NCBI GenBank assembly: GCA_002010215.1
Contig: MTMY01000001.1
Span: forward strand, 1 to 52,401
Length of the DNA stretch: 52,401 bases
Origin: Archaeoglobus sp. JdFR-37
Lineage (GTDB): Archaea > Halobacteriota > Archaeoglobi > Archaeoglobales > Archaeoglobaceae
Reading direction: 5' to 3'
Below, piece after piece: positions 1-52,401 of the stretch. Positions within the stretch are counted from its first letter, which is position 1; each line of letters starts with the position of its first letter. Both the position numbers and the translations under genes were made by a program. The notes under the pieces are model-generated. The model saw nothing but the letters and a program-made list of their open reading frames with translations. It was not told the DNA's origin and did not search any database.

Positions 1-125
1 AGTCTGTAGTGGATGGTGGAGCGGGAGATGTTGGTGAGCCTGGAGATTTCATCTAGATTGTAATTCCCATCTTCCTCGATACATTTGAGTATCTTGAGAT
101 CCTTCTCCTCAAGTTTGAGAGACAT
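1..125 (-). CDS. Lrp/AsnC-family HTH regulator, N-terminal part (runs off window), divergent from the methyltransferase operon
   Basis: Manual translation MSLKLEEKDLKILKCIEEDGNYNLDEISRLTNISRSTIHYR; GGAGGTG upstream; not in the ORF track. Confidence 0.8.
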   Translation of the reverse strand, partial: MSLKLEEKDLKILKCIEEDGNYNLDEISRLTNISRSTIHYR

Positions 126-344
126 TGACATCACCTCCTATTTTATAAACCTATAAAAGTATTGCGAACATGTATATAAATCAAACTGATTTGATTTTAA
201 CTCAAGTGAATTTTAATTTACCTAACTTTGCTGCCATCTTTGTCGGATAACATCCTAAAGTTCATCTATCTATTTGGACAATGTTCAGGTTCAGGGAAAA
301 AAATTTAAATAGAATAGTTAAACATGATTAATAGGGTGTTAAAA

Positions 345-1367
345 ATGACACCAAAAGAAAGGGTAAATAAAATTTTTTCTGGAGAAAAACCTGACAGAAT
401 TGCCTGTTTTAGTGGAATGGGGAATGTAACAGTTGAGGGATTGAAAAAATACGATTATGCATTCTACGAGATACATCTGGATGCAGAGAAGATGGCCAAT
501 GCCGCATGCACAAGCTACGAGCTTTATGGATTCGAGTGTGCAGTGACCCCCTTTGATCTAGGAATTGAGGCAGAGGTTCTCGGAGCAGAGATGAATTTCT
601 ACACCCACAAAGGTAAGGAAGATATAGTCTATCCAACAGTCAAAAAGAAGGCAATAAATGAACCAGAGGACGTGGACGTTCCTGAAAATATCGAAGAGAA
701 AGGAAGGGTTCCGGTTGTATTAAAGGCTATAGAGATAATGAAGGAGAAGGTTGGAGATGAAGTTCCAGTTGCCACGTATATTCTGGGTCCGTATACCCTT
801 GCTGGTCAGATTATGGATCTGGAGAAGCTCCTGAAGATGTCATTCAAGAAGCCAGACAAGATCGAAGAGTTACTGACCACTCTAGCAGGAATGCTGATAG
901 AGCTGGGGAGGATATATAAGGATGCAGGAGTTGACTACATTACTGTCAGAGAGATGGGAGCGCCAACTGATGTGTTGAGCCCGAGAATGTTCAAAAATCT
1001 TATCCAGCCACCTCTGAAAGATATGTTCTCTGAGCTTCCCAAGCCAACAGTTCTCCACATTTGCGGTGATACCAACCTAATAGTCGACCTCATGTGGGAG
1101 TGCGGTCCTACAGCCATAAGTGTGGAGCAGAAGAACGATGTGGCCAAGACAAGGGAGAAGCTCGGAGAGAATGCTTTGATATTCGGGAACATAGATCCCT
1201 TCGGCACCCTTGTTCAGGGTTCCATAGAGGACATCAGGAGTGCGGTGAAGAAGGCAATTGAAGGTGGTGTCAACAGCGTCTGGCCTGGATGCGATATCTG
1301 GCCAGCAGTTCCTAAAGAGAATATGATTGCCTTTGTTGAGGCTGTTAAGGAGTTTGGTAAGCTTTAA
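345..1367 (+). CDS. MtaA/CmuA-family (UroD-fold) corrinoid methyltransferase
   Basis: MTPKERV start (ORF track starts at 324); Zn-binding LHICG and C-terminal PGCD motifs; GPYTLA; next to a corrinoid protein gene. Confidence 0.85.
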   Translation: MTPKERVNKIFSGEKPDRIACFSGMGNVTVEGLKKYDYAFYEIHLDAEKMANAACTSYELYGFECAVTPFDLGIEAEVLGAEMNFYTHKGKEDIVYPTVKKKAINEPEDVDVPENIEEKGRVPVVLKAIEIMKEKVGDEVPVATYILGPYTLAGQIMDLEKLLKMSFKKPDKIEELLTTLAGMLIELGRIYKDAGVDYITVREMGAPTDVLSPRMFKNLIQPPLKDMFSELPKPTVLHICGDTNLIVDLMWECGPTAISVEQKNDVAKTREKLGENALIFGNIDPFGTLVQGSIEDIRSAVKKAIEGGVNSVWPGCDIWPAVPKENMIAFVEAVKEFGKL

Positions 1368-1391
1368 TAAAATTTTAGGGGGAGGAGACAG

Positions 1392-2063
1392 ATGGTTTCA
1401 GAAGAGAAAAGAAGGGAGATTCTCGAGAAGCTGAAGAATGGAGTTATTGAGTTTGATGAAGACCTCGTCAGAGAAGCTGCGAATGAAGCGCTTGAAGTGG
1501 GAATGGATGCTCTGGATGCAATAATGAATGGTCTCGTTGTAGGGATGGAAAAGGTGGGAGAGCTTTTTGATAAAGGCGAGTACTTCGTTCCAGAGGTTCT
1601 AATGTCTGCTGATGCACTGTATGCGGGACTGGATATACTCAAGCCACATGTGAGGAAGGAAGACATCAAGGTTTCAGGGCAAGTAGTCATTGGAGTAGTT
1701 GAGGGAGATGTGCACGACATCGGGAAGAACTTAGTTAAGATGATGTTCGAAGTGGCGGGCTTTGAAATCATCGACCTTGGCAAAGATGTGCCACTGGAGA
1801 AGTTCGTGGAGGAGTCTCTCAACTCCAATGCCGATATTGTTGCCCTCTCCGCCATGATGACTACAACGATGCTTGGAATTCCCAAGGTTATCGAAATGAT
1901 CAGGGAGAGAAACCCCAAAGCAAAGATACTGATAGGTGGAGCCCCAGTTTCAAAGGATGCTGCTGAAAAGTGGGGTGCTGATGGATGGGCACCTGATGCC
2001 ACTAACGCCGTGAAAGAAGCCATTGAGATGGTTAAGAGCCTGAAGAAAGAAGTTATGGGGTAA
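1392..2063 (+). CDS. Methyltransferase cognate corrinoid protein (MtaC/MtbC/MtoC family)
   Basis: B12-binding GDVHDIGKNLV, SAMMTTT and IGGAP motifs; N-terminal cap domain. Confidence 0.92.
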   Translation: MVSEEKRREILEKLKNGVIEFDEDLVREAANEALEVGMDALDAIMNGLVVGMEKVGELFDKGEYFVPEVLMSADALYAGLDILKPHVRKEDIKVSGQVVIGVVEGDVHDIGKNLVKMMFEVAGFEIIDLGKDVPLEKFVEESLNSNADIVALSAMMTTTMLGIPKVIEMIRERNPKAKILIGGAPVSKDAAEKWGADGWAPDATNAVKEAIEMVKSLKKEVMG

Positions 2064-2120
2064 AGAAGATAGCCGAAATAAAGGAAGGGTAAAACCATCC
2101 AATTTTTTGGAGTGGTCATT

Positions 2121-4013
2121 ATGTCTTCAAAGACTCATAAAATTATTTTTCAACCCGAAGGAAAAAGGGGTGAGTTCCCAGAAGGAACGACAATTTTGGA
2201 TGCCGCCAGAGAAGTAGGGGTGGATATTGAGGCGATTTGTGGCGGTAAGCTCACCTGCGGGAAGTGTCAGGTTATTATCGAGCAGGGAATGGAGAATCTG
2301 TCGCCCATAAAAGAGGATGAGCAGAGGCTGCTGGACAAGAGAAAGGCTGGAAAGAACTACAGGCTTGCTTGTGTAACTAAATTCTACGGAGATGTTGTTG
2401 TTTACGTGCCCGAGGAGAGCAGAGGTGGAGAGCAGATTATTCTAAAGGAAGGTGTTGAGCTTTCCGTAGCAATAAACCCTGCCGTCAAGAAATACTACCT
2501 AGAACTTTCAAAACCTCACCTGAAGGATGATCTTGGAGATCTCGAAAGAATTCTGGCAGCATTGAAGGAAGATTACGGGATAGATAACGTTGAGATAGAC
2601 TACGAAGTTCTGAAGAAGATGCCTGATGTTTTGAGGAGCGCCGACTGGAAGGTCACTGTATCGATATGGAATGATCGAGAAATCATAGATGTGGAGCCAG
2701 GTTACAGAGCGGAGAACGCCTACGGACTGGCTGTGGATATAGGGACGACCACTGTAGTTGGTTATCTAACTGATCTCAGAACTGGAGAGGTGCTGGCTAT
2801 CGATTCAATGATGAACCCCCAAGTGACGTATGGTGAAGATGTTATGTCCAGAATCACCTATGCGATGCAGTATGATGACGGGCTTGAGAAGCTCAGCCAG
2901 AAGATAATAGACGGGCTGAACAAGATTCTGGAAAACGTCTGCAATCAGGCAGGAATATCAACAGAAGAAGTGAGTGAGATGACGGTTGTGGGTAACACAG
3001 GAATGCACCACATCTTCTTGAAAATCAACCCGCAGCATATAGCTATCGCTCCCTATGTTCCAGCTCTCCACCGCTCCCACGATGTGAAGGCAAGAGACCT
3101 CGGGTTGAATATTACAAGGGGCGGTTATGTTCATGTTTTGCCCATTGAGGCAGGATGGGTTGGAGCTGATAACGTTGCAGTTCTCATTGCCACTGAGCCC
3201 TACAAACAAGATGAAATGTGCCTTGTTATAGACATAGGAACCAATGGAGAGATCGTTCTGGGTAATAAGGAAAAGCTGGTTTCATGTTCGGCAGCAGCAG
3301 GCCCGGCTCTGGAAGGAGCCCATATAAAATACGGGATGAGAGCTGCTACTGGCGCTATAGAAAAGATAAGAATCGATCCCGAAACTTTGGAGCCGGAGTA
3401 CAAGACAATTGGTGACGCTCCACCGAGGGGCATATGTGGCTCAGGTATTATAGATGCTGCTGCTGAGCTTTACAGAACGGGAATTGTAAAGAAAAACGGG
3501 AGGTTCAATCTTGACCTCGACACGCCTAGGATTAGGGAAGTTGATGGGACGCCCGAATACGTGATAGCCTGGGCTGATGAAACCTCCATTGGCCATGATA
3601 TAGTGATGACCCAGAAAGATATCAGGGAAATACAGCTTGCTAAAGGTGCAATGTGCGCTGGAGCCCAGATACTCATGAAGGAGCTGAGTGTGGACAGTGT
3701 TGACAGGGTTATCGTTGCAGGAGCCTTTGGCAACTACATAGATAAGATTTCTGCCCTGATAATCGGACTTGTTCCAGACGTTCCCATTGACAGAATAGAG
3801 TCTGTTGGCAACGCAGCAGGAGTTGGTGCAAGAATTGCTCTGATAAGCAGAGAGAAGAGGGAAGAAGCGAATGAAATTGCTAGAAAGGTAGATCACATAA
3901 AACTGGCAGTTCACCCTGACTTCGAGAAGGAGTTCTCAATGGCAATGTACTTCCCGCATATGGACAGGAAGAGATATCCAAGACATGAAGAAGTGTTAAA
4001 GATGAGAAGTTGA
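2121..4013 (+). CDS. ASKHA-type ATP-dependent corrinoid reductive activator (RACo/DUF4445) with N-terminal 2Fe-2S domain
   Basis: CGGKLTCGKC...RLAC ferredoxin motif; DIGTTT, DIGTNGE, GICGSG, AGAFG. Confidence 0.9.
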   Translation: MSSKTHKIIFQPEGKRGEFPEGTTILDAAREVGVDIEAICGGKLTCGKCQVIIEQGMENLSPIKEDEQRLLDKRKAGKNYRLACVTKFYGDVVVYVPEESRGGEQIILKEGVELSVAINPAVKKYYLELSKPHLKDDLGDLERILAALKEDYGIDNVEIDYEVLKKMPDVLRSADWKVTVSIWNDREIIDVEPGYRAENAYGLAVDIGTTTVVGYLTDLRTGEVLAIDSMMNPQVTYGEDVMSRITYAMQYDDGLEKLSQKIIDGLNKILENVCNQAGISTEEVSEMTVVGNTGMHHIFLKINPQHIAIAPYVPALHRSHDVKARDLGLNITRGGYVHVLPIEAGWVGADNVAVLIATEPYKQDEMCLVIDIGTNGEIVLGNKEKLVSCSAAAGPALEGAHIKYGMRAATGAIEKIRIDPETLEPEYKTIGDAPPRGICGSGIIDAAAELYRTGIVKKNGRFNLDLDTPRIREVDGTPEYVIAWADETSIGHDIVMTQKDIREIQLAKGAMCAGAQILMKELSVDSVDRVIVAGAFGNYIDKISALIIGLVPDVPIDRIESVGNAAGVGARIALISREKREEANEIARKVDHIKLAVHPDFEKEFSMAMYFPHMDRKRYPRHEEVLKMRS

Positions 4014-4016
4014 GAG

Positions 4017-4985
4017 GTGGTTGATTGCATGTCTAATGGCTTGTTCAGAATTGAAAAACCCCAGAAGGTTGTGGAAATCGGTGGGATAAAGGTTGGTGGG
4101 AGAGGTGAGAATCCGGTAGTTCTGGTAGGAACAATATTCTACACCGGCCATAAAATAGTGGAGAAAAGGAAGGAAGGCAAGTTCAACAGGGAGAAGGCTG
4201 AAAGCCTCATCAACATGCAGGAGACTTTCAGCGATGAGACAGGAATTCCCTCGATGCTCGATGTTGTTGCTCTCTCTGAAGAGGAGTTCAGGAAATACAT
4301 AGATTTCATTTCAGAAGTGACAGATATGCCCTTCATGATCGACGCCTGGAAGATACCCCCAAAGATAGGGGCGGCTAAATACGTTAAGGAGATAGGACTT
4401 GAAGATCGCGTCATATACAACTCCTTATCACCCTGGAGTGAAGACCTTGAGAAGGAAGTTAGCGAACTCAGAAACATCGGATTGAAGCATGGCTTAACAG
4501 TTGCCTACAACATGAGCGATCCGACGGTTGAGGGCAGAATCACGCTGCTCAAGGATTTACTGCTTCCAGCTCTGGAGAAGGCTGGTTTCGAGAACATACT
4601 GATTGACACATCAGTCCTCAACACTCCTGCCATAGCTCTGTCAGTGATGGCATGCAGGAAGATAAAAGAAGAATTCGGACTGCCTGTTGGCTGTGCACCA
4701 TCAAATGGAACCGACATCTGGAAATATCCGAGGGAGCAGTGGGGTAAGACGGGATTTGCAGCGGTTGATAGCGCAGCCCATGCAATAACAGCTTTGATGT
4801 GGAACGACTTCATTCTTTATGGTGCAATCGAGAATGCGAAGTGGGTATTTCCGGCGGTTGCTACTGCAAACTCGATACTTGCAACGTTCATATATGAAGA
4901 GAGTGGTAAGCTGCCAGAGGACGGACATCCTCTCAACAAACTCTTCCCAGAGTTTGTTCAGCAACTGAGGGGCGAGGGTAATTAG
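4017..4985 (+). CDS. MtrH-like methylcorrinoid:tetrahydromethanopterin methyltransferase (MtoA/MtgA type)
   Basis: GGRGENPVVLVGTIFY, GLPVGCAPSN and DFILYGAIENA, typical of the MtrH family. Confidence 0.85.
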   Translation: MVDCMSNGLFRIEKPQKVVEIGGIKVGGRGENPVVLVGTIFYTGHKIVEKRKEGKFNREKAESLINMQETFSDETGIPSMLDVVALSEEEFRKYIDFISEVTDMPFMIDAWKIPPKIGAAKYVKEIGLEDRVIYNSLSPWSEDLEKEVSELRNIGLKHGLTVAYNMSDPTVEGRITLLKDLLLPALEKAGFENILIDTSVLNTPAIALSVMACRKIKEEFGLPVGCAPSNGTDIWKYPREQWGKTGFAAVDSAAHAITALMWNDFILYGAIENAKWVFPAVATANSILATFIYEESGKLPEDGHPLNKLFPEFVQQLRGEGN

Positions 4986-5081
4986 AAGGAGAATTAGAGG
5001 GCTAAAGTCTTCGTTAACTGCTAGTCTGAGGACCCGATACAATATATATTTCCCTACAAACCCCCATTTATTTTAAGCCCT

Positions 5082-6179
5082 GTGAGTCTTACGGGCTTGA
5101 TCCAGGTGATAATTATGTCGAATATGGCAAGAAAGATGGCAAGGAGGTTTTCAATACCGGTAACAAAAGTAGCAATTCCCGTAATAATACCAGTAATACC
5201 GGTAGTTATAACTCTAACACTTCTCCTCTCAGGCTGTACAACCAGTTCCGTAAATGTTGTGAAGCTTTCACCTCCAGACATGCTGGAACAGATAAAGCTC
5301 GGCAAAATTGACGCATTCGTTGCCTGGGAACCTTTTCCCAGCAAAGCCGTGAAAGAGGGCTCCAGAATTTTCATGAAATCCAGTGATATATGGCCCAACC
5401 ACCCTTGTTGTGTTGTTGCCTATAGATCGGGGCAGCTTAACGATGATGTCCTTGAGGCTCTGGTCTGGGCTCATGTAAAGGCCACCAGATTTATCAATGA
5501 TGCGAAAAATAAGGAAAAGATTGTGGATTATGCATCCGACTTCACGGGCCTTGACAGAGAGACTGTAGAGATAGCACTCCAGAATATCAAATATGTGGAA
5601 TATCCCGATGAAAAAGAGTTTCGACACTACTATGAGTTTCTGAAAGAGTCTGGGATTCTCAAGAAATCCGTGACAGATATCGGATATGGAAGCGAAGACG
5701 ACTTCTTCAACGACTTTCTGAGAAAAGATATCTACTCTAAAGTGATTAGAAAGCTCGAAGAAAATCCAGATTATGTGCCTGAGAAAGTAGGATCAATAAG
5801 GTTGGGATTCATAACCGCCGACCTGCATCATCTCGCATTGTACGTGGCAATTAAAGAAGGGTACCTGAATAAGGTCTTTGAGAAGGTTGAAACGAAGCAG
5901 TTCCCCAACGGAGTGGCGATAATGGAAGCTTTCAGGCTTGGAGAGCTTGATGCGGCTTATCTGGGTGGGGCTCCTGCAACCCTGAAGAGAATAAACGATG
6001 ACATAGAAATAAGAATCGTCTCAGGAGTTAACAACGAGGGTTCTGCAATTGTTGTCAGAGGAGATATAAACAGCCCGAAAGATTTAGCTGGAAAGACCGT
6101 CGCAATCCCTGGCTTCGGCACGGTCCAAGACTTCCTGATGAGAAAAGTTCTGAGTGAGGGAGGGCTGAAGGAGAAGTGA
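5082..6179 (+). CDS. ABC transporter substrate-binding lipoprotein, SsuA/NrtA/NMT1 type, apparently circularly permuted (true start probably downstream)
   Basis: Lipobox LLSGC; IDAFVAWEPF, HPCCVV, DLAGKTVAIPG. Confidence 0.85.
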   Translation: MSLTGLIQVIIMSNMARKMARRFSIPVTKVAIPVIIPVIPVVITLTLLLSGCTTSSVNVVKLSPPDMLEQIKLGKIDAFVAWEPFPSKAVKEGSRIFMKSSDIWPNHPCCVVAYRSGQLNDDVLEALVWAHVKATRFINDAKNKEKIVDYASDFTGLDRETVEIALQNIKYVEYPDEKEFRHYYEFLKESGILKKSVTDIGYGSEDDFFNDFLRKDIYSKVIRKLEENPDYVPEKVGSIRLGFITADLHHLALYVAIKEGYLNKVFEKVETKQFPNGVAIMEAFRLGELDAAYLGGAPATLKRINDDIEIRIVSGVNNEGSAIVVRGDINSPKDLAGKTVAIPGFGTVQDFLMRKVLSEGGLKEK

Positions 6180-6934
6180 ACAAGCTTCCATCCTTCTTTC
6201 TTTTTATTTTAATCTGGTATCTATTCTCCTTTTTCCAGATAATCCCACCACCGCACACCGTCGCCATTACCTTTGCAACCCTATTTATCCACGGAGATCC
6301 TGTTCTGGGCAGAACAATTCTTGAACACTCCATTTCCAGCCTTTTGAGGGTACTGGCAGGAGCAGGCATTGCATTTCTGATTTCCATACCTCTCGGCATA
6401 TCCATGTGGTACCCCAGAGTTTATTCTCTGTTTCATCCCGCTTTGGAAATTCTCCGTCCAATCCCACCTCTGGCATGGATTCCCCTGTCGTACATATTCT
6501 TCGCTTCTTTCCCGAGGCCAACCCTCTTCGCCCAGATATTCATAGTGTTCATAGGCTCCTTTTTCCCAAGCTTTGTTGCAATATCAGACTACGCCAGAAA
6601 TACACCTTACGAATACGTGGAGCTTGCGAAGGTCTTTGGTGCGGATAAAATGAAAATCCTGAGACACATCGTCATTCCTTACTCACTTCCAGGCATAATA
6701 ACCGGGGTGAGAGTGGGGCTTGGCGTGGGATGGATGAGCATAATAGCCGCTGAAATGATTGCCACTTCCGGCTTGGGTCTGGGGTACTTCATAATGGTCA
6801 TGTACGAAGTGGGTGGGAGGGTTCCAGAAATAATTTCAGGGATGGCCATGATTGGATTGATTGGCTATGCAATGAATGCGATTCTGCTAAAGGTTGAGGA
6901 GAGGTTCCCATGGTGCTTACAGTCAGAAATGTAA
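6176..6934 (+). CDS. ABC transporter permease (SsuC/TauC/NrtB type)
   Basis: LRPIPPLAWIP, EAA-like loop ELAKVFGA, IIAAEM. Confidence 0.9.
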   Translation: MNKLPSFFLFILIWYLFSFFQIIPPPHTVAITFATLFIHGDPVLGRTILEHSISSLLRVLAGAGIAFLISIPLGISMWYPRVYSLFHPALEILRPIPPLAWIPLSYIFFASFPRPTLFAQIFIVFIGSFFPSFVAISDYARNTPYEYVELAKVFGADKMKILRHIVIPYSLPGIITGVRVGLGVGWMSIIAAEMIATSGLGLGYFIMVMYEVGGRVPEIISGMAMIGLIGYAMNAILLKVEERFPWCLQSEM

Positions 6935-7623
6935 GAAAAAGCTACGGGCAGCTTGAAGTTCTTGACAGTATCAGCTTTGAGGTAGAAGAGGGTAACTTTG
7001 CGTGCATAGTGGGTGAATCGGGCTGCGGTAAGACGACGCTGCTTAAAATAATCGCCGGAATCGAAAAGGCAGATGAGGGGGACATCCTCTATAACGGAAA
7101 GCCCATCAGGAATGAGGATATAGGCTATGTTTTTCAGGATGACAGATTGTTACCATGGCGAAACGCAATAGAAAACGTCTCCTTTGCCTTGGAAATGAGG
7201 GGGATAAAAAATAGTGATAAGGCGGAGAGATACCTAGAGCTAGTAGGTCTTAAAGGATTTGAGAGATATTACCCCCACCAACTGAGCGGAGGAATGAGGC
7301 AGAGAGTGGGAATTTGCAGGGCTCTGGCAGTGAATCCTAAGATACTACTGATGGATGAGCCCTTTGCCAGCCTTGACGCCCAGACCCGAAACAGAATGCA
7401 GACGGAGCTGCTGAGGATATGGGATAAGGACAGAAAAACTGTTATTTTCGTAACACACAGCATTGACGAGGCCGTTTTTCTTGCAGATGAGATTGTGGTG
7501 CTATCTAAGAGACCAGCAAAGGTGATAGATGTTGTCAGAATTGACATGGAGCGCCCCAGGGACAGAACGGATGAGAGATTCATAGAGTACAGAAGAAGAG
7601 TTTTGAAGCACCTATCATCTTAA
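6910..7623 (+). CDS. ABC transporter ATPase (SsuB/TauB type)
   Basis: GESGCGKT, LSGGMRQ, LLMDEPF, VTHSIDEA. Confidence 0.93.
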   Translation: MVLTVRNVRKSYGQLEVLDSISFEVEEGNFACIVGESGCGKTTLLKIIAGIEKADEGDILYNGKPIRNEDIGYVFQDDRLLPWRNAIENVSFALEMRGIKNSDKAERYLELVGLKGFERYYPHQLSGGMRQRVGICRALAVNPKILLMDEPFASLDAQTRNRMQTELLRIWDKDRKTVIFVTHSIDEAVFLADEIVVLSKRPAKVIDVVRIDMERPRDRTDERFIEYRRRVLKHLSS

Positions 7624-7670
7624 ATTATATCATACGGAAATATCAAAACAAAAAATTAAATTTAATGCTT

Positions 7671-8060
7671 TCAAACGCTCTCGACAACTTTTCTCAATTT
7701 CTCCTCAACTTCTCCGGCGATATTCCTTATAACTTCACTCTCAGAGAATCCAGCAAGAGCTGTGGGACGAATGGCTGAAACATAAGTCCTCTCGCCATCT
7801 CGGTAGACAACCACGTTGCACGGCAGAAGTAGTCCAAAGTCCTTGCTTTCTTTCAGCACGGAGTGAGCGTACGGGGGATTGCAAGCTCCGAGGATCAAAT
7901 AGTCATCAAAATCAACCCCAATTTTCTCTTTCAGAGTCTCTTTAACGTCTATTTCGCAAAGAATACCAAAGCCCTCCTGCTTAAGAGCTTCTTTTACTCT
8001 CCCAACCACTTCTTCAAAATCTCCGCTTACTTCTTTCGTAATACCCAGCATGTCATTCAC
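7671..8060 (-). CDS. DUF302 family protein
   Basis: GFGILCEIDV, ILGACNP, GLLLPCNVVV. Confidence 0.85.
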   Translation of the reverse strand: MNDMLGITKEVSGDFEEVVGRVKEALKQEGFGILCEIDVKETLKEKIGVDFDDYLILGACNPPYAHSVLKESKDFGLLLPCNVVVYRDGERTYVSAIRPTALAGFSESEVIRNIAGEVEEKLRKVVESV

Positions 8061-8186
8061 TCAGATTTTACAGCAGATATAAGTTCGGGGGATGTGTAAG
8101 GATGTGGAAATACCTCTAATATAAACCTCTGATATCAGTAACATCACAACCCATTAATACTCAGGCAACACAATCAGACTGTTACA

Positions 8187-8948
8187 TCAAACAATCTCGT
8201 CAAGCTTTCTCATATCATCCAGAAACGGGAATTTTTTCCTTATTTTCTCCTGTTCCCCAAGGCTGACCTCACCCATAATAACTTCCTGCAACTCTCCTGC
8301 TTCAACAACAATATCTCCCAGTGGGTCTACAATCATGGAATGGCCAGGATATCCGAGATCACCTTCAACACAATTAGCTCCAACAACGTAACAGAGGTTT
8401 TCAAGGGCTCTAGCCCTCAGCAGGAGTCGCCAATGCCCAATCCGCTCCCTCGGGAACTCTGCAGGCACAGCCAGAAAGTCGGCACCCATTTTGACAAGCT
8501 TCCTCGCAATTTCTGGGAACCGTATTTCGTAACACACCATCAATCCGATTTTACCTGCAGGCGTTTCCACAACCTTAAGCTCCTTCCCTGGCTTGAAGTG
8601 TTTTATTTCATCTGTAAGAACGAAGGGGAGTATTTTATGGTATTTGTCAAGTATTTCTCCCCGGTACACAACCACCACTGAATTGTAAAGCTGCTCAGAT
8701 TCCTTCTCGGCAATTCCTGCCACTATCACTATGTCCTTACGCTCCGAAAGCTTGAGGATTAAGTCCAGCTCTTCCTCAGCGCTGCCAACCAGAGCATAGT
8801 TCTCAGGGAAAAAACCGGTGTTCATAACTTCAGGTAAGACTATGACGTCTGACCTCACCTGAATGGCCCTCTTTATCAGACTGAGGGCCTTCATCAGGTT
8901 TACGTCCCTGTCCGGGGTTACCCTTAACTGCCCAACAGCAACAATCAT
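8187..8948 (-). CDS. Carbon-nitrogen hydrolase (nitrilase superfamily)
   Basis: Catalytic E-K-C triad: VLPE, YHK, VCYEIRFPE; RARALEN. Confidence 0.9.
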   Translation of the reverse strand: MIVAVGQLRVTPDRDVNLMKALSLIKRAIQVRSDVIVLPEVMNTGFFPENYALVGSAEEELDLILKLSERKDIVIVAGIAEKESEQLYNSVVVVYRGEILDKYHKILPFVLTDEIKHFKPGKELKVVETPAGKIGLMVCYEIRFPEIARKLVKMGADFLAVPAEFPRERIGHWRLLLRARALENLCYVVGANCVEGDLGYPGHSMIVDPLGDIVVEAGELQEVIMGEVSLGEQEKIRKKFPFLDDMRKLDEIV

Positions 8949-8952
8949 TCTA

Positions 8953-9252
8953 TCATTTCTCCAAGTAATGGATTATCTCTCCCTCCTTGGTCACAACCCA
9001 CCTGTTGCCTTCTCTGTGGATGCAGAAGCCCCACTCTAGGATTTCAAGATGGTAATCGAGCTGTTTCTTTGACAACTTGAGAATCTCTAATATCTCTTCC
9101 TCACTTCTTCCCTCTGCTATCAGCTTCAGGATTTTTCTCCTCACAGGGCTTGAGACTGCAATGTGATATCGGTTATGGTACTCCTTACTCTTCTCCAGCG
9201 TCCCGCTATACTGGCTCCAGCTTTCCCTATTCTTTTCGGTATTTTTGCTCAT
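8953..9252 (-). CDS. ArsR-like winged-helix protein
   Basis: SPVRRKILKLI...LDYHLEIL...VTKEG. Confidence 0.7.
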   Translation of the reverse strand: MSKNTEKNRESWSQYSGTLEKSKEYHNRYHIAVSSPVRRKILKLIAEGRSEEEILEILKLSKKQLDYHLEILEWGFCIHREGNRWVVTKEGEIIHYLEK

Positions 9253-9803
9253 GATGTTTCAACCCTCTCCTCTTGTTCTCCTGCATCTTCCACACTTACC
9301 TCCCCTACAGCCTCATATGCCCCCTGTAGTTCCTTGAGAATCAGTAGGTAGAGCAAGCAACTGAGCTTATTCAGCCACTCAACCACATATATCCCTACTT
9401 TCCCCTGATTGTTCAGCTTCACTGCCCACCGTTCAGCTCTTCTCACAACAGCCCTTGCTACACTTAAATAAGCCGTCACTTCATCCTGCTCTAAAATTAC
9501 AAAACTCTTAGGCTTTCTGATAGTGTCTTCCACTTTCCTTATGATGCCTAAAAGCTCATCAACGTCATTTTTTCTGATTTTTTCATTTCCTGAAATAAAT
9601 TCGGTGCCAACATCAAACATCTTCCTCTGAATTCTCCCCAGAATCTCCTTTGTTTCCCCTTTTGCAATGACTTTTGCAAGACCTATGAATGCGTTTGCTT
9701 CATCTACGCTACCGACACCCCAGATTATATCACTATCTTTAGGAACAAACTCATCTCTCAAAGTTCTGGTAAACTTAACAATCTTCATACTGTCATACCC
9801 CAT
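9249..9803 (-). CDS. PduO-type ATP:cob(I)alamin adenosyltransferase
   Basis: [28 protein letters not shown]; lies in the mutase operon. Confidence 0.8.
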
Positions 9804-10845
9804 TCTCCTTTATCAAAACTTTCAAAATCTGCTCTACAGCAGTATGGGGGTCGATCTCATTATTAATTACCCTATCTACCATCTCCCTAAAGCCCAGAGA
9901 TTCATCGGTTGCGAGTCTTTCTTTAATTTCATCCATAATCAGGTCAAAGAGCTCTCTGCTAAGCCTCCTAGCTCTTCTCTCCTTCAAAAGCCCTGATTCT
10001 TCCATGAAGCGTTTATGTTCCTCAATAGCGTTGGCAAGCTCTTCTATTCCCTCTCCTCTGTCTGCAATGGTCTTTATAACTGGTGGAATCCACCCTTTGC
10101 CCTTCTTCATCCTAGCGAAAATTTCACCGCTTTCCACTGCTGCCTCATCAGCGTGAGTGGTTTTGGAGAGGATTTCCACTGCTTCCTGATCCATCATAAG
10201 CATTGCCTTGAGCCACTTCTCAGTTTTCTCCGCCCCTCCAAGATCTGCTTTGTTGACAACGTAAATATCACCTATCTCCAGTATCCCTGCCTTGTTTATC
10301 TGTATGTCATCACCCATTTCAGGCATCAGCACAACTATGGCGGTGTCGGCAACCTCTATGATGTCTACCTCACTCTGCCCCGCACCTACAGTCTCCACCA
10401 TTATCACATCAAAACCAAAAGCATCCATCAACCTGACAACATCCCCTGTTTTCGCTGCCAAGCCGCCAGCTTTTCCACGAGAGCTCATGCTCCTGAAGAA
10501 GACCCCCGGGTCAAGCCAGAGCTGTCTGTTAGTATCTAACCCATCCATTCGAAGCCTGTCTCCAAGGAGAGCACCACCAGTGAAGGGTGAGCCCGGATCA
10601 ACAGCCACTATTCCGACTTTTTTTCCTCTTTTCCTGAACTCTTGGGTGAGCTTACTGACCGTGGTTGATTTACCAACACCGGGAAAACCCGTTATCCCGA
10701 CAACATGGGCTCTGCCAGTATGTTTGTAGATACGTTTCATCACTTCCTTCCCTTCCGGGAAGTCGTTTTCAACGTAGGTTATCCCTCTGGCCAGAGCTCT
10801 CTTGTTTCCGAGGAGAATTCCCTCAACTATTTCCTCAACTTCCAT
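9793..10845 (-). CDS. meaB: MeaB/ArgK-family GTPase chaperone of the B12 mutase
   Basis: [41 protein letters not shown]. Confidence 0.93.
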
Positions 10846-10848
10846 ATT

Positions 10849-11286
10849 TCATGCCACCGCTTTCTTTTTCCTTGCCTGCTCTTTTTTCTTCGGAACCATT
10901 TCTTTTATGAAATCGATTATTTCGCTAATTGGCGTGCCAGGAATAAATACTCCATCCACACCCATCGCCTTAAGATCGTCAAATTCATCCTCGGGAATTA
11001 TTCCGCCAACCAAGATTACAATTTCATCAGGATCTCCACCATATTCCCGAATGTAGTTTATTACTTTTGGAACCAGCGCCATGTGAGCTCCGCTGTGAAG
11101 AGAAATACCGACAACATCAACATCTTCCTGTACAGCTGCCATAGCCACTTCCTGAGGCGTGCGGTGAAGTCCAGTGTAGATTACCTCGAATCCGGCATCT
11201 CTCAGAAAGCGAGCAACAACTTTTGCTCCCCTATCATGCCCGTCCAAGCCGACCTTTGCAACGAGGACTCTGATTTTCTTCTCCAT
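10849..11286 (-). CDS. Acyl-CoA mutase small, cobalamin-binding subunit
   Basis: GLDGHDRGAK (DxHxxG), GGIIP. Confidence 0.93.
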   Translation of the reverse strand: MEKKIRVLVAKVGLDGHDRGAKVVARFLRDAGFEVIYTGLHRTPQEVAMAAVQEDVDVVGISLHSGAHMALVPKVINYIREYGGDPDEIVILVGGIIPEDEFDDLKAMGVDGVFIPGTPISEIIDFIKEMVPKKKEQARKKKAVA

Positions 11287-11335
11287 CTCCTCACCCCCAA
11301 AGAGCGATTAAAATTAAATTCAAATTTTACAAATT

Positions 11336-13051
11336 TTAGATTATTATGGGCTTCTTGTAAGTTCCGTAAACCTCCTTCAACACACCCATTATCTCTCCAA
11401 CCGTTGCGTAGGATTTTACAGCCCCCAGTATTGCAGGCATCACGTTCTCGTTATTCTCTGCAGCGCTCCTCAGCCAGTCTAGTGCATCTTTAACAGCTTC
11501 GTTGTCCCTCTCAGCTTTCACATTCTTAAGCCTCTCAATCTGCCTTCTCTGAACTTCAGGATCGACTTTCAGAATTGGTATCTTGAGCTTCTCCTCAATG
11601 GCAAACTTGTTTACTCCGACAATTATCTTTCTGCCTTCTTCCACATCCCTCTGGTAAGATGCAGCAGCGTTGCTTATCTCCTTGATGAAGAACCCAGTCT
11701 CTATGCCCTTGAGAACGCCTCTGAGCACGCTCCCTTCACCCATCTTCCTTATGCGCTCGATGTAGTCCCAAGCTAACTTCTCCATCTTATCTGTCAGCCA
11801 TTCTACATAGTAGCTCCCACCCAGAGGGTCTATGGTATCAGGAATTCCACTCTCATAAGCTATGATCTGCTGGGTTCTGAGCGCAACCCTCACAGCCTCC
11901 TCACTTGGCAGAGCCCAAGCTTCATCGAAGCTGTTGGTATGCAAACTTTGAGTTCCACCAAGCACCGCAGCCATTGCCTGTATCGTCGTCCTGACTATGT
12001 TGTTAAGGGGCTGTTGAGCCGTCAGACTGCAACCAGCAGTCTGTGTATGGAACTTCAGCCACCAAGAGCGGGGGTTCTTTGCTCCGTACTCATCCCTCAT
12101 TATCTTGGCCCACATCCGCCTAGCAGCCCTAAACTTGGCAATTTCCTCGAAGAAATTGTTGTGGGAGTTGAAGAAAAAGCTCAGTTGAGGGGCAAGCTTG
12201 TCGATATCTATTCCTCTCTCTATTGCAGCCTCCACATATGCCATACCGTCGGCAATGGTGAATGCCAGCTCTTGAACTGCTGTTGAACCAGCCTCTCGAA
12301 TGTGGTAGCCAGATATGCTTATGAGATTGAATTTGGGAACCTCTTCAACACCCCATTCGAATATATCAGTTATTATCTTCACAGAGGGTTCTGGTGGAAG
12401 GATGAGAGTATTCTGAGCATGGAACTCCTTCAGCATGTCGTTCTGTATGGTGCCACGCAACTGGTTTCTCGGTACACCCTGCATATCGCCTATTGCCACA
12501 TACATGGCCAGAATTATCCCTGCTGGCGGATTGATGGTGAACGATGTGGAAACTTTATCGAGAGGTATGCCATCAAACAGTATTTCAAAGTCCTTTAATG
12601 TATCAACAGCTACACCTACTTTCCCTACCTCGCCATCAGCAAGCGGATCGTCGCTGTCCAGTCCCATAAGCGTTGGAAAATCGAAAGCTGTGCTCAGTCC
12701 GGTCTGCCCCTCCTTCAGGAGCATCTTCCATCTTGCATTTGTATCCTCTGCTGTGCCAAAGCCCGAGAACTGCCTCATCGTCCAAAGCCTGCCGCGATAC
12801 ATAGTGGGATATACGCCTCTGGTGTAGGGGTACTCTCCTGGATAGCTCAGGTCTTTAAGATAATCCAGATGGGCTACATCTGTGGGGTCGTATATCCTTT
12901 TTACCTCAATCCCGCTCAGAGTCTCAAACCTTTCCTGCCTCTCCTTACTCCTCTCTACGTAAGGCTGGAGACAAGTCTTCTCCCACTCTTCCCTTTTCCT
13001 TCTTATTTCTTCAAGACTCCTCTCATCCAACATGAGCATCACCTGACGCAT
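11336..13051 (-). CDS. B12-dependent acyl-CoA mutase large subunit (MCM family; residues suggest isobutyryl-CoA mutase)
   Basis: PYTRG, WTMRQFSGFG, SISGYHIREAG, GGTQSLHTN. Confidence 0.92.
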   Translation of the reverse strand: MRQVMLMLDERSLEEIRRKREEWEKTCLQPYVERSKERQERFETLSGIEVKRIYDPTDVAHLDYLKDLSYPGEYPYTRGVYPTMYRGRLWTMRQFSGFGTAEDTNARWKMLLKEGQTGLSTAFDFPTLMGLDSDDPLADGEVGKVGVAVDTLKDFEILFDGIPLDKVSTSFTINPPAGIILAMYVAIGDMQGVPRNQLRGTIQNDMLKEFHAQNTLILPPEPSVKIITDIFEWGVEEVPKFNLISISGYHIREAGSTAVQELAFTIADGMAYVEAAIERGIDIDKLAPQLSFFFNSHNNFFEEIAKFRAARRMWAKIMRDEYGAKNPRSWWLKFHTQTAGCSLTAQQPLNNIVRTTIQAMAAVLGGTQSLHTNSFDEAWALPSEEAVRVALRTQQIIAYESGIPDTIDPLGGSYYVEWLTDKMEKLAWDYIERIRKMGEGSVLRGVLKGIETGFFIKEISNAAASYQRDVEEGRKIIVGVNKFAIEEKLKIPILKVDPEVQRRQIERLKNVKAERDNEAVKDALDWLRSAAENNENVMPAILGAVKSYATVGEIMGVLKEVYGTYKKPIII

Positions 13052-13148
13052 TCAACATAATTTTCACCATTTCAACACTCAATTTTAACATATTAAACGG
13101 GAAAGATTTTTAAGTTTCTGGGATATTACTGACTTCGGATCTTTGTCT

Positions 13149-14312
13149 TCAGAACTTCCCAAGGATTCCCCTAGCAATTGTATTGAGCTGAACTTCCTTG
13201 GTGCCTTCATATATTTCCGTTATCTTGGCATCTCTGTAGAAGCGCTCCACGTCATATTCTGAGATGTATCCATAGCCGCCATGCATCTGTATTGCTTCGT
13301 CGCACATTTTCACAGCAAACTTTCCAGCATAGTATTTGGCGATGGCAGTTAGAGTTGCATCGGGGTTCCCAGAGGCAGCTTTCCATGCCGCATTGTACAC
13401 TAGGAGCCTTGCAGCTTCAAGCTGCGACTTCAGATCAGCAAGTCTGTGCTGCAGGCTCTGAAAAGCACCTATTGGCTGTCCGAACTGCTTTCTCTGCTTT
13501 ACGTAATTCAACGTCCTATCAAAGGCTCCTTGTGCAATGCCTAACGCCTGGGCAGCTATCTCAATTCTGCTCTCGTTAAAAAACTCAAGAACCTGATAGA
13601 AGCCCCGATTAAGGGTACCAATTACATCTTCTTCACCAACCCTCACGTCCTTGAAGCTCACTTCAGCAGTTGGAGAGCTCCTAATTCCGAATTTGCCTCC
13701 AATTTTTGTTGTTTTGAGTCCCTCAGCATCTTTTCTGACCAGAAACGTAGTAAATCCTCTATACCTAGGCTGGGCATCGGGATCAGTTACGGCGAGAACA
13801 ATGAAGTAGTCAGCAATGGTACCGTTGGTTATGAATGTCTTCGCTCCATTTATGACCCACTCATCTCCATCCTTCTCTGCCCTTGTTTTTATAGCTGTGA
13901 GATCACTTCCTGCTTCAGGCTCTGTATAGCAGCCCGCAGTGATTGCCTTGCCCCCTGCAATCTTTGGCAGAACTTCCTCTTTCTGCTCCTGGCTCCCAAA
14001 TTTCAGAACAACCTCAGATGAGAAATCAGAAAGTATAATGGCGCTTCCAATGGTGCTATCAGCCCTGCAAAATTCTTCTACAATCAGTATGTTCTCAAAA
14101 ACGGTCATCCCTGCTCCGCCATATTCCTCTGGATAATGAACACCGATGAATCCAAGTTCGCAAGCTTTCTTCCAGAGATCGAAGGGAAACTCCTCCTTTT
14201 CGTCAACCTCCCTTGCCCTTTCCGGTGTGAACTCATTTACGGCAAATTCTCTCGCAGCTCTTTGAATATCCTTCTGATCCTGACTTAGCTCAAAATTGAC
14301 CAAATTTAACAC
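13149..14312 (-). CDS. Acyl-CoA dehydrogenase
   Basis: TEPEAGSD, NGAKTFITNG, RKQFG, QMHGGYGY, IYEGT. Confidence 0.95.
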   Translation of the reverse strand: MLNLVNFELSQDQKDIQRAAREFAVNEFTPERAREVDEKEEFPFDLWKKACELGFIGVHYPEEYGGAGMTVFENILIVEEFCRADSTIGSAIILSDFSSEVVLKFGSQEQKEEVLPKIAGGKAITAGCYTEPEAGSDLTAIKTRAEKDGDEWVINGAKTFITNGTIADYFIVLAVTDPDAQPRYRGFTTFLVRKDAEGLKTTKIGGKFGIRSSPTAEVSFKDVRVGEEDVIGTLNRGFYQVLEFFNESRIEIAAQALGIAQGAFDRTLNYVKQRKQFGQPIGAFQSLQHRLADLKSQLEAARLLVYNAAWKAASGNPDATLTAIAKYYAGKFAVKMCDEAIQMHGGYGYISEYDVERFYRDAKITEIYEGTKEVQLNTIARGILGKF

Positions 14313-14458
14313 CTCCGAGGTTTGTCATTACTGATTGTAGCAATACATAAATGCTTTTCGAAAAATATTGGGTTTTTCAATGCTTAATCGTTATATAATT
14401 CAGGTATTGACGTCTAAATTGGCCAAATCCACCAATTTGGCTACCTCCTATCCGAATC

Positions 14459-15100
14459 CTATTTCTCCTTACGCTTGAGAACAGGGTCTTTTGAGGAGAA
14501 ATCTACATAGAACCCAAGAGATGTCAAAAGTTGGTAAGAGTGTTTACCTTCGCCATGAAGCATGAGCTCAAGTACGTCTGAAGGCTCATCAACATCCACA
14601 CTGGCAAAGAAGGAATCAAACAGAACAAAATTCAGACCTTTAGACTCAGCAGTTTTTCTGTGCCTGAAAAAGCTCCCGAAATGATATGACACCCTGAAAT
14701 TCGGGTTTCTTACCAGCAACATATTGGTTCCGCCTTTCCTGCCTGGAGCTGCTACCACATCCCCGTTTATGCTGAAAAATTCCTCAACAATATCTTTGTT
14801 AAGTAAGGGTAGGTCAGACATGACAATAGCAAGCTCTTCCCCTTCAGCTCTGTCAGCTATGGCAGCATTTATACACTCATCCAGAGTCCTGCCATCCACA
14901 ACGATCTCGCCTCGAAACCACTCCCTCTGAAAAGGTTCAGGGGTAACAATAAAAACGTTTCTGGCTTCACCAATTCCCTCAACTGCCTCATAAACGTCCC
15001 TAAGCATGGTTTCTGCCAGCAGAATCCTTTCATTTGGACTCATGATGGATGAAAGTCTTGATTTTGGATTAGATGGTTTGAAAGGTATTATGATGTCCAT
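14459..15100 (-). CDS. cofC: 2-phospho-L-lactate/PEP guanylyltransferase (F420 biosynthesis)
   Basis: MDIIIPFK...KSRLS, MSDLPLL, GGTN, GSFFRH, DVDEPSD; start moved to MDIII. Confidence 0.88.
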   Translation of the reverse strand: MDIIIPFKPSNPKSRLSSIMSPNERILLAETMLRDVYEAVEGIGEARNVFIVTPEPFQREWFRGEIVVDGRTLDECINAAIADRAEGEELAIVMSDLPLLNKDIVEEFFSINGDVVAAPGRKGGTNMLLVRNPNFRVSYHFGSFFRHRKTAESKGLNFVLFDSFFASVDVDEPSDVLELMLHGEGKHSYQLLTSLGFYVDFSSKDPVLKRKEK

Positions 15101-15186
15101 GGCCGCTGTCGGAATCAAGAGCAAAAAAGCATTGCCCTTGCGTCTCCCTTCGACAAACTTATATTTCATATTTTGAAGTTGGAGGT

Positions 15187-15456
15187 ATGAATGACTTAAT
15201 CTGCAAATTTGCAGTCAGGGAAGGCAAGAGGTTCGGAGAAACAATAGATGTTTACAATGGTCACATTATCGTTAAGGTCAGCAGCGATTTTATCGGCATT
15301 CCGCTGGAAAGGGTGGAAAAAATTGCAGATGATGAAGTACACTTTCAGGATTTCAATGAAAGCGAAGCAAAACAAATTGGGCTTGCATGGATTGAAGAGA
15401 AATCAAAGCCAGTAAGCATTGAGGAGCTGAAATCCTACGGTTTTGGAGAGGAGTAA
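15187..15456 (+). CDS. Small hypothetical protein, possible PRC-barrel-like fold
   Basis: 89-aa ORF with GGAGGT RBS, co-oriented with pth2. Confidence 0.6.
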   Translation: MNDLICKFAVREGKRFGETIDVYNGHIIVKVSSDFIGIPLERVEKIADDEVHFQDFNESEAKQIGLAWIEEKSKPVSIEELKSYGFGEE

Positions 15457-15468
15457 AAATTAAACGGG

Positions 15469-15822
15469 ATGGAGATGGAGTACAAGCAGGTCATTGTTGT
15501 AAGGGATGATCTCAAGCTTTCAAGGGGCAAGCTTGCGGTTCAGGTTGCTCATGCTGCTATTCTTGGGTATGAGAGATGTGATGACAAAATACGGGAGATG
15601 TGGAGGTTAACCGGTCAGAAGAAGATTGTGGTGAAGGTACCGGACCTCAAAACCCTTATGGAAGTGAAGGAAAAGGCAGAAGAGGCGAATCTGACCGTTG
15701 CGGTTGTGAGAGATGCTGGCTTAACTGAAGTGCCACCTGGCACGATTACGGCTGTAGTCATCGGCCCAGATGAGGAAAGGAAGGTAGACAAGGTAACTGG
15801 AAATCTGCCTCTTCTGAAATAA
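15469..15822 (+). CDS. pth2: Peptidyl-tRNA hydrolase Pth2
   Basis: KQVIVVRDDLKLSRGKLAVQVAHA, GQKKIV, DAGLTE. Confidence 0.95.
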   Translation: MEMEYKQVIVVRDDLKLSRGKLAVQVAHAAILGYERCDDKIREMWRLTGQKKIVVKVPDLKTLMEVKEKAEEANLTVAVVRDAGLTEVPPGTITAVVIGPDEERKVDKVTGNLPLLK

Positions 15823-15917
15823 TATTGATGAGATATTGATGAATTCTCCATCAGACTAAAGGATACTTTTTAATTCCCTCCAATTCAAATTGAATAAAAC
15901 GACCGGGAGCTGAAATT

Positions 15918-16907
15918 ATGAAAAAAATAACTTACGCTGATGCAGGTGTTGACATAAAGAAGGAAGAAAAGGCAGTAAAAAGCCTAGTTTCATCCCTCAA
16001 TTTCGTAAGAGAAGGGTTGGGTAAGCCTATCCTCACAAACCATTTTGCAAGCGTCATTGATCTCGGCAACATCGCCCTTGCAATAACCACCGACGGTGTT
16101 GGCACCAAAATCAAGGTGGCAGAAATAATGGGGAATTTCAAGACGATAGGAATAGACTGCGTTGCCATGAACGTTAACGACCTGATGGCTATAGGGGCTG
16201 AGCCTATCGCCATGGTAGACTACATCGCCACAAATAAGCCTAATGAGAGGATCATGGCAGAGATTGGTCGGGGGCTGAATGAGGGCTGCAAGATCGCCAA
16301 TATGAGTCTTGTGGGTGGTGAGACTGCAACCCTCGACATTGTCAATGGCTGGGATTTGTCGGGGACGGCTGTCGGCATCGTTGAGAGAGATAAAATGATC
16401 ACTGGTGAGAGAATTCAGACAGGAGACGTCATATACGCAATACCCAGCAGTGGAATACACAGCAATGGCTTGACGCTTGCAAGGAAGCTCATTGAGGAGA
16501 ACGGATATAGCTATACAGATAAATTTGGTGATAAAACAATTGGAGATGTGCTGTTGACCCCTACAAGAATCTACGTTGAGGTTCTTAAAATCATTAAAAG
16601 CCGAGAAGTTCACGGCATGGCGCACATCACCGGTGGTGGCCTCCTGAACCTCAAGAGGCTGAAAGAAGACGTGAGATTTGTAATAGACAAACCCCTCGAG
16701 CCTCACAAAATCTTCAAGTTCCTTCAGAAGCTCGGGGATTTGGATGAGAAGGAGATGTACAGGACATTCAATATGGGCATGGGTTTCATGATAATACTGC
16801 CAGAGGAAGAAGCAATGGAGCTTAAGAAAAGATACGAAGGAAATATAGTTGGATACGTTGAAGATGGTAAAGGAGTTTTTCTCAAGGATTTGAGGATGGA
16901 CGAGTGA
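15918..16907 (+). CDS. purM: Phosphoribosylformylglycinamidine cyclo-ligase
   Basis: [41 protein letters not shown]. Confidence 0.97.
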
Positions 16908-16983
16908 ATATTAGATTACTGGAAATCCTTAATTCGTGCAAGTTACTCAACTTATTTTGCAATTTCTTACAATTTTACAGAAT

Positions 16984-16998
16984 TTTACAATTTGTCAA
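16984..16998 (+). promoter_or_regulatory. CopR-type palindromic box upstream of a TATA-like element
   Basis: TTTACAATTTGTCAA fits TTNNCAWWWTGNNAA (Thermococcales CopR motif, from memory); a related site is at 17791-17805 before copA. Confidence 0.6.
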
Positions 16999-17036
16999 AA
17001 ATTAACTATATTAATACCCTATCCTAAAAAGCAACC

Positions 17037-17102
17037 ATGAAAGTCGTGAAGGTTAGAAAAGTCAAAAAGGGAATCTGTAAATGTCACACATCTTGTAATT
17101 AA
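17037..17102 (+). CDS. Putative 21-aa Cys/His-rich micropeptide
   Basis: MKVVKVRKVKKGICKCHTSCN*; TATA-like TATATTAA ~25 nt upstream; T-tract downstream. Confidence 0.5.
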   Translation: MKVVKVRKVKKGICKCHTSCN

Positions 17103-17157
17103 ATTTTTTATTTTTTATTGAATTTATAATTATGTTTAACAATAATTAAACCTTCGA

Positions 17158-17733
17158 CTAACCCTCCTCCAAAGTCTTAAATTCGTCAAAGCAGGTTCCA
17201 CAACAGAAGAAATAGACTTTATTGTGATATTTATACACAATAGGCTCCTCTGCCAGATCTTTTCCACAGTAATCACACTTGAACGGGATTTTCATCCTTA
17301 TCTGAATTTCCTTCTCACGCTTTTCCAACACCGGCATTATCTCCAGAACATCCAGACCACTTCTGTCAATGACTCTCCTCAGCTCATCTAGCCTATCCAC
17401 GAGCACTTTTATCACGTACTTTTTACTTGTAATCTTATTGATTTCCACAATCTCATCAATTTCTTCAAAAATTTCTGGATTACCGGTCTCCACAATTAAA
17501 ATCACAAGGCTTCCAGATTTCTCAATATCAGGGGACAATTTAATAGTATATTTCTGGATGATTCCTTCTTTTTCCAGCCTCTCAAGCCTCGATTTAACTG
17601 TGGGCCTGCTCAAACCAAGAAGCTTGGCCAACTCTGAAATACTTAATCGGGCATCATCTCTGAGAAGATTTATCAATTTTAGGTCGTGCTCATCGAGTTT
17701 TATCATTTCAATCTCCTCCACTTGTCCCTTCAT
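17158..17733 (-). CDS. copR: Copper-responsive regulator CopR/CopT (Lrp-type HTH plus TRASH domain)
   Basis: HTH DARLSISELAKLLGLSRPTV; TRASH CDYCG...YFFCCGTC; divergent from copA. Confidence 0.88.
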   Translation of the reverse strand: MKGQVEEIEMIKLDEHDLKLINLLRDDARLSISELAKLLGLSRPTVKSRLERLEKEGIIQKYTIKLSPDIEKSGSLVILIVETGNPEIFEEIDEIVEINKITSKKYVIKVLVDRLDELRRVIDRSGLDVLEIMPVLEKREKEIQIRMKIPFKCDYCGKDLAEEPIVYKYHNKVYFFCCGTCFDEFKTLEEG

Positions 17734-17790
17734 CCTGACTGTTACATGAGCGTTAAGAATGTCAAACTATAAAACTATTTATTGCCTAAT

Positions 17791-17818
17791 CTTACAATTC
17801 GCAAAAGAATAATTATAT
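17791..17818 (+). promoter_or_regulatory. copA promoter: degenerate CopR-type box plus TATA
   Basis: CTTACAATTCGCAAA followed by TTATAT at 17813-17818. Confidence 0.5.
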
Positions 17819-17861
17819 CTGGTTTTAGGCAAAATAGAAAAATAATAGCATAAAACTTGAG

Positions 17862-20297
17862 GTGAGTAAAATGAAAGAGAAAAATATCAAGATTACCGGG
17901 ATGACGTGTGCATCCTGTGTTAAAGCCATAGAGGTGGCTTTAAAAGATCTTGATGGAGTTGAAGATGTTAGCGTTAATCTTGCAACAGAATCTGCAGTCG
18001 TTAAATTCGATCCCTCTAAGGTTAGCCTTGAAGAGATAACAGAAACCATTGAAAGCATTGGCTATGGTGTGGTCAAAGAAGAAAGAACCGTAACAGTAAA
18101 AATAGGTGGAATGACCTGTGCTTCCTGTGTCAAGACAATTGAGATGGTTGTTGGTGAGCTTCCAGGGGTGAAAAGTGTAAGCGTCAATTTGGCAACAGAG
18201 ACAGCACGTATAGCCTATGACCCGGGCATCACAAGCCTGGATGACATAAAGAAGGTGATAGAAGAGGTAGGCTACCAGTTCATTGGGGTGGAAGGAGAGG
18301 AAGAAGAAGGAGAGGAGGAAGCAAGAGAAGACCATATTAGAGAAATGAAAAAGAAACTTTCATTTGCTGCTGTCGTTGGAATAGTCCTAGTCTTCCTACA
18401 GTATGGAGATTATATTGGACTACCAGTAGATGTCCCGTACAACAGCCTGATACAGTTCGTGCTTGCGACACCAGTGATGTTTTACTCAGGCAGAAGCATG
18501 TTTGCAGCCGCTGCAAGAGCGCTGAGCCATAGGATGCTTAACATGGATGTCATGTACTCCATGGGTGTCGGTTCAGCATATGTGGCAAGCGTGTTTTCAA
18601 CACTCGGCCTCCTACCAGAGGACTACCTGTTCTACGAGACTGCAGTTCTGCTTCTGGCTTTCCTGCTGCTTGGTAGAACGCTTGAAGCTATAGCGAAGGG
18701 CAGAACAAGTGAGGCAATTAAAAAGCTGATAGGTCTTCAGGCTAAAACGGCTGTTGTTATCAGAGATGGGAAAGAACTAGAGGTGCCGGTGGAAGATGTT
18801 AAAGTAGGAGACATCGTAATAGTAAAACCAGGAGAGAAGATACCCGTTGATGGTGTCGTTGTCGAGGGTGAAAGCTATGTTGACGAGTCGATGATTACTG
18901 GCGAACCCGTTCCAAACCTCAAGAAAGAGGGAGACGAGGTTGTCGGAGCCACAATCAATAAGAACAGCGTGCTGAAGATTAAGGCAACGAGAGTTGGCAG
19001 CGATACTCTCCTGGCTCAAATAATTAAGCTGGTTGAGGAGGCTATGGGAAGCAAACCACCAATTCAGAGGCTTGCCGATAAAATTGTGGCATACTTCATA
19101 CCCGTGGTTCTGACGATAGCGATAACGTCATTCGTCTACTGGTACTTCATAGCAGATGTGCCTGCCCTATTCGCCTTTACAACTCTGGTTGCTGTCTTGG
19201 TAATAGCCTGCCCCTGTGCATTTGGACTTGCAACGCCTACAGCTTTGACTGTAGGTATGGGGAAAGGGGCTGAGCTCGGGATACTGATAAAGAACGGTGA
19301 AGCTTTAGAAATAGCCAGGAAAGTTACAACAGTCATCTTCGATAAGACTGGGACACTCACAAAAGGCAAACCAGAGGTTACAGACATAATCGCCTTTGAT
19401 GGGGGCGAAACGGAGGTATTGAAGATAGCAGCCATAGCGGAGAAGAGGAGTGAACACCCTCTGGCTGAGGCTATCGTAAAGAGGGCCGAGACCGAAGGGA
19501 TCGACATTGAAGAACCAGAGAAATTCGAGGTTATAGCGGGCAAAGGAGTTGTTGCTTCTCTTAACGGTGACAGAATACTGGTTGGCAGCAGAAAGCTCAT
19601 GATGGAGAATGGGCTGGCAGTAGATGCGAAGATAGAGGAAACACTACAGAGACTTGAAAAAGAGGCAAAAACTGCAATCCTCGTTGCGTCTGATGGTAAA
19701 ATTGTTGGAGCAGTGGGAATAGCAGACACAATCAAGGAATCTGCCAAAGAAGCCATCGAAGAGCTCCACAAAATGGGCAAGAAAGTAGCGATGATAACCG
19801 GCGATAATAAAAGAACTGCAGAGGCAATAGCCAGAAAGCTTGAAATTGACACAGTTCTTGCAGAAGTTCTGCCTCATCAGAAAGCTGAGGAGGTAAAGAG
19901 GCTGCAGGAGCAAGGAGAGGTGGTGGCATTCGTTGGAGATGGGATTAACGATGCTCCAGCTCTGGCTCAAGCTGATCTCGGCATTGCCATCGGAAGCGGT
20001 ACAGATATAGCTATAGAGAGCGGAGAGATTGTCCTAATGCGGGATGACCTGAAAGATGTTGTTGCCGCGATACAGCTAAGCGAGAAGACCTTGAATAAAA
20101 TAAAGCAGAACCTGTTCTGGGCAATGATTTACAACACAATACTGATTCCAGTTGCTGCAGGACTGCTATATCCCCTCTTCGGCATCGTTTTCAGGCCAGA
20201 ATGGGCAGGAGCAGCAATGGCGCTGAGTAGTGTAAGTGTTGTGACAAACTCATTGCTGATGAAGAACTATGTGCCACCTATAAAGAGAGAGAAGTAG
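17862..20297 (+). CDS. copA: Cu(I)-exporting P1B-type ATPase with two N-terminal HMA domains
   Basis: 2x [31 protein letters not shown] and MALSS motifs. Confidence 0.95.
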
Positions 20298-20384
20298 ATC
20301 AGGAATTTCTGTTTCCTCAACTTCCTAATTTTTAATTTTGAATTAGATATAATAAATAAAGTAATTATAAAAGGAGGTAGATTT

Positions 20385-21836
20385 ATGTCGAGGATAGTCA
20401 GTACCGTAAATATTGCAATAGTCACATTGGTATTTTTGAGTGTTTTACCACTCATGTCAAGCCAAGCTGAAGCGTCAGATACAGTTTCCGTAGAGTATTC
20501 CACATATCCAGATGTAATAAAACCTGGAACAAAGGGGTACATTCAGATAAAGCTGACGAATCTGGGAACTCAGCCCATATACAACCTCCATGTGTTCCGT
20601 ATCAAGGCTGAAAACCCATTGAAGATATACGACACTCACAAGGAGGTAGGAGACCTGTATCCTGGAATGTCAAAAACCATAATATCTCGATTTGAAGTTC
20701 CTGAGAATTCTGAATCCGGGTATTACATGGTGGAAGTCATTCTGAGATCGAAATACAGCAGCAACATAGACAGTTTCAGGTTTGACATCCCCATAGAAGT
20801 CAGAGGAGAAGCCCATATAAAACTCAGTGTAACTCCCGGAGAGATCGAGTCAGATAGTCAGGTAAATCTCACTCTCGTCGTGGAAAATAGAGGTGGAGAA
20901 ATAAAGGATGTCAGGATTTCATGGAGTGGTGAGAATATTCTACCATTCACCGAAAGCTCCACTTTATACATACCTTTCATGAAATCCTGGGAATACAGAG
21001 AGATAGAGTTCAGAGTAAAGTCAACAGATCCGGGGACGGCAGTGATGACGTTCAACATTTCCTACACCGACTCGACAGGAAACCAGGTCATCGAAACTCA
21101 CACTATTGCTCTGGATGTGAAGAGCAAGGAGGAAAGCTTCCTGAAAGTCACACTCAAACCGGAAGCTCTTGAGATTGGAAAAGCTGGCAAGCTTGTATTC
21201 AGCATATCCAACGAAGGTGGCAAAGAGCTGAGAAACATTTTGCTGAGCTGGCAGAGTGAAGTTTTGCTTCCAGCATCGTCCAGCTCGGAGTTCATGGAGG
21301 TTTTGAAGCCTGGAGAAAGCCGAATAGTGTCCTTTAACGTGTTTGTGAATGAGAACGCAAATCCAGGCTATTACTCATTCCCGCTCACATTAAAGTACGA
21401 TTCCTCAGGAAAGACCAAGGTTGCAAATCGCACGTTTGCTGTGATGCTCAAAGGCGACATGTCTCTGACTACCACCCTTTTCAGGGCAGAATCCAATAAA
21501 GTCTTCATATCTATCGCAAATACCGGTAATGCTCCGGCAAAGAACCTAGTTGCCTATGCTAGCTCCGCTTATGGCAAGGCAGAGGTATTCATCGGAGACA
21601 TGGAGCCAGGAGATGAGGAGATTATAGAGGTTGATCAGATGGGGGTTGACACGTCAAAGCCCTACAACCTGACGCTGAGACTTGAGTACAGAGATGTTTT
21701 TGACAATCAGTTTGCTGAGGAGAAGGAGATAAGCGTTCACCATTTCAGACAGAGCTTCCCGGCTACACTGGCTGCAGGAGCCATAGTAGTGCTTGCATTG
21801 GTAGTTGTCGGGGTGTGGCTCTGGAAGAAAAGGTGA
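20385..21836 (+). CDS. COG1361-like surface protein with Ig-like repeats, associated with the exporter
   Basis: Signal peptide, repeated beta-rich units (LxNxG...L.PGES), C-terminal TM helix plus KKR. Confidence 0.75.
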   Translation: MSRIVSTVNIAIVTLVFLSVLPLMSSQAEASDTVSVEYSTYPDVIKPGTKGYIQIKLTNLGTQPIYNLHVFRIKAENPLKIYDTHKEVGDLYPGMSKTIISRFEVPENSESGYYMVEVILRSKYSSNIDSFRFDIPIEVRGEAHIKLSVTPGEIESDSQVNLTLVVENRGGEIKDVRISWSGENILPFTESSTLYIPFMKSWEYREIEFRVKSTDPGTAVMTFNISYTDSTGNQVIETHTIALDVKSKEESFLKVTLKPEALEIGKAGKLVFSISNEGGKELRNILLSWQSEVLLPASSSSEFMEVLKPGESRIVSFNVFVNENANPGYYSFPLTLKYDSSGKTKVANRTFAVMLKGDMSLTTTLFRAESNKVFISIANTGNAPAKNLVAYASSAYGKAEVFIGDMEPGDEEIIEVDQMGVDTSKPYNLTLRLEYRDVFDNQFAEEKEISVHHFRQSFPATLAAGAIVVLALVVVGVWLWKKR

Positions 21837-21893
21837 TGGTTCAGATATGGCTGAAGCGGAGTCGGAGCGTATAGCGTTAATCGGTGATCTCAA

Positions 21894-23024
21894 ATGGTGT
21901 CCATAGCAAGGAAGAACCTCTTCCACGAAAAAGGAAGACTGGTGATAAGCGTAGGAGGCGTGGCCTTTTCAACGATGCTCATCATGATCTTAATTGGTGT
22001 ATATTACGGAATATTCACCGAGAGCACCATGTATCTTGCCAAAACAAGAGCAGACCTCTGGGTCGGGCAGGAGGGCATACACGACACCTGGCACACATAC
22101 TCTCTCCTTCCCCGAGGTTTGGACGATGAGATAAAGCAGGTTGGTGGAGTAAAAGATGTCCATGAGTTCATCGGGAGAGCTGTGAGGGCAAAGGTGTCCA
22201 AGGTATACGACAAGGAGGAGACAATCTACATAATCGGCTTTGACACGAAAACCGGTGTAGGTGGCCCTTGGGAGGTTCTGAAGGGAAAGAAAATACCCAG
22301 AAACGGCCAAGTTATTGTGGACAGGGTCTTTGCCATAAGGAATAACATAGACATCGGAGATAAGATTGAGGTCGGAGGAGTGGAGCTCACTGTAGCTGGC
22401 ATCTCCAAAGATACTTTCGTTCTGGTCTACTCTTACGCCTTTGTGACGAAAGAGGATGCTGAGAAAATCTTCGGAGCCGAAGATTTTCTGAATTACTATA
22501 TGGTGGAGGTAGAGAACCCGTTTTTTGCAAAGAAAGTAGCTGACAACGTCAAAAGCAGGCTGGAAAGCCTCGGTGTTAAAGTGGATGTTCTGACAAAGCA
22601 GGAGTTCATTAACAACCACAAAGAGGTGATAGATGAAAGCTTCAGTGCCATACTTCTGCCACTCGTCTTTATAGGGTTTTTCATAGGCGTCACAGTCATC
22701 GGGCTGACGCTGTACACAGCAACTCTGGAAAAGATGAAGGAATACGCAATTTTGAAGGCGATAGGTGCTAATGAGGCCTTCATGACCAGAATAGTCTTAG
22801 AGCAAGCCTTCACGATTGCCATGTTGGGATTTGTTGCTGGCTCAATTCTGTCACTTGCAGCGGCTAGCTGGGTGCCAAGTGTTGCTCCAGAGTTTTACGT
22901 TGAGATTAACCTGCAGAATATCGCAATGACCTTCGCATCCATTGGGGTGATGAGTCTAGTGGCAGCCCTCATCCCAATCAGAAGGATTGAAAGAATCGAA
23001 CCTGCAACGGTCTTTCAGGCATAG
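21894..23024 (+). CDS. MacB/FtsX-family ABC permease
   Basis: N-terminal TM, large extracellular loop, EYAILKAIGA, 3 C-terminal TM. Confidence 0.88.
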   Translation: MVSIARKNLFHEKGRLVISVGGVAFSTMLIMILIGVYYGIFTESTMYLAKTRADLWVGQEGIHDTWHTYSLLPRGLDDEIKQVGGVKDVHEFIGRAVRAKVSKVYDKEETIYIIGFDTKTGVGGPWEVLKGKKIPRNGQVIVDRVFAIRNNIDIGDKIEVGGVELTVAGISKDTFVLVYSYAFVTKEDAEKIFGAEDFLNYYMVEVENPFFAKKVADNVKSRLESLGVKVDVLTKQEFINNHKEVIDESFSAILLPLVFIGFFIGVTVIGLTLYTATLEKMKEYAILKAIGANEAFMTRIVLEQAFTIAMLGFVAGSILSLAAASWVPSVAPEFYVEINLQNIAMTFASIGVMSLVAALIPIRRIERIEPATVFQA

Positions 23025-23080
23025 GGCTGGTTTAGAGAGTGATCAAAGTGATTTAAGACGGGTTTGGATGGTGAGATCAG

Positions 23081-23791
23081 ATGGATGAAAAGCTGGCTGG
23101 TGGTCAGAGACCGTTAGAAGTTAAAAATGTGACCAAAATATATGGTTCTGGGAGAACGGCTGTGAAGGCCGTTAATGGCGTTTCATTCTCAATCGACAGG
23201 GGTGAGCTGGTCTTGTTAATGGGACCATCGGGTTCTGGTAAGACGACCTTGCTCACCCTGATCAGCGGTCTGCTTAAGCCTACATCGGGCAGTATAAAGA
23301 TCGACGGTAGAGAGATAACCAGTTTAACCCAGAAAGAGCTTGCAAAACTCAGACTGGAAAAAATAGGCTTCATCTTCCAGCATTTCAACCTTTTAACCGC
23401 CTTAACAGCCCTTGAGAACGTCATGATTCCGCTGATAATCAAGGGGGTTAAGGAGAGCGAATCAAGAAAAATGGCTGCTAAACTCCTTATCAACTTCGGA
23501 TTGGAAGACAGAATGCACCACAAGCCCGAAGACCTCTCTGGAGGGGAGCAGCAGAGGGTAGCTGTTGCCAGAGCAGTGATAACAGACCCAGACATAATCA
23601 TTGCCGACGAGCCCACAGCAAATCTCGATTCGGAAAAGGGCAAGGAGGTAATGGAGCTGATTCATGCAATGGTTAAAAAGGGCAAGGCTGCAATAATAGC
23701 CAGCCACGACCCCAGAGTGGAGAGTTTCGCAGACAGAATTCTCCGGATGGAGGATGGGAGACTGAAGGATAGTGGACATAGTAGAACATGA
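23081..23791 (+). CDS. LolD/MacB-type ABC ATPase
   Basis: GPSGSGKT, LSGGEQQRVA, ADEPTANLD. Confidence 0.93.
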   Translation: MDEKLAGGQRPLEVKNVTKIYGSGRTAVKAVNGVSFSIDRGELVLLMGPSGSGKTTLLTLISGLLKPTSGSIKIDGREITSLTQKELAKLRLEKIGFIFQHFNLLTALTALENVMIPLIIKGVKESESRKMAAKLLINFGLEDRMHHKPEDLSGGEQQRVAVARAVITDPDIIIADEPTANLDSEKGKEVMELIHAMVKKGKAAIIASHDPRVESFADRILRMEDGRLKDSGHSRT

Positions 23792-24234
23792 TAGTGATGG
23801 AACGCAGAAGGGTTAGGTCCTGGCATGGACTGGAATTCACCATCGAGCTCCAAAACGGATGGGCGAAAATAGGTTTCTTTTTCCACCCTCAGCTTGCGAA
23901 CTTTTTCATGAGATATGGTTTGCCTGAAAAAGACAGAGTCGAGATGGAGATTCTCCATGAACTGGGACATATTCAGATGTTTCCTTTTGTCCTGGCTTAC
24001 TACATCCCCTTTTACCTTTCTGGCATTTCTGGAGGTTTTGAGATTGGAATTGCAACGGCAGGCATGTTCCTCTTCTGGGAAGTTCTGGCAGAAGCTTATG
24101 TTTTCTTCAAATATCGGACATACATAGAGGTTTACAGAAAAAGCATCCATCCCATCACGCTTGCCTTTTGGGCTGGAATCTTTGTTGCTGTGTTAGTTCC
24201 CTTGATTGTGCTGATCTTGCTCAGTCCAGCGTAA
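23788..24234 (+). CDS. Hypothetical membrane protein with HExxH motif
   Basis: HELGH followed by ~3 TM segments; ATGA overlap with the upstream gene. Confidence 0.6.
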   Translation: MIVMERRRVRSWHGLEFTIELQNGWAKIGFFFHPQLANFFMRYGLPEKDRVEMEILHELGHIQMFPFVLAYYIPFYLSGISGGFEIGIATAGMFLFWEVLAEAYVFFKYRTYIEVYRKSIHPITLAFWAGIFVAVLVPLIVLILLSPA

Positions 24235-26497
24235 TCCTGTCTGCATCTTGATAGGATGTCCTCATCAACCTCCTAATTTTCTCAGCAGTCTTTCTTCCTA
24301 CTTTCGGAACTTCCATGAGCTCTTCTTCACTTGCATTGGCTATTGCCTGTATCGTTCCGAAATGCTCAAGGAGGTTTCTGGCAATGACGGGGCCAATGTC
24401 ACTTATAGCAGAGACAATGTACTCCATCTGCTCTTTGAGAGTCATCTTTGTTTTTCCGGTGTGGAGAGCAACCTCCCTATCTTTAAGCTCCTGCTCTCTT
24501 CTGGTGATGGCTGCTATCAGCTCCGCCGTCTCTCTGGCATCCCTCGTAAATATTACCGGGATGCTCAGGTCAACCACGATGGATGCTATTGCTCCTCGTA
24601 CTGCGTTAGGGTGCACGTTTCGTCTGCCATACAGGTTCTCGCCCTCAATAATGAGGAGAGGCCTAATATAGCTCTTTTTCAGATTTATGAGCTGTCCGAA
24701 GAGGTCTCGTTGCCTGTTGATGAGGCTCTCAAGAAAGTCATCGACACTCTTCCTTTCAATGGCCACCCTGTCACTCACCACAAAATCAGCAACCTCAAGA
24801 TTCTGTAACCTGATGTCGAAGCCCATGCCATGCAGAACTCTTACAACTCCTCCTTTCGCTTCCCTGGAGTCGGCATAGATAGTATATTTTTGTCTGATTT
24901 CCGAAGCTTCTATGAAGTCCTCAAGACTCTTCTGCCCCTTCAAGTCTCTCTCTGCAACAAGCTTTCTCAGCCTGTCTCTCACTTCGTAAAGTCTGTCGTA
25001 CATGGCCCTCTCTTTTCTGACGCTGGCCCAGTAATATGCTTCATCTCTCGTCCCTTTAGTTATCAGGACAACTATTCTACCTTCTCTTCCTCTCCCAGTC
25101 CTCCCCCTTCTCTGTATTGCTCTTATCTCTGATGGAACAGCCTCATAGAAAACAACCAAGTCTGTGGAAGGTATGTCGAGCCCCTCCTCCCCAACACTTG
25201 TGGAAACGAGAACGTTTAACTCACCGTTCCTGAACTTCTGGAGAATTTCCACCTGCTCCTTCTGCCTCATTCCCCTGTCCTCGCCCCTGTTGGCCTGACC
25301 TATGAACTTGGCAGCTCTCACACCCTCTAATGAGTTCAGCTCTGCCAGAAGTGTGTCGGCGGTATCCCTGAAATTGGTAAAGACTATTATTCTGGAATCG
25401 GGATTTGTTCTGAGCTGCTCCAATACAACTTCCTTCAATTTCTCCAGCTTTGGATGGTCAGCTTTACAGTTCAGAGCCTTGAGGACAGCGCTTCTGAAAA
25501 GAGGGTCGGATATAAGAGATTTGGATGCTTTGCTGCCTCCTTTGCTTCTTCCCTCTACAACAAGCCTTCGGAGATAGTGCTTCAGCGCTTCCAAGCCCTG
25601 GGTTTCAATGAGTTCAATGCCGTGCTGAACCTTCAGAATCTCTGCAAGAGTAGATAGGGCTTCAAAGTACCTCGTTTCCCCAGTTTCGGCAGCTTCGCTC
25701 TGCAAAGCTTCCTGAAGAGCTAACAGCTCTTTCTTTGTGAGTTTATCAAAATCCACGTTTTCAAATACGTTGAGCTGCTTCAGCCGCTTGAACCTGAGCT
25801 TGAGGACCTCCTGAAACTTCTCAGCCACTTCTTTCAGCTCTTCTGGCATGTCAACCTTGATCCACTCAATTTTCTTCTCTCCAACGTAGGATCTGACGTC
25901 AGGGTCGTATTCAGTTCTGATTTCCATATCCTCGATACCCAGATTATCTATAACCTCCAGAATCCTTTCAGGTTCACTGCCAGGAGATGCGGTTATTCCC
26001 ATTATCAGCGGACTTTTCGATTCTTCCCTGAATTGCTTGGCTATGAAAACGTAGGAATAATTGCCAACAGCTCTGTGGGTCTCATCAAAGATTGCCAGAA
26101 TAAAATCCCTAAGATTTACTCGAGAAGAGATTATGTCATTCTCAACAACCTGAGGCGTTGAGACAATAATGGTTGCGTTTTCATAGAGCTCTTCACGCTT
26201 TTCTGGAGAGACTTCGCCACTGAGGGTTACTATTTTCTCCGCATCTATGTTGAGGGTTCTTCTCAAAAAATCAGCGTGCTGCTCCACCAGCGGCTTTGTT
26301 GGAGTAAGAAACAGCACCTTTCCATCTTCGTTGAGAAGCCTTGAGGCAATTACGAGCAGAGCAATGACAGTCTTTCCAAGACCAGTGGGGAGGATTACCA
26401 GTGTGTTCCGCATCAGGCAGGTGGCAGCTATGGCTATCTGGTAGCTCCGCCTTTCCACTGTTCTCGGTTTTATCAGAGGATGGCTGACGTACTCCAC
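24221..26497 (-). CDS. hef: Hef helicase-nuclease (FANCM/XPF-like)
   Basis: PTGLGKT, DETH, TASPG, QRRGRTGR, ERCC4 motif ERKSVDDF, C-terminal HhH. Confidence 0.95.
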   Translation of the reverse strand: MEYVSHPLIKPRTVERRSYQIAIAATCLMRNTLVILPTGLGKTVIALLVIASRLLNEDGKVLFLTPTKPLVEQHADFLRRTLNIDAEKIVTLSGEVSPEKREELYENATIIVSTPQVVENDIISSRVNLRDFILAIFDETHRAVGNYSYVFIAKQFREESKSPLIMGITASPGSEPERILEVIDNLGIEDMEIRTEYDPDVRSYVGEKKIEWIKVDMPEELKEVAEKFQEVLKLRFKRLKQLNVFENVDFDKLTKKELLALQEALQSEAAETGETRYFEALSTLAEILKVQHGIELIETQGLEALKHYLRRLVVEGRSKGGSKASKSLISDPLFRSAVLKALNCKADHPKLEKLKEVVLEQLRTNPDSRIIVFTNFRDTADTLLAELNSLEGVRAAKFIGQANRGEDRGMRQKEQVEILQKFRNGELNVLVSTSVGEEGLDIPSTDLVVFYEAVPSEIRAIQRRGRTGRGREGRIVVLITKGTRDEAYYWASVRKERAMYDRLYEVRDRLRKLVAERDLKGQKSLEDFIEASEIRQKYTIYADSREAKGGVVRVLHGMGFDIRLQNLEVADFVVSDRVAIERKSVDDFLESLINRQRDLFGQLINLKKSYIRPLLIIEGENLYGRRNVHPNAVRGAIASIVVDLSIPVIFTRDARETAELIAAITRREQELKDREVALHTGKTKMTLKEQMEYIVSAISDIGPVIARNLLEHFGTIQAIANASEEELMEVPKVGRKTAEKIRRLMRTSYQDADRITLD

Positions 26498-26643
26498 ATA
26501 ATGATGTCTTTTAAGGGCTTTAAAAAATATACGCAGACATCAGATTCCTCAGAACATTCTTCTACCTCGATTTTGTTAAAAAGCTAAGGGTAAAGCTGAG
26601 AGTCCAAAAACCTTAAGTAAAAATAATGCAGAATTTCTATGAT

Positions 26644-26754
26644 ATGGAATCGGACACAAAATGCATCCATGATCCGGCTGTGGAGTGCGTGAACAAAATG
26701 GAATGTTTCAAATGCCCCCTCTATGAAGCAATTATGACTGATTATCCTCATTAA
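26644..26754 (+). CDS. Putative 36-aa four-cysteine small protein
   Basis: MESDTKCIHDPAVECVNKMECFKCPLYEAIMTDYPH*; BRE/TATA-like AAAAACCTTAAGTA ~25 nt upstream. Confidence 0.45.
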   Translation: MESDTKCIHDPAVECVNKMECFKCPLYEAIMTDYPH

Positions 26755-26758
26755 TCCC

Positions 26759-27583
26759 TCATTGATCAATCTCTATCCCGTAAATCTTCTCAGGGTTCTC
26801 TACGCAGATTTTGTAGGCAACATCTTCATACCCTGCTTCAACCAGCTCCTTTATTTTTCTGGGAACCGTTTTGGGGCCAAGAACCGAACCAGGACGTTTA
26901 GCGTCGTCTATGTAATCGGTCTCCACCAAAAACCTGCTGCTTTTCTGAGCAGCTTTGAGCACGTTGTCGCCAGATGCGATTACCGATGGAAAAAGACCGA
27001 TTTCCTCCATCTCCTCCACAGCAGGTGGGGCGAAGTGTTTCACCACTTTCTCCCTCTTCAGCCCCTCTTTATCTGCAAGTTTCGCTATTTCTGCCATACC
27101 CTCAATAGTGAAGCTTTCAGTGTGTATCTGGACTGGACAATCAACATCCCTAGCAACGCTGAAAGCGTGCTGCAACACTTCGTTGCTGAGCTTCCAGACA
27201 TAGTCGCTCACCTCATAATGTGGCCTTCCGCTCTTGATAGCAACAGCTTTCCCTTCTGCAACATATCTGGCTGCCAGCTCAAGAGCATCCTTCATTATTT
27301 CAGCAGCGGAGTCATAGCCAAGCTTCTGTCCAATGACAGTTATCTCCGCAGGATGCACACTCAGAACTGCGTAACACCCCACAATCTGATTTCCTTTCCC
27401 CACCAGCTTTAAATGTTCCTCAAAAATATCTTTGAAGTCCTCGCCTTTCTTCGGAAATATTCCGTAATGGTGGCTGAGAAGGGAGATCAAGAAGACATGT
27501 GTCCCACCTGCCTGTTTGAACTGTTTGAGGGCTTTAAGGCGAAGGTGGTTATAGAGGTGCATGTGATTGTCGGTGACTATCAT
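26759..27583 (-). CDS. TatD-family metal-dependent hydrolase (archaeal type)
   Basis: DNHMH, VHPAE, GRPHY, QIHTE, VKHF, ETDYIDD. Confidence 0.85.
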   Translation of the reverse strand: MIVTDNHMHLYNHLRLKALKQFKQAGGTHVFLISLLSHHYGIFPKKGEDFKDIFEEHLKLVGKGNQIVGCYAVLSVHPAEITVIGQKLGYDSAAEIMKDALELAARYVAEGKAVAIKSGRPHYEVSDYVWKLSNEVLQHAFSVARDVDCPVQIHTESFTIEGMAEIAKLADKEGLKREKVVKHFAPPAVEEMEEIGLFPSVIASGDNVLKAAQKSSRFLVETDYIDDAKRPGSVLGPKTVPRKIKELVEAGYEDVAYKICVENPEKIYGIEIDQ

Positions 27584-28061
27584 GAAGTGGTGGTAAATGG
27601 TAGGGTTTTTGAGTCTAACTTTTCTGGTGTATCAATATGTCAATGAGGTGTTACCATTTTACTTTTCACACATTTTACGTATCATCCCTCAGCCCCTATA
27701 TGACCAGCCTACTTTCTTATGATTGGTAATGGCATTTTTCCTGCCAAATTTTCAGGTTCATATTCTAAACTAAACCCCCAAATGTTCAAAAATACCAGAA
27801 GCCTCCATTAAAAACAATTTCTGACTTATTCTTGCCATACCTGAGCAGACCTCTAAGGAGAAAAACATAAACATGAAGACCTGATTTTTACTTTACAGCC
27901 TTCCTTCATTCCGCATGTGTGGAACAACGATGTAGTTTTATAAGTTGGCATGCATATCTGAGTGGCGAGATTGAGAAGACTATAAATTTCCTTATTACCC
28001 ATTACGGATACGGAAATATCACAGCTCTAATGGAATACCGTAAACTATTTAATTAATTATA

Positions 28062-29369
28062 GTGATAAATATTGGGTGTATCGAAATGGGAAACGGAAGA
28101 ACACCTAGTTTAATAATTAGTTTATTTCTGATAGTTTCTATAATAGGAGTCTCGGCAGCACTTATACCACAGGAAAAAGTTAGAGTGATAATTACCGTAG
28201 ACAGAGGTTTTGACGAGAAAATAATCCCGGCTGCAGGGGGGTGGATTATAGCGAAAGGAAAGATTTTTCCAGTTGTGATTGCGGAACTCCCGGCAAAGGC
28301 AATTGAGCATATAAAGAATGCCAAGGGTGTTGCCAAGGTGGAATATGATGTGGAAGTATATGTGCTGGGTAAACCCTCAAAACCACCTGGGAAGGACAAA
28401 CAGAAACCTCAGCCACCACAGGAGATTCCATGGGGTATTAATAGGATAAAAGCTCCTGATATATGGAGCACATCTGATGGCTCAAGTAATGGTGTGATTG
28501 AAGTTGCAGTTCTGGATACTGGAATAGATCACGATCATCCCGACCTTGCAAACAACCTTGCATGGGGCGTGAGCGTTCTGCATGGCAGGATTTCAGAGAA
28601 ATCAAAAGACTATAAAGACAGGAACGGGCATGGAACGCATGTTGCTGGAACGATTGCAGCTCTGAACAATGAAATAGGTGTTGTTGGAGTTGCTCCGGGA
28701 GTGGAGCTATATGCCGTTAAAGTTCTTGGAGACAGCGGAAGCGGCTGGGTTAGTGATATAATTCTCGGAATTGAGCAGGCTTTGCTCGGACCAGATGGGA
28801 CTCTTGATAGCGATGGTGATGGAATAATAGCCGGCGATCCTGATGATGACGCCGCAGAAGTCATATCGATGAGCTTTGGAGGACCAAGCGATGTTCAGTC
28901 TCTCCATGACGCGATAGCAGAAGCTTACAACTACGGCGTAGTACTTGTAGCGGCTTCAGGAAATGATGGAGCCTCGAGTCCTAGCTACCCTGCTGCCTAT
29001 TCTGAAGTCATAGCCGTTGGTGCAACTGATTCAAACGATCAGGTAGCAGGGTGGAGTAACAGGGGGGTAGAGGTGGTAGCTCCCGGCGTTGATGTGCTCA
29101 GCACCTATCCAGATGACACATATGCAACACTGAGCGGGACATCGATGGCGACCCCGCATGTCAGCGGAGTTGTAGCGTTAATTCAGGCAGCATACTACAA
29201 TACATCCGATAGTGTTCTTCCAGTCGGAACATTTGGTGACCTTAACAATACTACTGTAAGAGGAATACTCCACATGACAGCCGAAGATCTTGGGACACCA
29301 GAATGGGATGCCGACTACGGCTATGGAATGGTCAGAGCAGATCTGGCGGTACAGACAACAACTAACTGA
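28062..29369 (+). CDS. Secreted S8 subtilisin with prodomain (Tk-subtilisin-like)
   Basis: Triad VLDTG, HGTHVAG, GTSMATPHV; acidic Ca-binding insertion DSDGDGIIAGDPDDDA. Confidence 0.93.
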   Translation: MINIGCIEMGNGRTPSLIISLFLIVSIIGVSAALIPQEKVRVIITVDRGFDEKIIPAAGGWIIAKGKIFPVVIAELPAKAIEHIKNAKGVAKVEYDVEVYVLGKPSKPPGKDKQKPQPPQEIPWGINRIKAPDIWSTSDGSSNGVIEVAVLDTGIDHDHPDLANNLAWGVSVLHGRISEKSKDYKDRNGHGTHVAGTIAALNNEIGVVGVAPGVELYAVKVLGDSGSGWVSDIILGIEQALLGPDGTLDSDGDGIIAGDPDDDAAEVISMSFGGPSDVQSLHDAIAEAYNYGVVLVAASGNDGASSPSYPAAYSEVIAVGATDSNDQVAGWSNRGVEVVAPGVDVLSTYPDDTYATLSGTSMATPHVSGVVALIQAAYYNTSDSVLPVGTFGDLNNTTVRGILHMTAEDLGTPEWDADYGYGMVRADLAVQTTTN

Positions 29370-29508
29370 TTACCCATATACATTTTTAACATCTTCTGGG
29401 TGGTTTAAGGGACAGCTATATTGAGGCACAGAGCTATTCAACAATACATTCATCATCGATTACTCTGCAATTTGGAATTTCAACGTTCCTAATGGTAGAA
29501 ACGAGATA

Positions 29509-29839
29509 GTGTTCGATTACTATCCGGACAACAATATCATAGCTGTGACCGTTGTTTGGGGTTACTTTACTAGCTCACCATCCATAATGGAGATAAAAGA
29601 GTTCGACATACTATTCAACGCCGATCCAGATAATGATGGAACTACTGAAAACACAAATGTGATGGACCTGCAGAACATAGCAACCCACGAACTAGGCCAC
29701 GGGATAGGGCTGGACGATCTCTACGAAGACATCTGCTACATGGAGACCATGTATGGTTACTCTGATTATGGAGAAGTGACTAAAAGGGGACTTGAATACA
29801 GGTGATATAGCAGGATTGCATGAGCTCTACGGAGAGTGA
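29509..29839 (+). pseudogene. Truncated, frameshifted matrixin (M10-like) metalloprotease
   Basis: HELGHGIGL and Met-turn ETMYGY; removing one G from the G-run near 29785 restores ...TKRDLNTGDIAGLHELYGE*; N-terminus missing. Confidence 0.7.
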
Positions 29840-29984
29840 GGTTTGAATTTCTCTTTTTGTGTCTGCATTTTTGCTCTTTTCCCCTCATTTTTATCTCATC
29901 ACCAAATAATAAATAGAATAAAAAATCATTTGTGCCTTCAAGTATACGATTTTAGGGCGATGAAGATGAAAAATGTTATAAATT

Positions 29985-30002
29985 ATAGCCCCGCGGGGAT
30001 TC
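29985..30002. repeat. att site (duplicated tRNA-Gln 3' end)
   Basis: ATAGCCCCGCGGGGATTC, identical to 46191-46208. Confidence 0.93.
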
Positions 30003-30047
30003 TACATCTTCAAGGTTTATAACCCACAACTGCAATGACACAGTACA

Positions 30048-31274
30048 ATGAGTGCTTTGAAGTTCCATTCGGCAGAGGGTTTACTCGATGGACAGATGAG
30101 ACTGGCAAGGAAAGAGCTACCAGAAAAGAGCTATAAGATCCTTGAGAATTTTAAAATGAGACTTCTTTCTGAAGGAATCACTAAGCTCCGGATTGTTAGA
30201 TATATCGGATTGCTTAGAAAGATCTACTCCTTGGTTCCGAGAGAATTTGATGAATGGGACGAGGAATATATCGTTGAAGTTCTTGCAAAGCTTGAGGAAA
30301 CGGATTATGAGAATTCCACAAAGAATGAGTTCAAGAAAGCCATGAAGAAGTTCATAAAGTTCTATTACGGGAAAAAGTCTGATTTACTTGATTATGTTAA
30401 ACAGACCAGGAAAAAGGATTCAAAGATCCCTGAGGTTATCAGAGAGGAGGATATTCTGAAGCTTATTGAGGTTGCAGATAATATGAGAGATAAAGCCATG
30501 ATTGCAGTTTGTTATGAGGCGGGTTTAAGAGTTGGAGAACTTGCCGGGTTGAGAATTAGAGATATTGAATTCTTCACAAATTCGACAGGTGAGATGAGGG
30601 CCAAGATAAAAGTGACTGGGAAAACCGGTGAGAGGGTTATCCCGATTGTTATGAGCGTTCCATATCTTAAAAGATGGTTGGATGAACATCCTTTTAGGGA
30701 TGATCCCAATGCCTATGTTTTTTGTTCGCTTGCAAGGATCAACTATGGTGGCATGATCTCTTATCAGAAGCTCTATGAGAAGTTTATTGAGCTTGGTAAG
30801 AAAGCGGGGCTGAAAATACGGCTTCATCCTCATACTCTCCGACATTCAAGAGCTACAGTTCTTGCCAACCATTTGACTGAGGCGCAGATGTGTGAATTCT
30901 TTGGGTGGGTTCAGGGCTCAGATATGCCACGGATCTATGTGCATCTGAGTGGCAGGGATGTGGAAAAATCAATACTCAAGCTGTATGGTCTCGAAACTGA
31001 AGAACAGAAAAAAGAAGTTGAGGCGAAGCCTAAAAAGTGCCCACGCTGTGGTTACCTGAATGCTCCAACGGACTTCTACTGTGGCAGGTGTGCTTTAATA
31101 CTGGATGAGTCAAAGCGTGTGGAGCTTGAAATGGAAGAGATGAAACTCATGAAGGAAATAATGGGGATGATGGACCCTGAAACTCTGAGAAGAGCGAAGG
31201 ATATGATTGAATTTGTTGAAAGGATGAGGGAGAATCCCGAACTGTTTAACCTTTTATTGCAGGTCAAAGGTTAG
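30048..31274 (+). CDS. int: Tyrosine integrase with C-terminal Zn ribbon
   Basis: AGLRVGEL, GKTG, HTLRHSR, PRIYVHL; CPRCG...CGRC; adjacent to att. Confidence 0.95.
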   Translation: MSALKFHSAEGLLDGQMRLARKELPEKSYKILENFKMRLLSEGITKLRIVRYIGLLRKIYSLVPREFDEWDEEYIVEVLAKLEETDYENSTKNEFKKAMKKFIKFYYGKKSDLLDYVKQTRKKDSKIPEVIREEDILKLIEVADNMRDKAMIAVCYEAGLRVGELAGLRIRDIEFFTNSTGEMRAKIKVTGKTGERVIPIVMSVPYLKRWLDEHPFRDDPNAYVFCSLARINYGGMISYQKLYEKFIELGKKAGLKIRLHPHTLRHSRATVLANHLTEAQMCEFFGWVQGSDMPRIYVHLSGRDVEKSILKLYGLETEEQKKEVEAKPKKCPRCGYLNAPTDFYCGRCALILDESKRVELEMEEMKLMKEIMGMMDPETLRRAKDMIEFVERMRENPELFNLLLQVKG

Positions 31275-31319
31275 TTTTTTAGCGGTTTTATATACTGGAA
31301 ACCTATTTTCTGTTTTAAA

Positions 31320-31598
31320 ATGAGGCGCCAGCACACAGAGATAGCCATAACCCTGGCCCTGTTTGTAGTGGCTGAGCTGCTTTTAGACGCTTTGGCCGGT
31401 GACTGGCTGAAGCAGCAATTACAGAGTTTTCTTGGTGGCATTCCTGCAGCTATCGGTTTTGTAGCGGTGCTGGCGCTGATATGGGTGAGAGTTAGCAAGT
31501 ATGAGGCGTTGGCTGGTTTAGGAGGGAGTAGAGGTAGAAGGAAGGCTGGAGGCAAGAAAGGAGGTGTGAAAAAGGAAAGTAGGAAAGGAGGGAGATGA
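31320..31598 (+). CDS. Small viral membrane protein (2 TM, basic C-terminal tail)
   Basis: Two hydrophobic helices, K/R/G-rich tail; TTTATATA ~25 nt upstream. Confidence 0.7.
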   Translation: MRRQHTEIAITLALFVVAELLLDALAGDWLKQQLQSFLGGIPAAIGFVAVLALIWVRVSKYEALAGLGGSRGRRKAGGKKGGVKKESRKGGR

Positions 31599-31602
31599 AA
31601 GG

Positions 31603-32013
31603 ATGAGTAAGGTAAGGAGAGTTGGAGGGGCTGTAAAAGCCCAGTATGGACATCATTGGGGCGGCAGCTTCAAGAAGGGTCGCATAGGGCTCATGGAAGT
31701 CGGAGCGCTGGTTTTCTATGTACTCGCCAGCATCGCTGCGTTCGGATTGGGTTCGCTGAGTCTTTCATGGCTCACTGACTTTACATGGCTTATCGTGATT
31801 ACAACGATGCTGATAGTGCTTTCTCAGAAGAAAGACGTCACTCTGACGGGTGTCGAGGTAATTGGAGCTATTGTGGCAGTTGTGCTTCCCCTAGCGGCAG
31901 CGGGGCAGCTTACTTCAGTGGGCATTGACATAAGCAGCTATGTCGCTTCAAACGGCTTCCTGCTGTTTCTGATAAGCGTTGCGGGGGCAATTGTAGCAGC
32001 TACTCAGGATTGA
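31603..32013 (+). CDS. VP3-like matrix/internal membrane protein
   Basis: Basic N-terminus plus ~4 TM, directly upstream of the spike as in pleolipoviruses. Confidence 0.65.
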   Translation: MSKVRRVGGAVKAQYGHHWGGSFKKGRIGLMEVGALVFYVLASIAAFGLGSLSLSWLTDFTWLIVITTMLIVLSQKKDVTLTGVEVIGAIVAVVLPLAAAGQLTSVGIDISSYVASNGFLLFLISVAGAIVAATQD

Positions 32014-32053
32014 AGGAAGATCAGGTTTTTCTCAAAATTTTTTACCAAGAGGG

Positions 32054-33574
32054 GTGGGGCAGATGAGCAACAAAAGAAGGGCAGTAATGGCCGCATTTAT
32101 GCTAACGATGCTGATAGGGCAGACTGTGGCAATACCGCTAATTATCCCGCTGGCAATTGGCGGAATAATTGGGGCTGGCGCCATCGGTTACTGGCTTGGA
32201 TTGCAGAAGTCAGAGGAATATCAGCAGCTAATAGCGGATTATGAGGCTCAGCTGACTTCAAACACTATTCAAAACGACATTAACACACGTTTATATCTGC
32301 AAGAGATCTATGCAAGGGACAACAACATAATAGCGCTTGGTCAGGATTTGTTGCAATATTCACGTAATTATGCGTGGGCTCTGGCAAAGTATGAAGCTTT
32401 GAAGGTCTTGGATACTGAGCTAAACAATGGTTCTAACTTCACGACTGCAAAAACTCTGGCAAAGCAGAAGGCACATGATGCTGTCTATAACTACTATGTC
32501 AATGTGACAAAGAACATCATAGCGCTGCATAATGAGACAGTAGAACTGATCTCTTATGCATTGTATAACTATAGCAACATTGGAATTAGTGAGGTTAAAC
32601 TTGAAGGTAGTCATTTCATCGTTGGTTCAGGCAGTGCTAGCGGTTACGTTAGATTTGATAATAATACTGGAGTGTGGAAGAACTGGCGAACAACTTGGGG
32701 ATCTGAGAGACAGACTAATTTCCAGAATGACTGGACAGAGCCGGAAACTCTGAATCTGCTTGGCACGAGTTTTAACATGAGCAGATTAGATTTGATCTTT
32801 GATTGTCCTGATGATCCGGGATATACCGTCCATTTGTATGCCACAAAGGTCTATATTGCTGGTGATTTGGTTTACAATAAGACAAAGTACACAGATGTGC
32901 TTAATGCGATTGACAGCGAATATAACATGATCAACTCTAACATTGATGCATACATTGATGGGCTTGCCCAGAGTTATGTTGATCAGTGGAATATTACGGC
33001 TCTGATTGATCCATACATCTTGGCTGGCTTGTTGAATCAGGATCTCAATGAAACAGGTTATCATGGTTATGCTGCTGCAGAGTTGGCCCTTATGGGTCTG
33101 AACACTACGGGCATTAATACGACTGTTAACATTACTGTCTATGATGGCGGTAATGCGACAGTCATGGAGGGCTGGCTGTTTACAGACTGGCAGGGAACCC
33201 TTGAAACTGGCCAGAATTATACGGCTAACAGCAGTTATAAGTGGTTCTTCGTTACTGATGGGGGTGTCTATGATCTAACTGGCTATAACTTCAGTGTTGG
33301 ATCTCTCAAGGATTGGCAGGGTAACAGTTTGACAAATGTAACCTTGAAGCGATATGTCAGCCATACCGGTGACGTTGTGAAGATGTATGATGAGCTCTCG
33401 CAAATAAGGCAGCTTTACGAGGAGTACATCAACAACCTGCAGGCTATGGCAGCAGGAGGGGGCAGTGGGGGCTTTGACCTCTCTGCCTGGTGGGCTTCGC
33501 TGGATCAGACTGCTAAGCTTGGAGTTGTTGCCGTTGGAGCAGTAGGCCTTTACGCAGTTCTCAGGAGAAAGTGA
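32054..33574 (+). CDS. VP4-like spike/membrane fusion protein
   Basis: Signal peptide, hydrophobic IPLIIPLAIGGIIGAGAIGYW segment, ~18 N-x-S/T sequons, GGGSGG linker, C-terminal TM plus RRK; 506 aa. Confidence 0.8.
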   Translation: MGQMSNKRRAVMAAFMLTMLIGQTVAIPLIIPLAIGGIIGAGAIGYWLGLQKSEEYQQLIADYEAQLTSNTIQNDINTRLYLQEIYARDNNIIALGQDLLQYSRNYAWALAKYEALKVLDTELNNGSNFTTAKTLAKQKAHDAVYNYYVNVTKNIIALHNETVELISYALYNYSNIGISEVKLEGSHFIVGSGSASGYVRFDNNTGVWKNWRTTWGSERQTNFQNDWTEPETLNLLGTSFNMSRLDLIFDCPDDPGYTVHLYATKVYIAGDLVYNKTKYTDVLNAIDSEYNMINSNIDAYIDGLAQSYVDQWNITALIDPYILAGLLNQDLNETGYHGYAAAELALMGLNTTGINTTVNITVYDGGNATVMEGWLFTDWQGTLETGQNYTANSSYKWFFVTDGGVYDLTGYNFSVGSLKDWQGNSLTNVTLKRYVSHTGDVVKMYDELSQIRQLYEEYINNLQAMAAGGGSGGFDLSAWWASLDQTAKLGVVAVGAVGLYAVLRRK

Positions 33575-33607
33575 CCTTTTCCCCTTATTTTTAATATGGT
33601 GGTTTAG

Positions 33608-35026
33608 ATGGCTAGGGGAGCTTTCGTTTTCTTGCTATTTTTCTTGGTGTCATTGGTGCTTATTCCGGCCAGCGCTGACTACATAGACATGTCAAAATTT
33701 GCCAGGAATGCAACGGTTCAGGAGCTTGGGAAGTTCAGCAGCCAGCCAGATTTAGTTTACTGGAGCAACGAGACGAAGAAATTCATAACCGGCACAGAAA
33801 GCAAGTGGGTGATTGATAGCTGGGCTTATGTGGTTGACTATGACCTGAATAAGGGCTATATCGTGGTATATACCAACAGGACTGAGCCAGTAACCATTGT
33901 TGACGTCTTTGGTGGCACTTGGAAGAAAGCAACAATCCATAAAGGCTACAACTATTTCAATTTCTCCGGAGTGCAGGAATATGCCGGGCTTAAGGTTGTA
34001 ACAATAGGCTCACCCTCAGGTTTCGCCATCTTAAAGCAGAAAAGGGATATTTTCTACTTTGAGGACTATCCCATAGCCATCCTTAAATCTGAGCTGGCAA
34101 AGTTTAGCTGGCAGAGGGCAGCGGGAGCCTTGGGGCTTTTCCTTGTGGGCTTCGCATTGAGCTATTGGCTTAAGCGGGAGAGGCTTTTGATCAGCTTTGT
34201 TGACAATCTGGTAATAATATCGGTCTGCATTATTCTAATTCTGGCTGTTCTGAGTGTAGATTATACAACAACGATGGTTAACATCCCTGCAGGCAACTCT
34301 ACAATAGCTAAGGAGATTCCTGCCTTAGAGCTTAGCAAGGAGAAGGTCAGGGATATGTATAACTGGGCTTTCGCTGTATTCTTCATAGCGGGCTTTCTCT
34401 TTGCCATGCGCTTGGCAGACTACGAAAAGCTTTACCTGGCTATCGTGGATTACTCTAAACCAATCAGGCTTTATGAGCTGCCATATCTCCCAAAGAAGGG
34501 GCTCATCAGGGATTTTGATAACAGATTAACCAAGATCAGCTTTAAGGAGGACTTTAAGCAGCTCATAAGCTTTGAGCTGGATGGGAAGAGTGTTAAGGGT
34601 ATTCTGGCGGTGAAGGCAGAGGACAGGGTTAACGACAGCAAGGCGGAGTTTAACGCCAGGTATAGCCTGATTGCTTTCTTTGCCATGCTTATAATCTCGG
34701 TTGTGGCAAATTATCTCAATGCCTTCAAAATAGATCTGGCTTATTCGTTGCTTTTAGCAGCGATAACTGCCTCAATATTCAACATCAAGGCCATAAAACA
34801 GCATTTCAGCCTAGAAGTCACTAAAACAAAGCTCATTGAATGCAGCGAGATAATGAACGAGGATAACTATACCAAGATGCTCAAAAACGCCCAGATCAAG
34901 CAGATTGCCGAGGATTACAACAAGCTGTTGAGGGCTTACGTTAGGGAGAAGATTACGATGCCACGCAAAACTGTCAGTGAGCTTTTGAGCGTCATCAGGG
35001 AAGTAAAGGGTGGTGGCGATGAGTAG
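33608..35026 (+). CDS. Viral multi-pass membrane protein (post-spike morphogenesis position)
   Basis: Signal peptide, extracellular domain, ~5 TM; lies between spike and NTPase. Confidence 0.65.
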   Translation: MARGAFVFLLFFLVSLVLIPASADYIDMSKFARNATVQELGKFSSQPDLVYWSNETKKFITGTESKWVIDSWAYVVDYDLNKGYIVVYTNRTEPVTIVDVFGGTWKKATIHKGYNYFNFSGVQEYAGLKVVTIGSPSGFAILKQKRDIFYFEDYPIAILKSELAKFSWQRAAGALGLFLVGFALSYWLKRERLLISFVDNLVIISVCIILILAVLSVDYTTTMVNIPAGNSTIAKEIPALELSKEKVRDMYNWAFAVFFIAGFLFAMRLADYEKLYLAIVDYSKPIRLYELPYLPKKGLIRDFDNRLTKISFKEDFKQLISFELDGKSVKGILAVKAEDRVNDSKAEFNARYSLIAFFAMLIISVVANYLNAFKIDLAYSLLLAAITASIFNIKAIKQHFSLEVTKTKLIECSEIMNEDNYTKMLKNAQIKQIAEDYNKLLRAYVREKITMPRKTVSELLSVIREVKGGGDE

Positions 35027-35384
35027 GGTGAACTTAAAAGCTAATGACAAGGTAGAACAGCTTAAACGCTTTATCAGTTACCGATTAGGCAAAAAGTTAG
35101 GTCTTGGAACCCTAGTTTTTGATCCTTTTGGTGATAGGCTTATTTTCCTTTTAGACGTTGCAGAGAAGGAATTTGGCAAGGAGGCGAGAGATGAGCTTTT
35201 CAGGTTTCTGGAGCCTTACCACAAAATGAGGGTTTTGAAGACTCTTCAGAATGAGGCAATTAAGCAGAAATTCTGGATAGCGGCAAGCGATCTGGCTAAA
35301 CAGGATGGCGAGAAAGAGAAAGTGGAAGAAAGCGATGATGACATTTTGGGCTTATTCGATGGCGGGGAGGGATTGGATGAATAA
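35019..35384 (+). CDS. Viral hypothetical protein
   Basis: Overlaps both neighbours; acidic tail. Confidence 0.65.
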   Translation: MSRVNLKANDKVEQLKRFISYRLGKKLGLGTLVFDPFGDRLIFLLDVAEKEFGKEARDELFRFLEPYHKMRVLKTLQNEAIKQKFWIAASDLAKQDGEKEKVEESDDDILGLFDGGEGLDE

Positions 35385-36417
35385 GCTCATGAACGTTATA
35401 AATTCGGCAATAGAGAATGATGGCTTTCTTTTTATCGGGATTCTCGGTGATAAAGGGCTTGGCAAAACAGTGTTGGGCATGAACATAACCTTTGACATTC
35501 TGAAGGATTGGCGGGCTGTGTTGAAGCACATGGTGTTTACCATTACCGATTTCAGCAATCTGTCAGGGAGGAGCGATCTGATACGTCATACTGATGGCAG
35601 AATTAAAGCGGTGTTGTGGGATGATTTTGCTTTGCATACATCATCATATGGTTTTACGAAAAAGGGAGAAAGAGAGCAGCTTATTGACTTTATAGAGGAT
35701 TTTGAGGTTGTTAGGGAAGAGGTTGCTGTTCTGATTGTAACTGCTGCCACCTGGGAGATGATCCCACCAAAGCTCAGGGATGCTGCCCATATCTTCATAC
35801 AGATGACAAAGAGGGGAAAAGGAGAGGTATGGGCAAAGCAGAGGGGATGGCTGTTTTTGAGAAAGGATTACAAGAAAATCGGGGAAATCGAGAGTCAGAA
35901 GATTCCTGATGAAATCTATAATGAGTATAGGGAGATGAAGCGTAAAGCCAAGAGAGTAAAGGAGAAAATGGCAGTTATTAAGCAGAAGGAAAGGGCACGA
36001 AAACTGGCATTGGAGCTTTCCTCAGAAGAGTGGAAGGACATAGACCTGTTAACTGCTTATGGCATTCTGGACATGCATGGCAACTTAACAGAGTTCGGGA
36101 GGCTGGTTAAGAAGTATGCGGAAGAGGTTGGGGTGGAGCCTGAGAATGGGCATATAACATATAATAAGTGGTATGTGCGTGGGATGGGAAAATCCCACTT
36201 GACGGAGATAAGCAAAAGCGTGACAAGGGTCAATGATAGAGGTAGAATTGTGGTCCCATATGAGCTGAGGAAAAAATATGGGATTCAACAAAAAAGCGTG
36301 TTCTTGTGGCTTGATTTTGGTAAATTTGTCATAGGCTTACCGGATATCCAGTATGAGGAGTTTGTAAACTTTTTCTTTGATGAAGAGAAAGGGGAAGTTG
36401 AAGAGGTGGGAGGTTGA
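35377..36417 (+). CDS. Viral P-loop NTPase with C-terminal AbrB-like domain
   Basis: Walker A GDKGLGKT, Walker B VLWDD; C-terminal VNDRGRIVVPYELRKKYGI; start moved to MNKLM. Confidence 0.8.
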   Translation: MNKLMNVINSAIENDGFLFIGILGDKGLGKTVLGMNITFDILKDWRAVLKHMVFTITDFSNLSGRSDLIRHTDGRIKAVLWDDFALHTSSYGFTKKGEREQLIDFIEDFEVVREEVAVLIVTAATWEMIPPKLRDAAHIFIQMTKRGKGEVWAKQRGWLFLRKDYKKIGEIESQKIPDEIYNEYREMKRKAKRVKEKMAVIKQKERARKLALELSSEEWKDIDLLTAYGILDMHGNLTEFGRLVKKYAEEVGVEPENGHITYNKWYVRGMGKSHLTEISKSVTRVNDRGRIVVPYELRKKYGIQQKSVFLWLDFGKFVIGLPDIQYEEFVNFFFDEEKGEVEEVGG

Positions 36418-36680
36418 CAGATATACTTAGTGCATCCCCCCTCCTCATTCTTATTGGGTTGGTGGTGCTATCCTGGTTCACAGGCAGCAAGCTGATCAAG
36501 GTTGTTGCTTTGGCGGTATTTTTTGGGGTTCCACTTATCCAAGGTCAAACAGCTTTGCCTAATAGCTTGGATGTCAGTCAGTTTTTGGATTTCGTGATTA
36601 ATACGGTTAGTTACTGGCTTACTGAGGCTCTGGACAGCTTGATTAATTACATCAAGGCCAAGTTGATTGGGAGCATTTAG
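36414..36680 (+). CDS. Small viral membrane protein
   Basis: TTG start overlapping the NTPase stop, GGAGG RBS, 2 TM. Confidence 0.65.
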   Translation: MTDILSASPLLILIGLVVLSWFTGSKLIKVVALAVFFGVPLIQGQTALPNSLDVSQFLDFVINTVSYWLTEALDSLINYIKAKLIGSI

Positions 36681-36697
36681 ATCCTGTTCTCCAGGTT

Positions 36698-36784
36698 TGT
36701 GTCCACACTCCTGCAGAGCTCCCTGTGTCCACATTACGGTCCTATGCTTGTGTCCACAATCCTAGATCTTTCTCTGTGACCACA
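36698..36784. repeat. Array of four TGTG(T/A)CCACA quasi-palindromes at 25-26 bp period
   Basis: Copies at 36698, 36724, 36749, 36775. Confidence 0.9.
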
Positions 36785-36858
36785 ACCAGCATGATAATTC
36801 CTTACTTTCACTCCACCCAAAACTCCTATTTTCTGATAAACTGAGCCTTTTTTCACCG

Positions 36859-37143
36859 GTGATGAGTATGAATGTTGAACAGGATTTGATGGATTACAGG
36901 TTTAGAGCCGTTCTGAGGGCTGGTAAGAAGGGTGACCATAGCATAAGTATAGATGCCAGAAAGATTGCTGTGAGAAACAACGTGGACAGGAAGGGCGGAC
37001 TTTACAGGCTGAACCTTGAGCAAATCATGATTGAGTTTGGTGAGGATTTGGCGATGGAGTTCTGGGAAGTTTTGATGTATCTGTTACCGGAGATGAAGGT
37101 AAAGGAGGCGATTAAGGAGTACGTGGAGAGGATGAGTTTTTGA
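36859..37143 (+). CDS. Viral hypothetical protein
   Basis: 94-aa ORF downstream of the repeat array. Confidence 0.6.
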   Translation: MMSMNVEQDLMDYRFRAVLRAGKKGDHSISIDARKIAVRNNVDRKGGLYRLNLEQIMIEFGEDLAMEFWEVLMYLLPEMKVKEAIKEYVERMSF

Positions 37144-37189
37144 CAGCTCTGGAGGTAAGGTATTTTATTTTTCAAGAAGATGTGAGATT

Positions 37190-37312
37190 ATGAGTGATGA
37201 GCTGACTGATGAGGAGATTAAGGAAGTGGAGGAGATCATTGAGGCATGCAAGACTGGAAAGATGAAGGTTTATACTATTGAGGAAGCAAAGAAGGAGTTA
37301 GGCCTTGAATGA
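37190..37312 (+). CDS. 40-aa acidic RelB-like antitoxin candidate
   Basis: MSDELTDEEIKEVEEIIEACKTGKMKVYTIEEAKKELGLE*; ATGA overlap with the next ORF. Confidence 0.55.
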   Translation: MSDELTDEEIKEVEEIIEACKTGKMKVYTIEEAKKELGLE

Positions 37313-37407
37313 GTTTTGAGGTCAGGCTTTCTGATGTATCTGTTACTGAGGTGAGAGTAAAGGAAGCGATGAAGGAGCTGGATATTGACTGGACTCTACT
37401 GCCATAA
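37309..37407 (+). pseudogene. Possible RelE-like toxin stub fused to a duplicated fragment of the 36859 gene
   Basis: MSFEVRLS start; 37332-37377 resembles 37073-37119. Confidence 0.4.
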
Positions 37408-37467
37408 TGTTAAAAAGGCATTGAGATTGTGAAAGAACCAGAATTTTAACCTCATGGAGTGAACTAA

Positions 37468-37719
37468 ATGATCAGATTTTCAGAACATGCACTGAAAAGA
37501 GCTGAAGAGAGGGGGATAGATTTAAGTCAGGTTGAACTAGTAATCAGGGAACCACTGGAAGTAATTGACGTGAAATTTGGAAGAAAAGCGGTGTTCAGAC
37601 AGCTTGAAGAAAAATATCTCGTTGTAATTTATGAAGAACAAAATGATGAAATAGTTGTAGTTACAACGTTAAAAGTGGATAAGGAGAGGCTGAAAAGATA
37701 TGGTTTCAGTAGAGTTTGA
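37468..37719 (+). CDS. DUF4258-like (BrnT/RelE-fold) putative toxin
   Basis: FSEHALKRAEERGI...LVVIYE...IVVVT. Confidence 0.75.
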   Translation: MIRFSEHALKRAEERGIDLSQVELVIREPLEVIDVKFGRKAVFRQLEEKYLVVIYEEQNDEIVVVTTLKVDKERLKRYGFSRV

Positions 37720-37906
37720 TCCCGAAGTAAATGCGATGTTCATAAGGTTTAAAGACGGAAAGGTGGCAGAATCGGAGCCCTTAGCTGACAATATCATCGT
37801 GGATCTGGATGAGGATGGAGAAGTTGTGGGAATAGAAATTCTCCTGCCAAAGCTCGAAAGGGAGCAAAAGGAGTTTGTTGAAAGGATATTGAAGGCAAAG
37901 GTTTGA
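37700..37906 (+). CDS. DUF2283-like putative antitoxin
   Basis: FDPEVNAMFIRF...IIVDLDEDGEVVGIEIL. Confidence 0.85.
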   Translation: MVSVEFDPEVNAMFIRFKDGKVAESEPLADNIIVDLDEDGEVVGIEILLPKLEREQKEFVERILKAKV

Positions 37907-38073
37907 AGAATTAATGATTTCCAGTGCTCATTCTTCTGTTTGATTCTTCTGTTTTATTTCTCTCAGCTATTTGAGGAGATCAGGAAGTGAAACGGTTTCC
38001 TCCATGGCTGATAGTTTTAACAAGGAAGAGGTTTAGCATTAGAGTTTTTGGTAGGAAAAGTTACTTCTCAAAC

Positions 38074-38394
38074 TTACCGAGTTAGAATTTCTAAAAGCAA
38101 GGAAAACGTGAGCCCTGTCCAAAGACCATATGTTATAACATAAACAACGTTGTAGATTCTCTGAAGTTTCGGACTCATTCTTTTTTTCCTCCTATAGCTT
38201 TTCAGAAACCAGAGTGAAGCTGAGAAAATTATCACAATGAGTAGATATATCGGGTTTTTGTTTGTGAGAAAATTCATGAAAAGTATAATTTGCCAGAGGG
38301 CTGCATTAGCCCACATGAAGTTTTCTATGTCTCTGCTATTGCGGATTATCCAGTTTTCTGTTCTTTCATACATTTTGTATAGGAAATCGCTCAT
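38074..38394 (-). CDS. Cargo membrane protein (~3 TM)
   Basis: Hydrophobic segments; coupled to the upstream ORF. Confidence 0.6.
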   Translation of the reverse strand: MSDFLYKMYERTENWIIRNSRDIENFMWANAALWQIILFMNFLTNKNPIYLLIVIIFSASLWFLKSYRRKKRMSPKLQRIYNVVYVITYGLWTGLTFSLLLEILTR

Positions 38395-38693
38395 CTTAAT
38401 CTCCTCCGGGCGGAATACAGTTTGTAATTCAGGTATTCGATTTCATCTCTTATCGAATTAATTTTTTCGTTTAACATTAGGAGGAAAAGCAGGATGAGGA
38501 GATCAGCCCACATGGCTGGATAAGTTGAGGAGGTTGGCGATACGATTGTAATGCTGATATTGATGTAGGACTTTTTTAACAAGCTATCGACAATGTGCTG
38601 GATGATTGGGATAAGAACTGCGCTTATTATTGCTATTTTCAGGTTTTGTGGTATCTTTTTTATAATCGGTTGTTCCTGGGGTATTTCGTTCAC
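38391..38693 (-). CDS. Cargo membrane protein (2 TM plus coiled tail)
   Basis: Hydrophobic segments; 4-nt overlaps on both sides. Confidence 0.6.
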   Translation of the reverse strand: MNEIPQEQPIIKKIPQNLKIAIISAVLIPIIQHIVDSLLKKSYINISITIVSPTSSTYPAMWADLLILLFLLMLNEKINSIRDEIEYLNYKLYSARRRLR

Positions 38694-39205
38694 CCCTCAC
38701 CCCCCATCAATTCCCCACTAACTCTGTCAAGCTCCTTTGAAGGCATCCTTATCCTCAAATGGTGTATCAGAAAGATCGCTGAGGCAATAAAGAAAATAAA
38801 GGGAGAAGACCCTAAGAAAGGTGGAGGATGGTTTATTTGTTTGAGAAGCTGCTCAAATATTACGAAAAAGCCAATCTCAAACAATCCAACTAAGAAGGCG
38901 AAGAAAGAGGTTATTAAAACTGTTTTTCGGAATTTTAAGCTTAACAATCCAAATATTATTGAAAGGAAAAAGCATATCAGTATTATTTGATAGAGAGACT
39001 CCAGGATACCCATTAAATTTGAGGTTTTTTGACCGTAAGAGGGTATTTTTTCTGTGTAGATGAACAGGTCGAAAATATTGTATTCGACATTTCCCATAAT
39101 GGCAGTGGGAAGAACGATTCCTAAGATGAGGAGTAATAAACCTAAGTATGGTAGCAATCTTTTCTTTTTTGGTTTGGTTTCAGGGTTTTTGGCACTCATC
39201 CTCAC
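38690..39205 (-). CDS. Cargo membrane protein (~4 TM)
   Basis: Hydrophobic segments; GGTGAGG near the start. Confidence 0.65.
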   Translation of the reverse strand: MRMSAKNPETKPKKKRLLPYLGLLLLILGIVLPTAIMGNVEYNIFDLFIYTEKIPSYGQKTSNLMGILESLYQIILICFFLSIIFGLLSLKFRKTVLITSFFAFLVGLFEIGFFVIFEQLLKQINHPPPFLGSSPFIFFIASAIFLIHHLRIRMPSKELDRVSGELMGGEG

Positions 39206-39268
39206 CCACCCTTTACGCCCCCAATAACTTGGTTAGGAATAGACATCTCTCACTATTTTTGCCTTAAC

Positions 39269-40201
39269 TTACCAATCACGAACAACCCTCGTAGATTCCA
39301 CTTCTCTCTTTCCACCTTTTGATATCTTCCAAAGTTTATTAGCTGCTCGTGCTGTGGTGATTGCAATCTCTCTCCAATTATCAACAATGTCCGGGCTATC
39401 ATCGGGATGTGCTCTTTTATTTCTTAAGTTACGTAAAAAATCAACAAGACTTTTAATTTCCTGGGTTATTACTCGTTCACTGTTGTCTTTCCATCTCACA
39501 CGATATAATCCTCCAGTAAGATCTGCAAGGCTTTGCTCATGAAGCGGCTCTTGTTTATCTTTTCCTTTTTTTGTTATGGTTACTCCTAAATTTTTTGAAA
39601 TCCGGCGTAATACACCTTCTAAACCTCTTAAAGCGGCAAAAACTCCTTGCTCCTCCATACCCACCGAGAATAAATCACGAGCAACTCTGAAATCCTTTTG
39701 TAAATCTGGAGGTAAGTCTTTGATTTCATCCATCAAGAACCTATTAAATTCCTCCGTCAATTCGTAGAATCCATCTAAAAGTTTTTTCGCCGCCCTCAGA
39801 TATTCTTTTATTTCTCTCTCTATTCGGCGAGTTTGACTGTATCGCTCCCAGTGAAGATGCAAGTCTTTGGCATAAAGAAAATCGTAAGCATAGCGGCTTT
39901 TGGCTAATTCTGGGAAGTAGAGGAATATATACTCAGCAAGCGAGGATATTGTCTCAACAAGGTCTAGAGTCTTGGTTAAAATATCTTTATTCCAACGTTC
40001 ACCCTCTGGTTGGCTACGGACTAACCTTTCCAGTTTCTCTACACTATCGTAAAACTCAAGGAAGTGCTTTGTGAGATTCATCATGTTATTGAACAGACAC
40101 TCTACCATCATTCCATCATAAGGGCCACGGTGGTCAATGAAGTAGGGGTTCACGTAATTTTTGAATTCATCAAACGAGTTCCAGCTTTTACGTTCTGACA
40201 T
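39269..40201 (-). CDS. Protein with C-terminal HEPN/DUF4145-like domain
   Basis: ARDLFSVG...AALRGLEGVL helix and RNKRAH (RxxxxH) motif. Confidence 0.65.
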   Translation of the reverse strand: MSERKSWNSFDEFKNYVNPYFIDHRGPYDGMMVECLFNNMMNLTKHFLEFYDSVEKLERLVRSQPEGERWNKDILTKTLDLVETISSLAEYIFLYFPELAKSRYAYDFLYAKDLHLHWERYSQTRRIEREIKEYLRAAKKLLDGFYELTEEFNRFLMDEIKDLPPDLQKDFRVARDLFSVGMEEQGVFAALRGLEGVLRRISKNLGVTITKKGKDKQEPLHEQSLADLTGGLYRVRWKDNSERVITQEIKSLVDFLRNLRNKRAHPDDSPDIVDNWREIAITTARAANKLWKISKGGKREVESTRVVRDW

Positions 40202-40204
40202 CAG

Positions 40205-41167
40205 TTACTCACCCTCCCTTAATTCTCCACAATCATTACTGGGTTTCTTTGGCTCTCTTTCTTCAGGTGTCTCATTGCTTTGTTCTTCGTTTTCGATTAC
40301 TTCGATCCATGAGATTTCATCCCAGGGGACAGAGACGATACCAATACTCTTCAAAAAGATGCTCTGGTCAGTCAGATCCCATAGATTACCACTAATCACC
40401 CCACATGAAGTGCAAATTTTTAATTTAGGAAAAATACCTCTGAAATCATCTATTTTGTCGAGTTCGATTAATCTTTGGACTCCCCTTTTAATACGGGTGC
40501 CTATTATACGATCAAGTATTGTAAAGAAGAACAGAAAGAACAGAATTATTAGAGAGTATGCTGAAAGTTTTGTGGGGTAGATATCTGGAATGATATTTGT
40601 GTTGAACAATATTGACAGTGATATTGCTATATAGAGCAAGTTTCCCCAAAAAATAAAACTGTAAAAGACCAAATTTTTATATATGGGTTCTTTTAATTTT
40701 TTAAAATTCATTGGTTCTATTATAACCAAATAGAAAAAAATAATGAGGATAAAAGTTATAACTAGTGAAGCGGTGAGTGCTATGCTTAGTATCATCGACA
40801 ATTCAATTAGTTTTGATAATTTAAAAATATATAGATTGAGAATTGATGATTCATAATACATCTCGATAGTGGCGACGACTATGGAGAAAAAGAGGCCAAT
40901 GAATATTGGAATGATGACTTTCTTAGGCCTTATTTCGTCATGCACAGATAAATAAAAATTTCTTACACTTCTAGACATTTCAAAAATATTTTTAAAAAAT
41001 AGTATCCTTTTTGTCTTTCGTTTGACTAATTCTCCTTTTTTGAGCTTTAAATCATAAACAAAAGCAATGAAAGTCAAAACTCCGATTATAGGAGATACTG
41101 ATTGATTTAACTCCTGTAATAACTGGGTAAATCCCTGAAATACTTGAACAGCCTCAATTGTTGCCAT
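40205..41167 (-). CDS. AT-rich multi-TM protein with possible C-terminal Sm-like beta domain
   Basis: ~5 TM; KICTSCGVISGNLWDLTDQSIFLK...VPWDEISWIEV. Confidence 0.6.
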   Translation of the reverse strand: MATIEAVQVFQGFTQLLQELNQSVSPIIGVLTFIAFVYDLKLKKGELVKRKTKRILFFKNIFEMSRSVRNFYLSVHDEIRPKKVIIPIFIGLFFSIVVATIEMYYESSILNLYIFKLSKLIELSMILSIALTASLVITFILIIFFYLVIIEPMNFKKLKEPIYKNLVFYSFIFWGNLLYIAISLSILFNTNIIPDIYPTKLSAYSLIILFFLFFFTILDRIIGTRIKRGVQRLIELDKIDDFRGIFPKLKICTSCGVISGNLWDLTDQSIFLKSIGIVSVPWDEISWIEVIENEEQSNETPEEREPKKPSNDCGELREGE

Positions 41168-41179
41168 TTAAATAGCCTC

Positions 41180-41356
41180 CTATAATTCTTTGATAATTGA
41201 TAAAAAAATTATAATCATCAATAAAATCCCTATAATCCAAATAAACCAAACGTTAAACCCAGTTATTATAGCAATTTGTGGTAAGACTATGAAGAAGAAT
41301 ACAATTACGAGGAAGATCGCTACTATTGTTTCCATTATAGCTTCTATCAACCCCAT
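41180..41356 (-). CDS. 58-aa two-TM membrane protein (below ORF-track cutoff)
   Basis: MGLIEAIMETIVAIFLVIVFFFIVLPQIAIITGFNVWFIWIIGILLMIIIFLSIIKEL*; GGAGG RBS. Confidence 0.6.
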   Translation of the reverse strand: MGLIEAIMETIVAIFLVIVFFFIVLPQIAIITGFNVWFIWIIGILLMIIIFLSIIKEL

Positions 41357-41357
41357 C

Positions 41358-41450
41358 TTAATCTTCCTCCATCAATTCCCCAATAAACTTCTCTGGATCT
41401 TTAGGAGGAGCCTGAGAATGATATTCCTCAAACTCCTTTTCCATCTCCTC
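41358..41450 (-). pseudogene. Relic 3' end of a paralogous wHTH repressor gene
   Basis: Translates EEMEKEFEEYHSQAPPKDPEKFIGELMEED*, versus EQIEKEFEEYHSHLPKEPDKFINELLEDK* of 41858-42199. Confidence 0.85.
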
Positions 41451-41470
41451 TTGCTGGACGATTTATCCAC

Positions 41471-41815
41471 CTAAATTGGCTCAGCATCGACTTTGTAGGA
41501 ATAATTCACACCGTATTCCCCGTCAAGAGTTAAAGTAACCTTAGTACTTTCACCCTTCTTAAGGTAGATAACTTCAGAAGCAGAATCTCTTGTTTGCCCA
41601 GTATCGGATATAAGCTGTGCAGAGACTTTAATATTTCCATCTACCCCATTATTTTTGACCCATATCTCAATTGTGTATACTACTCCTTTAGAAAGACTGA
41701 AATCTGGTGTTGCTCTTGATTGTAATATTACTGGATCTGGTTTGTTTGGAGTTGAGCAGCCGCTAAACAATATTGCAATCATAGCAACTGCGATTAACAT
41801 GTAAAATCTTTTCAT
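41471..41815 (-). CDS. Viral lipoprotein with a single beta-sandwich-like domain
   Basis: Lipobox ILFSGC; beta-rich mature part. Confidence 0.75.
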   Translation of the reverse strand: MKRFYMLIAVAMIAILFSGCSTPNKPDPVILQSRATPDFSLSKGVVYTIEIWVKNNGVDGNIKVSAQLISDTGQTRDSASEVIYLKKGESTKVTLTLDGEYGVNYSYKVDAEPI

Positions 41816-41857
41816 GGGAATTATTGGTTGAATATCTACTTAAATTTTGCTGTTTAG

Positions 41858-42199
41858 TTATTTATCCTCTAACAGTTCATTGATAAATTTATCAGGCTCT
41901 TTTGGCAAGTGAGAGTGATATTCTTCAAATTCCTTTTCAATCTGCTCAAGTAACTGAACAACTTTTTTACCAAGAGGGGAGAGCTGGTAAGCTTTGGATC
42001 CTGTAGGGGTATCGAATACTAAGTTAATCTGAATAAGACCGAGATTCGAAAGCTCACGAATGCTCAAGCTTAACGTGCTTTGATCTACAATTTTCAGGAG
42101 ATCGCTCCATCTTTTAGGCCCATCTTTAAGGGCAAAAAGTGTCTTGTAGTTTCCAGATTTTGACAGCTTTTTGAGGAGTTCCAAACCATCTTTGTTCAT
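41858..42199 (-). CDS. Winged-helix (HxlR-like) regulator, putative provirus repressor
   Basis: LKDGPKRWSDL...STLSLSIRELSNLGLI...YQLSPLGK. Confidence 0.8.
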   Translation of the reverse strand: MNKDGLELLKKLSKSGNYKTLFALKDGPKRWSDLLKIVDQSTLSLSIRELSNLGLIQINLVFDTPTGSKAYQLSPLGKKVVQLLEQIEKEFEEYHSHLPKEPDKFINELLEDK

Positions 42200-42278
42200 C
42201 TGGTAACTCTGTTAGCATCCTATTATTTAAGATGGTATTTATGCCCTAGCTTAACCTCTTTGTTATTTTTGAACTTAC

Positions 42279-42340
42279 TTTGTGATTCCACAAACTATAA
42301 ATATTTGGAATTCTCCAAACTACTTTGGAGGTTGACAAAC
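42279..42340. promoter_or_regulatory. Divergent promoter region with three TTTG-N8-CAAA operator-like sites around TATAAATA
   Basis: Sites at 42279-42294, 42304-42319 and 42324-42339. Confidence 0.7.
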
Positions 42341-42523
42341 ATGCAGGTGTGGAGTAATGTTCCAGATGAGTGGAAACCCAAGATAGAGAAAGCAATGAAG
42401 GCAATGGGCGTAGAGAACAACGTAAGCCGCTACATCTGGCTTCTCGTCTGGCAGAACCTCAGAGAACTTGGGCTCCTTGGCGTCAAAAACGGTGAATCTG
42501 AGAAAACTGTTCTGGAGGGTTGA
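42341..42523 (+). CDS. Ribbon-helix-helix (CopG-like) regulator
   Basis: MQVWSNVPDEWKPKIEKAMKAMGVENNVSRYIWLLV strand-helix-helix pattern; GGAGG RBS. Confidence 0.6.
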   Translation: MQVWSNVPDEWKPKIEKAMKAMGVENNVSRYIWLLVWQNLRELGLLGVKNGESEKTVLEG

Positions 42524-42732
42524 AAATGGGATTTTTGATTGGACTTCTAGAAAGAAGCTCTTGGTTCGGTTTCGGAATAATGATTGGAGCGATGGCAATG
42601 CAGCATTTCAGCGATTTCACGCTCGTATATTCCTCAGGATTCCTGATATGGGCTGCGATGTTCTTCAGTGCCTTCTACTTGTCGGAGAAGGAGAGGCGAA
42701 AGAGAGCGAATAAGACTATTCTGGAGGGCTAA
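42520..42732 (+). CDS. Small 2-TM membrane protein
   Basis: Two hydrophobic helices; ends KTILEG like the upstream gene. Confidence 0.55.
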   Translation: MKMGFLIGLLERSSWFGFGIMIGAMAMQHFSDFTLVYSSGFLIWAAMFFSAFYLSEKERRKRANKTILEG

Positions 42733-42833
42733 GCCATGAACTTCCTCCGAATCCTCTGGCTGGTCTGGACTGGCAAACTGAGATACCCGCCAGTCAGGAG
42801 GTGCTGGGGAAATTACCCTCGGAGGTGCTACCC

Positions 42834-42959
42834 TTGATATCCGTAACCGCTGAGTGCTCCTTTTGCGGTAAGCGACTCTCACAGGATCAGATCATTCTCC
42901 TTGGATGCTGCCCTCTCTGCCAGTCATGCTATGAGAGTTTGAGGAGGGTTAAGCCATGA
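42834..42959 (+). CDS. 41-aa zinc-finger protein
   Basis: TTG start with GGAGGTG RBS; CSFCG...LCQSCYE. Confidence 0.55.
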   Translation: MISVTAECSFCGKRLSQDQIILLGCCPLCQSCYESLRRVKP

Positions 42960-43114
42960 GGGCTGAGAAGTGCCACGCATTTTCTCAGTTTTCACCTACC
43001 CGCTGCCTTCTGCCAAATCCCAGGATTTGTCGTCATTTCGACATCAGAGAATACCTGTGCTCCCAGCCCTGGCTAAGAGAGCTGAGAGGGGAGGTGGGTG
43101 TGGTTGTTCGTTAG
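42956..43114 (+). CDS. 52-aa Cys-containing viral protein
   Basis: MRAEKCHAF...; GGAGG RBS, ATGA overlap. Confidence 0.45.
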   Translation: MRAEKCHAFSQFSPTRCLLPNPRICRHFDIREYLCSQPWLRELRGEVGVVVR

Positions 43115-43238
43115 CGCCCTTGACCTGCTGATAGAGTCCGGCAGATGTCCATGCCAGGGGGAGCTAGAGAAAACTCCCACAGGCTGGAGATGCACCCGCT
43201 GTAGCTGGGAAATTGTAGAGGTTAGTAGAGATGCCTGA
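43098..43238 (+). CDS. 46-aa zinc-ribbon protein
   Basis: GTG start with GGAGGTG RBS; RCPCQGEL...WRCTRCSW. Confidence 0.55.
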   Translation: MWLFVSALDLLIESGRCPCQGELEKTPTGWRCTRCSWEIVEVSRDA

Positions 43239-43410
43239 GGTCAAGTATCCGGGGCTGAACCGCATGGCAGAGGAGTTGAGCAGGATTCTGAACAAACATC
43301 CAGCAGCAGTTCGCAATACCATCCTGAGCAACGTGAAGCACTTGCTTGAGAACATTCCGCCTGATGAGCTTCTCTCAATCTTTGAGGAGGATGGGGAAGA
43401 TGGACGATGA
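43231..43410 (+). CDS. 59-aa viral hypothetical protein
   Basis: MPEVKYPGLNRMAEELSRIL...; overlaps both neighbours. Confidence 0.5.
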   Translation: MPEVKYPGLNRMAEELSRILNKHPAAVRNTILSNVKHLLENIPPDELLSIFEEDGEDGR

Positions 43411-43612
43411 GACTCTCTGGGCTATCGCCCTGAACGGTTCTCCCATTGCTGCCGCCATAGCTCTCGCCATCCTTGATGAGAGGCTTGGAGGGAAAATCTC
43501 CGAGCTGAAAAAGAAGCTGGATGAGATGTATGCTCCCCACCGCAGGAGCGGTATGGCCGGTGAAATCCCGGCGGGGAGCAGGAAAGGAGGTGTGACATAT
43601 GGCAGAGGTTAA
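43400..43612 (+). CDS. Viral hypothetical protein
   Basis: MDDETLWAIAL... (internal start of ORF-track 43346..43612). Confidence 0.5.
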   Translation: MDDETLWAIALNGSPIAAAIALAILDERLGGKISELKKKLDEMYAPHRRSGMAGEIPAGSRKGGVTYGRG

Positions 43613-43919
43613 GGAGGCCGGAAAGATCGGGAAGGTGGAAAAGGTTGAGAATGGAAACGGAAACGGAGAGAAAGCAACCAAAAAGCCAGTTGAGACGGTG
43701 AACATCTTCACCAGCAACGGGATGCTTAGTTTCAGCGTGTGGGAGGGAGGCAGCATAAGCGTCAGAGTTAGCAGGAGGAAGGATGGAAGCGATGAGTACG
43801 AGAACGTCTGGAGCGGCAGGATAAACCCGGTTGACTTCATAAGCCAGTTTGGAGAGCTCAGGACTGTTGCAAAGACAGCCCAGGATGAGCTTAAGAAGAT
43901 TTTAGGCCAGGAAATCTGA
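43599..43919 (+). CDS. Putative PC4-like ssDNA-binding protein
   Basis: KPV...GMLSFSVWE..SISVRVSRR..EY pattern; GGAGGTG RBS; upstream of rep. Confidence 0.45.
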   Translation: MAEVKEAGKIGKVEKVENGNGNGEKATKKPVETVNIFTSNGMLSFSVWEGGSISVRVSRRKDGSDEYENVWSGRINPVDFISQFGELRTVAKTAQDELKKILGQEI

Positions 43920-43946
43920 TCTCCCTTTTTATTTTATGACAGGAGG

Positions 43947-44288
43947 GTGAAGATGCCTGAATATTATCGAAGTATTGAGCTCAACTTCGGGAATGAGGAG
44001 ATTAGCTTTGGTTTTTACTACGACAGCAAGAAGCACAGATACCTGATTTCTATTAACTACGGGGAGGAATATATCAATGTCACGAGAAAAGAGGGAGAGA
44101 CGATTCTCGCTTTTCTGAAAATACTCAAGGACTTCCTTGGAAGTCGAAATAATCTTCGAATTCCTAGAAGCGGATCTTCTTCTAAAGATTCTTCGAGTAG
44201 GTCCGACTCTCGAGACGTCGAAAGAGCATTAGACTTCTTGGAAGAGGCAGCTGCCTCTAAAATTTCTTCGACTCCCAAGGAGGTTTAA
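43947..44288 (+). CDS. Viral hypothetical protein; 3' half overlaps a structured DNA region
   Basis: GGAGGG RBS; Ser-rich low-complexity C-terminus. Confidence 0.5.
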   Translation: MKMPEYYRSIELNFGNEEISFGFYYDSKKHRYLISINYGEEYINVTRKEGETILAFLKILKDFLGSRNNLRIPRSGSSSKDSSSRSDSRDVERALDFLEEAAASKISSTPKEV

Positions 44289-44305
44289 TCAACTCAAACA
44301 TTAGC

Positions 44306-46177
44306 ATGAAGCGGGTTGTTGTTGCTGTCTCTCCCTTCGCAGAACCCCACGAATTTTTAGGAGTAGATGGGGAAGTCTATTCTGTTGTTCCTAACGCTGT
44401 TCTAATTCTCCCTGAGCTTAATGCTAGGGTTTTGGAGAAGCATAAGCTGGCCAGGATAGTTGGGGAATATAAAGAGCCGGAAGAAGATCCCTTTGAGCGG
44501 TGGCAGAGGGAAAGCATTGACCCCCTGGACTTCCTGGAAGACCCATCGGATGATCCTATCAAAGCATGGGCTGAGGCAGAGCTTCAAAAAGAATACTCCA
44601 AACCCTCACCAGACCTCAACCGCATCGTAGAGCTCCGCATGATAGCAAAGGGCCTCAACCCTGTGGCGATTCTAAGCAACGACACAACCAGGCCCTCACC
44701 AGCCACTCCGACCCAATCCCACCAGGGGAGCCCCACGGGTTTATCTCGACCCTTTAGTAATACGGTACAGGCCCAAAATTTTGAGGATTTTATTGAAGAG
44801 GATGAATTCAAATATGAGGGGCAGAAGCTGAGGCGAGCCCTTGAAACCTTCGGGCTTAGGTGTATTACAACGCTGCAGGCTGTCAGGATCTCTGGCCTTA
44901 ATCAGATTGATTTGAGCGGTTATGCGATTCTCGATTATGGTTATACGAGGGTTGAGCTGCATGAGGAGTTTGCCAGGCTTTTACATGATTTGGGGTATAA
45001 TCTCGAGAAGGATTTTGCCTTAACGCTTCTCTTTGAGGAGTATCGTTGCGAAAAGCACGGTTATGTTTACAAACCCGTCATAGACTGGGAAAAGAAGTTC
45101 TTCAATGAGGATGGAGACAGGAAGAAAAGCTTTAAGCTGATTGCCGGGCGCTTGCATCCCTTAAAGAAGTATTCGGACAGTAAGCGCTACTCAGCCTTAA
45201 AGCTGGAGCAGATTAGGGCGATAAATGACGTTGCCAGCCAGGAGGCTGTTAGCTATAGAGTTTTTGATGGGTTCCTTAAGAAGGTGAGGCAGAGGGATTT
45301 AGCTTTGCTCTGGATGGTGTTTACGATTCCTGATAAGCTGAGTAAGGATTTCGCCAGCTATACGCTTGCCCATCCTGGGAAAGTAGAGGATCTGATGAGA
45401 AAAGCTGTTAGATCCACCCTTAAGAGGTTCCTTAGGAAATACCTGAAGAAACATGAGAACGTTCCATTATATGGCGATTTCAAGATGGGCGGGCTTATGA
45501 ACATCCATATCTGGAGCAGCAGCGAGCCAACAAAGCCCCATTTCCACGTTCACGTCATGCTCTGGAACATCGTTATCCATGAGGGAGAGATTATCAGGTT
45601 CAGCCCCTATTTCCCCAAGGAGTGGCTTGCAGAGCTCAGGAAGCTCTGGGCCAGTGAGCTCAGGAAGAGGGTTAAGAAGAGCGACATTTACGTTTGGACT
45701 GACCCCTTCCGCTGGGAGGAGGATTTTGATTCTTTCAACATCTACACCTCATACACCTGGCTGGACAAGGATGAGAGCGGAGAGCTGGAGGAGGCTGGCA
45801 GAATTGCTCATCATCTCCGCTACAACTCCCGAAAGGCTGTTGTTGATCTCAACGAGTTCTTTTACTCTGGAGTTAGGGCTGATGAGCTTACTGACAAGGA
45901 GAAAGAGTGGGTGAAGTTTCTCCTTGAATACAGCAACAGAACCAGCAATTTTGGCTTTATGAACAACTGGCGGAAGGTGTTTGGGATAAGGAGAGATGTG
46001 GTAGAAGAGTTTCTGGAGAGGCTCCAGAAGGAGCATTATGAGTATTGCCCGATCTGTAAGGCTAAGCTGGAATACGTCAGGCTCACCACTATTGATGAGG
46101 TGGTGAGGCGTAGGCGTCTGTTGGTGCTGTGGTATTTTGATAGAAGGATGAATATTGAGGTTTGGAGGGGGTTATAG
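44306..46177 (+). CDS. rep: HUH rolling-circle replication initiator with N-terminal GINS-B-like domain
   Basis: Motif I MVFTIP, motif II PHFHVHV, motif III LRYNSRK, C-terminal CPIC. Confidence 0.8.
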   Translation: MKRVVVAVSPFAEPHEFLGVDGEVYSVVPNAVLILPELNARVLEKHKLARIVGEYKEPEEDPFERWQRESIDPLDFLEDPSDDPIKAWAEAELQKEYSKPSPDLNRIVELRMIAKGLNPVAILSNDTTRPSPATPTQSHQGSPTGLSRPFSNTVQAQNFEDFIEEDEFKYEGQKLRRALETFGLRCITTLQAVRISGLNQIDLSGYAILDYGYTRVELHEEFARLLHDLGYNLEKDFALTLLFEEYRCEKHGYVYKPVIDWEKKFFNEDGDRKKSFKLIAGRLHPLKKYSDSKRYSALKLEQIRAINDVASQEAVSYRVFDGFLKKVRQRDLALLWMVFTIPDKLSKDFASYTLAHPGKVEDLMRKAVRSTLKRFLRKYLKKHENVPLYGDFKMGGLMNIHIWSSSEPTKPHFHVHVMLWNIVIHEGEIIRFSPYFPKEWLAELRKLWASELRKRVKKSDIYVWTDPFRWEEDFDSFNIYTSYTWLDKDESGELEEAGRIAHHLRYNSRKAVVDLNEFFYSGVRADELTDKEKEWVKFLLEYSNRTSNFGFMNNWRKVFGIRRDVVEEFLERLQKEHYEYCPICKAKLEYVRLTTIDEVVRRRRLLVLWYFDRRMNIEVWRGL

Positions 46178-46190
46178 ACCTTAGAGGAGG

Positions 46191-46208
46191 ATAGCCCCGC
46201 GGGGATTC
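46191..46208. repeat. att site overlapping the tRNA-Gln 3' end
   Basis: ATAGCCCCGCGGGGATTC, identical to 29985-30002. Confidence 0.93.
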
Positions 46209-46264
46209 GAACCCCGGTCGCCGGCTCCAAAGGCCGGCATGATTGACCGCTACACCACGGGGCT
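46192..46264 (-). tRNA. tRNA-Gln (anticodon TTG), no intron, CCA not encoded
   Basis: Reverse complement AGCCCCGTGGTGTAGCGGTCAATCATGCCGGCCTTTGGAGCCGGCGACCGGGGTTCGAATCCCCGCGGGGCTA folds as a cloverleaf. Confidence 0.97.
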
Positions 46265-46339
46265 TTCAATGGTTGTCAAGTAATAAGTGACAACTGCAAA
46301 CATTTAAATTCTACGGCTCGTTGCCTCTTCGGAGGTGGG

Positions 46340-47671
46340 ATGTTGGAATGGTTTGAAAAATATTTCAGGTTTTCAGAGTACGGAACCGATCTGAGAACAG
46401 AGACCATCGCAGGGCTTACGACTTTTATGACAATGGCATACATCATCTTCGTGAATCCTGCCATTCTGAGCGATGCTATTGGTAAAGAGGCGATACCAAG
46501 CCTGGTAACTGCAACTGCAGCCTCAGCAGGAATTGCAACCATCATCATGGGACTGTATGCCAGAAAGCCCTTTGCCTTGGCTCCAGGCATGGGCCTCAAT
46601 GCCTATTTTGCCTACGGTGTCGTTCTCGGAATGGGTTATCCATGGCAGGTTGCTCTTGCAGCAGTATTCGTAGAAGGGCTGATATTCATCGTTCTGTCAA
46701 TAACACAGCTCAGAACTGCAGTTATCAACGCAATTCCATTGAGCCAGAAATACGCAATTGGAGCAGGTATCGGTCTTTTCCTTACCCTCATTGGCCTGAA
46801 ATCGGCAGGCATAGTTGTTCCCAATGAAGCAACCATAATAGCTCTCGGAACTCAGAACATGGCTCAGCCATCTTTCTGGCTGGCAATATTCGGTGTATTC
46901 TTCGCCGCATCCCTTATGGTCAGGAGAATTCCCGGAGCTCTGCTTATTTCCATCATAGTTACGACGGTTCTGGCCATCATTGCCGGAGTAGCCTCAGCTC
47001 CCGAGAAAATTCTGGAGTTTCCGACTGTCGAGTACACGTTCTTCCATATGGACTTGGCAGGACTGCTCAATGTAGGAGCGATAGGCGTTGTTTTCGCTTT
47101 CTTCATGGTGGACTTCTTCGACACCCTTGGAACTGTTGCCGGACTGAGCGCAAAGGCAGGGTTTTTGAGAGAGGATGGCAGCATACCTGATGCAGACAAA
47201 GTGCTCCTCACCGATGCTATCGGAACCACCTTTGGAGCAGTCATGGGCACTTCAACAGTAACAACCTACATCGAAAGTGCTGCAGGTATTGAGGAAGGAG
47301 GTAGAACGGGATTCGTGGCTCTGGTAGTGGGGGCTCTTTTCCTGATCGTTGGTCTCTTCGTCTCGCCAATCGCAGCCATCATTCCTGCTGCAGCCACAGC
47401 TCCAGCCCTGATCATCGTGGGCTTTCTAATGATGAGCGTTGTAAAAGAGATTGACTTCACAGACCTGACAGAAGCTATTCCCGCATTCTTCGTCTTGGTG
47501 ACAATCCCATACACATTCTCCATTGCAGACGGGATTGGTGCAGGCTTCATCAGCTATGCAGTGCTCAAGGTGATTGCAGGAAAGTGGAAGGAAGTGCACC
47601 CACTACTATATGCTCTGGCAATAGTCTTTGCCGCCTATTTCCTGTACCTCGGCGGTATTATAAGCATCTGA
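46340..47671 (+). CDS. NCS2/AzgA-family purine permease
   Basis: AGLTTFMTMAYIIFVNP, APGMGLNAYF, YIESAAGIEEGGRTG. Confidence 0.93.
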   Translation: MLEWFEKYFRFSEYGTDLRTETIAGLTTFMTMAYIIFVNPAILSDAIGKEAIPSLVTATAASAGIATIIMGLYARKPFALAPGMGLNAYFAYGVVLGMGYPWQVALAAVFVEGLIFIVLSITQLRTAVINAIPLSQKYAIGAGIGLFLTLIGLKSAGIVVPNEATIIALGTQNMAQPSFWLAIFGVFFAASLMVRRIPGALLISIIVTTVLAIIAGVASAPEKILEFPTVEYTFFHMDLAGLLNVGAIGVVFAFFMVDFFDTLGTVAGLSAKAGFLREDGSIPDADKVLLTDAIGTTFGAVMGTSTVTTYIESAAGIEEGGRTGFVALVVGALFLIVGLFVSPIAAIIPAAATAPALIIVGFLMMSVVKEIDFTDLTEAIPAFFVLVTIPYTFSIADGIGAGFISYAVLKVIAGKWKEVHPLLYALAIVFAAYFLYLGGIISI

Positions 47672-47710
47672 AAGCTGAAAGCTTAAATAGCTCAACATCC
47701 TACTTTTTTT

Positions 47711-47765
47711 GCCGATGATGAATGATGGGCGAACTGATAAGTGATGACAAGGGAGAGTCTGAGGC
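47711..47765 (+). ncRNA. Archaeal C/D box methylation-guide sRNA
   Basis: C ATGATGA 47715-21, D' CTGA 47734-37, C' GTGATGA 47741-47, D CTGA 47759-62; GCC/GGC terminal stem; TTAAATA ~25 nt upstream. Confidence 0.9.
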
Positions 47766-47858
47766 ATCTTTCTATGCTTTTCCTCAACTTTTCCTCAATT
47801 TTAACTAATTTAACCACAACCCTTATATTTTCATTCTGCGTCCTTTTGAAGGGCACCT

Positions 47859-48143
47859 GTGATAAGTATAAGATTAATTCGTGATGGTAAGGTGTTGGCT
47901 GAAAGAAAGCTTTTAGAAACTTCATTGGATTATCCTGAGATTACTAGGGCAATATTTTCTGCTGCCAGCAATGGTGGAGTGGTAAGAGCTGATGAAGCAT
48001 TCTGGTGGTTTTTTCTGAGAAATCCAGAGATGCTGAATGAATGTATACTGGAATGCATTAGCAATGGAGAAAAAATCAGATTAAGGGTTATTGGAGGATC
48101 TGGCAGAAGAACTGGCGAGAGAACCAAGAAAGTCCTGAGATGA
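47859..48143 (+). CDS. Hypothetical protein
   Basis: 94-aa ORF; 3' end overlaps the convergent gene by ~60 nt. Confidence 0.4.
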   Translation: MISIRLIRDGKVLAERKLLETSLDYPEITRAIFSAASNGGVVRADEAFWWFFLRNPEMLNECILECISNGEKIRLRVIGGSGRRTGERTKKVLR

Positions 48144-48662
48144 GGAAATTGCTATGCGGAAAACGTTTTCCATGTGGTGGATTGCATAGCTGAAATCGTG
48201 GTCGTTGAGGGCAGCGGTACAGTCCTTCAGCACTTCCACTTCATACCCTCTCAGCACAGCATCTCCTGCGGTGTGTAGGACGCAGATGTTAGTAAGGACT
48301 CCTGTTATGTACAGCTTCGTTACTCTAAGCTCCCTCAGTGTTAAATCCAAGTCAGTCCCGAAGAAGGCCGAATACCTTCTCTTTTTCACAAAGTAATCGT
48401 TCTCTTCCGCTCCAAGCTCATTGATTATTTCTGCCCCTTCACTTCCCGCTATGCAGTGTGCGGGCCATATCTTGAATTCTACATCATCCTCCCGATGCCA
48501 GTCTTGGGTGAATATAACAGAGATATTATTTTGCCTTGCTGCTTTTATAACCTCTGCCAAAGGTTCAAAAATTGATTTTACATGATCTCCCGCATAAAGA
48601 GCGCCGTCAGCATAGCAGAAGTCCTTCTGCATATCAACAACAATCAGCGCTTCCATGAACAC
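48081..48662 (-). CDS. Isochorismatase/nicotinamidase-family cysteine hydrolase
   Basis: VVDMQKDF, QDWH, WPAHC, KRRYSAF, TNICV. Confidence 0.9.
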   Translation of the reverse strand: MFMEALIVVDMQKDFCYADGALYAGDHVKSIFEPLAEVIKAARQNNISVIFTQDWHREDDVEFKIWPAHCIAGSEGAEIINELGAEENDYFVKKRRYSAFFGTDLDLTLRELRVTKLYITGVLTNICVLHTAGDAVLRGYEVEVLKDCTAALNDHDFSYAIHHMENVFRIAISSSQDFLGSLASSSARSSNNP

Positions 48663-48694
48663 ATGTTCGATTTTAAGGATTAAAATTTTGTGGA

Positions 48695-49279
48695 TTAAGA
48701 GGTCTGAGAAACTGCACTTCTTTCAGAAGGGAACTTTGATTTACACTCTTCACTACAGAAAAGATGGTCTTTAATATCCTCCTCCAGTACTACTGGATTT
48801 TTCGTTATTTTATTGCACATTTCGCATCTGTATTCAACATCAAACATCGGGTAAATGTTCCTCCTTTCGTCTTTTATCACTCCCAGCACTGGCAGAAATT
48901 CCAGCACGTCAAGCTTGATCTGAATCTCGTCTGTAAACTTCCTCAGATCTTCCAGCTCACAGAATGTTAGCTTTACTAGATATCTATCACCCATTACTCT
49001 CACTATCCAGTCCACATTGTTATTGGCTGCAAGCTCCTCCACCATATCGTCACCGCATTTAATCAGAAGAGCAAGCTGATTGACTCTTTTTCTAGGGCAT
49101 GCACCAAGTTTGACTGTAAATCTAGTAATAATCCCCATTTTAACGAGATTCTCTAGTTTTTTCTTTACAGTTGGGCGACTGAGACCACACGCTTCAGCCA
49201 GCTCAGAGATCGTTGCTCTAGAGTTTTTCCTCAGTGCTGATATGAGCCTGATATCCGCCTCATCTAGTGCTTCCATCAA
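48695..49279 (-). CDS. Second Lrp-HTH plus TRASH regulator (CopR paralogue)
   Basis: SRATISELAEACGLSRPTV; CEMC...FCSEEC. Confidence 0.8.
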   Translation of the reverse strand: MMEALDEADIRLISALRKNSRATISELAEACGLSRPTVKKKLENLVKMGIITRFTVKLGACPRKRVNQLALLIKCGDDMVEELAANNNVDWIVRVMGDRYLVKLTFCELEDLRKFTDEIQIKLDVLEFLPVLGVIKDERRNIYPMFDVEYRCEMCNKITKNPVVLEEDIKDHLFCSEECKSKFPSERSAVSQTS

Positions 49280-49401
49280 TTATAACAATAATTTTCCAGT
49301 TATTAATCTTTTCTACTATTTACTATAAAAATAAACTTACAAAATCATTTAGATGAAAGATGTTCTGGATAGATTTTGTTAAGCCACTTTGTTACACTCT
49401 G

Positions 49402-49740
49402 TTAAACCTTTATTTCGGCCCATTTTTCGGGAGTTTCGTACACCCTCAGCCTCACAACATTCAGTCCTTTTCCCTTCAGCTCTTCAAAAATTTTCAGACA
49501 CATGTTCTCACAAGTGGGGTTCTCCATGTACCTGTTCAGAAGGTTGTGATCATATTTGCCAATAATGTCTTTCACGGCAGCTTCTAGATCACTGAAATCC
49601 ATTATCATCCCTTCCTTCAGCTCTCCCGTCACCTCTACCTCAACGCGGTACGTGTGGCCATGAACATTTCCGCACTTTTCGTGACCGGGAATGTAGTGGG
49701 CGGCGTCGAAAGCGATGGAAACACAAATCGTCAGCATCAC
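49402..49740 (-). CDS. queD: 6-carboxytetrahydropterin synthase
   Basis: FDAAH, CGNVHGHTY, YDH, PTCEN, ET. Confidence 0.93.
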   Translation of the reverse strand: MMLTICVSIAFDAAHYIPGHEKCGNVHGHTYRVEVEVTGELKEGMIMDFSDLEAAVKDIIGKYDHNLLNRYMENPTCENMCLKIFEELKGKGLNVVRLRVYETPEKWAEIKV

Positions 49741-50408
49741 ATCACCCCTAGATATTTATGAACTTGAGGAACTACCCTCACATCATGCTCGATTCTCTTC
49801 TGCAGCTCCATCAGTTCCTTTAAATTTTTCGCTCCGAAAACTGGTTGGAGCACAATGGAGCAAACGTAATCTCCAATCTGCTCAGAGATCCAGAGAACTT
49901 CATCAAAAGAGAACTTCTCTGGAACAACTATTTTTGCGAAAGTCATCCTTTTTCGTGTGTTTTTGAGGACTTTAAAAGTCTCAATCGTTTTTTCCTTGAT
50001 TTCCCCCCAGTTATTTATTGCTGCACTAAGCTTGAAGTCACCAGCAACATAATGAACACACCTCTTTACTTTCCTTGCCGCATCCGGCAGTGTCATGTTG
50101 GATTCCAAGTAAAGCGGCACCGGACTTTTCAGCTGCCTTATAAAATCGGCATACAAAAGGGGTTCACCCCCTGTGAGGCTTACAGAGTGAACTGTACTTC
50201 TCTCGATTAGCCTCTGGACATATTCCTTGGAAATGGGATTTTTCAATATTCTGTTATTGATTTGATCAAAGCATTCCAGAGAAGTCTTTGTATCGCAATA
50301 GCTGCAGCTAAGATTGCAGCGGCGGAACCTTATAAAGAGCTGCCTGACTCCCACTAGAATTCCTTCTCCCTGTATTGACTCAAATATCTCGCTTATCTCC
50401 GCCTCCAA
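49737..50408 (-). CDS. queE: 7-carboxy-7-deazaguanine synthase (radical SAM)
   Basis: EIFESIQGEG, CNLSCSYCDT, TGGEP, PQVHK. Confidence 0.93.
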   Translation of the reverse strand: MEAEISEIFESIQGEGILVGVRQLFIRFRRCNLSCSYCDTKTSLECFDQINNRILKNPISKEYVQRLIERSTVHSVSLTGGEPLLYADFIRQLKSPVPLYLESNMTLPDAARKVKRCVHYVAGDFKLSAAINNWGEIKEKTIETFKVLKNTRKRMTFAKIVVPEKFSFDEVLWISEQIGDYVCSIVLQPVFGAKNLKELMELQKRIEHDVRVVPQVHKYLGVM

Positions 50409-51049
50409 GGGTCTTCAACTCCAGCTTTCTCGAAAGCCCTTCTCCTCCTTATGCATGATTCGCATTTCCAGCACGGCTCCTCTCCACCACCATAACAGCT
50501 CCAAGTGTACTGGAATGGGACTCCAAGACTGCTTCCGAGTTTGATGATCTCTACTTTATCCTTCTCCACCAGTGGAGCATACAGCTTTACATTACCCATG
50601 GTTGAGAGCTGCAGAGCTGCGTTCATCCTCTCAACGAACTCCTTGCTGTTGTCGGGGAATGTCTCAGCTTCTTCTGCATTGAATCCCACAACAACATCTG
50701 CACCTAATGCCTCTGCAAAGCTTGCTGCAATTGCAATTAAGACCATGTTCCTGTTCGGTACCCATACTGCTTTTGCAGTCTCCTCTCCAAGCTCCTCCTC
50801 TTTCACTTCGGGAAATGAGCCTGAGGAGAGGCCGCCCATGTTTTCAAGCCAATCAAGATGTATAACCTTATGCTCTATCCCGTAATGTTGGCAGAATTTT
50901 GACGCCAGTTCAACCTCCCTCTCCCCAGAAGGCTGACCGTAAACGAAAGTTAAGGCAAGGACAACTTCCCCCTCTTCATGAACCTTGGCGGTTGCCACGG
51001 ATGAATCCAGGCCGCCACTCAGCACTGCAACGTATTTCACAGACTTCAT
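50393..51049 (-). CDS. queC: 7-cyano-7-deazaguanine synthase
   Basis: SGGLDS, VPNRN, TWSCY...CWKCESC. Confidence 0.95.
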   Translation of the reverse strand: MKSVKYVAVLSGGLDSSVATAKVHEEGEVVLALTFVYGQPSGEREVELASKFCQHYGIEHKVIHLDWLENMGGLSSGSFPEVKEEELGEETAKAVWVPNRNMVLIAIAASFAEALGADVVVGFNAEEAETFPDNSKEFVERMNAALQLSTMGNVKLYAPLVEKDKVEIIKLGSSLGVPFQYTWSCYGGGEEPCWKCESCIRRRRAFEKAGVEDPWRRR

Positions 51050-51144
51050 GATTCTCCCTCCGTCTTTATACTCTTATCTGACTGAACACCCAGTCCTCCA
51101 CTACCCTCCACAACCAATTTAAAAAGAATTCTGTAGCAACTGAC

Positions 51145-52212
51145 GTGCTCTACATAGTGTTTCTAACAGCAAGGTGCAATCTGAAATGCACCTACTGTGG
51201 AGGGAGCATTGAAGAGTCTATAATGCCTCCTGAAATCACCTACAGGCTGGATGAACTTGTAGAGTTTATTTCGCAAGATTCGTCGCCTTCAATAGCATTC
51301 TACGGTGGTGAACCACTTCTGAGAGCAGATTTGATGATGAAGATTATGGATAGTGTTGAAGCTGAGCACTTCATACTTCAGACTAACGGGCTTCTGCTTC
51401 ACAAGGTAGATGTGAACTATCTGAGGAAGTTCTCTACAATCCTAGTCTCAATTGATGGCAGACAGGAGGTTACTGATCATTACAGAGGCGGCGTGTATGA
51501 TAGAGTTATCAGGAACGTAAGGTGGGTGAGAAAGGTTGGTTATGAAGGAGAGCTCATAGCCAGAATGGTTGCCACCGAGAAGACTGATATATATTCAGAT
51601 GTTCTCCACTTGCTATCCATTCCCCAGTTCAGTCATGTCCACTGGCAGATAGATGCAGTGTGGAGTCCTGACAGTTTGTGGAGAGATTTCACCGCATGGG
51701 TTAAGAAGTACAATTCCGGGATTTCCAGACTTGCCTCATATTTTATCTCCAGATTAAAGGAAGGAGAAGTTCTTGGGATTGTGCCGTTTCTGGGGGTTCT
51801 CAAAGCTATACTCTTTCAGGAGAACATGAAACCACCATGTGGGAGCGGGATCGATTCATTTGCCATAACCACGGATGGAAGAATTGTTGCATGCCCGGTT
51901 TGTGCAGATATGCCCTGGAACCAGTGTGGTGATATAGCTACCCATTACCGGAAACTGATGAAAGTATATATGGTTGAGCCTTGCTTGAGCTGTGAATACA
52001 GCTTTGCGTGTGGTGGGAGGTGTCTGTTTTTCAACCGCGAGAGATTGTGGGGCGATGAAGGTTTCCGGCTTGTATGCAGCACCGCTAGGCATCTGATTGA
52101 GGAAATGATGGAACTCACCCCAGAGATTCTGAAACTTTCTGAGCAAGGAATGGTTGAACTCAATGAATTCTATTATCCTAAGTTTAACAATACCACTGAG
52201 ATTATACCTTAA
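51145..52212 (+). CDS. Radical SAM/SPASM protein (resembles the AF0577 family of putative peptide-modifying enzymes)
   Basis: CNLKCTYC, YGGEP, QTNG, SIDG; SPASM CGSG...ACP...CLSC...CGGRC. Confidence 0.8.
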   Translation: MLYIVFLTARCNLKCTYCGGSIEESIMPPEITYRLDELVEFISQDSSPSIAFYGGEPLLRADLMMKIMDSVEAEHFILQTNGLLLHKVDVNYLRKFSTILVSIDGRQEVTDHYRGGVYDRVIRNVRWVRKVGYEGELIARMVATEKTDIYSDVLHLLSIPQFSHVHWQIDAVWSPDSLWRDFTAWVKKYNSGISRLASYFISRLKEGEVLGIVPFLGVLKAILFQENMKPPCGSGIDSFAITTDGRIVACPVCADMPWNQCGDIATHYRKLMKVYMVEPCLSCEYSFACGGRCLFFNRERLWGDEGFRLVCSTARHLIEEMMELTPEILKLSEQGMVELNEFYYPKFNNTTEIIP

Positions 52213-52401
52213 TGATACTTTTACTTGTCCTGTAGGAATTCCATTCTGTAATTCAGACCTAATACACCAACTTACGGCGTATTATAAGTATGTGTGATTG
52301 TCGCTCATCTTTTTATTCGAGAAAATTATTATACAAGTCCTTAATTTTCACCTCCTTGTTTTGAGGAACAGAGTGTTCCCAGTTTTATCTCACAGTTGTG
52401 C

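Follow-up and report, generated by a model that had tools for sequence, protein, structure and literature searches.

The 3' end of the tRNA-Gln(TTG) gene of Archaeoglobus sp. JdFR-37 bears an integrated element that resembles a pleomorphic-virus provirus, which raises the questions of what this element is, whether it has been described before and whether it still functions as a virus. We analysed it within a 52,401-nucleotide stretch of contig MTMY01000001.1 (hereafter the window).

Identity and anatomy of the provirus

Positions 29985-46190 of the window are identical to GenBank BK065158 (0 of 16,206 bases differ), making it virtually certain that the element is Thalassapleovirus 2 (ThalV2), species Geogavirus pacificense, family Thalassapleoviridae. 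This species is ratified by the ICTV with ThalV2 as its exemplar (ICTV, Table 4), and ThalV2 was reported with identical coordinates, 18-bp att and tRNA-Gln target, and annotated gene by gene, by Baquero et al. (2024; PMC10919331, Table S2); its host is Archaeoglobus sp. JdFR-37 (MAG) in the BK065158 record, and class Archaeoglobi in both that record and Table S2. The initial annotation's suggestion of a possible new member is thereby refuted, whilst its placement of the element among the Archaeoglobales relatives of pleolipoviruses, in the Thalassapleoviridae, was right, with a VP4-type fusogen; the element is nearer to GacPV1 and GahPV1 of Geoglobus (VP4 63%) than to AvPV1 (27%). The provirus was correctly observed but is already known and, as a named ICTV species, adds nothing as a discovery. 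Two points go beyond PMC10919331: a sister provirus that occupies this tRNA site with another spike gene, and a Gins51C-like domain of the Rep protein. Neither was found in the text or supplements of that paper.

Table 1. Features of ThalV2 and its integration site (positions in the window; strand; basis or detail)
Feature	Position	Strand	Basis or detail
att copy distal from tRNA, 18 bp	29985-30002	+	Repeat search; Table S2
TATA-like box	30016-30022	+	25 nt before integrase ATG; conserved in ThalV1 and sister
gp01, unsplit tyrosine integrase, 408 aa	30048-31274	+	Pfam Phage_integrase E 4.7e-25; Table S3
gp02	31320-31598	+	Two predicted transmembrane helices; conserved in family
gp03, VP3-like matrix membrane protein	31603-32013	+	Four predicted transmembrane helices; 46% to sister's VP3
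gp04, VP4-like spike/fusogen, 503 aa	32063-33574	+	Annotated ATG; in-frame GTG at 32054
gp05, HRPV-1 ORF6-like membrane protein	33608-35026	+	ORF6 label from Table S3 (PMC10919331)
gp06, gp07 AAA+ ATPase, gp08 membrane protein	35019-36680	+	gp07 at 35377-36417
Four TGTG-NN-CACA palindromes	36698-36784	.	25-26 bp spacing; sequence
gp09-gp13	36889-37906	+	Include YefM-like gp10, RelE-like DUF4258 gp12, DUF2283 gp13
Variable cargo gp14-gp20	38074-41815	-	Low GC (0.28-0.40); membrane proteins and gp17
gp17, HEPN domain	39269-40201	-	RNKRAH motif at residue 260
Degenerate copy (72%) of gp21 wHTH gene 3' end	41358-41440	-	Sequence comparison
Divergent gp21 wHTH and gp22 RHH	41858-42523	.	gp21 41858-42199 (-), gp22 42341-42523 (+); candidate regulatory switch
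gp23-gp27 and small unannotated zinc-finger-like ORFs	42526-44288	+	Upstream of Rep; sequence
gp28, HUH rolling-circle Rep, 623 aa	44306-46177	+	H412-x-H414-x-H416; Y506-x3-K510
Rep residues 1-58, Gins51 C-terminal (B-domain)-like	44306-44479	+	Profile and predicted fold
att copy inside tRNA 3' end (T-loop to discriminator)	46191-46208	+	Repeat search
Intact host tRNA-Gln(TTG), integration target	46192-46264	-	Second att copy overlaps its 3' end

The exact 18-bp direct repeat bracketing the element, correctly read at the outset as the tRNA 3' end, has no further copy in the 1.97-Mb assembly. The 18-mer alone is just modestly unusual, as 4 of 100 sequences simulated from the window with an order-3 Markov model contained an exact repeat of at least 18 bp; what identifies it as the att site is its location, at the 3' end of the tRNA and 45 nt ahead of the integrase gene. 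Just its first 14 bp are common to both ends of the sister provirus. A 17-bp repeat at 32038 and 41963 is within chance, with 15 of 100 simulations giving at least 17 bp. The integrase is unsplit, as described initially, and has canonical catalytic residues (R161, E164, K188/K192, H262, R265, W287 and Y297) and a C-terminal zinc ribbon. Two other integrase types were considered: the SSV type has att within a gene that is split on integration and an R..KxxR..Y signature, whereas here 45 nt separate the end of att from the ATG that follows it, and the tetrad is HxxR; the SNJ2 type replaces Glu/Asp by Gly/Ala and His/Trp by Ala/Val, whereas gp01 keeps E164 and W287. The TATA-like box is, from its sequence, the likely integrase promoter inside the element. 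Bacterial promoter scans are ill-suited to archaea.

The VP3-VP4-gp05-ATPase order is as first described, and the impression that no core gene is obviously disrupted was borne out, with no internal stop in any of the 28 annotated ORFs. gp03 shares 35-48% with annotated VP3 proteins of the family and was assigned as VP3 by HHsearch at 91.7% (PMC10919331, Table S3). The spike, gp04, shares 40-63% with the VP4 of ApPV1, GacPV1 and GahPV1, has 18 sequons by our count against 17 in Table S5 of PMC10919331, and contains a hypervariable beta region at about residues 161-280. A PDB sequence search with VP4 gave nothing significant. The fold comparison with HRPV fusogens proposed in the initial annotation (for 32054-33574) was run, and the predicted model (mean pLDDT 65, below 50 in 139 of 503 residues) yielded four Foldseek hits at E <= 0.001, all of them HRPV-6 or HRPV-2 VP5 (best E 5.8e-10), with low whole-chain TM-scores of 0.27-0.31 and a score of 0.64 against a 229-residue chain. 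gp07 has Walker A and B motifs and matches phrog_5484 (E 1e-22). The VP4/VP5-type membrane fusion protein with a membrane-embedded VP3 upstream places the element in the Pleomoviria (Trapavirae), the ORF6 homologue and the NTPase, both encoded after the spike, complete a Pleolipoviridae-like block, the HUH Rep related to those of pGT5 and pTP1 agrees with Geogavirus, and identity to the exemplar settles the species. That Rep relationship, extending to pTN1 (about 23-25% over half the protein), could instead suggest an integrative rolling-circle plasmid, but the complete morphogenetic module with its VP5-like fold defines Pleomoviria membership, and we consider this explanation, grouped with the misassembly discussed below, highly improbable.

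The TGTG-NN-CACA array is likely to be a set of putative protein-binding sites. By domain annotation gp12 and gp13 form a toxin-antitoxin-like pair, and in an Atlas search gp17 fell close to DUF4145 clusters and to clusters bearing no name (0.92-0.95). As PADLOC gave just weak matches for the 13 proteins tested (best E 0.001) and gp17 has such neighbours, no defence role is claimed for the cargo. The regulatory switch proposed initially holds as anatomy, gp21 and gp22 being divergent DNA-binding genes 141 bp apart, and is a candidate as a switch.

A Gins51C-like domain in the Rep protein

The HUH/Tyr motif of gp28 is invariant in 14 of 14 homologues, and its model aligns with the HUH nucleases NS1 (Z 8.0) and TrwC (Z 7.8), bearing in mind that a structural Z below 8 can reflect a common arrangement; motifs and alignment together uphold the HUH Rep of the initial annotation. 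Foldseek with the Rep model gave no match at E <= 0.001, a PDB search with the Rep alignment nothing significant and an IMG/VR scan with Rep no hits.

When a profile of the 14 Reps was searched against the host ORFs, host Gins51 was recovered at E 1.6e-8, with the next host ORF at E 0.16 and the best reversed-ORF control at E 0.0027. The model of Rep residues 1-58 superposes on Thermococcus kodakarensis Gins51C (5GHR_B) over 54 of 55 residues (rmsd 2.0 Å, Z 6.3, with the same caution as to Z). Searched directly by sequence against Pfam and the PDB, the Rep 59-mer gave no GINS match, and an Atlas search of residues 1-60 gave scores below 0.8. Sequence homology and fold thus both point to a predicted Gins51 C-terminal (B) domain, of host-like type, at the Rep N-terminus. 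In a survey of 92 family genomes and three plasmids, each of the 14 aligned Reps, including a truncated one, had kept the domain, which was not detected at the N-terminus of the pGT5, pTP1 and pTN1 Reps. Literature searches that took in no subscription journals listed no paper describing a GINS domain in the Rep of a virus or plasmid.

In T. kodakarensis, one face of Gins51C binds the PolD subunit region DP1N and the opposite face binds GAN (PMC9023282). When Rep 1-58 was modelled in complex with host PolD DP1N, the score was 0.42, against 0.00 for the best control; all three runs were above the mark, their contacts agreed by at least 87% and partner pLDDT was at least 80. The score is weak, lying in the range into which 18 of 157 solved complexes fall, as do the two mismatches, out of 215, that passed; the pass may also reflect the predictor's exposure to a like complex (DP1N-Gins51C-GAN), which has already been solved. 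Binding of Rep 1-58 to host DP1N has weak support from modelling. We give slightly better than even odds to a rival for this one step, in which the domain does not recruit PolD but has GAN or some other protein as its partner, acts as a competitor of host GINS or plays a purely structural part. The known GAN binding, the occurrence of the same fold on PriS (1ZT2), the plasmid Reps that do without the domain and the weak DP1N score all speak for it, whereas retention in all 14 aligned Reps and three passing runs against controls of 0.00 speak for PolD. Little is understood of how archaeal rolling-circle elements recruit the host replisome, and a Rep with a fused Gins51C-like domain offers a concrete test of this.

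A sister provirus in the tRNA-Gln site and the probable activity of ThalV2

A metagenome contig (locus L023) holds a 14.1-kb sister provirus in the same tRNA site of a near-identical host background, with flanks identical at 6486 of 6491 and 807 of 807 positions. Its integrase (96%), gp05-gp16 and Rep (97%) are mostly 92-100% identical to those of ThalV2, whereas VP3 (46%), VP4 (47-53%) and the cargo have been exchanged. For VP4, AU tests reject a clade of ThalV2 and sister at p 3e-32, and for VP3 at p 3e-4, whilst the gp05 tree groups the two (93/100, not starred). The metagenomic origin of the contig could suggest a misassembly, but one 44-kb contig of run X3 contains the replaced segments again, and X4 and X5, filed under different study codes, show some of the sister's joints and indels, leaving this as improbable as the plasmid. 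The sister is a natural comparison for the VP4 region setting receptor use, and a warning that, at short range, a tree of VP4 should not be taken for a tree of the viruses.

ThalV2 is probably a still-functional temperate, non-lytic enveloped virus. It would excise from tRNA-Gln by integrase recombination in a core of at most 14 bp at the tRNA 3' end, restoring the tRNA, with the gp21/gp22 pair setting lysogeny versus production. Rep would nick the circle for rolling-circle replication, and its Gins51C-like domain may serve to bring in host PolD. Pleomorphic particles that bud without lysis, as for AvPV1, would be built by VP3, VP4, gp05 and the ATPase, and recombination between co-occurring relatives may swap their VP3, VP4 and cargo genes, which would alter receptor use. 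The study of Baquero et al. (PMC10919331) tested AvPV1 alone, and found it to excise and to produce particles non-lytically.

For ThalV2 itself we infer activity. There were no attP or attB joints among the 11 listed (X1-X4) or the 15 shown of 21 (X5, X6, X7 and X11), in Logan contigs, which drop rare forms, and with X1 and X2 flagged as possible sources, so that this result weighs neither for nor against excision; no RNA data sets with ThalV2 were listed. A recently silenced or defective provirus, with open genes but excision and particle formation lost, and retained for a while by its toxin-antitoxin-like and HEPN (gp17) cargo, is an unlikely rival that finds support in that cargo and in decayed relics at the same tRNA-Gln in two relatives (wHTH, RHH and Rep 3' end in G015; Rep 3' end in G001), from which it follows that such elements do die there. 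No clean empty site was found, both relatives examined carrying these relics. Against silencing stand the fully open ORFs, the perfect att pair and intact catalytic residues, and a sister of different make-up in a near-identical host, which implies recent gain or exchange. The 60 spacers of one host CRISPR array gave no match to ThalV2, and two 15/39-nt matches to other loci only.

Beyond the functional virus favoured here, we tentatively suggest, at somewhat less than even odds, that Geogavirus Reps have captured a mimic of the host GINS B-domain that docks PolD, perhaps GAN, at the nicked origin and bypasses GINS, and that ThalV2-like viruses form a swarm in one host population, whose members trade VP3 and spike genes in their entirety at one tRNA site.

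Relation to known systems

The nearest relatives, GacPV1 (Geogavirus atlanticense), GahPV1 (G. guaymasense) and ThalV1, share the gene order of ThalV2, gp05 at 78-81% and a Rep at 50-59% with the same N-terminal domain, but have VP3 at just 43-47% and other cargo; GacPV1 and ThalV1 are likewise listed in tRNA-Gln, whereas GahPV1 has a non-orthologous integrase and a tRNA-Trp site. AvPV1 (Avenivirus atlanticense), the sole isolated family member, is also a tRNA-integrated provirus and shares the seven core genes gp02-gp08 (27-54% identity), but differs by an additional spike-like gene, by an integrase of SSV1-like type and by the lack of a recognisable HUH Rep; its activity is proven, that of ThalV2 probable. 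The haloarchaeal Pleolipoviridae (HRPV-2, HRPV-6 and SNJ2) have the VP3/VP4/ORF6/NTPase module and the VP5-type fold predicted for ThalV2, but their spikes are about 23-31% identical over parts, they belong to a separate family and phylum, and SNJ2-type integrases lack the Glu and Trp kept in ThalV2. The Thermococcales plasmid Reps of pGT5, pTP1 and pTN1 share the HUH core with the ThalV2 Rep over its residues about 216-592, and differ in the N-terminal domain. That domain resembles the archaeal Gins51 B-domain in profile and predicted fold, but stands at the N-terminus of a viral Rep, without the GINS A-domain.

Identity and integrity of the provirus

The initial annotation had read a real element correctly, gene order included, and its suggestion of a possible new member was not borne out, the element being the named Thalassapleovirus 2 (ThalV2, BK065158). 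In tblastn against phage records the spike and Rep matched Pleomorphic virus ThalV2 at 99.8-100%, and BK065158 showed 0 differences over the 16,206 bases of window 29985-46190. Table S2 of Baquero, Bignon and Krupovic (2024; PMC10919331) lists ThalV2 as complete at 29985-46208 (16,224 bp) in Archaeoglobus sp. JdFR-37 (MAG), with att and tRNA-Gln matching those found here, whilst Table S3 annotates an integrase, VP3, VP4, an ORF6 homologue, AAA+ ATPase, YefM-like, RelE-like, HEPN, wHTH and RHH proteins and an HUH Rep; in Table 4 of the ICTV 2025 summary (PMC12451623) it is the exemplar of Geogavirus pacificense. The provirus is already known and named, and what is added here is a sister provirus and a domain on Rep.

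No exact direct repeat in the window exceeds the 18-bp pair at 29985 and 46191, a length by itself unremarkable (4 of 100 Markov simulations reached it), and no third copy exists across the 52-contig assembly. The copy at 46191 is formed by the tRNA 3' end; that at 29985 stops 45 nt upstream of the intact integrase gene. The att copies of the sister, and likewise of its relative ThalV1, share only 14 bp, and the att of the Geogavirus relative GacPV1 is listed as 12 bp (Table S2, PMC10919331), so strand exchange is likely to occur within 14 bp. The GC content of the element is 43.0% versus 44.8% for the genome, with 36.5% in the cargo block.

Flanking the provirus are a short matrixin-like ORF and a gene for a secreted-looking subtilase (Pfam S8, E 1e-60), which lies in opposite orientation in the related genome G015. 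In G015 (wHTH, RHH and Rep 3' end) and in the relative G001 (Rep 3' end), decayed remnants of similar elements occupy the interval from the subtilase gene to this tRNA-Gln: the site has been reused across two genera.

As the initial annotation had stated, core genes show no obvious disruption, with open frames in all 28 annotated ORFs. The integrase keeps its catalytic residues (R161, E164, K188/K192, H262, R265, W287 and Y297) and thus falls outside both the SSV and the SNJ2 type as these are defined in PMC5861418. The proposed VP4-like spike fold was recovered in an AlphaFold2 model (23 homologues, mean pLDDT 65), all four Foldseek hits at E<=0.001 being HRPV-6 or HRPV-2 VP5, with whole-chain TM-scores of only ~0.3. 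Rep motifs H412-x-H414-x-H416 and Y506-x3-K510 are invariant in 14/14 homologues, and the Rep model aligned with HUH nucleases (Z 7.2-8.0), a Foldseek search with it returning no match at E<=0.001.

In the most likely reading, ThalV2 is a temperate enveloped virus whose production is chronic. Its integrase would insert the element at the tRNA-Gln 3' end, restoring the tRNA; excision would lead to Rep-driven rolling-circle replication, possibly with recruitment of PolD; VP3, VP4, gp05 (ORF6-like) and the ATPase would yield budding particles; and recombination between relatives would renew spike and cargo. The main rival, a recently silenced provirus, appears rather unlikely. None of the joints listed for eight runs was circular, these runs being covered as assembled contigs, in which a rare circle can be missed; PMC10919331 proved activity for the isolate AvPV1 only.

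A sister provirus with a different spike

A metagenome scan with gp05 led to locus L023, whose host flanks are identical to the window at 6486/6491 and 807/807 bases and which carries a complete sister provirus at the same tRNA-Gln. Compared with ThalV2, the integrase (96%), gp05-gp16 (92-100%), gp24-gp26 (98-99%) and Rep (96-97%) are conserved, versus 43-46% for VP3, 47-53% for VP4, 60% for wHTH and 73% for RHH; gp02 is 88% identical over 72% of its length. Cargo differs, gp17, gp18, gp20, gp23 and gp27 of ThalV2 having no match in the sister. Its VP3 and VP4 are of ThalV1 type (83% and 73% identical), whilst ThalV2 VP4 is nearer those of GacPV1 and GahPV1 (64-66%) and ThalV2 VP3 is an outlier. 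In 8-row trees a ThalV2 plus sister clade was rejected by the AU test for VP4 (p 3e-32) and for VP3 (p 3e-4, with long branches present), and the gp05 tree (6 rows, two partial rows omitted) grouped the two at 93/100. Run X3 contains one 44-kb contig with the same replaced segments as the sister, and runs X4 and X5 share some joints.

VP4 residues 161-280, modelled as beta strands, are only 9-42% identical across all five pairs compared, and we infer that they form the N2 subdomain, for which receptor binding is proposed in PMC6381117. The L023 contig is absent from Table S2 of PMC10919331, and the supplements hold neither its number nor two of three sister VP4 motifs, the third matching a different VP4. 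VP4 had a match in 14/92 family genomes, JdFR-37 included. More distant VP4 homologues lie in other family genomes, at L042, L045, L046, L047, L006 and L008, on contigs not recognised in Table S2; they may be undescribed thalassapleovirid proviruses.

Repeats and other loci

TGTG-NN-CACA palindromes form arrays at ~26-bp spacing. ThalV2 has 4 and the annotated family member ApPV1 has 3, whilst the sister has two arrays, of 4 and 9, the array of 9 being inverted and just upstream of Rep. Host contig C28 carries 10 at its end; there two arrays lie either side of a short frame, interrupted by one stop, that shares 39% identity with the sister's gp27 replacement. Other genomic copies are isolated and single.

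A 72% copy of the wHTH gene 3' end precedes gp19, where the sister has the wHTH gene itself before its gp19 homologue, which suggests a gain of gp20 and a new wHTH through recombination. The ends of gp18 and gp16 show weaker resemblances that did not reach significance. The host also carries a second tyrosine integrase (31% identical to gp01) adjoining tRNA-Arg, probably another integrated element, and a CRISPR array whose ~60 spacers match neither ThalV2 nor the sister.

Coordinates of the features discussed
Feature	Location	Strand	Remark
tRNA-Gln(TTG)	window 46192-46264	minus	single tRNA gene of window
Gins51C-like domain	window 44306-44479		Rep residues 1-58
Sister provirus	L023:6492-20620		14,115 bp att-to-att; near-identical host background
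Subtilase	window 28062-29369
Matrixin-like ORF	window 29509-29805	minus
Relics, G015	L050:17125-19265
Relic, G001	L051:77-150
Palindromes, ThalV2	window 36698-36784
Palindromes, sister	L023 about 18495-18697
Palindromes, ApPV1	L032:6870-6932
Palindromes, C28	L033:7391-7957
wHTH 3' end copy	window 41358-41440
Internal duplication	window 37070-37119 / 37329-37377		50 bp, 84% identical, between gp09 end and gp11
Second integrase	C25:1485-2734 (L034)
CRISPR array	C49:89-3863

A Gins51C-like domain at the Rep N-terminus

A profile built on the first 58 alignment columns from 14 Reps was searched against 10,736 ORFs from a six-frame translation of the host assembly and matched Rep and the C-terminus of one other ORF (E 1.6e-8; next E 0.16; best E 0.0027 with reversed ORFs). 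This ORF, which follows priS, falls slightly short of the curated cut-offs in both of its Pfam matches, Gins51_C (E 1.3e-5) and Sld5 (E 2.7e-4). The full Rep profile had a match in 77/92 family genomes, mostly at positions ~10-55 and in frames of ~170-220 aa, Gins51 being confirmed for that of the host alone. Rep model residues 1-58 superimposed on T. kodakarensis Gins51C (5GHR_B, Z 6.3, rmsd 2.0 A, 54/55; 3ANW_A, Z 5.7), and a Gins51C fold for this segment is well supported.

Gins51C binds both the N-terminal part of the PolD subunit DP1 (DP1N) and GAN, according to PMC9023282. Complex prediction gave weak support for a pairing of Rep 1-58 with host DP1N, at 0.42 against 0.00 for three controls (contact agreement >=87%, partner pLDDT >=80), on a scale where 18/157 solved complexes and both passing mismatches of 215 score <=0.60, and a like complex has already been solved; we hypothesise from this model that Rep 1-58 may bind DP1N.

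'GINS' does not occur in the text or supplements of PMC10919331, and literature searches listed no paper on a GINS-Rep fusion. The Rep is 23-25% identical to those of the Thermococcales plasmids pGT5, pTP1 and pTN1, and whereas no Gins51C-like domain was detected in these three, nor in AvPV1 or ApPV1, the Geogavirus Reps share one, which is present in GacPV1, GahPV1, ThalV1 and the sister.

Follow-up and report, generated by a model that had tools for sequence, protein, structure and literature searches.

The window, a stretch of 52,401 nucleotides from Archaeoglobus sp. JdFR-37, contains a 16.2-kb provirus (29985–46208) sited in tRNA-Gln. The sequence from 29985 to 46190 is identical to BK065158.1 (Pleomorphic virus ThalV2, 16206 bp), with 100% identity across 38000–42300. 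An 18-nt direct repeat (ATAGCCCCGCGGGGATTC) marks the left provirus end (attL, 29985–30002) and recurs at the right end (attR, 46191–46208) inside tRNA-Gln (46192–46264, minus strand); the gene for a Phage_integrase protein (30048–31274) adjoins attL. The p506 protein and the VP4-like protein of BK065158.1 share 99.8% identity, compared with 26.5% for AvPV1 and 23–24% for haloarchaeal VP4, and an NTPase-like gene (atp370) is present. With a VP4-like fusogen, a VP3-like protein, an NTPase block, an integrase and tRNA att repeats, the provirus is one of the AvPV1-like viruses (‘Thalassapleoviridae’) described by Baquero, Bignon and Krupovic 2024 (PMC10919331). The main text of that study contains no discussion of the accessory operon, the regulator paralogues or the gene remnants (‘stubs’) reported here; the BK065158.1 record lists gp14–gp21 as ‘hypothetical protein’ and carries no annotation for the relic at 41.4 kb.

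The accessory operon runs leftward on the minus strand and begins with rep113 (41858–42199), the resident gene for an HxlR-type winged-helix regulator (Pfam HxlR, 31.5 bits against a cut-off of 20.8, residues 20–96), which ends in PKEPDKFINELLEDK and a stop codon and has homologues in 34 of 92 family genomes. Its fold family, its position (at the operon head, divergent from the replication genes) and the precedent of SNJ2 Orf4 make it a putative repressor. Chen et al. 2023 (PMC10123103) describe Orf4, a winged-helix protein, as the lysogeny repressor of the haloarchaeal pleolipovirus SNJ2, and a toxin–antitoxin pair neighbours it; like ThalV2, that system combines a small wHTH regulator, a pleolipovirus-like provirus and a toxin–antitoxin-like pair nearby. 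The likeness is one of gene type and context, and repression by rep113 is putative; AvPV1-like viruses are chronically produced (PMC10919331). A DUF4258/DUF2283 pair (37468–37906, plus strand), convergent with the operon and conserved in relatives, forms the right-hand limit of the variable region.

Behind rep113, a 42-nt spacer (41816–41857) matches the spacers that follow the regulator genes of two relatives (L024 and L022) at a mean column identity of 79% and contains a conserved TATA-like box (AGCAAAATTTAAGTAG) ~22–31 nt before the lipo114 ATG, a candidate internal promoter. A Shine–Dalgarno (SD) core precedes six of the eight operon genes (genome-wide SD core usage, 461 against 104 of 2049) and is missing at rep113 and lipo114, which together with the conserved spacer suggests a second start besides the proposed single transcript from the regulator promoter, expressed in the carrier state. 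The SD-coupled cargo genes are separated from the gene in front by 1, 12, 3, −4 and −4 nt.

The first cargo gene, lipo114 (41471–41815), encodes a lipoprotein-like product with a signal peptide ending in LFSGC and a weak CARDB match below the cut-off; no homologue was found in the relatives’ loci compared. The small membrane protein tm58 (41180–41356), a conserved partner of a stub or regulator gene, shares 30 of 58 residues with tm58' of the sister virus L055 (5310–5483), which lies directly behind a regulator gene. Next are tm320 (40205–41167), a multi-pass membrane protein for which family homology stops near 40260, and p310 (39269–40201), with RNKRAH at residues 260–265 (an Rx4H motif) and with DUF4145, Abi_C and HEPN as Atlas leads. 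Present in some sister viruses and absent from others, p310 occurs in 2 of 96 class genomes; in relative L021, a gene 70% identical to it stands immediately after a complete regulator gene. The membrane protein tm171 (38690–39205, likely start ATG 39199) loses family homology at residue ~157, and its relatives in four of five genomes of another genus all lack its tail. The last two genes, tm100 (38391–38693) and tm106 (38074–38394), have overlapping starts and no stub tails; their ends fall within the bulk of the rank test described below, and tm100 was found in none of 91 other family genomes. A preliminary description had proposed that unrelated genes were acquired behind the regulator, and the distributions of p310, tm100 and the tailless tm171 relatives support this.

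Between lipo114 and tm58 lies Stub 1 (41358–41477, minus strand), which corresponds to residues ~73–113 of the regulator, the 3' third of the gene, and ends in EKEFEEYHSQAPPKDPEKFIGELMEED and a stop codon. Its frame is open for 34 codons (41462–41358) behind an in-frame TAA (41465–41463); the last codons and stop of lipo114 (41473–41471) lie inside it, and its far end, with the SD GGAGG, adjoins the tm58 start (TAAGATG). Against a profile of relatives’ tails it scores E 2.5e-12 as protein and E 3.3e-15 as DNA (nhmmer). Its DNA is 86.8% identical to L029 and 85.9% to L022, and it shares 26 of 34 residues with other alleles compared with 21 of 34 with the resident gene. In L055, this position is taken by a complete regulator gene immediately in front of tm58'. 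By its sequence, the 41.4-kb relic is a real stub of a different regulator allele, longer than the orphan relic at 41358–41450 that had been described. The stubs had also been taken for copies of the resident repressor’s 3' end; they instead derive from other alleles (ending in FIGELMEED) that exist as whole genes in relatives.

Stub 2 (40205–40255) and Stub 3 (38690–38746), both on the minus strand, are the last ~17 codons of tm320 and tm171, ending in EPKKPSNDCGELREGE and PSKELDRVSGELMGGEG, respectively; Stub 3 holds an SD and overlaps the tm100 start (GTGA). We masked the SD and ranked 2063 gene ends against 39-nt queries from three G-type tails, one being the relic and two coming from genes of relatives, noting that the queries are mutually homologous and that the null gene calls are crude (longest ORFs). 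The tm171 tail ranked 1/2063 for all three queries (28/39, 26/39 and 26/39), and its reading as a regulator stub is supported at this level. The tm320 tail by itself is not significant (rank 33–140 of 2063; no profile match) and its connection to regulator tails runs through intermediate stubs that occupy this joint in L045 (nhmmer E 0.089; 23/36 and rank 1/2063 in the rank test) and L055 (E 0.0015 against the regulator-tail profile). The G034 stub, used as query, ranks the tm320 tail 1/2063 and the resident regulator tail 3–8. In L055, the three best profile matches are its regulator tail (4.5e-13) and two cargo joints (0.0015 and 0.027).

The proposal that the tail recurs along the operon was upheld in part: directly for the 41.4-kb relic and tm171, by way of L045 and L055 for tm320, and not for the supposed weaker copy at 39200–39235. 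The last, in the p310–tm171 spacer (39200–39268) that holds the tm171 SD, matches at 16/27, which 44–59 of 2052 upstream regions equal. The reported repeats are real: CCATCAATTCCCCA is an exact, maximal match at 38704–38717 and 41369–41382, and the 38.7-kb and 40.2-kb copies (at 38696 and 40208) agree at 19/23. A repeat search returned a four-copy 22-nt family at 38695, 39200, 40207 and 41360 (73–77%), a 43-nt pair at 38701/41366 (72%) and a 38-nt pair between the relic and the resident gene (87%); the genome has 14 occurrences of TTATTGGGG, two of them in this operon.

The stubs have the geometry of translation start regions. In the window, the next start codon lies within 7 bases of each stub, with its SD core inside the stub; for eight of nine stubs examined, an ORF of at least 58 codons starts no more than 7 nt downstream, although two stub pairs are orthologous and the nine are thus not independent cases. 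Many family regulator alleles end in F-I-G-E-L-M-E-E-D-stop or similar, contain the SD of the next gene and abut or overlap its start, so the last 45–120 nt belong functionally to the downstream gene. An SD-like motif before the next gene, as previously claimed, was confirmed for tm58, p310, tm171 and tm100, the joints carrying degenerate regulator 3' ends that hold the next SD. The encoded peptide is dispensable: in L055 the stub stays open for 28 codons but offers no start codon before the final 6, in G034 the stub is not in the reading frame of the tm320 homologue, and relatives of tm171 and tm320 lack the tails. As stubs in relatives are untranslated or frameshifted, it is the DNA that matters and not the peptide.

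Comparison with relatives places the ends of homology blocks inside these stubs (40212/40216, 40260 and 39202). L055, which lacks p310, is 97.8% identical to the window over 39202–33381, up to the tm171 start, and identity collapses 3 nt before the tm171 ATG, just after the SD. The whole segment 39203–42715 differs between the two, not p310 alone, on a backbone that is 97–98% identical. Two joints were mapped (40212–40216 and 39202/39203), each in or next to an SD core; at the first, within Stub 2, the L055 block ends at 40212 and the L021 p310 block at 40216. L029 has a regulator gene (ending GELMEED-stop) followed by ATG and a tm320 homologue, and L021 has a regulator gene (ending ELIEGE-stop) followed by p310; hence every unit of stub plus downstream gene in the window exists elsewhere as regulator plus gene. 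The window, L055, L045, L041, L021 and L023 all have regulator-tail stubs at cargo joints. The tm320-type genes keep a downstream stub before p310 (window), tm171' (L055) or a 319-codon ORF (L045), and p310 keeps its upstream tail behind the regulator (L021) or tm320 (window). Regulator fragments in the family comprise three N-terminal and six C-terminal-only matches; given the N-terminal ones, simple gene decay accounts for part of the pattern. Moreover, surviving recombinants are expected at gene boundaries in any case, and finding block ends at stubs is therefore no proof of a causal role.

On balance, it seems somewhat probable that the leftward accessory operon is a mosaic in which at least three joints are scars left by winged-helix regulator genes, whose truncated 3' ends have been kept as translation start regions. 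Exchange among related viruses, or between regulator paralogues arranged in tandem, would place a new regulator and/or cargo before a gene that starts in this way. Only recombinants that keep the stub would leave the downstream gene translatable, and the stub would thus travel with that gene. The upstream ORF would then read in frame into the stub and gain a C terminus (tm320 and tm171), or stop just inside it (lipo114). Exchange may proceed by short-homology or illegitimate recombination, possibly favoured by rolling-circle replication, a property of such replicons. We infer this order of events, selection for translation as what keeps the stub, and the recombination mechanism.

A smaller, appreciable chance attaches to an active role, in which the stubs or their SD cores would be preferred crossover sites and cassettes would be shuffled with no dedicated enzyme. 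The tm320/p310 joint falls within a GAGGGTGAG core that is shared, Stub 2 clusters with L055 and G034 over its 5' part and with L021 over its 3' part, and the loss of identity before the tm171 ATG and the stubs retained beside changing neighbours point the same way. In contigs of three runs (three studies), 39202 is joined to 40251, and the 1048 nt between them, with p310, are missing. However, mapped joints number only two, the ‘repeat’ on the far side of p310 at 39.2 kb is not significant, and the left flank of the p310 difference reaches 79% identity instead of 98%, which indicates regional replacement and not clean cassette insertion.

It is unlikely that only the 41.4-kb relic is real and that the G/E-rich cargo tails reflect SD-forced convergence and chance. 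Several scores lean that way: with the SD included, the tm171 tail ranks 2–5 of 2060 and ties with unrelated genes (score 17–18); an unrelated gene also reaches 26/39 with the relic query when the SD is masked; GEL.{2,5}-stop ends occur in 9 of 2060 genes; profile scores for cargo tails are weak (for tm171, 1.6 bits, rank 501 of 634 domains, and nhmmer E 5.1 genome-wide); and the tm320 tail ranks low when taken alone. Against these stand the first rank of the tm171 tail with the SD masked and window-independent queries, the intermediate stubs at orthologous joints in L055 and L045, the homology of tm171 and tm320 that stops exactly where the tails start, and GGGGAATTGATGG, which occurs twice in 3.9 Mb (both strands), both times in this operon.

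The integron-like mechanism of the preliminary description, in which a site-specific recombinase would capture promoterless cassettes at a site formed by the tail, is very improbable. As in integron arrays, a promoter-proximal row of mostly SD-coupled, apparently promoterless accessory genes has a recurrent sequence at its 3' boundaries. The gene p310 is present or absent between relatives, though the whole 39203–42715 segment differs with it. Two defining features are contradicted: there is no IntI-type recombinase or attI beside the array, the sole Phage_integrase protein (30048–31274) being at least 6.8 kb from the operon and its site the tRNA-Gln 18-mer, unrelated to the tails; and the repeat search found no attC-type inverted repeat at the tails, the DNA of five tail regions folding no better than chance (z of +1.21, +1.03, +0.33, −0.60 and −0.56; 200 shuffles each). 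The boundaries are 5'-truncated ends of different alleles that vary in length (~120, 57 and 51 nt). Least probable of all is a functional C-terminal peptide (for sorting, degradation or dimerisation) or a small regulator-interfering protein encoded by the 28–34-codon relic: tm320 and tm171 do read in frame into their tails, the relic holds an in-frame ATG (28 codons) and the L021 stub ORF of 56 residues has its own ATG, but orthologous stubs are untranslated or frameshifted, tails are absent from relatives and the sequences resemble each other as DNA, including an exact run of 14 nt.

Parallels also exist in tailed phages, for which Susskind and Botstein reportedly set out a modular theory of temperate phages. 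Comparisons of lambdoid phages and mycobacteriophages revealed mosaic module junctions with ‘boundary’ or ‘linker’ sequences. Here too, the same short sequence recurs at non-homologous joints in different genomes, where unrelated modules meet, with exchange among co-occurring relatives; the replacement of 39203–42715 resembles an immunity-region swap on a near-identical backbone. The ThalV2 operon differs in that its junctions are the truncated 3' end of one gene, the regulator, and that the stub recurs serially in one operon, doubles as an SD region and donates C-terminal codons, in a rolling-circle pleomorphic virus of an archaeal host. The cargo also recalls the prophage morons said to have been described by Hendrix and co-workers, as extra, unrelated provirus genes of likely benefit in the carried state, of which lipo114 may have its own promoter; morons are inserted between older genes with a promoter and terminator of their own, and unlike them, most of the cargo has no promoter spacer, and is SD-coupled and abuts or overlaps its neighbours.

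The best reading is that repeated exchange of modules among related viruses left the stubs as scars, which thereby record the recombination that assembled the accessory operon. Conceivably, though at longer odds, the stubs of these rolling-circle archaeal viruses are short direct repeats that serve as enzyme-free cassette boundaries and recombination hot spots, at which accessory genes are gained, lost and shuffled in register. If so, cassette genes would always arrive with a ready-made translation start, and the operon would be the functional counterpart of an integron in which homology and selection take the place of a site-specific recombinase.

The accessory operon of the provirus keeps a record of its assembly: its regulator has been replaced at least once, and captured genes have been given new C-termini at leftover 3′ ends of winged-helix regulator genes, here called stubs. 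The window is one entire contig from an archaeal assembly of 1.97 Mb. The 16.2-kb provirus, which encodes a tyrosine integrase (30048–31274), is delimited by two copies of an 18-nt direct repeat, at positions 29985 and 46191; the right copy lies within tRNA-Gln (46192–46264). The provirus is identical to BK065158.1, Pleomorphic virus ThalV2 (100% identity over 38000–42300; position x of BK065158.1 is window position x + 29984), and its VP4-like fusogen, a 506-residue protein, is that of the AvPV1-like pleomorphic viruses described by Baquero, Bignon and Krupovic (2024; PMC10919331), in the main text of which the accessory operon is not taken up. In the annotation of BK065158.1, gp14–gp21 are hypothetical and the stub that stands alone, the relic, is unannotated; the annotation also misses that gp16 and gp18 are chimeric. 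A 623-residue protein (44306–46177), named rolling-circle Rep in BK065158.1, has an HFHVHV motif and a weak IS91-transposase (HUH) match (2.5e-5), and its end is 14 nt from tRNA-Gln/attR.

The operon lies on the minus strand. It opens with rep113 (42199–41858), an HxlR-type winged-helix regulator (31.5 bits, cut-off 20.8) and putative repressor, for which SNJ2 Orf4 (PMC10123103) is a precedent. A 42-nt spacer (41857–41816) leads to lipo114 (41815–41471), the relic (Stub 1, 41477–41358), tm58 (41356–41180), tm320 (41167–40205; its tail, 40255–40205, is Stub 2) and p310 (40201–39269). A second spacer (39268–39200) of 69 nt, or 63 nt with GTG 39205 as the start of tm171, precedes tm171 (39199–38690; its tail, 38746–38690, is Stub 3), tm100 (38693–38391) and tm106 (38394–38074). 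The operon is convergent on a toxin–antitoxin-like DUF4258/DUF2283 pair (37468–37906), and in four loci from relatives (L024, L041, L043 and L044) this conserved pair likewise marks the variable region's convergent end.

Six of the eight operon genes have a Shine–Dalgarno (SD) core no more than 22 nt from the start, and their gaps are 1, 12, 3, 69, −4 and −4 nt; none was found upstream of rep113 or lipo114. Genome-wide, SD cores precede 461 of 2,049 gene starts, compared with 104 of 2,049 in a control window. No 16S rRNA 3′ end turned up in the assembly, so that the anti-SD sequence comes from outside it and SD use is judged from this enrichment. The spacer at 41816–41857 contains a TATA-like box and shares 79% column identity with spacers behind the regulator genes of two relatives (L024 and L022); all three are 42–44 nt long, follow regulators of the ...INELL type and have the box equally far from the following ATG. 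This conservation makes a second transcription start ahead of lipo114 likely and, together with the missing SD core of lipo114, suggests a leaderless transcript from that gene.

Regulator homologues, about 100 matches in all, occur in 34 of 92 family genomes, often several per element and up to four in tandem, and partial matches include six that are C-terminal only and three that are N-terminal only. The fetched loci share a backbone (integrase, VP3, VP4 and NTPase, then a variable region, then regulator, small genes and rolling-circle Rep). Two to four tandem paralogues are interleaved with cargo in L027 (G021:C36:7597–11508), L022 (G031, 6408–8565) and L021 (G032, 8198–11183), which may represent earlier stages of the stub pattern. 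Regulator tails vary (...KFINELLDDN, ...EEFIGELMEED, ...EEFIGELMEGEK, ...KFIGEVIGGEGLD and ...KFVNELIEGE), and in many alleles the next gene's SD lies within the final codons, which directly adjoin that gene. In L029 the regulator end ...GGAGGAAGATTGA runs directly into the ATG of a tm320 homologue, and in L021 the end ...GAGGGTGAGTGACTA runs into that of a 70%-identical p310.

A preliminary description had placed copies of the repressor tail at 38.7, 39.2, 40.2 and 41.4 kb. Repeat and match searches reproduced its figures, and we built tail profiles from 12 regulator genes of relatives, excluding window sequences. The relic was recovered against its entire own genome at E values of 2.5e-12 (protein) and 3.3e-15 (DNA), and outscores the tail of the resident regulator itself in both profiles (3.9e-8 and 4.2e-9). 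It had been taken for a copy of that resident tail; its ending is of the ...FIGELMEED type, with 86.8% DNA identity to the L029 gene end, and 26 of its 34 residues match L029 compared with 21 of 34 for the resident regulator, so that it is the stub of another allele.

The tm171 tail is weak in the profiles, at 1.6 bits (501st of 634 domains), with an nhmmer E value of 5.1 and sixth place among 2,067 gene-end segments, and neither the tm320 tail nor the 39.2-kb copy gave a match in protein or DNA tail profiles. Because unrelated genes equal the tm171 tail when the SD is included in local alignment, we masked the SD and set the 39 nt that were left, without gaps, against the final 75 nt of all 2,063 genes; the queries are related to each other and the gene calls of this null set are crude. 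The tm171 tail then ranked 1 of 2,063 every time, matching 28 of 39 positions with the relic as query and 26 of 39 with each of two window-independent tails; one unrelated gene also reached 26 of 39 with the relic query, and the resident regulator tail ranked below tm171, at 3 to 47. The tm320 tail did not stand out (rank 33–140). The 39.2-kb copy (16 of 27 positions, equalled by 44–59 of 2,052 upstream regions) was dropped as a stub. The L021 flank downstream of p310 (EQFIGVG...) also looked like a stub; its similarity was not significant.

Stub 2 is tied to regulator tails by intermediates in two relatives. L055, a metagenome contig of a sister virus, is 97.8% identical to window 39202–33381 and 96.8% identical to 43935–42715, and is different throughout 39203–42715. 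Its operon starts with a 112-residue regulator (...INELLEGD) followed directly by tm58′ (30 of 58 residues identical), two small membrane genes, a 28-codon open stretch (EEQSNEPPEEKEPEKSNKVDGEMMEGKG) and the ATG of tm171′. The open stretch, in which no start codon appears until the last six codons, consists of the final codons of a tm320-type gene and a regulator-tail relic. The best three tail-profile matches in L055 are the regulator tail, this stretch and the tm171′ tail (4.5e-13, 0.0015 and 0.027, respectively); the last is the same as the window's tm171 tail, Stub 3 being common to both by descent. In L045 (genome G034), a tm320-type C-terminus is followed by an out-of-frame PKEPSKVNKDSMEG and the ATG of a 319-codon ORF. 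The tail profile found this stub at an E value of 0.089 in 263 kb and, with it as query, the window tm320 tail ranks 1 of 2,063 (23 of 36 positions) and the resident regulator tail 3–8. Seven joints entered the joint alignment.

Contigs from three public runs (X3–X5) and three studies also join 39202 to 40251 with 42 letters between; the letters were read from L055, which may differ in form from these contigs. The 70-codon ORF p70 (42520–42732) is absent from the sister form: an X3 contig passes from 42509 to 42719, leaving out 209 nt, and L055 blocks end at 42715 and 42519. This is where the replaced segment has its other edge. In a contig of a related virus from run X2 (80% likeness), window 37040 in the p94 region is joined directly to 41366 at the 3′ end of a G-type regulator; it would have no cargo between the two. 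Behind a 56-residue regulator stub in L021, a 289-codon ORF (7328–8197) has ...KPKEHDEPVRNSMEGKIE as its end, which overlaps the start that follows; this may be a further cargo gene running into a stub. Scans of viral contigs with p310, rep113 and alignment A1 found no relatives.

Homology blocks end at the stubs. Homology of tm171 to its relatives ends at residue ~157 of 171, and relatives in another genus end in ...RRTEMIS or similar and lack a coupled gene downstream. For tm320, homology with the relatives ends at 40260. The block shared with L021 that contains p310 (39266–40216) and a block shared with L055 (40288–40212) meet within the SD core of Stub 2; L055 identity collapses 3 nt ahead of the tm171 ATG, and lipo114 ends a few codons into Stub 1. 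Among 12 profile matches examined, nine were taken as stubs, one is a full-gene end and two are unconfirmed. An ORF of at least 58 codons starts within 7 nt of eight of the nine stubs, a raw count without random control that includes two orthologous pairs.

As the window's stub-plus-gene units occur elsewhere as a whole regulator and downstream gene (tm58′ in L055, the tm320 homologue in L029 and p310 in L021), serial joining is the simplest account. Regulator-headed modules would have been joined one after another, the older regulator being cut each time and its end kept as the translation start region of the following gene; upstream ORFs would then run into the stub (tm320 and tm171) or end within it (lipo114). 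The youngest event would have placed rep113, spacer and lipo114 before a ...GELMEED-type regulator that formerly headed tm58–tm320. Since untranslated and frameshifted stubs occur, the stub peptide is dispensable and, judged from sequence, it is the DNA of the stubs that is kept.

Stubs or SD cores may also attract crossovers. Rolling-circle replicons are known to recombine at short direct repeats, and an HUH Rep is encoded here. Two mapped joints agree with crossovers at stubs or SD cores, a sample of two without control. The integron-like array of the preliminary description did not hold up: no recombinase adjoins the array, the integrase has its site in the tRNA-Gln repeat, the tails form no fold (z +1.21 to −0.60) and the stubs are unequal in length and allele.

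Under serial joining, accessory genes were acquired from relatives and probably also from cellular genomes. Relatives of tm171 with 43–47% identity occur in four of the five genomes of one other genus (G087, G030, G088 and G086), and no other virus genes lie in the ~3.4 kb fetched around them (L032–L035); tm171 may be a cargo gene of cellular origin. No relatives of tm100 were found in 91 other family genomes. The cargo proteins gave no usable match to PADLOC or NCBIfam and none to PHROGs. p310 carries an Rx4H motif (RNKRAH, residues 260–265; 39407–39424), a faint Pfam match to Ribonuc_2-5A (0.0082, below cut-off) and Atlas look-alikes including DUF4145, ‘Abortive infection C-terminus’ and HEPN clusters (leads only, TM 0.33–0.53); a HEPN-type defence or exclusion nuclease is possible.

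Very little is known of how archaeal pleomorphic viruses gain and express accessory genes, and the readable scars at these joints allow the history of one operon to be reconstructed. The rule they yield is simple and can be tested: a moving gene takes with it the end of the gene before it if its own start lies within that end. If stubs were also preferred crossover sites, cassette arrays would be built without a recombinase.
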